A stretch of DNA of 13,383 nt. Origin: Verrucomicrobiota bacterium. Its GTDB lineage: Bacteria; Verrucomicrobiota; Verrucomicrobiia; Opitutales; Opitutaceae. The DNA lies in NCBI GenBank assembly GCA_023433275.1, contig JAEZDN010000105.1, positions 1 through 13,383 of the forward strand, in the 5' to 3' direction. Position 1 is the first letter of the stretch, and the number at the start of each line of letters is the position of its first letter. Both the position numbers and the translations under genes were made by a program. Below are positions 1 to 13,383 of the stretch, piece after piece. Under the pieces are notes generated by a model. That model worked only from the letters and a program-made list of their open reading frames with translations, did not search any database and was not told the origin of the DNA.

Positions 1-91
1 CTACCGCGCGCATGAGGGCCGCCAAAGCGCCGACCCTACGACGAAATCGCCGGCGGTGGCGCGGCCATGTGGTCGACTCGCGCCCACGCAG

Positions 92-1558
92 TCACTTCAG
101 CGCGCCGGCTCCACCGCCGCCGCCGGCCGGCGGGACCTCCTTCGCCAGGGCGATCTCTCCCTGACGGGAATAGTCGATCGCTTCCGCCAGGATGCGCGCG
201 GCTTCCTGCGGGGCGTGGAAACCCATCGAATTTTCGGCGGCGACGAAATCCAGTCGCCACTGGGCCTTGCGATGGAGGTCGCGGGCGGCCTTGAGCTGCT
301 CGTCGGTGGCGCCGGCCTTCTGCGCCGCGCCGATGGCGTGGATGAGCGCGACGGTCGCCTCCTCCGCGCGGGTGAGGAGCGCGGCATTCCGATTCTGCAT
401 GGTGAGCGCGCGCGCCATGATTTCCTTTTCCGGAATGCGGTGGCAGGTCTGGCAGGATTCGGCGACGTTCAACAGCGGGGAACGCACATGATGGTTGCTG
501 ACCTTGATGGCGCCCTCGCGCACGTAGGGCATGTGGCAGTCGGCGCAGGAAACGCCGCTGCGGGCGTGGATGCCCTGGCTCCACATCTCAAACTCGGGAT
601 GCTGCGCCTTCAGCATCTTCGCGCCACTCTCGGTGTGGGTCCAGTCGACGTGGCCGGTCTCGTTATAGTAGGCCTCCATCTGCTCGACCTTGAGGCCGTT
701 GTCCCACGGGTAGTTCACGAGCTTGTTCTTGCCCTCGAAGTTGTATTCGACGTGGCACTGCGCGCAGACCAGGGATCGCATCTCCTGGCGGGTGGCGAGC
801 AGGTTGGGCTCGTAGCTACCCTGGCGGCCGTCACGACGCCAGCGCTCGATGCTCGGGAGATGCGGCGTGGCCTCCTTGGACTCGGCCAGGGCCCTGATGC
901 CGTTGATGAATGCCGGGCGGCTCACGCGCAGGTTCATCGTCTCGGCGTCGTGGCAGTCTATGCATGACACCGGATGTGTCACCTTCTGGCGGGCCTCGGC
1001 AAACGGCAGCGGACTGATCACTTCAAAACCCTTTTGGATCTGCGCCTCGCGATGCTCACGCCCGCCGGGGATGCCGGCCGCAATGCCCGCCTCGATATAG
1101 GTGGGCAGCACCGAGGAATGGCAGTGCAGGCAGGCACCCGGCTGGTTGAAGCGGGTGACGCGTTCGGTCTCATCCTGGTCAGTGAGCATGTAGGCGTGGC
1201 CGCGCTCCTCGCGGTAATCGACGCCGAAGGGATAGCCCGCAAAGAGTGTACGGTAGAGGGGAAACTCATCGAGCCGCTGGAAGGCCTCGCTGCCGCCGTG
1301 GTTCGTGCGCTCGGTGTCCACGGTGCGCTTGTAGCTGTCGTATTGCCGCGGGTAGTTCTTTCCCCACAAGGCGGGATCCGTGGTGTTCTCGTCCACGTCC
1401 ACGACCCGGAAGACGTGCTGGGTCGCCTCGGCCTTTCGCGCCACGATGTTCTGATAGAGCATCAGGATCAGGAACGTGGCGCCGGCGGTGCCGGCGAGGA
1501 TCGCAATGAACGCCCAGGTGGCGAGGCCGTGCTGGCGGGAGGCGGAGGAGGTTTTCAT
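92..1558 (-). CDS. nrfA: Pentahaem cytochrome c nitrite reductase NrfA (ammonia-forming), CXXCH active-site variant
   Basis: 488 aa with an N-terminal signal/anchor helix. Five haem c motifs: CLHCH, CIDCH, CAQCH, CADCH, CQTCH. Long collinear resemblance to E. coli NrfA as I recall it (ERGHAY, CAQCHVEYNFEGKNK, KAQHPEFE, CADCHMP), so the catalytic Arg/Tyr/His and the Ca-site residues appear retained. Lies directly downstream of nrfH. Confidence 0.93.
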   Translation of the reverse strand: MKTSSASRQHGLATWAFIAILAGTAGATFLILMLYQNIVARKAEATQHVFRVVDVDENTTDPALWGKNYPRQYDSYKRTVDTERTNHGGSEAFQRLDEFPLYRTLFAGYPFGVDYREERGHAYMLTDQDETERVTRFNQPGACLHCHSSVLPTYIEAGIAAGIPGGREHREAQIQKGFEVISPLPFAEARQKVTHPVSCIDCHDAETMNLRVSRPAFINGIRALAESKEATPHLPSIERWRRDGRQGSYEPNLLATRQEMRSLVCAQCHVEYNFEGKNKLVNYPWDNGLKVEQMEAYYNETGHVDWTHTESGAKMLKAQHPEFEMWSQGIHARSGVSCADCHMPYVREGAIKVSNHHVRSPLLNVAESCQTCHRIPEKEIMARALTMQNRNAALLTRAEEATVALIHAIGAAQKAGATDEQLKAARDLHRKAQWRLDFVAAENSMGFHAPQEAARILAEAIDYSRQGEIALAKEVPPAGGGGGAGALK

Positions 1559-1645
1559 GACGGGAAAGACTGGTTGGTTTTCTTAGCTAAGAATGCACAC
1601 GAAGTGAGAGAAGGGGGCATCGACCCCTCGCTGCCGTTATCCCGG

Positions 1646-1708
1646 GCCGTGCGAAGGATCCAAGGGGAAGCCGCCACCCACGGCACCAGCTTGGATCCTT
1701 CGCACGGC
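1646..1708 (-). repeat. Perfect 19-bp inverted repeat (intercistronic RNA hairpin) in the nrfH-nrfA spacer
   Basis: 1646-1664 gccgtgcgaaggatccaag is the exact reverse complement of 1690-1708 cttggatccttcgcacggc, with a 25-nt loop. No U-run follows on either strand, so it is not a canonical intrinsic terminator. Confidence 0.8.
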
Positions 1709-1772
1709 TCAGGATGACGATGCAGGGGTCTGGTTTTCATTCGCGTCATTTTGTGTCCGTTCGCGGTTGAAT

Positions 1773-2249
1773 TCACTTCAGCGGACCGTGACCGACCTCG
1801 CGGTGGCAGTGCAGGCAGTCGAGCATCTTCTGCGGGTCGCCGGGGTGCGTGTTGATGCCGTCCACCAGGGCTTGGTGGCAGGTGACGCAGTTCTCCTGGA
1901 GCACCGCGATGTTCTTCTTTCGGATCATGATCGGCTCGTGGAAATCCTGCAGCGTGAAACCCTTCGAGTGCCAGAAGCCGTTCTCGGCCTTGCTGAGATA
2001 TTTCGGGATGAAGCTATGCGGCGTGTGGCAGTCGTTGCAGGTGGCGACCGCATGGTGCGGCCCCTTCTGCCAGCCATCGAACTGCTCGCGCATGATATGA
2101 CAATTCACGCACGCGGTCGGGTCGTTGGAGAAATACGACAGCCCGTGCGCGTAGGTGAAGGTGTAGCTGCCAAGACCCGCGAACAGCCCGGCCGTGGCCG
2201 TGATGGCCACCAACAGGAGCGTGCGCGTGCGCGAGGTGGGGATCTTCAT
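1773..2249 (-). CDS. nrfH: Tetrahaem cytochrome c quinol dehydrogenase NrfH (NapC/NirT family)
   Basis: 158 aa with one N-terminal TM helix. Four CXXCH motifs (CVNCH, CNDCH, CVTCH, CLHCH). Size and position immediately upstream of nrfA are typical of nrfHA operons. Confidence 0.9.
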
Positions 2250-2333
2250 GGGTCGCAGTTGGCGCTCAACCTACGCATGCCCTGCCCTCCGCCAAGCCAA
2301 CACTCGAAGTTTTTGTGCGGAACCTTCCGCCGG

Positions 2334-2567
2334 TTATTCGCGCCAAAAATTCACCGCCCAAGCCCCGTCGTTACGACGCTCCATCGACGACGCGAACCCC
2401 TCGCTCTTGAGCAATTCAATGAGTGGCGCCGGCAGGAACGGCGCCACGATCGTCACCCCCTCTCCGTCTTCGAGCGCATCCACCCGCGCGCGAATGGCCG
2501 AAAAAGGCTCCTCGCCGCGCGCGAGCACGGCCCGGATGTCGAAGGATTTGAAGCGAATCGGTTTCAT
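2334..2567 (-). CDS. DUF2249-type small protein (TusA/SirA-like fold family often found next to NO/nitrite genes)
   Basis: 77 aa. The pattern FDIR..(G)EEPF..I...V..L..GE.V.IV.PF.P.PL...L...GF......R.DG.W.V.FWR matches my recollection of DUF2249. Not HMM-verified. Confidence 0.6.
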   Translation of the reverse strand: MKPIRFKSFDIRAVLARGEEPFSAIRARVDALEDGEGVTIVAPFLPAPLIELLKSEGFASSMERRNDGAWAVNFWRE

Positions 2568-2612
2568 GCGATTGGATTGGGCTCACCCTACTCCCGTCGG
2601 CGAACAAGCGCC

Positions 2613-2626
2613 TTGATCCAAGTCAT
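2613..2626 (-). promoter_or_regulatory. FNR/CRP-family (Dnr/NnrR-type) box TTGATccaaGTCAT with a downstream -10-like TAGGGT
   Basis: 9/10 match to TTGAT-N4-GTCAA, with the shared 5' flank cgcc. The box centre at 2619.5 is 29.5 nt from a TAGGGT hexamer (2590-2585 on the minus strand). Predicted TSS is about 2578, 11 nt upstream of the DUF2249 ATG. Probably drives DUF2249-nrfH-nrfA. Confidence 0.6.
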
Positions 2627-2641
2627 ATTTTCGCCGCGGAC

Positions 2642-4765
2642 TCACGGGCTCCAGACAAATCCCGCCTCGGGATCAAACGTTAGCACATGTTGGCGACGTT
2701 CCACCGCCGTCCAGGTTCCGGCCCACCGCCGGGAGGGAACGCCGGTGGCAGGCGGTTGCGACCATATCTCCACGCTCGCGCTCTGCGCGCCCGCCGCGAG
2801 GCGCACCCGCAGCTCGCCCACCGCCACCCCGTCGTCGGACAATCCCTTGGCCCGCACCGTGTGCGTCTCCACCCGCCCACCCGCCTCCACGCGCACCACC
2901 ACCGGTTGCCGACCCCGCGCCGCGGGCATCGCCCCGCGCATGTGCACCGGGCGCGTATCGTTGCCCGCGGCCGGCGCGACCGCCGTCGGCTCGAGCCGGT
3001 CGCCATAGGCGCGAAACGTAACAACAAACTCCGGCGCCTCCGGGGCGGGATTGCGAAAAGGTGCGTCGCTCAAACCCACCATGAGCGCCACCCCCACGCC
3101 CGCCACCGCCAGCGCCACCGACCAACCGAGAACGCGGTCACGGCCTGCGCGACTGGCCCGCCCGGGCGCGCCCGCGCCGGCGCGAAGCGAGGATGCCGCT
3201 GCCGCCAGCAAGTGGGGTCGCAACGGATCGAAATCCACATGCGCCACTCGCCGCGGGTCCGCTCGATTGGGGCGGAGCGCGGGCTCACGCGTGCCAGCCA
3301 GGCGCGCGGGCATCCAAATGTTGCCCTCCCGGCCAAAGGCTTCGCTCGAACCGCAACCGACAATGAGCACAGCGGCCGCGCCCTTCGTCATCAACCGCTC
3401 GATGAGCTTCGGCTCGACCCACCCCGCGCAGGGGACGGGCCGCACCGTGTAGCCGGGCAGGCGCCGGGCCCAGGCCACGTGGTCGAACAGCTCCCAGCCC
3501 CCGTCCCCTTGGGCACACACAAAGGCAATCGCGGGAGCCTCCCCGCGGGCCCGGGCGGTGAGAACCAATTCCTCGAGCTCCCGGCCGACGCGCCGCGCAT
3601 CGAACCAGGCCAGGCCAATTCCCTGCGTGTCGCAGGAGCCCGCACAAATGCCACAACCCACGCACCGGTCGGGATCAACCTGCGCTTGCGAGGGAAACGG
3701 CTTCCCGTCGGTTCGCGGCACCATCGTGATCGCGCCGAAGGGACAGTCGTGCGAGCAAAGCGTGCAGGCAAAGCACCTCGACACGTCCACCGCCGCCTGG
3801 AACGTCGCCCGCGGCCGCCGGCGCGCGAGCCACCACGGGATGGTGACCAAAACAATCATGCTCAGGCCGGCTGAGAGCCAGATCCCGGGTCCGCTCAGCC
3901 GCGCCGTGAGTTGCAACGGCCACAGAAACCACCAGTCCATCGAGAGCGCCGCCGGTTTCACGGCGAGTTGGGCGGGAGCCGCATTCGTGGCCGGCCAGAT
4001 GAGCGCCGCGACGATCACCGCGCCGGCCAGCCCGGCGATCAGACGCTTGTCGGGGAGCAGGTTCACCCGGCTCAGGCGCGCCAGATGCAGGGCCAGGCCG
4101 CCGGCGATGGCCAATGGCAGCGCCATGTGCAGGAAGAACACCACGAAAAACAGCAGCGAAGGCACGGTCTCATCCCGATTGAAGAGCGGCAGCATGGGCT
4201 CGCCGAACACGGGCAGCACGTCCACCGCCTTCATCGTGCCCGTGGCGACCAACTGGGCCCGCTCATCCCACACCAGCCAGTAACCGGTCCACCCGATGAA
4301 CCCGATGAGCGCGAGCATGGCGATCCCGCTCGCCCAAGCGAGCCAGCGCGAGCCGGCGAATTTCCGGGCGAACAGCATGCGCGCGGCGTGCATCAGCACG
4401 AGCAGCATGGTGAGGTCGGAGGAATAGCGATGCACGCTCCGCACGATCCCGCCGGGTGATCGCGCCCCCAGCCCTGCGAGCGACGACCACGCGGATTGCA
4501 CGCTGGCGGAATACCAGATGAGCATCAGGACGCCTGAGACCGTGGCCAGGAGCAGCATGGCGTTGGCGGCCGGCCCGAGCTGCGCCAGCGGGTTCACTGG
4601 CCGCGGCCACACGCGCTCGATCACCGTGTCGAGCCGCGCCCAGCCCGCCTCGCCCGCCGCCCACAGCCGCGCCGCCCGCACGGGCGGTGCCGGCGGCTCC
4701 GCCCCAGGCGCCGGACCTCCGCCGATGCTGTCAGCCAGCGCCTCGCAATCGGGCTCCGGATGCAT
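2642..4765 (-). CDS. Multidomain membrane redox protein: dihaem cytochrome b (bc1/b6 N-terminal type) + 2x[4Fe-4S] ferredoxin + MvhD/FlpD-like domain + TM helix + about 140-aa periplasmic domain of unknown function
   Basis: I call the start at ATG 4765 (MHPEPD...), giving 707 aa. The track ORF extends to 5278 only by running out of frame across the upstream SCO gene. Two H-x13-H pairs sit in TM helices (RSVHRYSSDLTMLLVLMHAARM and FFLHMALPLAIAGGLALHLARL), plus a WTGYWLVWDERA motif, as in cytochrome b. Ferredoxin motifs: CFACTLCSHDCP and CVGCGICAGSC. MvhD-like stretch: AFVCAQ...VPCAGWVEPKLIERLMTKGAAAVLIVGCGS...REGN. About 7 TM helices by eye. Confidence 0.75.
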   Translation of the reverse strand: MHPEPDCEALADSIGGGPAPGAEPPAPPVRAARLWAAGEAGWARLDTVIERVWPRPVNPLAQLGPAANAMLLLATVSGVLMLIWYSASVQSAWSSLAGLGARSPGGIVRSVHRYSSDLTMLLVLMHAARMLFARKFAGSRWLAWASGIAMLALIGFIGWTGYWLVWDERAQLVATGTMKAVDVLPVFGEPMLPLFNRDETVPSLLFFVVFFLHMALPLAIAGGLALHLARLSRVNLLPDKRLIAGLAGAVIVAALIWPATNAAPAQLAVKPAALSMDWWFLWPLQLTARLSGPGIWLSAGLSMIVLVTIPWWLARRRPRATFQAAVDVSRCFACTLCSHDCPFGAITMVPRTDGKPFPSQAQVDPDRCVGCGICAGSCDTQGIGLAWFDARRVGRELEELVLTARARGEAPAIAFVCAQGDGGWELFDHVAWARRLPGYTVRPVPCAGWVEPKLIERLMTKGAAAVLIVGCGSSEAFGREGNIWMPARLAGTREPALRPNRADPRRVAHVDFDPLRPHLLAAAASSLRAGAGAPGRASRAGRDRVLGWSVALAVAGVGVALMVGLSDAPFRNPAPEAPEFVVTFRAYGDRLEPTAVAPAAGNDTRPVHMRGAMPAARGRQPVVVRVEAGGRVETHTVRAKGLSDDGVAVGELRVRLAAGAQSASVEIWSQPPATGVPSRRWAGTWTAVERRQHVLTFDPEAGFVWSP

Positions 4766-4883
4766 GTGACCACTCACGCCCCGCCTCCCGCCCTTCCCGG
4801 ACCGGAGGGTTCTCGCGAGGCCGTTCCGCAAGCGGGGCTTCGCCGGGGCGCGGCCCGGCGGTCGACAGCATGCCGCGCGGGAT

Positions 4884-5843
4884 TCATTCGCGCAGGAGGT
4901 GCAGCAGGCCCTCGCGCAGCCAGGCCCGGTGGCGCGGGTCGAGCGTGAAGCGGAAGGCGATGTCGCCCTCGCGATCCAGCAGGAGGAACAGGTTGGCGTG
5001 GTTGAGCACGCCGGTCTCAGGATCACGCGTGACGGAAAACTGGAGACGCTTGAGCAGATCGCGCATCTCGTCGGGGCGCTCACCGTTGACGTAGCGAAAC
5101 TCGGGAAACTCCAGTCCCTGCGCCGTAGCCATGGCGTCCATGATTTCGGTGGTCTCGTATTCCGGGTTGAGCGAGAGCGCGACCACGCGCAGACCCGCGC
5201 GGTCGGCGGCGGGCAATTCGGCGAGCACGGCACGCAACTCCTTGAAGATCTCCGGACAGGCAGTGGAACAGGCCGCATACACGCCCGTCACGAGCACAAC
5301 CTGACCGCGCAGATCGGCGAGCCGGAAGGCCGTGCCCTTCTGGTCCACGAGCGGCTGGTCAGGCACGGCAAGTCGCACCCGGATGCGATCGCCGGGAAAC
5401 GGCGGCAGGACGTCCGCCGCGCGGTCGGCTTGCGCATACGCCACCAGCCCGGCCACCGCGGCCGCAACCGTCGCCACGCCAGCGGCGGCGGCACCGAGGT
5501 GGCGGAGCCATAGCGCCGGCGACCTGAGCTGCCTGAGCGTATCGCGCCAGAGCACGCCGGCCACGAGCACGACCATGACGGGCTCGAGCAACATGATGCT
5601 GACGGCGGCCCACGACATGCCGCCGGTGCGCGGGTCGCCCTGGTAACACCATTGTTGGAAATCCCGCACGAAGCCGCCCAGCGCGCCGTCACCCGTCGGC
5701 CCGAAGATCGTGAGCAGGAGAAACGCCTCGTAGGCCGCGAGCGCCGAACCGAGGAACACCAACAGACCCGGTCCGGTGAAGAAGCGCGTGCCGGCGGACG
5801 TGGCGGCCGGCGGGGCGTCGGGGGCGTGGGCGGGAATGAGCAT
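4884..5843 (-). CDS. SCO1/SenC-family thiol-disulfide/copper chaperone with an N-terminal three-TM membrane domain
   Basis: 319 aa. Thioredoxin-fold core carries CSTAC (CxxxC) and the downstream conserved His (VLNHANLFLLLDREGDI). Three hydrophobic helices fall within the first ~140 aa. ATG at 5843. Confidence 0.75.
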   Translation of the reverse strand: MLIPAHAPDAPPAATSAGTRFFTGPGLLVFLGSALAAYEAFLLLTIFGPTGDGALGGFVRDFQQWCYQGDPRTGGMSWAAVSIMLLEPVMVVLVAGVLWRDTLRQLRSPALWLRHLGAAAAGVATVAAAVAGLVAYAQADRAADVLPPFPGDRIRVRLAVPDQPLVDQKGTAFRLADLRGQVVLVTGVYAACSTACPEIFKELRAVLAELPAADRAGLRVVALSLNPEYETTEIMDAMATAQGLEFPEFRYVNGERPDEMRDLLKRLQFSVTRDPETGVLNHANLFLLLDREGDIAFRFTLDPRHRAWLREGLLHLLRE

Positions 5844-5910
5844 GAGGATATTGTGATCTCAGGAATTGATCATCGCGGATCCAAACCAGCCCACCCCGCC
5901 CGGCCGGGCA

Positions 5911-5969
5911 CCCCTCTTGATGGAGGGGACTTCGGCTAAATTGCCCGGATTCCCCTCCATGAAGAGGGA
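5911..5969 (-). repeat. Imperfect 59-bp palindrome (nested hairpins) in the 190-bp gap between HCO subunit I and the membrane SCO gene
   Basis: Arm 5911-5929 cccctcttgatggagggga versus arm 5951-5969 tcccctccatgaagaggga: 17/19 complementary. Core tggagggga/tcccctcca is perfect over 9 bp. Each arm is also self-complementary (cccctc...gagggg). No U-tract follows. Confidence 0.65.
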
Positions 5970-6033
5970 TGGCGCGCAGCGCCGGGGGGTGTGGGGAAAT
6001 CGCACGATGTGGTGGGATTGTTGAATTCCGCCA

Positions 6034-7758
6034 TCACCGCACGGGCCACACGTCGGCCAGCGCCTTCCAGTTGGCGAAGTAGTACACCGCGAAGCACGCG
6101 AGGAACACGAAGGTGAGCACGATCGTGCCCTTGGTGGCCGAGTGGTTGTCCGCCAGCGAACCCGCCTTCGTGCCGGCGAGCGCGGGCGGCATGCCCCAGT
6201 CGGCCATCGGGCGGCCATGGTTCTTCTCGCCGAAGAGGAGCGTGCCGACGCAGAGCAGCACGAAGGCGAGCAGGCCGAGGAAGGCCAGCACGCCGCCAAT
6301 GCCCAGCGCACCCAGCCAGAGATGGGCGGCCGGGCCGTAAACGCCCTGCGCATCGATGTCCCAACTGCGGCGCGAAACCCCCATCGAGCCCGCAAAGGAC
6401 ATGCCGAATGACAGCAGCACGATGCCGCCGCCGAAGATCCAGGGCTGGAGGCGTGCGAGCCCGCGCCAGATGAAGTCGCGCTGGAAGATCAGCGGGATGA
6501 CGTAGTAAGCCAGCGCCATGAAGGCCAGCGTGGTGCCGCCGACCACGGTGACGTGGAAGTGTCCCGGGATGCGCAGCGTGTTGTGCGCGATGATGTTGAT
6601 CTGCTGCGTGCCGAGCGTGACGCCCGTGATGCCGCCGAGGAAACCAAAGATGATCACCGAGAGGACGGTGCCCGAGAGAGCCGGGTTGCGCCACGGAAGG
6701 GCCACCACCCAACCGAAGAGACCGCGCGTGTAGCCCTTCTCGCGCATGGCGATCTCGACGCCGGCCGGCACGGTGAAACCGTGGACCATGGACGCGAGCA
6801 CCGCGAGATACATGGCGTAGGAGGTGTTCCAGATCTTCCAGGCCGAGCCGACGGCCGGGTCCACGAGCAGGTGGTGGGCCGACGCGATGTTGATGAAGAG
6901 AATGTAGAGCGCGAAGGCCGTGCGGCAGACCGCCTCGTTGACCGGGCGCGCGCCCAGGATGACGTTCGACAGCAGGTACCAGACCGCGACCATGGCGCAG
7001 ACATTGACCTGTTGCGACTGGTGACCGAGGCCCCACCAGATGATGCGATACCAGATCGGATCGGGCTGGCCGATCCAGCCCATCGAGTAGGCAAACGTCG
7101 GGATCATCACGATCGCGCCGTGCAGGAGGGTGACGACCGCGATGATGGCGGCGGCCAGCGCGCCGAAGGTGACGATCGGCATCGAGCCCTCGTAGGCACG
7201 GTCGCGCTTGGCCACGTAAAGGGTGGCGAAGAAGTTGAAGACGCCCACCAGCGTGCCCACGGCGACGAGGATGATGCCGAGGTAGAAGGCCGGGTGCGCC
7301 AGCAGCGGCAGGTAGGACGTCATCAGCACGTCGGCCTGGCCGGCGATGATGACCCAGTCCACCATCACGGCGCCGACCGCCATGAGGCCGAAGCCCACCC
7401 AGGCCACCTTGCGCGAGAACAGCCGCGCGTTGAGCGGCGTGGTGCAGGCGAAGTAGAGGATCGCGACCTCGAAGAAGAGGATCCAGAAGATGAGCATGTT
7501 GATGCCGTGAAAGGTCAGCACGCGGTAGAACCAGTCCACGGGCAGGAGGTGGACGGTTTGCCAGCGCGTGAGCGCGAGCAGCAGCGCGGCGATGCCGCCG
7601 AGCAGGAGGAAGACGATGCCGACGACGGCGTGCAGCTTGATGAAGCGCTGGGCGTCGAGGCAGACGCCGAGGCCGGTGGTGGCGCAGACGCGCTTCGGCG
7701 TGTCGGGGGCGGCCAGCGAGTGCGGACCGGCGGGCAGGGTGGCGGGGGCAGAGGTCAT
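6034..7758 (-). CDS. Heme-copper oxidase superfamily subunit I, B-family-like architecture, lacking the cross-link tyrosine (candidate nitric oxide reductase catalytic subunit)
   Basis: 574 aa, about 13 TM helices. All six canonical His are present: H84 (TFHG), H246 (WWGLGH), H295/H296 (SAHHLL), H400/H402 (PGHFH). The spacings 84-246-295-400 closely parallel the T. thermophilus ba3 numbering as I recall it (72-233-282-384). The position of the His-linked Tyr (GHPxVY) reads GHQSQQ, i.e. Gln250. Confidence 0.85.
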   Translation of the reverse strand: MTSAPATLPAGPHSLAAPDTPKRVCATTGLGVCLDAQRFIKLHAVVGIVFLLLGGIAALLLALTRWQTVHLLPVDWFYRVLTFHGINMLIFWILFFEVAILYFACTTPLNARLFSRKVAWVGFGLMAVGAVMVDWVIIAGQADVLMTSYLPLLAHPAFYLGIILVAVGTLVGVFNFFATLYVAKRDRAYEGSMPIVTFGALAAAIIAVVTLLHGAIVMIPTFAYSMGWIGQPDPIWYRIIWWGLGHQSQQVNVCAMVAVWYLLSNVILGARPVNEAVCRTAFALYILFINIASAHHLLVDPAVGSAWKIWNTSYAMYLAVLASMVHGFTVPAGVEIAMREKGYTRGLFGWVVALPWRNPALSGTVLSVIIFGFLGGITGVTLGTQQINIIAHNTLRIPGHFHVTVVGGTTLAFMALAYYVIPLIFQRDFIWRGLARLQPWIFGGGIVLLSFGMSFAGSMGVSRRSWDIDAQGVYGPAAHLWLGALGIGGVLAFLGLLAFVLLCVGTLLFGEKNHGRPMADWGMPPALAGTKAGSLADNHSATKGTIVLTFVFLACFAVYYFANWKALADVWPVR

Positions 7759-7781
7759 GGGGAGGCGGAGGGATCGCGGGG

Positions 7782-8333
7782 TTATTCGACGAAGATCTTG
7801 CCGGTCATGGCGTGGTGCCCGATGCCGCAGAATTCATTGCAGACGATGGTGAACTCGCCCTTCGAGGTGGGCGTGAGCGTGAGCACGTGGTCGTACCCGG
7901 GTACGGCCTGGAAGTTCATGTTGAGGGGCTGCAGGGAAAAACCGTGCTGCAGGTCGAGGGCGGAGAGATGGATGCGGTAGGTCTCGCCCAAGCGCAGACG
8001 CAGGGCCGGATACCACTGCCACATCCGTCCGATCAGGTAGGCGTCGCCGCCGGGGGGTGGCTCCACGATCGGCAGCTCCGCGGCGAAGGCGTTTCCCGTG
8101 GGATTGACGAACGTGCCGACGCGGTTGGACTCGACGAACTTCTCGGTGCGCGCGAGGAAGTCCGCGGGTGTGACCGCGTAGGCCTCGCCGGAGCTGTTCT
8201 GTTTACCGCGAAAATGCCAGTACGGCATCATCAGCGACATCACGAAGCACCAGAGGATGGCGACGCCGAGCCAGAGCTTTTCATGGCCGGCCGGCGCGTG
8301 GAACCAGGGAGAGGTGAGAGGGCGAAGGCTCAT
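7782..8333 (-). CDS. HCO subunit II with an intact CuA centre (single-TM, ba3-like)
   Basis: 183 aa, one N-terminal TM helix, cupredoxin domain. Complete CuA ligand set: H130 (DLQHGF) and C165-N-E-F-C169-G-I-G-H173-H-A-M176 (CxExCGxxHxxM). Ends 23 nt upstream of subunit I. Confidence 0.88.
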   Translation of the reverse strand: MSLRPLTSPWFHAPAGHEKLWLGVAILWCFVMSLMMPYWHFRGKQNSSGEAYAVTPADFLARTEKFVESNRVGTFVNPTGNAFAAELPIVEPPPGGDAYLIGRMWQWYPALRLRLGETYRIHLSALDLQHGFSLQPLNMNFQAVPGYDHVLTLTPTSKGEFTIVCNEFCGIGHHAMTGKIFVE

Positions 8334-8342
8334 GGCGGCGGT

Positions 8343-8492
8343 TCAGGGCAGTTGCGCCGGCTTGATGAACAGGAGTTCGATCCAGCCCCACGCGGTGTAG
8401 GACAGGAACGGAATGACGACGCCGAGGGCGAGGAGCAGCCAGGGGTTGTCCAGGAGCTTCTGCCAGGGGTGGATCTTGGGTTCGTTTTTCAT
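8343..8492 (-). CDS. 49-aa single-TM protein, positional analogue of ba3 oxidase subunit IIa (not in the supplied ORF track)
   Basis: My translation: MKNEPKIHPWQKLLDNPWLLLALGVVIPFLSYTAWGWIELLFIKPAQLP. Its ATG overlaps the TGA of the upstream gene (ATGA, 8489-8492). Its stop lies 9 nt before the subunit II ATG. One clear hydrophobic helix. The order small-II-I mirrors cbaD-cbaB-cbaA. Confidence 0.6.
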   Translation of the reverse strand: MKNEPKIHPWQKLLDNPWLLLALGVVIPFLSYTAWGWIELLFIKPAQLP

Positions 8493-9904
8493 GGTGCAGG
8501 GTAAGAGGAAGGAGCGCGCCACGTCGCGAGGCCGCGGAGCATGATCGCGAGGAAGAGCAGGCCGCCGATCACGGCCACGAGCCCCCCGAGGCCCATCACG
8601 CCGAGGCCCACGTATTCGCCGAGCGAGCGGACGTGCTGTTCGGCGCCGTATTGCTTGCGGGCCAGGCCGAACGCGCCGGCCAGCGCAAAGCCCAGTCCGA
8701 ACACCGCCTGCCCGCCGCCGAAGAGCGCGAGTTGCCAGCGGATGAGGCGATCGGACGCACCGGCGGCGCGGGGCGAGGCTTCCCGGCTGAAATCATAGGC
8801 CGCCGCCATGAGCGCGAGCGTCACCGCGCCGATCGCACAGTGGTAGTGGCCGGGGACCAGCGTGCTCGATCCGCGGATAAACGCGCCGAGCACGAACCCG
8901 AGCACCGTCAGGAGGGCACTCCCGGCGAAACCGACGAGACGCCAGCGCCCCTCCGCCGCGCGCTCCGCCCAGTGCAGCGCCACGTGCCTGATCCCGAGGC
9001 CGAGCACAATCAGCACCACGGGAAAGATCGTCCAACGCATGAGTTGGGTCGCGATCTCGGAATACGCCGGGCGTGATGTCCCGCCCCACGCCACGACGGG
9101 CATGATCAACTGCGGCAGCACCAGCGCGCAAAGGAGCCAGCGGATCGCGGCCGGCGAGACCACATTGCGACCTGACCAGCGTCGCAACAGCCAGAGCCAG
9201 AGCCCCAGCATGAGCGCGACGTTGCCGACCTGCATGACGTGTCCCCCGCCCCACGCCACCAGCTCGTAATAGCCGATGGCCGGCAGTCCGGGCAGCGTCG
9301 AGCGCCAGGCTGCGGTGAAGGTCGCCAACGCGATCAGGTGCGCCGCCGCCGAGGCGCGCAGGGCGACAAGTGAGTCATCGGACAACCGGGTCGAGGGGAG
9401 CGACGGCACCGCCAGCGCCCCCGCGAGATAAAGCCCGCTGCCGGCGAACCAGGCGACGAGGCCGGCGAGGAACACGGGGTGATCCACCACCGGCACATAG
9501 TTCGCGAGAATCGGCTGCGCGCCCGGCATCACCGCTCCCGCCAGCAGGCCGAGGATGCCAAATCCCGCCAGCGCGATCGAAGCGACGGTGAGGCCGCGCG
9601 GGACCCGCGAGCCCACGGCCCACGCGAGATAAGCCAGCGTGCCCGCCTGGAACCACACGACAATGGCCAGATCCACGTGCACGACGAGCGCGCGCTTGAA
9701 GAACAACGGGTCGGTGAACAACCAGCCCAGGAACGGCAGCCGCCCGACCACGAGCATCAGGGACAACAATCCCGCGAGCACGAGGCTGCCGATGCCGAAG
9801 GCAAACCAGCCTCGCGCCGCGCCGGGAAAATGACTGGAGGCCATCGCCGTCGTCGTCGGGACGAAACGCGGGCGAAGCGCGGGAGCGGCGGCCGGGGTGG
9901 GCAT
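8489..9904 (-). CDS. Divergent HCO subunit I paralogue retaining the haem ligands but lacking the helix-VII His-His CuB ligands
   Basis: 471 aa, about 12 TM helices. Block-wise similarity to the 574-aa subunit I: KRALVVHVDLAIVVW / YRVLTFHGINMLIFW; YVPVVDHPVFLAG / YLPLLAHPAFYLG; WGGGHVMQVGNV / WGLGHQSQQVNV; PGHYH..G.VTLALMAAAY / PGHFH..GGTTLAFMALAYY; FGGG...FAG.FGLARK / FGGG...FAGSMGVSRR. There is no HH dipeptide anywhere in the protein; the aligned position reads V271-A272. Confidence 0.75.
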   Translation of the reverse strand: MPTPAAAPALRPRFVPTTTAMASSHFPGAARGWFAFGIGSLVLAGLLSLMLVVGRLPFLGWLFTDPLFFKRALVVHVDLAIVVWFQAGTLAYLAWAVGSRVPRGLTVASIALAGFGILGLLAGAVMPGAQPILANYVPVVDHPVFLAGLVAWFAGSGLYLAGALAVPSLPSTRLSDDSLVALRASAAAHLIALATFTAAWRSTLPGLPAIGYYELVAWGGGHVMQVGNVALMLGLWLWLLRRWSGRNVVSPAAIRWLLCALVLPQLIMPVVAWGGTSRPAYSEIATQLMRWTIFPVVLIVLGLGIRHVALHWAERAAEGRWRLVGFAGSALLTVLGFVLGAFIRGSSTLVPGHYHCAIGAVTLALMAAAYDFSREASPRAAGASDRLIRWQLALFGGGQAVFGLGFALAGAFGLARKQYGAEQHVRSLGEYVGLGVMGLGGLVAVIGGLLFLAIMLRGLATWRAPSSYPAP

Positions 9905-9939
9905 GGCTCAGTTTTTAGCAGAACACGCAGCGCGCGGCC

Positions 9940-9953
9940 TTGACGCGCATCAA
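9940..9953 (-). promoter_or_regulatory. FNR/CRP-family (Dnr/NnrR-type) box, perfect TTGATgcgcGTCAA when read on the minus strand
   Basis: Plus strand reads TTGACgcgcATCAA, with the gcc flank conserved on the minus strand. It overlaps the azurin stop codon. The centre at 9946.5 is 29.5 nt from a TAAAAA hexamer (9917-9912, minus strand). Predicted TSS is about 9905, adjacent to the ATG at 9904. Confidence 0.65.
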
Positions 9954-10468
9954 GGCTTCGGCGCGACGATCAGTTTGCCCTTCATCAACGCGGCATGGCC
10001 GGGAAATGTGCAGATGAACGGATACTCGCCGGGGGCATCCGGCGCGCTGAACTCGACGGTGTCGCTCTCATTGGGTCCGAGCAGCTTCGTGTGCGCGATG
10101 ATCCTGCCCGCGTCCGCGGGCACGTACTCCGGCGCGCGCGCCGCGGCGGCCTGCGCGAGCGCCAGCACCCCTCCATCGGGCATCGGCACCAGGAGCACCC
10201 AATTGTGTCCCATCGCCTGCTTGGGCATGCGACCAATGTTCTTCAGGGTGACTCGGATCTTCTCGCCGACGTGGGCGCGAATCTCGGTCACATTGAACTT
10301 CATGGTGTCGTCCGCCGTGATCACGACGGCCTTGACGCCGTCGACCGGGGCCGCGGCCGGGGTTGCAGCGACCGGAGCGGTGGCGGGAGCTTCGGATTTT
10401 CCGCAACCGGCGAGCAACAAGGCGGTGCCGGCCACGAGCGGAAGGATGAGGGTGGGCATGGATTTCAT
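9950..10468 (-). CDS. azu: Azurin-type blue copper protein, lipoprotein-anchored
   Basis: Near-collinear with P. aeruginosa azurin as I recall it: MKFN, MGHNWVL, RIIAHTKLLGP..S.TVEF, FICTFPGHAALMKGKL. Type-1 Cu ligands His/Cys/His/Met are all present. Lipobox LLAGC after a signal peptide, followed by an Ala/Pro-rich linker. I prefer the ATG at 10468 (MKSMPTL) over the GTG at 10477. Confidence 0.9.
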   Translation of the reverse strand: MKSMPTLILPLVAGTALLLAGCGKSEAPATAPVAATPAAAPVDGVKAVVITADDTMKFNVTEIRAHVGEKIRVTLKNIGRMPKQAMGHNWVLLVPMPDGGVLALAQAAAARAPEYVPADAGRIIAHTKLLGPNESDTVEFSAPDAPGEYPFICTFPGHAALMKGKLIVAPKP

Positions 10469-10503
10469 CCTCCCCACCCTAGCGAAAGGAACCCTTCGAC
10501 GCC

Positions 10504-10517
10504 TTGATGCGGGTCAA
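10504..10517 (-). promoter_or_regulatory. FNR/CRP-family (Dnr/NnrR-type) box TTGATgcggGTCAA with a -10-like TAGGGT
   Basis: Perfect 10/10 match, with flanks gcc...gc shared with the box at 11601. It overlaps the stop codon of the upstream gene. The centre at 10510.5 is 29.5 nt from TAGGGT (10481-10476, minus strand). Predicted TSS is about 10469, adjacent to the azurin ATG at 10468. Confidence 0.65.
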
Positions 10518-10945
10518 GCTGCCGGCGTTTCCTTGCAGCAGGCCGACTGGCAGACTCCGTCGAGCAGCCGGATCTCGCGGTGGGCGACGCCGCGCATCCG
10601 CTCGCACAATTCCCCGACCTGCGCGACGCGATCCGCCGCGCTCAGCGCGGGATCGGCGACCTGGGCCCAGATGAGCGCCTCGAGCAGCGCTTGCTCCAGC
10701 GTGGCAAAGTACGGGCGCAGCGGGTTGCAATGACACCGCTTCGGCAACGAATCGGGGTTCGCGGCAACCGTCCCATCCGGGGGTTGCGCTGCCAGCACGT
10801 CGTCGAGCGTGTGATCGAACAGGTGGACCAGGATGTCGGGACTCGCCAGCGGCGTGGCCGGTTTCTCCAGGCGTAGCAGGGCCTCCCACCGCGCGCGGAT
10901 CTCTGGCCGCCGCGGTTCGAGGAGTGGGCGCAGGGAACTGCTCAT
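10514..10945 (-). CDS. Hypothetical cytoplasmic protein with CHC and CxxxCC motifs
   Basis: 143 aa, no signal peptide or TM helix. Cysteines sit in KRCHCNP and GVCQSACC. Helical, Arg/Leu-rich N-terminus (RPEIRARWEALLRLE). 27 nt downstream of the preceding gene. I do not confidently recognise a family. Confidence 0.5.
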   Translation of the reverse strand: MSSSLRPLLEPRRPEIRARWEALLRLEKPATPLASPDILVHLFDHTLDDVLAAQPPDGTVAANPDSLPKRCHCNPLRPYFATLEQALLEALIWAQVADPALSAADRVAQVGELCERMRGVAHREIRLLDGVCQSACCKETPAA

Positions 10946-10972
10946 GGCATGAGGGAAGCGCGGGTGCGGCGC

Positions 10973-11566
10973 TCAGTGTTGGTGGCCGAATTCATGGGTG
11001 GCAGGACGAAGCGCCGACGCATGCAGGGCTTCGTAATAGTGGATGTATTCGACGTAGGCGGCGACATAGCCCCGCCCGGCCTCGACGTTGTGGTCAGCGT
11101 GGGCCCGGGCCTCGCGCGCCCGGTCAAACCGCTGGGTCAAACCGGCGGCGATGCGTTGCTGCAGCTCCCGCACCAGTTCGTCCGCGCGACCGGTTTCCAG
11201 GGATTGGTCGGCCGCAGCGATGGCCGGATCGATCGCGCCGGCCGGCTTGAGTCCGGTGAAGGCCACCCCCTCGCCAGCGCGGTGGATGCGCACGAGCGTC
11301 TCGAAGAAGTAACGCTCGGCCAGTTCGGCCGCGGTCGGCGACAGACCTCGCACCTCGAGGGTCTGCGCGAAAGCGGTGCGGATCGCGGTCTCGTCCTCCG
11401 CACGCACCCACCTGAGCACGCGCGCGACGTCACCCTCCGCGATCGCCTGCCGGGCGGCTTCTATGACCGGGCCGTCGAGGCTGTCGCAGTGGGCACGCGC
11501 AAGGGGAACGAGGGCCAGCGTCGCCAGAAAGAGGCCAGCCAGCAGGGATCGGGTCGTCTGGTTCAT
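10973..11566 (-). CDS. Secreted protein with mature N-terminus HCDSLDGPV and a His-rich C-terminus (DUF6448-like, recalled from memory)
   Basis: Start called at ATG 11566 (MNQTTRSLLAGLFLATLALVPLARA|HCDSLDGPVI), giving 197 aa. Conserved-looking core YFFETLVRIHRAGEGV.FTGLKP. C-terminus HASALRPATHEFGHQH. The track start at 11614 is a TTG lying inside the regulatory box. Confidence 0.6.
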   Translation of the reverse strand: MNQTTRSLLAGLFLATLALVPLARAHCDSLDGPVIEAARQAIAEGDVARVLRWVRAEDETAIRTAFAQTLEVRGLSPTAAELAERYFFETLVRIHRAGEGVAFTGLKPAGAIDPAIAAADQSLETGRADELVRELQQRIAAGLTQRFDRAREARAHADHNVEAGRGYVAAYVEYIHYYEALHASALRPATHEFGHQH

Positions 11567-11600
11567 GGCGCCACGATGACACGTCGGGGCGCATTCCGCC

Positions 11601-11614
11601 TTGATGCAGGTCAA
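11601..11614 (-). promoter_or_regulatory. FNR/CRP-family (Dnr/NnrR-type) box TTGATgcagGTCAA
   Basis: Perfect 10/10 match. The 19-mer gccTTGATgcaGGTCAAgc differs at a single position from the one at 10501-10519. The centre at 11607.5 is 29.5 nt from a weak hexamer CATCGT (11578-11573, minus strand) and exactly 41.5 nt from the A of ATG 11566. Confidence 0.65.
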
Positions 11615-11662
11615 GCGTTGGCCGCGCGGGTGGCGCGCGCCGGCGGGCGGAGTGGCGGCGGA

Positions 11663-12448
11663 TTACCGCCCGCTGGTCACGACGGCTTGCGCCGCCTCGT
11701 CGAGGCCGCCGCGCAGGCCGTTGCGCTGGTGGACGATCTCGCCCTCGGGGTTGAGAATGGTGATGAGGTTGGAGTGCGCGAACATGCCGTCGGCCTCCTG
11801 CTTGAACTTCACGCCCAGGAGCGCGGCGAGTTCGCGCACGGCATCGTCATCACCGTGCAACAGGGTCCATTGGTCATCGAGCTGGCGTTCCGCCCGGAAT
11901 TTCGCGAGCGCGGCCGGCGTGTCGCGCGCGACGTCGAACGTCACCAGCACGAGCGCGGCGCGCGTGCGGATCTCCGCGGGCAGTTTCGCCTGGATGGCAT
12001 GCATGTCGGTCAGCAACAGCGGGCACGCGTAGCCGCAGGAGGCGAAGAACATCGTCAGCACCACCGGCCGGCCGCGCAGGGAGCTGAGAGCGAAGGGCCG
12101 GCCGCGGTCATCGGTGAAACCGACGTCGAGTTGATAGAGCGATTCGGCGCTGAAATCCCCGCTCTTCAATGCGGGATTCTCGAGCTCGGCGCAGCAGGCG
12201 TCCGGCTTTTTGTCGGCGGTTTCCTCGACCGCGCAGCAGGCGGCGGGCTTGGGCGCGTCCCCCTGGGCGCAGCAAGCGGCCGTCCCGGACTTGTCCGCGC
12301 AGCACGCTGCCTGGTCCGTTTTACCGTCGGAGCAGCCGCAGGCCGACTGCGGCTTGGCGTCCGGCGTCGCGCAGCAGGCGGCTGGCTTTTCATGCGCCAT
12401 CAGGCCGGCGGACAGGAGGAGGGAAAGCAGGGCGAGACTCGTTTTCAT
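11663..12448 (-). CDS. SCO1/SenC-family copper chaperone with a secreted N-terminal (A)CCA-repeat cysteine-rich tail
   Basis: 261 aa with a signal peptide (MKTSLALLSLLLSAGLMA|HEK). 12 Cys in about 65 residues: five ACCA units plus one CGC. SCO core carries FFASCGYACP (CxxxC) and the conserved His (MFAHSNLITILNPEGEI). Its ATG overlaps the stop of the upstream FGE-like gene (ATGA). Confidence 0.85.
   Translation of the reverse strand: MKTSLALLSLLLSAGLMAHEKPAACCATPDAKPQSACGCSDGKTDQAACCADKSGTAACCAQGDAPKPAACCAVEETADKKPDACCAELENPALKSGDFSAESLYQLDVGFTDDRGRPFALSSLRGRPVVLTMFFASCGYACPLLLTDMHAIQAKLPAEIRTRAALVLVTFDVARDTPAALAKFRAERQLDDQWTLLHGDDDAVRELAALLGVKFKQEADGMFAHSNLITILNPEGEIVHQRNGLRGGLDEAAQAVVTSGR
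12185..12391 (-). repeat. Degenerate in-frame tandem repeat encoding the (A)CCA cysteine pairs
   Basis: The plus strand shows gcgcagca(g/a/c)g... recurring at about 12188, 12231, 12266, 12298 and 12369, with a related gagcagccgcagg at about 12330. Spacing is roughly 33-43 nt. Confidence 0.7.
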
Positions 12449-13323
12449 GGAATCGATTGGGCGCAGCGGAAGCCGAGCGAGGTGGTGGTGTTGTTGGCCT
12501 TGAGGGAGGAGCGCAGCGCCGAGCGCATGTAGGCGGCATAGTCGCTCGTCTCCTTGCTGCCCGCGGCGCCGGCGCCGCAGAACAGGTCGCGCTCGAGGCC
12601 GCTGTCGGCGCGGGATTCGCCGGTGACCATGGCGGTGTTGAAGTCATCGACCCATTCCCACACGAGGCCGTGCAGGCCGCGCGCGCCGTGGAGGTTGGTC
12701 CGGGCCGTGGCGACCGAGGGCAGCACGTCTGGCACCGGCCGCGCGAGCCAGGCGTAAAGATCGCGGTTGAACTCCGGTTCGTCCTTCCCCGCCGGCGTCG
12801 TGTAACCGGCCGCGGCGGCGAGTTCCCATTCGGCGGTGCTCGGCAGGCGCTTGCCGGCCCAGCGCGCGTAGGCGCGCGCCGCAAACCACGACACGCGCAC
12901 GACCGGGGCGTCGGGTGGGGCGCCGGCGCCGGGCTCGAGGTCGTCGGACCAGTGCTCGAGGTAGGAGGCGTCGGCAAAGAGCCGGCTGACGGCGGAGCGG
13001 CGCCATTTCGGGTTTTCGCGCACGAAGGCGAGGAACTCGGCGTTCGTCACCGGGAGGACATCCAGTTCGAAGGCCGGCACGGGCACTTGCTCGGGATCGC
13101 GCAGGGACCGTTGCACCGGTTCATAAATGCCCGCCGGAATCACGACCGACCCGCGAAGGGATGAATCGTCGATTCCGGCGCCGGGATGCTGGATATCCGC
13201 TCCGCCGCCCAAGGCGCCGAGCAGGAACAGCCCCAGCCCGACCCATGCGCGATTGAAACCGGAGGGGCGCCCGGCGGGCGGGCGACAGGGGGCCGGGATG
13301 GTGCGTGGCGCGGTGGCAAACAT
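12445..13323 (-). CDS. Formylglycine-generating-enzyme (FGE/SUMF1) domain protein, NirV-like, with an N-terminal signal-anchor
   Basis: FGE-sulfatase family hallmarks: VTNAEFLAFV, VSWFAARAYARWAGKRLPSTAEWELAA, GLVWEWVDD, and C-terminal TSLGFRCAQ. Hydrophobic segment AWVGLGLFLLGALGG. I prefer the ATG at 13323 (MFATAP, 292 aa) over the TTG at 13371. The upstream promoter is probably outside the window. Confidence 0.8.
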   Translation of the reverse strand: MFATAPRTIPAPCRPPAGRPSGFNRAWVGLGLFLLGALGGGADIQHPGAGIDDSSLRGSVVIPAGIYEPVQRSLRDPEQVPVPAFELDVLPVTNAEFLAFVRENPKWRRSAVSRLFADASYLEHWSDDLEPGAGAPPDAPVVRVSWFAARAYARWAGKRLPSTAEWELAAAAGYTTPAGKDEPEFNRDLYAWLARPVPDVLPSVATARTNLHGARGLHGLVWEWVDDFNTAMVTGESRADSGLERDLFCGAGAAGSKETSDYAAYMRSALRSSLKANNTTTSLGFRCAQSIP

Positions 13324-13383
13324 GGAAGGAAGGAAGGGCGGGCGCACCCACACCGTGGGCCCCCCGAACAAAAAATTGGTGTT

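Follow-up and report, generated by a model that had tools for sequence, protein, structure and literature searches.

The 13-kb stretch analyzed here comes from a freshwater verrucomicrobium (a member of the Opitutaceae close to Oleiharenicola) and carries genes for nitrite and nitric oxide (NO) reduction. The window (this whole stretch, 13,383 nt) covers the greater part of a nitrite/NO-reduction island, which is not one unit but a mosaic of separable modules under one FNR/DNR-type regulon. In the explanation that we favor and consider reasonably likely, NirK would make NO, an eNOR-type complex would reduce NO to N2O, and NrfHA would form a parallel branch. The modules are ywiC-nirK(cytochrome c fusion)-nirV(FGE)-SCO, whose first two genes lie just beyond the window; DUF6448 with a 143-aa protein; a lipoprotein azurin; a six-gene eNOR module (HCO-like paralogue, 49-aa subunit, CuA subunit II, subunit I, TM-SCO, and cytochrome b-FeS fusion); and DUF2249-nrfH-nrfA.

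An earlier note had described this DNA, and its observations are partly confirmed and its interpretation partly supported. Nearly all of its domain calls are upheld by Pfam and NCBIfam profiles and by motifs read from the sequence. As it reported, the 14 genes are co-directional: all 14 lie on the minus strand, from 92 to 13323, with a GC3 of 0.76 to 0.94 in their coding frames. Many junctions are indeed short or overlapping, but 3 of the 13 exceed 100 nt, and strong hairpins occur in two of these three. The intergenic distances from the FGE gene to nrfA are -4, 96, 27, 54, 45, -4, 9, 23, 190, 118, 74, 84, and 214 nt.

A shared FNR/DNR-type box

The shared box is the palindrome TTGAY-N4-RTCAA. 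The window holds five matches, against 0.48 expected, and none of 200 shuffles reached five.

11601..11614: box TTGATGCAGGTCAA, centered 41.5 nt upstream of the DUF6448 start
10504..10517: box TTGATGCGGGTCAA, ahead of the azurin gene
9975..9988: second, imperfect box (1 mismatch), inside the azurin 3' end and 35 nt from the paralogue box
9940..9953: box TTGACGCGCATCAA, heading the six-gene core, with its center 42.5 nt before the paralogue start
2613..2626: box with 1 mismatch (minus strand, ATGACTTGGATCAA), preceding DUF2249-nrfH-nrfA

We compared 38 verrucomicrobial loci and 42 others, 17 and 12 of which, respectively, were fully covered. The box is conserved in the verrucomicrobial relatives, where exact matches number 78 in 598 kb, versus 1 in 631 kb of loci from other phyla. 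They lie upstream of ctaB, RIC, ywiC, nirK, azurin, DUF2249, and the paralogue, which has a box within 250 nt in 24 of 28 verrucomicrobial loci. The DUF6448 site recurs in locus L004, the azurin-upstream boxes in L004, L029, L032, and L033, and the paired boxes in L005, L007, and L041; L006 and L020 have exact boxes upstream of DUF2249. This conservation supports the earlier proposal of coregulation through one box type. The statement that all of the genes share it holds only in part: 4 of the 13 junctions have a box (those before DUF6448, azurin, the paralogue, and DUF2249), the fifth match being inside the azurin gene. A scan of the window found no box directly before TM-SCO, the fusion, nrfH, or nrfA, which speaks against our explanation.

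The absence of a regulator, also reported earlier, is true of the window. In relatives, however, a Crp/Fnr regulator lies within 10 kb of the core in 11 of the 17 fully covered verrucomicrobial loci. As read from its sequence, that protein has no obvious FNR-type N-terminal Cys cluster. Among the fully covered loci of other phyla, 10 of 12 have an Rrf2 (NsrR-like) regulator divergent from the operon. We suggest that at low oxygen, in the presence of nitrite or NO, a Crp/Fnr-family activator encoded outside the window would switch on the units.

nirK beyond the upstream edge and a proposed NrfHA branch

Eight genes of the window lie outside the six-gene core.

12445..13323, minus strand: FGE-sulfatase family protein (NirV-like), 292 aa (PF03781, E=4e-32)
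11663..12448, minus strand: SCO1/SenC copper chaperone with a Cys-rich (ACCA-repeat) N-terminal extension, 261 aa (PF02630, E=3.5e-17)
10973..11566, minus strand: DUF6448 secreted protein (the "HCD" protein of the earlier note), 197 aa (PF20046, E=4e-58)
10514..10945, minus strand: 143-aa cytoplasmic Cys-containing protein (gene call)
9950..10459, minus strand: azurin-like blue-copper lipoprotein (PF00127, E=5e-14)
2334..2567, minus strand: DUF2249 protein, 77 aa (PF10006, E=3e-14)
1773..2249, minus strand: NrfH, tetraheme quinol dehydrogenase and membrane anchor, 158 aa (TIGR03153, 162.5 bits, cutoff 134.2)
92..1558, minus strand: NrfA pentaheme nitrite reductase, 488 aa (PF02335, E=4e-136)
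1635..1719, minus strand: palindrome with 39-nt arms in the nrfH-nrfA spacer (z = -6.7)

The earlier note listed nirK as absent. This was not borne out: on a near-identical 84-kb contig (L001), ywiC-nirK lies upstream of the FGE/NirV gene, with the end of nirK 48 nt from FGE. The product is a NirK-cytochrome c fusion (TIGR02376, 356 bits versus a cutoff of 296). The 13.3 kb shared by the two contigs is identical except for 4 mismatches beside the 84-kb contig's own end, and the proteins are 100% identical. Thus, nirK is missing from the window because the window's own contig ends there, 60 nt upstream of FGE. Since the last ~33 nt of that contig do not match the nirK-bearing contig, a strain variant without nirK may exist. 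The order ywiC-nirK-FGE-SCO-DUF6448-p143-azurin-paralogue is also found in an independent Oleiharenicola MAG (L004). Among the 17 fully covered verrucomicrobial loci, FGE co-occurs with NirK in 10 and with the Cys-rich SCO in 12.

NirK would convert nitrite to NO in the periplasm, and the two SCO proteins and NirV would mature the copper centers. The FGE and Cys-rich SCO genes overlap by 4 nt; a CGYAC motif and a downstream His are readable in the SCO sequence, and its gene contains direct repeats (D5, 12189-12390). The azurin-like protein has the lipobox LAGC and a type-1 Cu site, CTFPGH-x3-M, read from its sequence, and scores 94.8 bits with TIGR02695, below the cutoff of 105.1; it probably carries electrons through the periplasm to NirK, the CuA subunit, or both. 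DUF6448, whose mature N terminus after the signal peptide is H-C-D, is close to the core in just one of the 38 verrucomicrobial loci, and copper binding by it is only a guess. The 143-aa protein gave no match in the Pfam or NCBIfam profile searches; 9 of the 38 verrucomicrobial loci have a homologue close to DUF2249/nrfA.

The position of nirK bears on the model of the earlier note, in which NrfA-based ammonification is central, NO is a by-product of NrfA removed by the azurin-fed HCO, and there is no dedicated NO-forming nitrite reductase. Consistent with that model, nrfHA runs in the same direction as the module, behind the box-preceded DUF2249 gene, and nrfA lies within 10 kb of the core in 4 of the 17 fully covered verrucomicrobial loci. 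However, the core occurs without nrfA in the other 13 and in 12 of 12 fully covered loci from other phyla, and where nrfHA is present its order and orientation vary. Membership of NrfHA in the unit is therefore not supported. Nor need NrfA be the NO source, because NirK is a dedicated NO-forming enzyme and nirK-nirV adjoins immediately upstream. The verrucomicrobial isolate Verruconatronum alginivorum combines NirK, eNOR, and NrfAH; it converts nitrite to N2O with NH3 undetected, and its NrfAH branch is apparently inactive (PMC13274419). We regard the NrfA-centered model as improbable.

We favor a reading in which NrfHA, receiving electrons from quinol by way of NrfH, works in parallel as an ammonifying or detoxifying branch; it would convert nitrite to ammonium, and perhaps NO or hydroxylamine as well. 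The first heme motif of NrfA is CLHCH instead of CXXCK and aligns with CWTCK of Wolinella succinogenes NrfA. DUF2249, the first gene after the box and ahead of nrfHA, is near the core in 15 of 38 verrucomicrobial loci and in none of the 42 others. The nrfH-nrfA spacer is unusually long (214 nt, compared with ~47 nt in L008 as estimated from coordinates), and a 27-nt piece of its palindrome recurs in L012; the palindrome probably represents a REP/MITE-like insertion.

The island could mainly serve as a defense against nitrosative stress instead of energy-conserving respiration, with eNOR, NrfA, and the accessory proteins removing NO supplied by neighbors or chemistry. Protection against NO is a property of NrfA enzymes, among them the CXXCH type of Campylobacter jejuni. 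The same box on RIC (Fe-S repair) genes in relatives fits this reading (RIC is near the core in 6 of the 17 fully covered verrucomicrobial loci), as does control of the core in other phyla by Rrf2 regulators, a family that includes NsrR. However, the NO-producing NirK belongs to the same regulon, and of the 29 fully covered loci, 13 (10/17 verrucomicrobial and 3/12 other) have a NirK or NirS linked to the core. In addition, respiration of nitrite to N2O supports the growth of the related isolate V. alginivorum (PMC13274419). A role mainly in defense is therefore unlikely, though the best placed of the alternatives.

A fixed six-gene core across phyla

8489..9904, minus strand: HCO subunit I paralogue, 471 aa, 12 TM helices (28% identity to subunit I, E=9e-15)
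8343..8492, minus strand: 49-aa single-TM protein (gene call on three contigs)
7782..8333, minus strand: CuA-type subunit II, 183 aa, with CNEFCGIGHHAM (PF00116)
6034..7758, minus strand: HCO subunit I, putative eNOR type, 574 aa (PF00115, E=1e-61)
5886..5994, minus strand: imperfect inverted repeat with 50-nt arms in the subunit I/TM-SCO spacer (z = -4.3)
4884..5843, minus strand: SCO1/SenC domain on an N-terminal polytopic membrane domain (TM-SCO), 319 aa (PF02630, E=6e-13)
2642..4765, minus strand: cytochrome b-FeS fusion, 707 aa (Pfam; cytochrome b6, E=2.5e-17)

The earlier note had suggested a synteny search. Run on 80 genomes from at least 8 phyla, it showed that only six genes keep together in a fixed order: paralogue (59/66 evaluable loci), 49-aa protein (71/74), CuA subunit II (76/76), subunit I, TM-SCO (68/68, directly downstream of subunit I), and fusion (59/59). 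The association of the oxidase with the degenerate paralogue and the fusion is thereby strongly borne out.

The call of an NO-reductase-type HCO with a CuA subunit was borne out. Subunit I has all six metal-ligand His residues and a Gln in place of the cross-linked Tyr (GHQSQQVN). In the alignment with Thermus thermophilus ba3, this Gln occupies the Tyr237 position and the heme and CuB His residues are all kept. The Gln motif is invariant in 78 of 78 orthologues, and Gln is the eNOR signature (PMC8756737, Table A4). By this diagnostic residue and by the haloarchaeal relatives, we class the oxidase as eNOR type. The complex would reduce NO to N2O, its CuA site receiving electrons from azurin or cytochrome c. 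Against our explanation, eNOR uses a heme a derivative and the window contains neither ctaA nor ctaB.

Alternatively, the HCO might be a B-family oxygen reductase for microaerobic growth within a low-oxygen regulon, the nitrogen-oxide genes being incidental. In many bacteria, oxidases too are under the control of FNR-type boxes. The public annotation of the HCO is cytochrome c oxidase subunit I, and its nearest archaeal relatives (HxxQYxN) retain the Tyr. However, the catalytic Tyr is replaced in all 78 orthologues, and the regulators and neighbors are of the NO type. [quoted passage not shown] We consider an oxygen reductase highly improbable, and NO reduction by an eNOR-type complex the better reading.

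The motif C-x-E-x-C-x3-H-x2-M of CuA subunit II is kept in orthologues. The 49-aa gene lies directly upstream of subunit II; in T. thermophilus ba3, the small one-TM subunit IIa is likewise encoded upstream. By analogy of size and position, the 49-aa protein is probably the counterpart of IIa. TM-SCO is a probable CuA assembly factor. In the 190-nt spacer before it, the inverted repeat has a core that L020 shares, in the same place, at ~90% identity.

The conserved partner genes of the eNOR-type enzyme are uncharacterized. In the paralogue the HH pair is missing, and the His residues at both heme-ligand positions are kept, as is the first CuB His; H76, H222, Q225, H353, and H355 are conserved in 96 to 100% of 57 orthologues. 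With its AF2 model (pLDDT 79.9), the best 44 Foldseek matches in the PDB are all HCO/NOR subunit I. The fusion, whose public names are generic only, consists of cytochrome b, two additional TM helices, 2x[4Fe-4S], an FlpD/MvhD-like domain, a TM helix, and a C-terminal beta domain. Its cytochrome b part is b6-like with four heme His residues; H112, H126, H213, H227, and eight Cys residues are invariant, and the AF2 model is poor (pLDDT 56). The FeS domains are predicted to be cytoplasmic and therefore would not by themselves deliver electrons to the periplasmic CuA. The least certain parts of our explanation concern these two proteins: the paralogue may be a heme-bearing extra membrane subunit or an assembly scaffold, and the fusion may be the eNOR module's own link to the quinone pool, its b hemes connecting a periplasm-side quinol site to the cytoplasmic FeS clusters.

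Comparison with known systems

The earlier note called the combination undescribed as a unit, which is overstated, since the eNOR family and an operon of Ferrigenium are already known. The eNOR family (Hemp and Gennis 2008; Murali et al. 2024, PMC11214002) has in common with the module here a B-family-derived subunit I with Gln for the cross-linked Tyr and a CuA-type subunit II; SCO and heme o synthase genes lie in or beside the operon in relatives. Activity was verified for the R. marinus enzyme and is predicted for the one here; the window lacks ctaA. The subfamily here always has the cytochrome b-FeS fusion and usually the heme-ligand-retaining paralogue, neither of which is discussed in the main text of PMC11214002. 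In the Ferrigenium preprint (bioRxiv 10.64898/2026.01.22.701106), the common operon is eNOR II, eNOR I, heme o synthase, sco1, and a "scaffold protein." The F. straubiae operon resembles ours in eNOR II, eNOR I, sco1, the scaffold protein (of unknown function there), and a gene that encodes cytochrome b and FeS domains. Such genes are "rather unusual" in the preprint, whereas the fusion here is present in every evaluable locus; Ferrigenium also has a variant with FAD/NADH domains, of which there is none here.

Of the solved structures, T. thermophilus ba3 (PDB 1EHK/1XME) is one of the nearest to subunit I (E about 1e-43), with only 7deg_A, a heme-copper terminal oxidase, scoring slightly higher. 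It shares a one-TM subunit II but, unlike subunit I here, keeps the His-Tyr cofactor and reduces O2. The sNOR norSY-senC-orf1 of ammonia oxidizers (PMC4940428) likewise combines a CuA-type NOR-like HCO, a SenC/SCO gene, and an extra membrane ORF; however, it has Asn at the Tyr position instead of Gln, and the HCO families differ.

As in known nirK-nirV pairs (Jain and Shapleigh 2001; PMC4770552), an FGE-sulfatase-family gene lies directly downstream of nirK, and NirK carries a cytochrome c domain at its C terminus, an arrangement reported from Verrucomicrobia. Here, in contrast, a Cys-rich SCO is added, a ywiC-like gene precedes, and one regulon includes eNOR and nrfHA. The DNR/NnrR/FNR regulons of denitrifiers similarly have TTGAY-N4-RTCAA before nirK, nor-type, and accessory genes, often centered about 41 nt from the gene start, but the regulator here is encoded outside the window. 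NirK and NrfA occur in one genome in Shewanella loihica and Intrasporangium calvum (PMC6349771) and in V. alginivorum (PMC13274419), which also has eNOR. Its three systems are at widely separated locus tags, whereas the present island, L008, and L020 have them side by side, with one box in common.

Gene content and layout of the island

Long ORFs of coding composition (GC3 0.76-0.94, in DNA of ~67% GC) were found on the minus strand only. Therefore, the 14 genes are transcribed from 13323 toward 92, in the order listed here.

Genes of the window in order of transcription, with the basis of each call in parentheses
Gene 1, minus strand, FGE-sulfatase, NirV-like (Pfam/NCBIfam)
Gene 2, minus strand, SCO1/SenC protein with a Cys-rich N terminus (PF02630; CGYAC...H from sequence)
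Gene 3, minus strand, DUF6448 (Pfam/NCBIfam)
Gene 4, 10514-10945, minus strand, 143-aa protein without a Pfam/NCBIfam family
Gene 5, minus strand, azurin-like lipoprotein (ligand motif CTFPGH-x3-M)
Gene 6, minus strand, degenerate paralogue of HCO subunit I (weak COX1 match)
Gene 7, minus strand, 49-aa one-helix protein (public gene calls)
Gene 8, minus strand, COX2, subunit II, with a complete CuA motif (PF00116, CNEFCGIGHHAM)
Gene 9, minus strand, COX1, subunit I (PF00115, E=1e-61)
Gene 10, minus strand, membrane-anchored SCO, TM-SCO (PF02630; CSTAC...H from sequence)
Gene 11, 2642-4765, minus strand, 707-aa fusion of an N-terminal cytochrome b, two [4Fe-4S] motifs, and an FlpD/MvhD-like domain (Pfam)
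Gene 12, minus strand, DUF2249 (Pfam/NCBIfam)
Gene 13, minus strand, NrfH (TIGR03153, above cutoff)
Gene 14, minus strand, NrfA (PF02335, E=4e-136; five CXXCH motifs in sequence)

The gene count and shared direction given in the earlier note were borne out, as were almost all of its domain calls, by Pfam, NCBIfam, and public gene calls. Its description of the junctions as short or overlapping fits part of them, but others reach 190 and 214 nt (from gene 1 to gene 14: -4, 96, 27, 54, 45, -4, 9, 23, 190, 118, 74, 84, and 214 nt). Both SCO proteins have the thioredoxin fold, CxxxC, and distal His of SCO1/SenC. The azurin-like protein carries the type-1 Cu ligand motif and scored 94.8 bits against TIGR02695, below the cutoff of 105.1. 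For the fusion, the start at 4765 agrees with the public gene call; an 878-aa reading of the ORF at 2642-5278 was rejected because it would share its first ~170 codons with the TM-SCO gene, where this frame shows the wrong GC3 pattern.

NrfA and NrfH are pentaheme and tetraheme proteins, respectively. The Lys-ligated active-site heme (CXXCK) is absent from NrfA: its first heme motif, CLHCH, aligns with CWTCK of Wolinella succinogenes NrfA. Thus, the enzyme had been correctly described as of the CXXCH type, and the motif assigns it to a clade already recognized, the CXXCH clade of PMC6349771.

Several smaller features accompany these genes. The N terminus of the first SCO protein (12169-12400) has six or seven ACC(A)/CC repeats separated by Lys/Pro-rich linkers and encoded by the DNA direct repeats D5; this stretch looks like a metal-binding extension. 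It is kept together with nirK-nirV in 12/17 relatives. The 143-aa protein, which may have a redox or NO-related accessory role, has CHC and C-x3-CC motifs, and its homologues neighbor DUF2249 or nrfA in 9 verrucomicrobial loci. In most Opitutaceae relatives, the position of DUF6448, the 143-aa protein, and azurin is taken by a porin-like gene (weak Alginate_exp match) preceded by the regulatory box described below (L008:6527-7729, L036:6573-7775, L020:4294-5529, and 10 other loci).

Two spacers contain structured elements. The nrfH-nrfA spacer (1559-1772) is 214 nt long versus ~47 nt, estimated from hit coordinates, in the related locus L008. Its palindrome at 1635-1719 forms a hairpin with 39-nt arms (RNA fold z = -6.7) and looks like an inserted REP/MITE-like element; a 27-nt piece of the element recurs upstream of the paralogue in another related locus, L012. 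A 73-aa ORF at 1555-1776 was discarded as a gene, having a GC3 of 0.62 versus ~0.87 in its neighbors and no family match, and overlying the palindrome. Subunit I and TM-SCO are separated by a 190-nt spacer (5844-6033) that has a strong fold (z = -4.3) and holds an inverted repeat at 5886-5994. Its ~100-nt core is ~90% identical at the equivalent position of a different Opitutia genome (L020:11705-11914), where the flanking spacer is less conserved; it may serve as a structured RNA or a processing site, or it may be a repeat that is mobile. An Rfam scan of the window matched no family, a sigma-70 promoter scan returned 1 promoter-like site versus 1.2 expected, and terminator-like matches fell mostly within genes.

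An eNOR-type subunit I and its six-gene core

Subunit I aligned with the Thermus thermophilus ba3 enzyme at an E value of ~1e-43. It has the HCO fold and, at the positions of the metal ligands of ba3, all six His residues (H84, H246, H295, H296, H400, and H402). Gln takes the place of the Tyr that belongs to the His-Tyr cofactor (GHQSQQVN versus GHPIVYFW in ba3), and the motif GHx[SA]QQ[VI]N was present in 78/78 orthologues recovered from genomes. The residue at this position is Tyr in oxygen reductases, Asn in sNOR and bNOR, Gln in eNOR, and Asp in gNOR (PMC8756737, Table A4). Our first guess, taken from the SenC linkage, was an sNOR; this was ruled out by the Gln in place of Asn, the Asn of the motif lying two residues further on. 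A gNOR, which has Asp for one CuB His and a subunit II lacking CuA ligands, was excluded as well: all three CuB His residues are present, and subunit II is a CuA cupredoxin with a complete motif.

An exhaustive search found that the nearest nonbacterial relatives of subunit I are archaeal. It is 40% identical to a haloarchaeal HCO with HGTQQIN and 62 to 64% identical to enzymes from Rhodothermales MAGs. Relatives from Hodarchaeales and Thermoproteota keep the Tyr in HxxQYxN. The same motif, a catalytic Tyr flanked by eNOR-like Gln and Asn, was seen in P0243, P0245, P0247, and P0263, archaeal and other relatives with 36 to 44% identity, which may represent an intermediate stage between eNOR and the B-family oxidases. 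The assignment of subunit I to the eNOR family rests on the diagnostic Gln, the CuA subunit, and the archaeal relatives. Of the eNORs, only that of Rhodothermus marinus has been characterized; it reduces NO and not O2 (PMC11214002). Neither ctaA nor ctaB, for a-type heme supply, was found in the window; a heme o synthase lies within 10 kb of the core in 32/80 related loci (the best 80 of at least 543).

To follow the island through other genomes, we scanned one genome per species, obtained at least 543 relatives, and analyzed the best 80 by tblastn with all island proteins. Of these, 38 were from Verrucomicrobiota and 42 from Myxococcota, Rhodothermales/Balneolaceae, Leptospiraceae, Calditrichota, Planctomycetota, Lentisphaeria, and Pseudomonadota. 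Six genes, namely those for the paralogue, the 49-aa protein, subunit II, subunit I, TM-SCO, and the fusion, kept a constant order and strand among these best 80.

Genes accompanying subunit I. Core genes are counted over the loci long enough to judge among the best 80 of at least 543 relatives; neighboring genes are counted over loci with at least 9 kb covered on each side (17 from Verrucomicrobia, 12 from other phyla)
Paralogue, 59/66 evaluable loci
49-aa protein, 71/74 evaluable loci
Subunit II, 76/76 evaluable loci
TM-SCO, 68/68 evaluable loci
Fusion, 59/59 evaluable loci
NirK near the core, Verrucomicrobia 10/17, other phyla 1/12
NirS near the core, Verrucomicrobia 0/17, other phyla 2/12
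NrfA near the core, Verrucomicrobia 4/17, other phyla 0/12
DUF2249 near the core, Verrucomicrobia 11/17, other phyla 0/12
Azurin near the core, Verrucomicrobia 3/17, other phyla 1/12
DUF6448 near the core, Verrucomicrobia 0/17, other phyla 0/12

The genes outside the core were lineage specific, and nrfHA, where present near it, lay upstream, downstream, or on the opposite strand. Therefore, the island is a mosaic, its modules surrounding a fixed core of six genes. The co-occurrence of the paralogue and the fusion with subunit I, which the earlier note had suggested checking, held across genomes.

The paralogue is 28% identical to subunit I. Its structural model has 12 helices (pLDDT 79.9), and its 44 best structural matches were all HCO or NOR subunits I. 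The helix II His, the heme-ligand HxH pair, the first CuB His, and the Gln three residues on were 96 to 100% conserved among 57 orthologues, none of which has the HH pair. Thus, the paralogue probably binds two hemes, lacks a canonical binuclear site, and is maintained by selection instead of being in decay. Seven loci (L034, L037, L038, L044, L048, L049, and L063) have the genes for the 49-aa protein, subunits II and I, SCO, and the fusion without it, and the paralogue is therefore not strictly required. It may be the "eNOR scaffold protein of unknown function" of a Ferrigenium preprint (bioRxiv 10.64898/2026.01.22.701106).

The same preprint describes cytochrome b-FeS genes beside eNOR and calls them unusual. 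In contrast, we found the fusion, which has only generic public names, in every evaluable locus of this eNOR subfamily. It aligns with cytochrome b6 across helices A to D and has four invariant heme His residues and eight invariant Cys residues, the latter sufficing for two [4Fe-4S] clusters. Two further motifs, H2-P3-x2-D6-C7 and H608-M609, do not vary either. The Cys set of the MvhD-like domain is less conserved: residue 478 is Gly in the window protein and Cys in 14/21 orthologues, and two further Cys residues are present in only 17/21. Thus, the protein may lack the [2Fe-2S] site or be able to do without it, in contrast to the invariant [4Fe-4S] motifs. The AF2 model (pLDDT 56, pTM 0.38) was too poor for a fold search, and we used its secondary-structure layout alone; helix counting on this weak model would put the FeS domains in the cytoplasm and the C-terminal beta domain in the periplasm. 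The fusion does not fit a cytochrome bc1 or b6f complex: the window has no Rieske or cytochrome c1/f gene, and residues 232-327 show no resemblance to subunit IV. Between the fifth and sixth helices lies an invariant, PEWY-like DWWxLWP; comparison of this segment with solved structures gave no match, and its reading as a Qo loop is only a lead.

We favor, with low confidence, the fusion as a dedicated link to the quinone pool. A bolder and rather unlikely proposal is that the core is an unrecognized multisubunit eNOR, in which I/II/IIa-like subunits are joined by the paralogue as a second two-heme HCO-fold subunit and by a cytochrome b-FeS(-MvhD) subunit, the enzyme's direct connection with the quinone pool or a cytoplasmic donor. 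If this were true, NO reduction would be carried out by a self-contained electrogenic respiratory complex conserved across at least 8 bacterial phyla.

nirK, the island borders, and regulation

The exact subunit I protein was found on an 84-kb metagenome contig (L001/L084) and a 13.4-kb contig (L002), of which the window is the reverse complement; close homologues carry the names Opitutaceae, Lacunisphaera, Oleiharenicola, or Nibricoccus. The 84-kb contig matches the window contig over the shared 13.3 kb, with 4 mismatches, all beside the long contig's end. On L001, nirK (2876-4387) is preceded by a ywiC-like gene and ends 48 nt upstream of the FGE gene (4436-5314), so that the nirK-nirV arrangement, with FGE immediately downstream of a copper nitrite reductase, is seen on the long contig and not on the window's own. 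This NirK has 503 aa, a C-terminal cytochrome c domain, and a TIGR02376 score of 356 bits versus a cutoff of 296. The order from ywiC and nirK through subunit I is identical in an independent Oleiharenicola MAG (L004). Therefore, the absence of nirK reported in the earlier note was an effect of the window edge, with the caveat that the last ~33 nt upstream of FGE (13351-13383) diverge from the 84-kb contig, reflecting either a contig-end artifact or a strain breakpoint. On the other side (1-91), neither assembly extends more than about 150 nt beyond nrfA. The two borders suggest strain-variable or repeated DNA.

The shared box proposed for the island exists. It is an FNR/DNR-type palindrome, TTGAY-N4-RTCAA, with 5 matches in the window versus 0.48 expected and sites upstream of DUF6448, azurin, the paralogue, and DUF2249; a second, imperfect box lies 35 nt from the paralogue box, inside the 3' end of the azurin gene. 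L001 has 7 boxes versus 0.70 expected, the two beyond those of the window being upstream of ywiC and nirK. Among related loci, exact boxes numbered 78 in 598 kb of verrucomicrobial DNA versus 1 in 631 kb from other phyla. In 24/28 verrucomicrobial loci, a box was present within 250 nt upstream of the paralogue, and others in relatives precede ctaB, RIC (an Fe-S repair protein), ywiC, nirK, the porin gene, azurin, and DUF2249.

Neither the window nor the 10 kb upstream of it on the long contig has a Crp/Fnr regulator; a gene of this family is nearby in 11/17 fully covered verrucomicrobial loci. In the other phyla, a divergent Rrf2-family gene adjoins the operon in 10/12 fully covered loci. Such genes lie ~200 to 2000 nt upstream of the core on the opposite strand in L044, L051, L052, L055, L057 to L059, L061, L062, L065, L067, L073, L077, L082, and L083. 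With the box essentially absent outside Verrucomicrobia and Rrf2 there instead, the core has thus been rewired between regulator families. Depending on the lineage, the core is flanked by one or the other of two families, each of which includes NO- or oxygen-sensing members. Taken with the links to nirK or nirS and to RIC, this supports an NO-related function.

The boxes at 9940-9953 and 11601-11614 precede the paralogue and DUF6448, with 41.5 to 42.5 nt from box center to start codon, and a distance of ~41 nt to the gene start recurs at many sites in relatives (L004 to L056). Class II FNR promoters have this ~41-nt spacing measured to the transcription start; found at gene starts, it would imply leaderless mRNAs. 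A TAAAAA stretch precedes the paralogue ATG by 8 to 13 nt. For azurin, three starts are possible (GTG 10477, ATG 10468, or ATG 10459); ATG 10468 would put the box center 42.5 nt upstream, as in the other units.

A proposed NirK-eNOR model and its relation to known systems

The analysis established the gene identities, the regulon signature, the conserved core, and the active-site signature of eNOR. As the most likely mechanism, we propose that low O2 together with nitrite or NO would lead a Crp/Fnr-type activator to turn on these units. NirK would then form NO, and the putative eNOR complex would reduce it to N2O, with electrons reaching its CuA from azurin or a cytochrome c. The SCO proteins and NirV may mature the copper centers. 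NrfHA would be a parallel, quinol-fed branch to ammonium and, like other NrfA enzymes, may also consume NO or hydroxylamine. The earlier note had placed NrfA at the center, with an azurin-fed HCO removing NO; its observations were confirmed in part, and its interpretation was supported in part. A verrucomicrobial isolate with NirK, eNOR, and NrfAH respired nitrite to N2O, with NH3 undetectable (PMC13274419). This fits the NirK-eNOR model and argues against the NrfA-centered reading.

Public annotation labels eNOR-type enzymes oxygen reductases, and organisms like the present one are therefore overlooked as N2O sources. One regulon unites the NO/N2O branch (NirK and eNOR) with the ammonium branch (NrfHA), and Oleiharenicola lentus and Lacunisphaera limnophila are cultured relatives with the paralogue. 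Thus, the choice between nitrogen loss and nitrogen retention is testable. That the HCO paralogue and the fusion almost invariably accompany this enzyme across phyla suggests that subunits have been missed, or that electrons take an unrecognized route, in an environmentally common NO reductase.

The eNOR family, the nirK-nirV pair, the CXXCH NrfA clade, and FNR-type control were already known. What is new is that both nitrite-reducing branches and eNOR are contiguous and box linked in some Opitutaceae, and that this eNOR subfamily is paired almost universally with a heme-ligand-retaining HCO paralogue and a cytochrome b-FeS fusion.

Follow-up and report, generated by a model that had tools for sequence, protein, structure and literature searches.

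The minus strand of the window (the whole stretch of 13,383 nucleotides analysed) codes at positions 2642–4765 for one real and widely conserved membrane polypeptide, as was confirmed by its homologues. The N-terminal part of the protein is a dihaem cytochrome b of b6 type, after which come E and F helices like those of subunit IV, a pair of [4Fe-4S] motifs, a domain of MvhD fold, the seventh transmembrane helix (TM7) and, last, a beta-sandwich in the periplasm. The family is a near-universal companion of eNOR-type operons in several phyla, and because of this near-constant co-encoding with an NO-reductase-type enzyme the fusion probably serves as the dedicated connection of this enzyme to the quinone pool.

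The open reading frame is continuous, ends at position 2642 (stop codon 2642–2644) and gives 707 amino acids when read from the ATG at 4765. An in-frame GTG at 4777, located 6 nt after GGGAGG (4789–4784), gives 711 amino acids and regains the N-terminus MSxHxHPDVDCE shared by the homologues. The true start is, judged from these features, probably this GTG, the gene then covering positions 2642–4777. All features described below lie on the same minus strand.

The description of the gene as a single-polypeptide fusion in the earlier note was borne out. Besides one protein with 100% identity (P0001), the searches found more than 120 full-length homologues of the same length from many samples at 59–82% identity, and about 100 further full-length cluster representatives with identities down to roughly 30%. 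Altogether 363 clusters (50% identity level) were matched at E ≤ 1e-30, the full-length homologues numbering hundreds in at least six phyla. In a large sister clade TM7 and the beta-domain are encoded by a separate, adjacent and overlapping gene downstream (54 split against 12 fused C-terminal modules in the metagenome set), which could suggest that a frameshift or misassembly had joined separate genes in the window. Against this stand the independent full-length homologues, the uninterrupted matches in 80 genome loci and the conserved linkers of the continuous frame, and such an artefact is next to impossible. Orthologues are thus not always split: fused ones are many, the split form is that of the sister clade, and for the clade of the window the fused orthologues rule the artefact out.

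Domain architecture

The N-terminal part is a cytochrome b6-type four-helix bundle (helices A–D; residues 45–235, positions 4061–4633), assigned by Pfam and by histidine conservation. The family Cytochrome_B (PF00033) matched residues 52–232 with E 9e-20 (71.8 bits, cut-off 27.2), and cytochrome b6 6rqf_I was matched in the PDB with E 7e-17. The predicted haem ligands, His112/His126 and His213/His227, form two H-x13-H pairs, and all four were 100% conserved both in 96 full-length family representatives and in 119 Chloroflexota relatives. Also the W.GY.L.W motif was read directly (WTGYWLVW, residues 159–166), so that the cytochrome b module proposed in the earlier note stands with both ligand pairs and the motif. 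A cysteine for haem cn, as in the b6-type CxGG, was not present, the sole cysteine before residue 331 being Cys7.

In the following segment (residues 236–318, positions 3812–4060) two helices, E and F, resemble those of subunit IV, the ef loop lying on the p side. When a profile of residues 233–322 was searched against the whole PDB, only b6f subunit IV and cytochrome b were matched, the best match being 2e74_B (E 1.1e-3, residues 44–114); the Pfam scan of the window protein gave no match to PF00032. The ef loop carries the motif M-D277-W-W-F (xDWW; xDW[WF] in the family), the probable counterpart of the PEWY-type motif P[E/D]W[Y/F] with the proline absent. Asp277 was conserved in 97% of the 96 family representatives and in 100% of the 119 Chloroflexota relatives. 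The claim that neither a Rieske protein nor subunit IV is nearby held for the former, as no Rieske box was found in the window or in 160 related loci, these loci alone being covered, and a positive control in L087 was detected. For subunit IV it was probably wrong, because the subunit-IV-like helices sit inside the fusion polypeptide.

A 2x[4Fe-4S] ferredoxin domain is inserted in the F–G loop (residues 322–386, positions 3608–3802). Fer4 families matched residues 330–380, Fer4 and Fer4_7 above their cut-offs, and the two-motif CxxCxxCxxxCP pattern of bacterial 2x[4Fe-4S] ferredoxin domains is present, with cysteine motifs CFACTLCSHDCP at residues 331–342 and CVGCGICAGSC at 368–378. All eight Fer4 cysteines were invariant in the 96 family representatives, and the ferredoxin module claimed earlier can be upheld. 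The domain is placed on the n side because of the sequence RRRPR after helix F and the orientation given by cytochrome b homology.

Next comes a domain of MvhD/FlpD fold (residues 395–535, positions 3161–3583), recognised by PF02662, Foldseek and cysteine patterns. PF02662 matched residues 438–513 with 30 bits (cut-off, GA, 22.3), and profile matches were obtained to VhuD (E 3.7e-4) and to the C-terminus of HdrA2 (E 1.4e-11). AlphaFold2 modelled an alpha/beta domain in residues 316–545, for which the top four Foldseek matches in the PDB were all MvhD chains (8rvu_F, 5odc_D, 5odh_D and 7bkb_F; probability 1.0, target-normalised TM 0.56–0.64). While fold and family of the earlier assignment thus agree, the conserved cysteines do so incompletely. 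Three of the four family-conserved ones are present (Cys417, Cys446 and Cys471), and position 476, which is Cys in canonical MvhD and in 119 of 119 Chloroflexota relatives, is Ala. In roughly half of the close relatives a Cys follows two residues after this position, and distant family members retain the canonical motif GCxxGDCHYxxGN. Compared with MvhD, the N-terminal CxxC has no second Cys either, and by sequence comparison the window protein does not have the complete MvhD cysteine set for a [2Fe-2S] cluster. No HdrA or hydrogenase genes were found in the window or in related loci.

TM7 (residues 545–567, positions 3065–3133) is detected by hydropathy and takes the position of helix G of cytochrome b and subunit IV. 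It is followed by the periplasmic beta-sandwich (residues 568–707, positions 2645–3064). The AlphaFold2 model of residues 540–707 (pLDDT 91.6) consists of one transmembrane helix, at model residues 2–27, and an eight-strand beta-sandwich. Hydropathy gave altogether seven hydrophobic helices, and loops rich in K/R put the FeS part on the cytoplasmic side; hydropathy, loop charges and AlphaFold2 all agree with the topology predicted before, in which the FeS part is inside and the C-terminal domain outside. Pfam likewise supported all three families named in the earlier note, cytochrome b, Fer4 and FlpD/MvhD.

The C-terminal domain had been described as Cys-free, beta-rich and without an assignable family, and this was also the outcome here. 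There is no cysteine after residue 471, and relatives were found neither in Pfam (31 members scanned), NCBIfam (domain of the window) nor by PDB profile search; Foldseek gave nothing significant against the PDB. Similarities to the metal-binding Ig-like proteins FetP, Tp34 and HftA were weak (probability 0.2–0.5, TM below 0.2). A long loop of the sandwich bears H608-M609-R610; the clades that have this loop share the pattern [H/N]-M-[R/K], while the clade with fused cytochrome c has it deleted. A universal metal or haem site at the His–Met pair appeared promising in the first 37 sequences, but was dropped because most of the split clade has Asn in place of His608 and a flanking Cys pair is missing from the clade of the window. 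No recognisable site for a periplasmic redox cofactor was present in the window protein (no Cys, no CxxCH).

Gene neighbourhood

Neighbours in the related loci were identified by phmmer with the window's own proteins, and crude ORF calling gave spurious antisense ORFs in this high-GC DNA. The conserved order is HCO-like paralogue, 49-aa subunit, CuA subunit II, subunit I, SCO and then the fusion gene. The paralogue (471 aa, positions 8489–9904) has a weak PF00115 match, was syntenic in 49 of 51 loci and retains the haem-ligand residues His76/353/355 and His222, without an HH pair. The 49-aa single-TM subunit (positions 8343–8492) is a called gene in L001–L003 and conserved across loci. Subunit II (PF00116, positions 7782–8333) has conserved CuA ligands, the motif CxExCGxxHxxM being present in 69 of 69 loci. 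Subunit I (PF00115, positions 6034–7758) has the sequence GHQSQQ, in which Gln (H+4) replaces the cross-linked Tyr, a change regarded as the eNOR signature (PMC8756737). The same Gln was found in 71 of the 74 genome and 42 of the 45 metagenome subunit I ORFs scored; three ORFs with Tyr belong to the Chloroflexota loci L087–L089. With this subunit I and a CuA subunit II co-encoded, the operon is of eNOR type and the enzyme a predicted NO reductase.

The SCO/SenC copper chaperone (PF02630, positions 4884–5843) adjoins the fusion gene upstream; it has an N-terminal polytopic extension and the conserved residues C192xxxC196 and H282. Farther upstream, an azurin-like lipoprotein (PF00127; TIGR02695, 94.8 bits; lipobox LLAGC; positions 9950–10477) is a candidate periplasmic electron carrier, its gene being found upstream in only about five loci and outside the universal block.

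Subunits II and I were upstream on the same strand in 50 of the 51 genome loci having enough upstream DNA, and all five upstream genes in 48. The same gene set came up in 80 loci from metagenomes, with the C-terminal module mostly on a gene of its own. The genome loci represent Verrucomicrobiota, Myxococcota, Planctomycetota, Rhodothermales and Calditrichota, and also in divergent or convergent arrangements the fusion gene adjoins the HCO genes. The link to the NOR-like genes is much stronger than could be seen from the window, as in the earlier note, and the fusion is the sole quinone-type protein of the conserved block. The fusion gene is not the orf1 of the sNOR cluster norSY-senC-orf1 of ammonia oxidisers: orf1 (cbaD) is a six-TM protein of about 190 aa, and sNOR has Asn at the Tyr position where the window subunit I has Gln.

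In the Chloroflexota relatives a CxxCH cytochrome c domain is present at the C-terminus in 119 of 119 proteins. The gene order is subunit II, subunit I, fusion and monohaem cytochrome c, SCO is not adjacent, and the partners are ba3-type O2 reductases instead of eNOR, which makes the association one with B-family enzymes as a whole. The fused cytochrome c at the periplasmic end points to electron exchange also on the p side. A reading in which electrons flow towards the cytoplasm alone is incomplete in view of this large clade.

Some variants were seen once each. In one homologue, P0136, the N-terminus is extended by a fused SCO domain. The split genes of L085 run in the same direction as CtaA, with 2-oxoacid:ferredoxin oxidoreductase genes beside the cluster. 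In L072 a 487-aa cytb–Fer4 variant without periplasmic domain or HCO adjoins a P450 gene.

Proposed function and alternatives

Judged from sequence and gene context, quinol coupling is the most likely role of the fusion. Our specific proposal, held tentatively and with somewhat less than even confidence, is that it serves a B-family haem-copper enzyme, in this case the eNOR-type NO reductase, as a quinone module of bc type that works without Rieske and is encoded in the same operon. Quinol would be oxidised at a p-side (Qo-type) pocket with release of protons into the periplasm. Electrons for NO reduction would exit periplasmically. The C-terminal domain would hand them to a carrier, either soluble or lipid-anchored (in the window azurin, in Chloroflexota the fused cytochrome c), which would pass them to CuA. 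The low-potential electron would cross the membrane through haems bp and bn into the FeS/MvhD chain, which would stand in place of a Qi site and might end at a cytoplasmic acceptor or at a quinone, or act as a second electron entry.

The points for this quinone module are the core of b6 plus subunit-IV type, the conserved Asp277, the FeS/MvhD insertion, the co-encoding with CuA, eNOR and SCO genes, the cytochrome c fused in Chloroflexota, the lack of a Rieske box in the 160 loci and the fact that the block has no other quinone-type protein. Against it, no periplasmic cofactor that could serve as a high-potential outlet is recognisable in the clade of the window, and His608 is mostly Asn in the split clade. 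The adjacency to SCO, an assembly factor, also counts against the quinone module, as do the ba3-type partners in Chloroflexota and the MvhD domain of the window, short of one Cys that is invariant in other clades. Rhodothermus eNOR, when purified, worked with artificial donors as an enzyme of two subunits (PMC11214002), which means that catalysis in vitro does not require the fusion.

If the high potential of NO (O2 in the ba3-linked Chloroflexota) draws one quinol electron out periplasmically while the other passes via bp and bn to low-potential [4Fe-4S]/[2Fe-2S] centres and a cytoplasmic carrier such as ferredoxin, the protein would be a Rieske-less, quinol-based electron-bifurcating enzyme in a single polypeptide, the terminal reductase paying for low-potential reductant. 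This we consider unlikely. The predicted cofactors all lie on the path from the Q site to the cytoplasm, and a simple redox loop fits them as well as the quinone module does: both electrons of quinol oxidised on the p side would pass via bp and bn to the cytoplasmic FeS centres, in a NarI–NarH geometry, and would serve, at the membrane or in the cytoplasm, maturation of the oxidase instead of NO reduction. They might reduce Cu(II), the reaction of CcoG, or be delivered to enzymes that modify haem, for instance haem A synthase. Such assembly support, a possible if rather doubtful reading, agrees with the place of the fusion gene after SCO in eNOR-type operons and with the variants P0136, L085 and L072, each however a single case. 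It also has a precedent in CcoG, a protein with two [4Fe-4S] clusters, a periplasmic Ig-like C-terminus and an unknown electron donor, encoded among cbb3 assembly genes (PMC7558416). It leaves no role for the fused cytochrome c of Chloroflexota, where the gene lies between subunit I and cytochrome c and SCO is elsewhere, and no FixG/CcoG family was among the Pfam matches (E ≤ 1) or the best 25 of 86 NCBIfam matches.

The direction of flow might also be the reverse. A ferredoxin or flavodoxin would then dock on the MvhD-like or ferredoxin domain, and electrons would run from FeS via bn and bp to a periplasmic carrier or p-side quinone, a ferredoxin-driven supply to the terminal reductase with a layout like that of cytochrome b561/DOMON or NOX-type transmembrane reductases. 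This linear n-to-p chain employs all cofactors, including the cytochrome c fused in Chloroflexota; MvhD and HdrA2-type ferredoxin modules normally carry low-potential electrons, and fermentative lineages are among the hosts, with the 2-oxoacid:ferredoxin oxidoreductase genes beside the L085 cluster. It seems improbable all the same, as it leaves Asp277 (97–100% conserved) and the subunit-IV-like Q-site region without a role, wastes energy by exporting electrons down the membrane potential, and has no donor gene conserved in the loci.

Enzymes of the eNOR type are credited with much of the NO reduction and N2O formation in the environment (PMC11214002), and in the literature searched we found neither a description of their connection to the quinone pool nor a published function for the fusion family. 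As an electron supplier the fusion would be a new kind of 'complex III'. As a bifurcating enzyme it would touch the long-standing question whether Q-site chemistry can yield low-potential reductant, and as an assembly factor it would name a physiological electron source for copper or haem maturation. The sequences suggest in any case that a bc/b6-type cytochrome b can exist without Rieske, its low-potential haem chain wired to cytoplasmic FeS centres.

Comparison with known systems

The fusion shares with cytochrome b6 plus subunit IV of b6f, and with bc1 cytochrome b, helices A–D with two bis-His sites and WxGYxLxWD, similar E/F helices whose ef loop bears an acidic-aromatic motif at what would be the p-side quinol site, and seven helices in the same order and orientation. 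It differs from them in that the 160 loci are without Rieske and the conserved block without a cytochrome c1/f gene, in the missing haem cn Cys and PEWY proline, in the FeS insertion of about 230 residues in the F–G loop, and in its C-terminal periplasmic beta-sandwich. MvhD of Mvh/Hdr and the HdrA2 C-terminus are similar in fold and FlpD match, HdrA2 also in its order of Fer4 followed by MvhD, whereas the fusion has no HdrA or hydrogenase partner, lacks the second Cys of the CxxC and in the window also the fourth Cys, and holds the domain on a cytochrome of the membrane.

NarI–NarH, HdrE–HdrD, DsrM–DsrK and QmoC likewise connect a transmembrane b cytochrome with two haems to FeS clusters in the cytoplasm, the last combining b cytochrome and FeS clusters in one polypeptide. 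The resemblance to DsrMK, HdrDE and NarI pointed out before holds for this geometry but not for family: the haem protein here is of the bc/b6 family and has an extra periplasmic domain (cytochrome c in one clade), and no NarI-type or CCG-domain family was among the Pfam matches or the best 25 of 86 NCBIfam matches. CcoG/FixG is likewise polytopic, carries a pair of [4Fe-4S] clusters on the cytoplasmic side and an Ig-like domain at its periplasmic C-terminus, and has a place in an HCO operon beside assembly genes (PMC7558416). It has neither b haems nor an MvhD domain, its Cu-binding Cys motifs are missing from the fusion, and homology was rejected, since no FixG/CcoG family was among the matches listed for the window protein or for 31 C-terminal domains.

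According to PMC5600118 and PMC12954380, the bc-type complex of the anammox or 'subfamily G' Rieske/cytochrome b group, which has NAD(P)/FeS subunits, has been proposed to feed cytoplasmic FeS/flavin proteins. Those complexes keep Rieske and multihaem c and have a separate FeS/flavin partner, unlike the fusion, which has neither Rieske nor a flavin domain. The fusion family probably belongs to 'subfamily H' of Dibrova et al. 2017. CbcBA was rejected as a Rieske-less bc1-type precedent, CbcB being a b cytochrome of hydrogenase/thiosulfate-reductase type. The Chloroflexota locus L087 also carries a Rieske/cytochrome b cluster of the anammox or 'subfamily G' type.

Domain composition of the fusion protein

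Translation of the window gave a minus-strand open reading frame that ends at 2642 and encodes 707 amino acids if started at the ATG at 4765, from which residues are numbered here. A GTG in the same frame (4777), 6 nt 3' of a GGGAGG sequence, would add MSGH to the N-terminus, in line with the consensus MSxHxHPDVDCE of close homologues; because of this spacing and the restored consensus, GTG 4777 is the likelier start. The Pfam search found all three domains proposed in the earlier note above curated cut-offs: PF00033 (Cytochrome_B) at residues 52–232 (E 9e-20), several Fer4 families at residues 330–380, and PF02662 (FlpD/MvhD) at residues 438–513 (30 bits, cut-off 22.3). Also the residues named in that note were all present, including His112/126, His213/227, WTGYWLVW, two CxxCxxCxxxC(P) motifs and the MvhD-like VPCAGWVEP ... 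VGCG ... REGN. The NCBIfam search gave no equivalog, the best matches being the b-type cytochrome ExtP, cytochrome b6 and the ferredoxin-MvhD C-terminus of HdrA2, and the top PDB sequence matches were solved cytochromes b6 (6rqf_I, E 7e-17). Hydropathy predicted seven helices. The cytochrome b homology and the K/R-rich loops (FARKFAGSR, SRVNLLPDKR, ARRRPR, RASRAGRDR) place the FeS part on the cytoplasmic side and the last 140 residues on the periplasmic side, which agrees with the topology suggested earlier.

A profile of residues 233–322, built from 30 family members and searched against every PDB sequence, matched only b6f subunit IV (2e74_B, E 1.1e-3, residues 44–114) and cytochrome b. By this match the fusion protein also includes subunit-IV-like helices E and F with the ef loop of the p side, and the supposed absence of subunit IV has to be corrected, as these helices lie inside the polypeptide itself. 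The FeS/MvhD block is then an insertion in the cytoplasmic F–G loop, and TM7 corresponds in position to helix G. The motif M-D277-W-W-F occupies the position of P-E-W-Y, and Asp277 is kept in 97% of the 96 representatives and in all 119 Chloroflexota relatives. Judged by sequence, the core of the protein is of the b6/subunit-IV type, in which both haem sites are present and the acidic motif of the p side is conserved; to this core are joined a cytoplasmic chain of two [4Fe-4S] sites and an MvhD-fold domain, and a periplasmic domain.

The AF2 model of residues 316–545 had pLDDT values of 85–96 across the MvhD-like part, and its top four PDB matches in Foldseek were all MvhD chains (probability 1.0). 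The canonical MvhD Cys pattern is CxxC ... PCxG ... GCxxGDCH, of which the window protein has Cys417, Cys446 and Cys471; its residue 476 is Ala. All 119 Chloroflexota relatives have the fourth Cys, and distant family members carry it in the canonical GCxxGDCHYREGN, while among close relatives it is displaced by two residues in about half and missing in the rest, the window protein included. Sequence match and fold thus speak for the proposed MvhD-like domain, but the Cys set is incomplete (three of four) and there is no MvhD-type partner; as modelled, the domain has an MvhD fold, and its cluster binding is putative.

The periplasmic domain was modelled by AF2 as a TM helix and an eight-strand beta-sandwich (pLDDT 91.6). 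It had no Pfam, NCBIfam or PDB sequence match and no significant structural match in the PDB by Foldseek (best E 0.015, TM <0.4), in accordance with the earlier description of a beta-rich domain that could not be assigned. Its long loop bears H608-M609-R610; the wider family version is [H/N]-M-[R/K], so that His is not a universal ligand. Gly629 (window 2878–2880) occupies a family Asp position, with Asp in 64/74 sequences of the split clade, in which TM7 and the beta-domain form a separate gene. Ala476 (window 3337–3339) stands where other clades carry the fourth MvhD Cys. The deviations at these two residues may be natural variation.

Distribution and informative relatives

The word-indexed search detected at least 120 full-length proteins of about 705–712 aa with 59–82% identity from many independent samples, belonging, where named, to Opitutae/Verrucomicrobia. 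The exhaustive search of 50%-identity representatives gave 3208 matches, 363 of them with E<=1e-30, and many matched over the full length at identities as low as about 30%. When one genome per species was scanned, there were at least 600 matches, the best 80 of which came from Verrucomicrobiota, Myxococcota, Planctomycetota, Rhodothermales and Calditrichota. In the split clade, abundant in metagenomes, cytochrome b-Fer4-MvhD (~500–545 aa) and TM7/beta-domain (~175 aa) are encoded by two neighbouring genes that often overlap (54 split and 12 fused in the metagenome set), which shows the C-terminal module to be separable yet always co-encoded. Orthologues are not always split, and the many full-length homologues indicate that the fusion is real; that an artefact explains it is extremely improbable.

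Two family representatives have a C-terminal cytochrome c domain. A query with one of them gave at least 120 clusters of 750–846 aa from Chloroflexota (Anaerolineales, Caldilineales), and all 119 relatives examined had the full set of four MvhD Cys and a CxxCH no more than 140 residues from the C-terminus, and had lost the [H/N]MR loop. By the CxxCH motif, the periplasmic end is a redox protein in one large clade. The Chloroflexota operons are ordered CoxIIa-like peptide, subunit II, subunit I, fusion, monohaem cytochrome c, with SCO not adjacent. Their subunit I (GHPLVY) is a Tyr-bearing ba3-type oxygen reductase, so that the family accompanies B-family haem-copper enzymes at large. Three single cases point the opposite way. 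The homologue P0136 has an SCO domain fused N-terminally, directly onto cytochrome b; the split genes of locus L085 are co-directional with CtaA and beside 2-oxoacid:ferredoxin oxidoreductase genes; and locus L072 encodes a 487-aa cytochrome b-Fer4 variant without the periplasmic domain (9980–11443 (+)), convergent with a cytochrome P450 gene (11490–12791 (-)) and with no haem-copper genes nearby at that locus.

One Chloroflexota contig with a fusion relative (L087) also carries a separate cluster (13439–18745) of a GltD-like NAD(P)/FeS flavoprotein, a Fer4 protein, a short cytochrome b, a 254-aa protein, Rieske and a multihaem cytochrome c, resembling the anammox-type bc complexes discussed in PMC5600118.

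Linkage to haem-copper enzymes and possible electron routes

On the source contig the gene order is NirK-cytochrome c, FGE-sulfatase-like, SCO, DUF6448, unknown, azurin-like, haem-copper (HCO)-like (471 aa), 49 aa, subunit II, subunit I, SCO, fusion, DUF2249, NrfH and NrfA. The flanks differ among genomes, and the block from the HCO-like gene to the fusion is constant. Among 51 genome loci with >5.2 kb upstream, subunits II and I (window 7782–8333 and 6034–7758, both (-)) were upstream on the same strand in 50, SCO and the HCO-like gene were each present in 49, and all five upstream genes in 48. The split clade (80 metagenome loci) had the same gene set, often with the HCO-like gene downstream. 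Subunit I has the motif GH[QPS]SQQ[VI]N, with Gln four residues past the CuB His, at the cross-linked Tyr position, in 71 genome and 42 metagenome loci; this Gln is diagnostic of the eNOR family (PMC8756737). sNOR and bNOR have Asn there. Subunit II had the complete CuA motif in 69/69 loci. The linkage to a CuA-containing eNOR-type enzyme is obligate, and the fusion, dedicated to eNOR/ba3-type enzymes, is inferred to be the operon's own quinone module. The accessible eNOR literature, PMC8756737 included, makes no mention of the family, which may fall within subfamily H of Dibrova et al. 2017.

No Rieske box was found by pattern search in the window or 160 loci, as the earlier note had stated for the neighbourhood; the same pattern recovers the Rieske gene of the unrelated L087 cluster. 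By sequence the fusion belongs to the cytochrome b/b6 family, but differs from bc/b6f complexes in having neither a Rieske partner nor the haem-cn feature. The suggested likeness to DsrMK/HdrDE/NarI-type modules stands for the presumed manner of working and not for the family: compared with NarI/HdrE/DsrM/QmoC, the haem protein is of a different family and there is no CCG domain. The fusion is a bc-type protein that does without Rieske and has an FeS branch on the cytoplasmic side; it is widespread and uncharacterised. The observation itself is confirmed, and its earlier functional interpretation partly supported.

The functional statements draw on sequence, predicted fold and synteny. Under the preferred reading, tentative and as a joint statement somewhat short of even probability, quinol would be oxidised in the p-side pocket, the electrons that reduce NO would exit on the periplasmic side to a carrier (azurin in the window, the fused cytochrome c in Chloroflexota) and then CuA, and the b haems would pass the low-potential electron on to the FeS chain and not to a Qi site. 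The chief difficulty for this reading is that no periplasmic cofactor can be recognised in the window protein; furthermore, purified Rhodothermus eNOR is an active two-subunit enzyme with artificial donors (PMC11214002). A NarI/NarH-like redox loop that supplies a reaction in the cytoplasm or in maturation would find an analogy in CcoG, which has two [4Fe-4S] clusters, a periplasmic Ig-like domain and an unknown electron donor (PMC7558416), and is rather unlikely. A ferredoxin-driven reverse conduit to the periplasm is improbable, and Rieske-less quinol-based electron bifurcation to low-potential FeS centres is doubtful to the same degree. The remaining probability is reserved for mechanisms other than the preferred reading, the redox loop, the reverse conduit and an artefact.

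Other genes of the island

The 471-aa subunit I paralogue (window 8489–9904 (-)), the first gene of the conserved block, keeps the haem ligands H76, H353 and H355 and one CuB-type His (H222) and has no 'HH' pair (55 loci); this is probably a membrane protein with two haems and no binuclear centre. The SCO adjoining the fusion (4884–5843 (-)) carries, besides its canonical copper site (C192xxxC196/H282), an unusual polytopic extension of ~150 residues at the N-terminus, in which Cys66 is conserved. In the second SCO (11663–12448 (-)), the N-terminal region is rich in Cys, and its six 'CC' pairs (AACCA-type repeats) suggest additional copper binding. The azurin-like cupredoxin with the lipoprotein signal LLAGC (9950–10477 (-)) lies just upstream of the HCO block, and a homologue was found in only about five related loci.

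In at least ten Opitutae-type loci, a DUF2249 gene (77 aa; window 2334–2567 (-)) comes after the fusion in the same orientation, and none was found beside the fusion in Myxococcota, Rhodothermales or Calditrichota loci. NrfA (92–1558 (-)) has five CxxCH motifs and lacks the CxxCK motif of the active-site haem; NrfH (1773–2249 (-)) has four CxxCH motifs. Further upstream on the source contig lie the NirK-cytochrome c fusion and the FGE-sulfatase-like gene, which we take to be nirV-like. With NirK-cytochrome c and NrfA/NrfH on one contig, the island combines NO-forming and ammonifying nitrite reduction.

What the first reader, a model, noticed from the sequence alone, without database searches (positions are those of the whole stretch)
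6034..8492. B-family-like CuA heme-copper enzyme without the cross-link tyrosine: candidate non-canonical nitric oxide reductase
- **Active site:** Subunit I keeps all six canonical His with ba3-like spacing. The active-site stretch reads WWGLGHQSQQVN instead of GHP(E/I)VY, so the His-Tyr cofactor needed for O2 reduction cannot form at the A/B-family position. I also see no C-family-style Tyr six residues before the HH pair.
- **Other subunits:** Subunit II has a complete CuA site (H130, C165, C169, H173, M176) and a single TM helix. It is preceded by a small one-helix ORF, as in cbaDBA.
- **Known context:** HCO relatives with CuA and modified active sites have been proposed as NORs: the eNOR/bNOR/sNOR/gNOR/nNOR groups from comparative genomics, the CuA-NOR of Bacillus azotoformans, and the norSY-senC clusters of ammonia oxidisers.
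- **Gene neighbourhood:** nrfHA, DUF2249, SCO genes, azurin and Dnr/NnrR-type boxes all fit that reading.
- **Open question:** I cannot place the Gln-rich HQSQQ signature in a named family from memory, so it may be a distinct lineage.
Basis: partly seen in the sequence, partly recalled or inferred. Interest (0 to 1): 0.72.

Follow-up and report, generated by a model that had tools for sequence, protein, structure and literature searches.

The report
eNOR-type nitric oxide reductase operon

Summary
Subunit I (6034-7758, minus strand, 574 aa) keeps all six canonical His. It reads G-H246-Q-S-Q-Q250-V-N where ba3 oxidase reads G-H233-P-I-V-Y237, so the cross-link Tyr is replaced by Gln. Subunit II has a complete CuA site, and a conserved one-helix subunit precedes it.

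Gln at the Tyr position is the published diagnostic of the eNOR family, and the Rhodothermus marinus eNOR reduces NO but not O2. A genome scan for the motif W-x2-G-H-x2-Q-Q-x-N returned 115 homologous subunit I genes. They come from taxa reported to carry eNOR, including Accumulibacter, Magnetospirillum, Gallionella, haloarchaea, Anaerolineales and Thermus. In an NJ tree the query sits inside this clade (98% bootstrap), apart from B-family oxidases. Only Gln247 is specific to Opitutae.

A near-identical contig shows nirK five genes upstream, and nrfHA lies downstream. An Opitutales isolate with NirK, eNOR and NrfAH reduces nitrite to N2O.

Verdict: a new member of a known kind, of modest interest. 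Two neighbours deserve follow-up: a translationally coupled HCO-like paralog that lacks the CuB His pair, and a cytochrome b/Fe-S fusion conserved beside most eNORs.

The parts
6034..7758 (-). eNOR subunit I (574 aa). Haem ligands are H84/H402 (low-spin) and H400 (high-spin). The three His of the CuB/FeB site are H246, H295 and H296. Q250 replaces the cross-link Tyr. K-channel-like residues are Y261, S323, H326 and T329.
   Evidence: Pfam COX1 209.6 bits. PDB alignment to ba3. Column table against ba3 numbering. NJ tree places it in the QQ (eNOR) clade at 98% bootstrap. AF2 pLDDT 81.4, best fold matches ba3 with TM about 0.75.
7782..8333 (-). eNOR subunit II (183 aa): one TM helix plus a cupredoxin domain with CuA ligands H130, C165, C169, H173 and M176. 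E18 is equivalent to the ba3 subunit II Glu at the K-channel entrance.
   Evidence: Pfam COX2 and TIGR02866. Residue positions. CuA ligands and E18 are invariant (H173 in 89 of 90) in 90 family members.
8343..8492 (-). Small one-helix third subunit (49 aa from ATG 8492; motif LLDNPWLLL), analogous in position to ba3 subunit IIa/CbaD.
   Evidence: Homologous small ORFs precede subunit II in Defluviimonas, Thermus and Thermomicrobium. tblastn hits in 43 eNOR loci. Called as a 49-aa gene on identical contigs.
8489..9904 (-). HCO subunit-I-like paralog (471 aa, 12 TM). It keeps both haem-ligand positions (H76, H353, H355) and one CuB-type His (H222) but lacks the HH pair. Its stop codon overlaps the start codon of the small subunit gene. 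Role unknown.
   Evidence: Pfam COX1 28 bits, below cutoff. hhalign against the eNOR profile: probability 98.9%, E 2.7e-17. Invariant residues. AF2 pLDDT 84.7, with HCO subunit I folds as best matches. Found next to eNOR in 12 of 115 loci.
9940..9953 (.). FNR/Dnr-type box TTGACGCGCATCAA (1 mismatch), centred about 42 nt upstream of the paralog start codon. Probable anaerobic/NO-responsive promoter element for paralog-small-II-I.
   Evidence: 6 boxes against 1.44 expected, 0 of 200 shuffles reach 6. Its function is inferred.
9950..10459 (-). Azurin-type lipoprotein (169 aa, lipobox LLAGC), a candidate periplasmic electron donor to CuA. A second FNR-type box lies at 10504-10517, upstream of it.
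   Evidence: TIGR02695 azurin 94.8 bits, below its 105.1 cutoff; Pfam Copper-bind above cutoff. Gene call. Box.
4884..5843 (-). Membrane-anchored SCO1/SenC copper chaperone (319 aa), likely for CuA (and CuB) assembly.
   Evidence: Pfam SCO1-SenC. An SCO gene lies downstream of subunit I in 39 of 49 eNOR loci with enough sequence.
2642..4765 (-). Cytochrome b (PetB-N-like) + 2x[4Fe-4S] + FlpD/MvhD-like fusion protein (707 aa). The true start is ATG 4765, not the ORF start at 5278. It is a conserved eNOR neighbour and possibly an electron-supply module.
   Evidence: Pfam/NCBIfam. Start from gene calls. Homolog downstream of eNOR subunit I in 40 of 49 loci, and the Fer4/FlpD part is covered in 44 and 41 of 68 loci.
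2334..2567 (-). DUF2249 protein (77 aa), with an FNR-type box at 2613-2626 upstream.
   Evidence: Pfam DUF2249 53 bits. Box.
92..2249 (-). nrfH (1773-2249) and nrfA (92-1558): ammonifying cytochrome c nitrite reductase.
   Evidence: Pfam Cytochrom_C552 454.8 bits and Cytochrom_NNT.
11663..13323 (-). Second SCO (11663-12448) and an FGE-sulfatase-fold gene (12445-13323). These two, DUF6448 (10973-11566) and an unknown 143-aa gene (10514-10945) separate nirK, just beyond the window, from the azurin-eNOR genes.
   Evidence: Pfam. On contig L128, which is 99.97% identical to the window, a NirK-cytochrome c fusion (TIGR02376 356 bits, cutoff 296) lies immediately upstream. That nirK clusters often carry an FGE-fold gene (nirV) is my recollection only.

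Best explanation
The three genes small subunit, subunit II and subunit I (8492 to 6034, minus strand) encode an eNOR-family nitric oxide reductase of an Opitutaceae (Verrucomicrobiota) bacterium.

Proposed mechanism (inferred):
- A periplasmic one-electron carrier, most plausibly the azurin encoded two genes upstream, reduces CuA in subunit II.
- Electrons pass to the low-spin haem (H84/H402) and then to the binuclear centre. That centre is formed by the high-spin haem (H400) and a metal held by H246, H295 and H296.
- There, two NO are reduced with two electrons and two protons to N2O and water.
- The redox-active His-Tyr cofactor is replaced by Gln250, flanked by invariant Gln249 and Asn252. 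Four-electron O2 reduction is therefore not expected.
- A retained K-channel-like path (subunit II E18; subunit I Y261, S323, H326, T329) could take protons from the cytoplasm, which would make the reaction electrogenic.

The enzyme sits in one co-oriented cluster: nirK, FGE-fold gene, SCO, DUF6448, azurin, HCO-like paralog, eNOR, SCO, cyt b/Fe-S fusion, DUF2249, nrfHA. FNR/Dnr-type boxes precede several of these genes. It therefore most likely removes the NO made by NirK during nitrite respiration, with N2O as the product.

Shown here: family membership, ligand sets, synteny. Inferred: the electron donor, the identity of the metal (Cu or Fe), the haem type, energy coupling and regulation.
For: - Tyr237 to Gln by gap-free alignment to ba3.
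- Gln at this site is the published eNOR diagnostic (Table A4 of PMC8756737).
- R. marinus eNOR reduces NO and not O2 (PMC11214002).
Of these, 115 are subunit I homologs 40-86% identical to the query. They include Ca. Accumulibacter, Magnetospirillum, Gallionella, Haloarculaceae and Anaerolineales, all named as eNOR hosts in the literature.
- The family-wide signature H-x-[SA]-Q-Q-[VI]-N...HH...S..H..[TSA]...H-x-[HK] fits the query exactly.
- The His-to-Lys variant of the low-spin haem ligand, described for 'some eNORs', occurs inside the same clade.
- NJ tree: QQ clade 98/100, B-family 83/100, query nested in the QQ clade.
- CuA ligands and the channel Glu are invariant in 90 subunit II sequences.
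- nirK is in the same cluster on a 99.97%-identical contig.
- FNR-type boxes are enriched.
- An Opitutales isolate with NirK, eNorAB and NrfAH converts 4 mM nitrite to 1.5-1.7 mM N2O without ammonium formation (PMC13274419).
Against: - No activity data exist for this protein or for any Verrucomicrobial eNOR.
- I could not obtain the sequence of the one biochemically characterised enzyme (R. marinus), so identity to it is unknown. Membership rests on the diagnostic residue and on clustering with taxa the literature lists as eNOR hosts.
- The tree is NJ with Kimura distances, not maximum likelihood, and it lacks sNOR, bNOR, gNOR and nNOR references.
- No ctaA or cyoE gene lies within about 20 kb, whereas 'many' eNOR operons have one, so the haem type is open.
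- NrfA itself can reduce NO, so the physiological need for this enzyme is inferred.
- The azurin match is below the NCBIfam equivalog cutoff.
Confidence: 0.85

Rival explanations
1. It belongs to a distinct, so far unnamed lineage of CuA-type NO reductases defined by the Gln-rich HQSQQ signature.
For: Gln247 immediately after the CuB His is found only in the Verrucomicrobial subclade: 120 of 120 closest homologs have it, whereas most other members have Ser, Pro, Gly or Met there.
Against: Every other signature position is identical to the family consensus. The query is 50-66% identical to Myxococcales, Planctomycetota, Gemmatimonadales and proteobacterial members and is nested within the 98%-supported QQ clade. 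An Opitutales homolog has already been classed as eNOR with the published HMMs.
Confidence: 0.04
2. It is still an oxygen reductase of the B-family or K-family type that uses a compensating Tyr or another residue elsewhere in the active-site cavity.
For: The closest solved structures are ba3-type O2 reductases. The nearest non-QQ relatives (P0243, P0245, P0247, P0263; Asgard, Thermoproteota) keep Tyr at the cross-link position in an otherwise eNOR-like motif, H-[TS]-[AL]-Q-Y-[VI]-N. Several Tyr are invariant in the family (Y261, Y285, Y314).
Against: Gln250 occupies the cross-link position in all sampled members. There is no Tyr six residues before the HH pair. The B-family forms a separate clade. 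The characterised eNOR could not reduce O2 with a range of donors. nirK is in the cluster.
Confidence: 0.05
3. It is an sNOR/bNOR-type, gNOR-type or nNOR-type enzyme (the other CuA-related NOR groups the reader listed).
For: It is B-family related, lacks the Tyr, and has SCO/SenC genes adjacent, as in the norSY-senC clusters.
Against: [quoted passage not shown] It also gives an Asp replacing a CuB His plus a CuA-less subunit II for gNOR, and a cNOR-like Glu site with His/Met low-spin haem ligation for nNOR. The query has Gln250, three His, a full CuA site and His/His ligation.
Confidence: 0.01
4. It is an eNOR-family protein whose physiological reaction here is not respiratory NO reduction, for example pure NO detoxification for the NrfA pathway or reduction of another small oxidant.
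For: nrfHA is in the same cluster. Turnover of the characterised eNOR is low, 0.68 NO per second. Extra, unexplained redox partners (HCO-like paralog, cyt b/Fe-S fusion) are encoded alongside.
Against: nirK, the NO source, is in the cluster. The Opitutales isolate with the same gene set grows by nitrite respiration to N2O with a doubled yield. A K-channel-like proton path is conserved.
Confidence: 0.05

Closest known systems
eNOR family of haem-copper NO reductases (Hemp & Gennis 2008; Murali et al. 2024; characterised enzyme from Rhodothermus marinus; 'cytochrome a1-like' protein of Magnetospirillum magnetotacticum)
   Same: Gln at the cross-link Tyr position. Three His at the B-metal site. 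CuA subunit II. K-channel-like residues. Small-II-I gene order. The query clusters with Accumulibacter, Magnetospirillum, Gallionella, haloarchaeal and Thermus members at 41-52% identity.
   Different: Gln247 instead of Ser/Pro/Gly next to the CuB His (Opitutae-specific). No ctaA or cyoE gene nearby. An extra HCO-like paralog is translationally coupled upstream. No direct comparison with the R. marinus sequence was possible.
eNorAB of Verruconatronum alginivorum (Opitutales; PMC13274419)
   Same: Same bacterial order. Same gene complement (NirK, eNOR, NrfAH). That organism respires nitrite to N2O.
   Different: In the window the genes form one contiguous cluster, whereas the isolate's locus tags are dispersed.
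Thermus thermophilus cytochrome ba3 (B-family O2 reductase, PDB 1EHK/1XME)
   Same: Best structural and sequence match among solved structures (E about 1e-43; TM about 0.75). 13 TM helices. Same six His. CuA subunit II. Small third subunit. Equivalents of S309, T315, Y248 and II-E15 are retained.
   Different: Y237 to Gln, V236 to Gln, W239 to Asn, T312 to His, Y244 to Val. Only about 25% identity. Separate clade.
Tyr-containing sister sequences (probably the 'K family' O2 reductases said to cluster with eNOR; bioRxiv 10.1101/592808)
   Same: 36-43% identical to the query. They share Q249, N252, H326 and Y261 equivalents.
   Different: They keep Tyr at the cross-link position. They come from Asgard and Thermoproteota archaea. 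The assignment to 'K family' is my inference.
sNOR (norSY-senC of ammonia oxidisers) and bNOR (CuA-NOR of Bacillus azotoformans)
   Same: B-family-derived, CuA-containing, Tyr-less NORs with SCO/SenC genes nearby.
   Different: They carry Asn, not Gln, at the Tyr position and are separate families in the published tree.

Membership tests
eNOR | HCO subunit I fold with the six canonical His (two haems plus a three-His metal site) | tested here: met
   H84, H246, H295, H296, H400, H402. Pfam COX1 209.6 bits. AF2 model matches ba3.
eNOR | Gln at the position of the cross-linked active-site Tyr (the diagnostic used by Hemp & Gennis 2008 and PMC8756737) | tested here: met
   Q250 aligns with ba3 Y237 without gaps in both HMMER and MAFFT alignments. 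Literature.
eNOR | CuA-containing cupredoxin subunit II | tested here: met
   H130, C165, C169, H173, M176, conserved in 90 family members.
eNOR | Conserved K-channel-like proton path resembling that of the B-family | tested here: met
   Equivalents of ba3 Y248, S309 and T315 are retained (Y261, S323, T329), T312 is His family-wide, and subunit II E18 is invariant. Function not tested.
eNOR | Phylogenetic clustering with recognised eNOR sequences rather than with B-family oxidases | tested here: met
   The QQ clade (85 sequences, including Accumulibacter, Haloarculaceae, Natrarchaeobius, Thermus, Anaerolineales and Gallionella) has 98/100 NJ bootstrap and the query is nested inside it. The B-family is separate at 83/100. 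References are proxies identified from taxa named in the literature, not curated accessions.
eNOR | Sequence relationship to the biochemically characterised R. marinus enzyme | not testable with these tools
   R. marinus did not appear in the plasmid search, the 120 scanned loci, or a search seeded with a Bacteroidota eNOR.
eNOR | Haem As in both haem sites; CtaA or haem O synthase genes in many operons | tested here: inconclusive
   No ctaA or cyoE in the window or in the 20-kb contig L128. cyoE does follow the genes in Defluviimonas and Thermomicrobium. The literature says 'many', not all.
eNOR | NO reductase activity without O2 reductase activity | not testable with these tools
   Requires biochemistry. 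Shown only for R. marinus eNOR.
B-family O2 reductase (ba3 type) | His-Tyr cross-link cofactor (GHP-x-V-Y) | tested here: not met
   The motif is GHQSQQ; Tyr is replaced by Gln250.
B-family O2 reductase (ba3 type) | Clusters within the B-family clade | tested here: not met
   Mean distance to B-family sequences is 1.81 against 0.72 to the QQ clade. The clades are separate.
sNOR / bNOR | Asn at the Tyr position | tested here: not met
   Gln250 is present instead of Asn (Table A4; for bNOR having the same active site as sNOR).
gNOR | Asp replacing one active-site His; subunit II without CuA ligands | tested here: not met
   All three His are present and the CuA site is complete (features).
nNOR | cNOR-like active-site Glu; low-spin haem ligated by His/Met | tested here: not met
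   The low-spin ligands are H84/H402 and the active-site stretch is QQ type (features). The Glu column itself was not mapped.
C-family / cNOR / qNOR | Helix VII Tyr (C-family) or FeB Glu; cytochrome c or quinol-binding partner instead of CuA | tested here: not met
   I289 lies six residues before the HH pair. The partner is a CuA subunit. The best structural matches are ba3, not cbb3 or NOR.

The most novel reading that the evidence does not exclude
The eNOR of this and many other organisms may not work as the simple CuA/subunit I enzyme described so far. It may be part of a larger conserved module. A cytochrome b + 2x[4Fe-4S] + MvhD-like fusion protein is encoded downstream of eNOR in about 80% of loci. 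In Verrucomicrobia, Myxococcales and some Proteobacteria there is also a previously undescribed two-haem HCO-like paralog that has lost the CuB His pair. These proteins could supply electrons (for example from quinol or a cytoplasmic donor), or they could sense or bind NO. That would define a new eNOR respiratory architecture and a new CuB-less branch of the haem-copper superfamily.
Probability: 0.3. Interest if true: 0.55.

Novelty: new member of a known kind. Interest (0 to 1): 0.3.

Why it matters
- **Annotation and N2O budgets.** eNOR enzymes are routinely mis-annotated: every named close homolog here is called a cbb3-type, b(o/a)3-type or generic cytochrome c oxidase subunit I. Nitrite-to-N2O capacity in abundant soil and freshwater Opitutaceae is therefore missed in gene-based N2O budgets.
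- **Competing nitrite fates.** This cluster puts NirK, eNOR and NrfHA side by side. That makes it a compact example of an organism able to send nitrite either to N2O or to ammonium.
- **A testable lead.** The conserved cyt b/Fe-S fusion and the CuB-less HCO paralog are concrete leads on how eNOR is supplied with electrons. The main text of the family paper (PMC11214002) does not mention either protein in connection with eNOR.

Tried and rejected
1. **R. marinus eNOR sequence.** I tried to obtain it for a direct comparison and failed each time. It was also not among the 120 best hits of a search seeded with a Terrimonas eNOR or the clusters looked up by name.
2. **sNOR references.** I hoped the plasmid hits from Deinococcus, Geobacillus, Caballeronia and Natrialba would serve. 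All four are Tyr-containing B-family oxidases, so I used them as the B-family outgroup instead. No sNOR, bNOR, gNOR or nNOR sequences entered the tree.
3. **Family libraries.** NCBIfam has no eNOR model; the best matches (CtaD and others) are far below cutoff.
4. **Promoter and terminator scan.** The sigma-70 and terminator scan gave nothing above the shuffled expectation.
5. **Supplements.** The supplementary datasets of the PNAS paper, which hold the family alignments and residues, are not held. The review PMC8780969 does not mention eNOR.
6. **Literature on the paralog.** A search for HCO homologs lacking CuB ligands found nothing relevant.
7. **ORF start.** The 878-aa reading of ORF 2642-5278 was rejected. 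It overlaps the SCO gene by 395 nt, and gene calls on identical contigs start at ATG 4765.


Full report
**1. What is there.**

All genes in the window lie on the minus strand. The finding covers three of them:
- a small ORF at 8343-8492 (49 aa from the ATG at 8492);
- a 183-aa subunit II at 7782-8333;
- a 574-aa subunit I at 6034-7758.

The gaps between them are 9 and 23 nt. Subunit I matches Pfam COX1 at 209.6 bits and subunit II matches COX2. NCBIfam has no specific model; its oxidase equivalogs score far below cutoff.

**2. Check of the observation.**

phmmer against all PDB chains gives B-family oxidases as best matches: 7deg_A at E 7e-46 and T. thermophilus ba3 at about 1e-43. The alignment places query G-H-Q-S-Q-Q on ba3 G-H233-P-I-V-Y237 without a gap. 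An independent MAFFT alignment of 128 sequences gives the same mapping:

| ba3 residue | Query residue |
|---|---|
| H72 | H84 |
| H233 | H246 |
| V236 | Q249 |
| Y237 | Q250 |
| W239 | N252 |
| H282/H283 | H295/H296 |
| H384/H386 | H400/H402 |

The residue six before the HH pair is Ile289, so there is no C-family-style Tyr. NrfA, NrfH, DUF2249, two SCO proteins and an azurin-type lipoprotein are confirmed. FNR/Dnr-type boxes are enriched: 6 against 1.44 expected, with none of 200 shuffles reaching 6. Four sit in intergenic DNA just upstream of genes, at 9940, 10504, 11601 and 2613.

**3. Which family.**

- PMC8756737 identifies eNOR subunit I by a conserved Gln at the site where O2 reductases have the cross-link Tyr. 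Its Table A4 lists Y for oxygen reductases, E for cNOR/qNOR, N for sNOR and Q for eNOR.
- Murali et al. 2024 (PMC11214002) purified the eNOR of Rhodothermus marinus. It reduces NO (0.68 per second at 25 C) but not O2, and it carries haem As.
- They report that eNORs have CuA subunits and a K-channel-like proton path, and that some use His/Lys ligation of the low-spin haem.
- They list Ca. Accumulibacter, Gallionellaceae, Magnetospirillum magnetotacticum and hypersaline organisms as hosts.

I tested this with sequence data. A scan of one genome per prokaryotic species for the DNA equivalent of W-x2-G-H-x2-Q-Q-x-N reached its 120-locus limit. Of these, 115 encode subunit I homologs 40-86% identical to the query. 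They come from Opitutaceae, Myxococcales, Planctomycetota, Gemmatimonadales, Acidobacteriota, Nitrospinota, Nitrospirae, Bacteroidota, Anaerolineales, many Proteobacteria and Haloarculaceae. Identities to named eNOR hosts are:
- Accumulibacter, 52%;
- Magnetospirillum, 52%;
- Gallionella, 45%;
- Haloarculaceae, 41%.

Plasmid-borne copies in Defluviimonas (49%), Thermomicrobium (46%) and T. thermophilus (44.5%) have the same small-II-I arrangement. A Thermus sequence is included in the published eNOR alignment.

Across all these sequences the active-site columns read H, H-x-[SA]-Q-Q-[VI]-N, [VI], Y, [SN], HH, S, H, [TSA], H-x-[HK]. The query fits at every position. The His-to-Lys variant occurs in Thermus, a Nitrospirae MAG and nearly all of a Bacteroidota/Aquificae subclade, matching the published description. 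Only Gln247 is specific to the Verrucomicrobial branch: all 120 closest homologs have GHQSQQVN.

In an NJ tree of 123 sequences and 551 columns with 100 bootstraps, the Gln-Gln clade has 98% support and contains the query. The B-family has 83% support and a two-Tyr family has 100%, and both are separate. The two-Tyr family is presumably the 'J' family of bioRxiv 10.1101/592808. Four archaeal sequences with H-[TS]-[AL]-Q-Y-[VI]-N keep the Tyr and are 36-43% identical to the query. They are probably the 'K family' oxidases said to cluster with eNOR. The sNOR, bNOR, gNOR and nNOR defining residues are not met.

An Opitutales isolate, Verruconatronum alginivorum, has already been reported to carry eNorAB, identified with the published HMMs, together with NirK and NrfAH. 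It converts 4 mM nitrite to 1.5-1.7 mM N2O.

**4. Subunits and model.**

In 90 subunit II sequences from eNOR loci the CuA ligands are invariant (H173 in 89 of 90). The Glu equivalent to ba3 II-E15 at the K-channel entrance (E18 here) is also invariant. The small ORF shares the motif LLDNP(W/F)LLL with the small ORFs of Thermus, Thermomicrobium and Defluviimonas. An AlphaFold2 model of subunit I (pLDDT 81.4, pTM 0.85) has 13 long helices and matches ba3 best, with TM about 0.75.

**5. Context.**

A metagenomic contig 99.97% identical to the window (L128) extends it. Immediately beyond coordinate 13383 lies a NirK-cytochrome c fusion (TIGR02376 356 bits, cutoff 296), preceded by a YwiC-like gene.

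The co-oriented cluster is therefore: nirK, FGE-fold gene, SCO, DUF6448, a 143-aa unknown, azurin, HCO-like paralog, small subunit, subunit II, subunit I, SCO(TM), cyt b/Fe-S fusion, DUF2249, nrfH, nrfA.

The NO source is thus encoded five genes upstream of the eNOR genes.

**6. How it most likely works.**

- Reduced azurin (or a cytochrome c) donates to CuA.
- Electrons pass through the low-spin haem to the high-spin haem and three-His metal centre.
- There, two NO are reduced to N2O.
- Gln250, Gln249 and Asn252 replace the Tyr237, Val236 and Trp239 environment of ba3. The fourth electron needed for O2 reduction is therefore unavailable.
- The retained channel residues allow proton uptake from the cytoplasm, so the step may be electrogenic.

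The ligand sets, family membership and synteny are shown here. The donor, the B-site metal, the haem type, energy coupling and regulation by an FNR/Dnr-type factor are inferred.

**7. Things outside the finding.**

(a) Directly upstream lies a 471-aa gene (8489-9904). Its stop codon overlaps the small subunit's ATG.
- It is a divergent HCO subunit I homolog: Pfam COX1 only 28 bits, but hhalign against the eNOR profile gives probability 98.9% and E 2.7e-17, and its AF2 model (pLDDT 84.7) matches HCO folds.
- It keeps the haem-ligand His residues and one CuB-type His in a W-G-G-G-H-x-x-Q motif.
- It has T-x-LMRWT in place of the HH pair, and this is invariant in 39 homologs.
- Relatives lie next to eNOR in 12 of 115 loci from three phyla.
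- I found no description of it.

(b) The gene downstream of the second SCO (2642-4765, 707 aa) is a fusion of cytochrome b, 2x[4Fe-4S] and an FlpD/MvhD-like domain. A homolog follows eNOR subunit I in 40 of 49 loci with enough downstream sequence, and an SCO gene does so in 39 of 49. This partnership is not mentioned in the main text of the PNAS paper.

**8. Verdict.**

The enzyme belongs to the named and biochemically validated eNOR family, which has already been reported in the same bacterial order. It is a new member of a known kind, and the finding itself is of modest interest. The two conserved, unexplained partner proteins are the more promising leads.

The main limits of this analysis are three. 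There was no direct comparison with the R. marinus sequence. The tree is a distance tree without sNOR, bNOR, gNOR or nNOR references. There is no biochemistry for any Verrucomicrobial eNOR.

Noticed in passing
window 8489-9904 (-): A second, divergent HCO subunit-I-like gene (471 aa, 12 predicted TM helices) is translationally coupled to the eNOR small-subunit gene. It keeps the haem-ligand His residues and one CuB-type His (WGGGH-x2-Q) but has T-x-LMRWT instead of the HH pair. The family is conserved, occurs beside eNOR in Verrucomicrobia, Myxococcales and some Proteobacteria, and I found no description of it.
   Followed up: yes
window 2642-4765 (-); loci L004-L123: A fusion of cytochrome b (PetB-N-like), 2x[4Fe-4S] and an FlpD/MvhD-like domain (707 aa) is a conserved eNOR neighbour. 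A homolog lies downstream of subunit I in 40 of 49 loci with at least 3.5 kb of downstream sequence, usually after an SCO gene. It may be an electron-supply module. The mechanical ORF start at 5278 is wrong; the real start is ATG 4765.
   Followed up: partly
L128:5022-6533 (just beyond window coordinate 13383): A NirK-cytochrome c fusion (TIGR02376 356 bits) lies directly upstream of the FGE-fold gene on a contig 99.97% identical to the window. The cluster therefore encodes both the NO producer and the NO reductase. A YwiC-like gene precedes nirK, and a YwiC-like gene also lies near the Thermus eNOR (L002).
   Followed up: partly
window 9940-9953, 10504-10517, 11601-11614, 2613-2626: Four near-consensus FNR/Dnr-type boxes (TTGAT-N4-ATCAA, 1-2 mismatches) sit just upstream of the paralog, azurin, DUF6448 and DUF2249 genes. 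In total there are 6 in the window against 1.44 expected by chance.
   Followed up: partly
L002 (Thermus plasmid), L012, L056 and proteins P0416-P0535: A large eNOR subclade (Bacteroidota, Aquificae, Nitrospirae, Thermus) has Lys in place of the second His of the helix X H-x-H motif (GHFK). This matches the His/Lys low-spin haem ligation mentioned for 'some eNORs'. The window enzyme has the His/His form.
   Followed up: partly
proteins P0243, P0245, P0247, P0263 (Hodarchaeales, Thermoproteota): The nearest relatives outside the Gln-Gln clade keep Tyr at the cross-link position within an otherwise eNOR-like motif (H-[TS]-[AL]-Q-Y-[VI]-N). This looks like the oxygen-reducing sister group from which eNOR arose by a Tyr-to-Gln change.
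   Followed up: partly
window 10514-10945 and 10973-11566 (-): A 143-aa protein with no family match and a secreted DUF6448 protein lie between the nirK-side SCO gene and the azurin gene. An FNR-type box precedes DUF6448. Their role in the nitrite/NO cluster is unknown.
   Followed up: no
L001 (Defluviimonas plasmid NZ_CP156080.1) and L002 (Thermus plasmid): eNOR clusters occur on plasmids or megaplasmids. In Defluviimonas the order is small-II-I, haem O synthase, SCO, cyt b, hypothetical, hemerythrin. In Thermus the genes sit beside cytochrome P460, a multicopper oxidase, an Rrf2 regulator and a DUF542 protein. This suggests horizontal mobility of the module.
   Followed up: no

Follow-up and report, generated by a model that had tools for sequence, protein, structure and literature searches.

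The window, a stretch of 13,383 nucleotides from a Verrucomicrobiota genome (contig JAEZDN010000105.1), encodes beside the subunit I of an eNOR-type nitric oxide reductase a second paralogue of haem-copper oxidoreductase (HCO) subunit I, here called X. X represents a large branch of HCO subunit I, strongly conserved and of wide distribution, in which two of the three metal-B histidines are gone and both haem sites remain. Its genes occur exclusively in linkage with eNOR, aa3 oxidases or haem A synthase, and this suggests that the making or upkeep of haem-a enzymes involves a step not yet recognised. We tentatively propose that X binds haem and serves haem-a HCOs, at this locus eNOR, as an accessory or biogenesis factor.

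X belongs to the HCO subunit I superfamily

The initial annotation had described X as a second subunit I paralogue next to the 574-aa subunit I, and this was confirmed. The two proteins of the locus are 27% identical over 432 columns (BLASTP, E = 1e-17). An hhalign comparison of the X family with the eNOR-I family gave a probability of 100% over 424 columns (E = 6e-74), and a search of the PDB with the X-family profile matched the ba3 subunit I over its full length (E about 1e-19 to 1e-20). The profile was needed here, as X alone retrieved zero PDB matches in a single-sequence phmmer search. Pfam COX1, which the initial annotation had suggested as a check, covers X over its full length (E = 1.3e-6) with 28 bits, below the gathering score of 34.8. 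The AlphaFold2 model (pLDDT 93.4, pTM 0.92) has 12 transmembrane helices, and its Foldseek matches were HCO subunit I chains only, with TM-scores of about 0.5-0.7. X is thus a member of the HCO subunit I superfamily by fold and by detectable sequence homology; it is an inner-membrane protein of 12 helices, derived from an eNOR-type subunit I. Membership of the Surf1, CtaG/Cox11, Sco, CtaA or CtaB families was ruled out, as Pfam gave COX1 only and none of the NCBIfam models matched X.

Both haem sites are kept and the metal-B site is lost

HCOs are defined by haem together with a three-histidine metal centre. The histidines of X lie at residues 25, 76, 142, 189, 222, 307, 311, 353, 355 and 424, with no HH dipeptide anywhere, and among 126 diverse family members H76, H222, H353 and H355 are invariant, and no others. 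Distant members of the family retain the same four. Alignment to ba3 and eNOR-I identifies H353 as the equivalent of the high-spin haem ligand and H355 as that of the second low-spin ligand. The earlier reading that the haem ligands and the first CuB histidine were retained and the His-His pair was lost is upheld. In the same 126 sequences R416 shows no variation and K417 is 98% conserved, and Q225, three residues after H222, is 96% conserved in the family. Because these ligands are conserved, X very probably binds two haems, one low-spin with bis-His ligation by H76 and H355 and one ligated by H353, with R416 and K417 holding the propionates.

The His-His pair of other HCOs aligns with M268-P269 of X in the profile-profile alignment to eNOR-I, or with V270-V271 in the profile alignment to ba3. 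Neither alignment places a ligand there, and no conserved histidine was found in helix VII of the X family. The initial annotation had read these positions as Val-Ala; that they hold no ligand stands, the identity of the two residues being insecure. H307 and H311, which had been named as possible substitutes, were ruled out as CuB ligands, with histidine in only 11/126 and 15/126 members, respectively. The position four residues after H222 is V226, in a variable column, and neither helix VI nor helix VII has a conserved Tyr, so that X lacks the cross-linked active-site tyrosine that marks the A, B and C families of HCO oxygen reductases. Pro and aliphatic residues replace the His-His pair and H222 alone is left, with Q225. 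As two histidines are swapped for non-ligands, the metal-B site cannot form, and X cannot build a CuB/FeB centre.

A haem that is ligated by one histidine, with H222 and Q225 as distal residues, would also suit a haem-only protein working on its own, which would bind or convert NO, O2 or nitrite and so buffer, detoxify or sense NO or supply an oxidant locally. The conservation of both residues fits this reading, and several altered active sites in the HCO superfamily still react with NO (PMC11214002). Against it, X residues 287, 290 and 293, which align with the ba3 K-channel residues S309, T312 and T315, vary in the family consensus, leaving no evident conserved proton pathway, with the caveat that different methods align helix VIII differently. 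X also has neither an output or signalling domain nor a dedicated electron-donor subunit of its own. We regard this alternative as unlikely, also in view of the gene contexts described below.

X leads a conserved eNOR module

The features of the locus are listed in Table 1.

Table 1. Features of the X locus and ligand codons of X, in window coordinates
Feature	Position	Strand	Remarks
707-aa fusion: N-terminal cytochrome b, two [4Fe-4S] motifs, FlpD/MvhD-like domain (CytbFeS)	2642..4765	-	Conserved; last in module
Sco1/SenC-type copper chaperone, 319 aa	4884..5843	-	Conserved module member
eNOR-type subunit I, 574 aa	6034..7758	-	H84, H246, Q249, Q250, H295, H296, H400, H402, R463/R464
eNOR subunit II, cupredoxin with CuA motif CNEFCGIGHHAM	7782..8333	-	
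IIa-like peptide, 49 aa, single helix	8343..8492	-	IIa-like by position and topology; in 78/80 loci
Gene X, HCO subunit I paralogue, 471 aa, 12 helices	8489..9904	-	Haem ligands kept, CuB/FeB His-His absent
R416-K417 codons	8654..8659	-	Haem-propionate Arg-Arg equivalents; align with ba3 PRRAY, eNOR-I SRRS
H353-Y354-H355 codons, helix X	8840..8848	-	Both His invariant; align with PGHFH of ba3 and eNOR-I
Helix VII (residues 251-273)	9086..9154	-	No His-His; consensus LLLPxLAAPLLAL; P264, P269 conserved
H222 codon, helix VI	9239..9241	-	Sole metal-B His kept; invariant; aligns with ba3 H233, eNOR-I H246
H76 codon, helix II	9677..9679	-	First low-spin haem axial ligand; 126/126; aligns with ba3 H72, eNOR-I H84
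TAAAAA, -10-like hexamer	9912-9917	-	Hexamer and transcription start placed from spacing only
FNR/Dnr-type box TTGATGCGCGTCAA	9940..9953	-	36 nt upstream of X start; overlaps cupredoxin stop codon

A comparison of 80 genomes found the order X, IIa-like peptide, subunit II, subunit I, Sco and cytochrome b/FeS fixed. The neighbour that had been called NOR-like is specifically of the eNOR type: a Gln replacing the cross-link Tyr is the criterion for eNOR (PMC8756737, PMC11214002), and the 574-aa protein has Q250 at this position, with Q250, H246, H295 and H296 conserved in 68 orthologues. The reported ATGA coupling is real, the start codon of the IIa-like peptide overlapping the stop codon of X. 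This peptide is the 49-aa ATG form and not the 59-aa GTG open reading frame previously assumed; it had no meaningful sequence match to solved structures in the PDB.

The Dnr-type box noted ahead of X recurs in perfect form in 68/77 orthologous loci, again upstream of X, and a sigma-70 promoter and terminator scan of positions 5700-10600 gave no useful result. A cupredoxin gene on the same strand ends 45 bp upstream of X, so that X, earlier described as the first gene of the operon, is first in its transcription unit and not in the gene island. From this FNR/Dnr-type promoter X would be transcribed as the leading gene, followed by the genes for the IIa-like peptide, eNOR II, eNOR I, Sco and cytochrome b/FeS. 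The island also carries NirK, NirV-like, cupredoxin, eNOR and NrfHA genes; its content and the Dnr/FNR-type regulation of X are both compatible with the haem-only alternative.

The X family is widespread and under purifying selection

The X family comprises 1155 clusters at 50% identity, and a genome search with a 26-sequence alignment found relatives in 254 species genomes. The branch spans Verrucomicrobiota, Myxococcota, Acidobacteriota, Balneolales, Methylomirabilota and marine metagenomes. Current annotations give the genes of this family as 'cytochrome c oxidase subunit I' or 'cbb3-type subunit I', and such mislabelled genes would inflate oxidase and NOR counts in metagenomic surveys.

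X is under purifying selection, which is weaker than that on the catalytic subunits. Compared with Oleiharenicola lentus, dN/dS was 0.145 for X and 0.063 and 0.064 for subunits I and II, respectively; over the same loci, median identity to the window protein was 48% for X, 76% for subunit I and 69% for subunit II. The loss of two of three metal-B ligands and the subthreshold Pfam score could be taken as signs of a decaying, functionless duplicate of subunit I, a concern raised in the initial annotation. The dN/dS value and the ligands that are invariant across 126 clusters show that X is no pseudogene. The number of clusters and host species, the invariance of the four histidines and R416, the confidently predicted fold and the conserved promoter box leave this explanation with practically no probability, and we consider it refuted by the conservation data.

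Distant relatives of X share a haem a context

Among 27 distant X loci with well-covered flanks, 18 were eNOR-linked, seven were aa3-linked and two were linked to ctaA only; none was without all three. The distant eNOR clusters are arranged as s, II, I, Sco, CytbFeS, X, CytbFeS and (CtaA), with X at the cofactor and assembly end, where it can overlap ctaA. Some other distant X genes adjoin A-type aa3 operons with Surf1 and CtaG and with eNOR absent nearby, and some are divergent from ctaA alone. Haem a is the feature common to the eNOR, aa3 and ctaA contexts. The aa3 and ctaA contexts hold no nitrogen-oxide genes, which speaks against the haem-only alternative. Within the clade of the window, neither ctaA nor ctaB was found within 8 kb of X in 80 genome loci, and the ctaA link is therefore limited to distant subfamilies. 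A specific complex of X with the 49-aa peptide, to which the ATGA overlap might point, was rejected, since the gene order of other clades keeps the peptide behind subunit II and places X elsewhere.

These contexts also bear on another alternative, that of X as an auxiliary redox subunit within a larger eNOR supercomplex. Its haems would then carry electrons between, for instance, the CytbFeS fusion or the quinol pool and eNOR, or X would form a pseudo-dimer with subunit I. For such a subunit speak the order and co-transcription that X shares invariantly with II, I and CytbFeS across 80 genomes, the ATGA coupling to the next gene, the invariance of the haem sites and the propionate-binding pair, and the presence of CytbFeS on both sides of X in many distant loci. 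HCO dimers exist, one of which (PDB 7DEG) was the top Foldseek match of X, and a supercomplex has also been proposed in a preprint on Ferrigenium (bioRxiv 10.64898/2026.01.22.701106). Conversely, there are relatives next to aa3 operons or ctaA whose surroundings lack both eNOR and CytbFeS, X in distant loci is frequently on the strand opposite the eNOR genes, and the rate at which X evolves is about double that of subunits I and II. Purified eNORs, reported with two subunits, argue weakly in the same direction. On balance, an auxiliary subunit seems somewhat unlikely, though likelier than the haem-only alternative.

A proposed helper role for haem-a enzymes

The initial annotation had offered four roles for X without ranking them. 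The comparative data favour an assembly-scaffold or haem-handling role, because relatives of X also adjoin aa3 operons and ctaA. As a helper, X would most likely act as a paralogous scaffold or holder, following the logic by which NifEN serves NifDK. It could take over haem a/As that the haem A synthase pathway supplies and pass it to the nascent subunit I or, alternatively, steady subunit I during assembly.

Several observations count for this proposal: the fold and ligand pattern, the purifying selection, the synteny with eNOR and Sco in 80 genomes, the FNR/Dnr box, and the haem a shared by the distant loci. Both haem sites of eNOR hold haem As and many eNOR operons contain ctaA, and the eNOR of Rhodothermus marinus was purified with two subunits (PMC11214002), the latter weighing only weakly. 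For haem As in the two sites of X itself, the ctaA linkage is no more than suggestive. The 'eNOR scaffold protein' of the Ferrigenium preprint, connected to X by annotation and layout, can be cited in addition. Other observations weigh against a helper. X leads the operon and is translationally coupled to structural genes, which equally fits a stoichiometric subunit, and the 80 window-clade loci lack ctaA within 8 kb. The strict conservation of the haem sites, H222 and Q225 would also be expected of a redox-active or ligand-binding protein. Moreover, we know of no haem chaperone with 12 helices and two haems.

The cofactor synthesis of haem-a enzymes is O2-dependent. X might also work alongside haem A synthase as a redox partner or a supplier of oxidant, for example by exchanging electrons with CtaA or by turning NO into a local oxidant at the haem that lacks metal B, and so allow haem a/As synthesis for eNOR at low O2. 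We judge this highly improbable; if true, an X-CtaA partnership would bear on how denitrifiers mature a haem-a enzyme despite its O2-dependent cofactor synthesis.

Comparison with known systems

Only one preprint with a passing mention of an X-type gene was found, and it contains no sequence, ligand or family analysis. In the eNOR operon of Ferrigenium, a hypothetical protein annotated as K02274 and detected in the proteome was named 'eNOR scaffold protein of unknown function' (bioRxiv 10.64898/2026.01.22.701106). In Ferrigenium straubiae this protein sits after Sco1 and a cytochrome b/FeS protein, which is the layout of many distant X loci; its likeness to X is one of annotation and operon layout only, not of sequence. 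Searching for it with a layout-matched X relative (P0254) gave no named Gallionellaceae match.

With the subunit I of the eNOR family of Rhodothermus marinus (Murali et al. 2024, PMC11214002), X shares the 12-helix core, both sets of haem ligands, the first metal-B His in the WG.GH motif, the Y.P...HP.F motif, the Arg-Arg/Lys propionate pair and the operon. Both also have a Gln three residues after this His (Q225 in X, Q249 in eNOR-I), where ba3 has Val236. Unlike eNOR-I, X lacks the helix VII His-His and has V226 where eNOR-I carries the Gln that replaces Tyr; with 471 versus 574 aa it is also about 100 residues shorter, and it evolves faster. The K-channel positions are likewise not conserved in X, as far as the method-dependent helix VIII alignment shows, and Glu214 of X is replaced by Arg in both eNOR-I and ba3. 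The best solved relative of X by profile and fold is the B-family ba3 subunit I of Thermus thermophilus (PDB 1EHK, 3S8F; TM-score about 0.6-0.7). Each of its residues H72, H233, H384, H386 and R449/R450 has a counterpart in X, whereas H282, H283 and the cross-linked Y237 have none.

NifEN is a paralogous assembly scaffold for NifDK, and Surf1 and CbaX are haem a insertion factors. The proposed role of X would resemble these systems in working logic only, as they have no sequence relationship to X. gNOR and the putative NO dismutase are homologous to HCO subunit I and, like X, break the three-histidine rule. gNOR was reported as the first HCO family with a replaced active-site His and had thus been the first exception to this rule. 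There, one His is exchanged for an Asp that is still a ligand, whereas X exchanges two for residues that are not.

X is a conserved paralogue of haem-copper oxidoreductase subunit I

The initial annotation described the 471-aa product of an intact ORF, here called X, as a homolog of the 574-aa catalytic subunit I of a nitric oxide reductase (NOR)-like enzyme encoded in the same operon. Sequence comparison bears this out. The two proteins share 27% identity over 432 columns (BLASTP, E=1e-17), and aligning the X family to 70 neighbouring subunit I sequences gave a probability of 100% (hhalign, E=6e-74, 424 columns). Pfam COX1 matched residues 33-427 of X (E=1.3e-6) with 28 bits, below the gathering score of 34.8; no NCBIfam model matched X, and a PDB search with the single X sequence returned no match. 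Using a profile of 120 family members, subunit I of the Thermus thermophilus ba3 oxidase was matched over its full length (E about 1e-19 to 1e-20). The AlphaFold2 model of X, built with the family alignment (pLDDT 93.4, pTM 0.92), has 12 transmembrane helices. Its Foldseek matches were exclusively haem-copper oxidoreductase (HCO) subunit I chains (ba3, cbb3, aa3, bo3, cNOR and qNOR), with TM-scores of about 0.5-0.7.

Querying 1.84 billion cluster representatives with X (phmmer, E<=1e-3) identified 1155 clusters, of which 282 reached E<=1e-30; nearly all are 440-500 aa long. A single peptide pattern found X relatives in 254 species-level genomes. In comparison with Oleiharenicola lentus, X had a dN/dS of 0.145, subunits I and II of 0.063 and 0.064, NirK of 0.17 and NrfA of 0.20. 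Purifying selection therefore clearly acts on X, although its rate of evolution exceeds that of the catalytic subunits; at the same loci, median identity to the window protein was 48% for X, 76% for subunit I and 69% for subunit II. Together with the large family, this excludes the decaying pseudogene that had been considered as an alternative.

X keeps the ligands of two haems and lacks the metal-B site

BLASTP against subunit I, the profile alignment to ba3 and hhalign to eNOR subunit I agreed on the ligand assignments. H76 (helix II) and H355 (helix X) correspond to the low-spin haem ligands, H353 (helix X) to the high-spin haem ligand and H222 (helix VI) to the first histidine of the CuB/FeB (metal-B) site, while R416/K417 in loop XI-XII are equivalent to the propionate-binding Arg-Arg pair. 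Of all histidines, only these four are invariant in 126 members drawn from clusters at 50% identity, which share 27-66% identity with X; the proposed retention of haem ligands and first CuB histidine is supported. R416 is also invariant, and K417, Q225 and E214 are 98%, 96% and 90% conserved. E214 lies eight residues before H222, where eNOR subunit I (R238) and ba3 (R225) have Arg, so that the outer end of helix VI carries a reversed charge specific to the X family.

The loss of the helix-VII His-His pair also held up, as X contains no HH dipeptide, but the Val-Ala said to replace it is not secure. The ba3 pair H282/H283 aligns to V270-V271 of X in the profile alignment and the H295/H296 pair of the neighbouring subunit I to M268-P269 in hhalign, so the register is uncertain by two residues. 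The family helix VII reads LLLP(264)xLAAP(269)LLAL, with no conserved metal ligand. A single histidine occurs at position 265 in 10 of the 126 members (motif LPHL; Gln265 in X), and there may be a subclade in which one additional candidate ligand was retained or reacquired. H307 and H311, suggested as substitute CuB ligands, were rejected, being His in only 11/126 and 15/126 members. X is thus a conserved HCO subunit I paralogue in which the ligands of both haems persist but the metal-B site cannot form.

Could X act as a stand-alone, haem-only NO/O2-binding protein, with H222 and Q225 as distal residues? We consider this improbable, as such a protein would have no evident conserved proton path, no output domain and no electron donor of its own. 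Positions provisionally aligned with B-family K-channel residues vary in the family consensus, the helix VIII register being method-dependent.

Positions of features in the window.
Feature	Position	Strand	Description
DUF2249, NrfH, NrfA	92-2567	-	NrfH + NrfA, ammonifying nitrite reductase; DUF2249 ahead; directly downstream of eNOR module
FNR/Dnr box	2613-2626		one mismatch; about 46 nt upstream of DUF2249-NrfH-NrfA genes
Cytochrome b/FeS fusion	2642-4765	-	707 aa; cytochrome b N-terminal domain, two [4Fe-4S] motifs, FlpD/MvhD-like domain
Sco1/SenC of eNOR module	4884-5843	-	~150-residue N-terminal extension ahead of thioredoxin-like domain (Pfam, residues 165-294)
eNOR subunit I	6034-7758	-	574 aa
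Opposite-strand ORF	6553-7980	+	475 aa
eNOR subunit II	7782-8333		CuA motif present
IIa-like peptide	8343-8492	-	49 aa
X	8489-9904	-	471 aa
E214 codon of X	9263-9265
Opposite-strand ORF	9897-10733	+	278 aa
Predicted transcription start	9905		predicted from hexamer
TAAAAA hexamer	9912-9917
FNR/Dnr box	9940-9953		perfect palindrome, TTGATGCGCGTCAA
FNR/Dnr box	10504-10517		perfect, TTGATGCGGGTCAA; about 45 nt upstream of cupredoxin start
Opposite-strand ORF	10949-12532	+	527 aa
FNR/Dnr box	11601-11614		perfect, TTGATGCAGGTCAA; about 35 nt upstream of DUF6448 start
Second, shorter Sco	11663-12448		261 aa

X is co-regulated with eNOR

The island, from an Opitutaceae-like bacterium, runs from a NirK-cytochrome c fusion through a NirV-like FGE-sulfatase protein, Sco (copper chaperone), DUF6448, a 143-aa protein and a cupredoxin to X, the 49-aa peptide, subunits II and I, Sco and the 707-aa cytochrome b/2x[4Fe-4S]/FlpD fusion (CytbFeS), followed by DUF2249, NrfH and NrfA. 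With the NirK and NirV-like genes upstream of the eNOR module (locus L001, 5022-6533) and the Nrf genes downstream, NO-forming and ammonia-forming nitrite reduction are combined in one island. The 574-aa subunit I resembles the B family, its closest PDB entries being 7DEG and ba3 (E about 1e-43 to 1e-46). All six canonical histidines are present, and Gln250 takes the place of the cross-link Tyr; these residues are conserved in 68 orthologues, and Gln at this position is the published eNOR diagnostic (PMC8756737; PMC11214002). At the locus of the 707-aa fusion, an 878-aa ORF call that overlaps the Sco gene is probably too long. The three opposite-strand ORFs, of which those at 9897-10733 and 10949-12532 had no family matches on scanning, are most likely high-GC antisense artefacts.

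The best 80 genome loci, in which identity to X is 39-70%, retain the order X, peptide, II, I, Sco, CytbFeS wherever the contig allows, with the peptide in 78/80, subunit II in 74/80, subunit I in 72/80 and Sco in 63/80. CytbFeS, which ends the module, is present in 57/80. The genes upstream of X differ.

Scanning both strands for FNR/Dnr boxes with at most one mismatch gave eight matches at five distinct sites (0.46 expected by chance), and the island appears to be divided into several Dnr/FNR-controlled units. X was proposed to have its own Dnr-type box, and a perfect palindrome indeed precedes it. Since 68 of 77 orthologous loci have a TTGA[TC]N4[AG]TCAA box in the roughly 200 nt preceding X, X heads a conserved FNR/Dnr-controlled transcription unit and is co-regulated with eNOR through this site. 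The box centre lies 41.5 nt from the predicted transcription start, a spacing that would be compatible with a class II site and an almost leaderless mRNA.

Distant relatives place X among assembly genes

Distant members, about 30% identical to X and inspected by single look-ups, showed other arrangements. P0214 has the X-first order of the window. In P0254, X follows CytbFeS and overlaps ctaA (haem A synthase) in the order peptide, II, I, Sco, CytbFeS, X, CtaA, and in P0251 it is convergent to an eNOR cluster and a second HCO. X is divergent from ctaA in P0262, P0243 and P0258, the last adjoining an A-type cox operon (COX2, COX1, CtaG, COX3, SURF1) without eNOR; in P0194 a thioredoxin-like gene follows X. 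A metagenome scan with this distant subfamily, which has the same four invariant histidines, yielded 551 relatives. On the low-GC marine contig L084, where the X homologue is convergent to the cluster, eNOR (GHSSQQ) directly precedes a second CuA subunit II and a 482-aa HCO subunit I, in which His-His is intact and Asn occupies the Tyr position (GHTLVN) (11524-15921 (-)); this second enzyme looks like a tandem sNOR/bNOR type.

Of the 27 loci in which X is flanked by 4 kb or more on each side, 18 were eNOR-linked (six also with ctaA), seven were linked to an A-type oxidase operon (four also with ctaA) and two had ctaA only; none lacked all three. The usual eNOR-linked order is peptide, II, I, Sco, CytbFeS, X, CytbFeS, (CtaA), with CytbFeS often duplicated around X. 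X is therefore placed with assembly and cofactor genes, often on the opposite strand to the structural genes. The peptide travels with subunit II, not X, so the ATGA overlap in the window reflects a compact operon; a specific pairing of X with the peptide was rejected.

X could serve an eNOR-CytbFeS supercomplex as an auxiliary redox subunit, although the aa3 and ctaA contexts, where neither eNOR nor CytbFeS is present, make this rather unlikely. The best-supported role, which we propose tentatively, is that of an accessory or biogenesis factor handling haem a/As or scaffolding subunit I, because all 27 well-flanked contexts involve eNOR, aa3 or haem A synthase, and because X has a higher rate of evolution than the catalytic subunits and shifts among assembly genes.

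Comparison with known systems

The eNOR of R. marinus reduces NO, contains haem As at both sites and shows two subunits on SDS-PAGE, and ctaA is found in many eNOR operons (Murali et al. 2024, PMC11214002); X is not mentioned in that study, and our literature searches found no description of an X-like family. In the eNOR operon of Ferrigenium straubiae, Sco1 and two cytochrome b/FeS proteins flank a hypothetical protein (IMG; KEGG K02274) that was named an 'eNOR scaffold protein' and detected in the proteome (bioRxiv 10.64898/2026.01.22.701106). This layout matches the distant X loci, making the protein a candidate X homologue; a search with the layout-matched relative P0254 gave no named Gallionellaceae hit. 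X and eNOR subunit I share derived motifs absent from ba3, namely Gln at H+3 and Y.P...HP.F. Its fold and haem ligands make X a member of the HCO superfamily. It nevertheless lacks both the three metal-B histidines that define the superfamily and the eNOR signature (V226 occupies the Tyr position, H+4), so X should be classed neither as an oxidase nor as a NOR. The first HCO family known with an active-site histidine replaced is gNOR (PMC11214002); X represents a variant that has not been described, a branch that retains the haem sites without metal B and was apparently noticed only in passing in one preprint.
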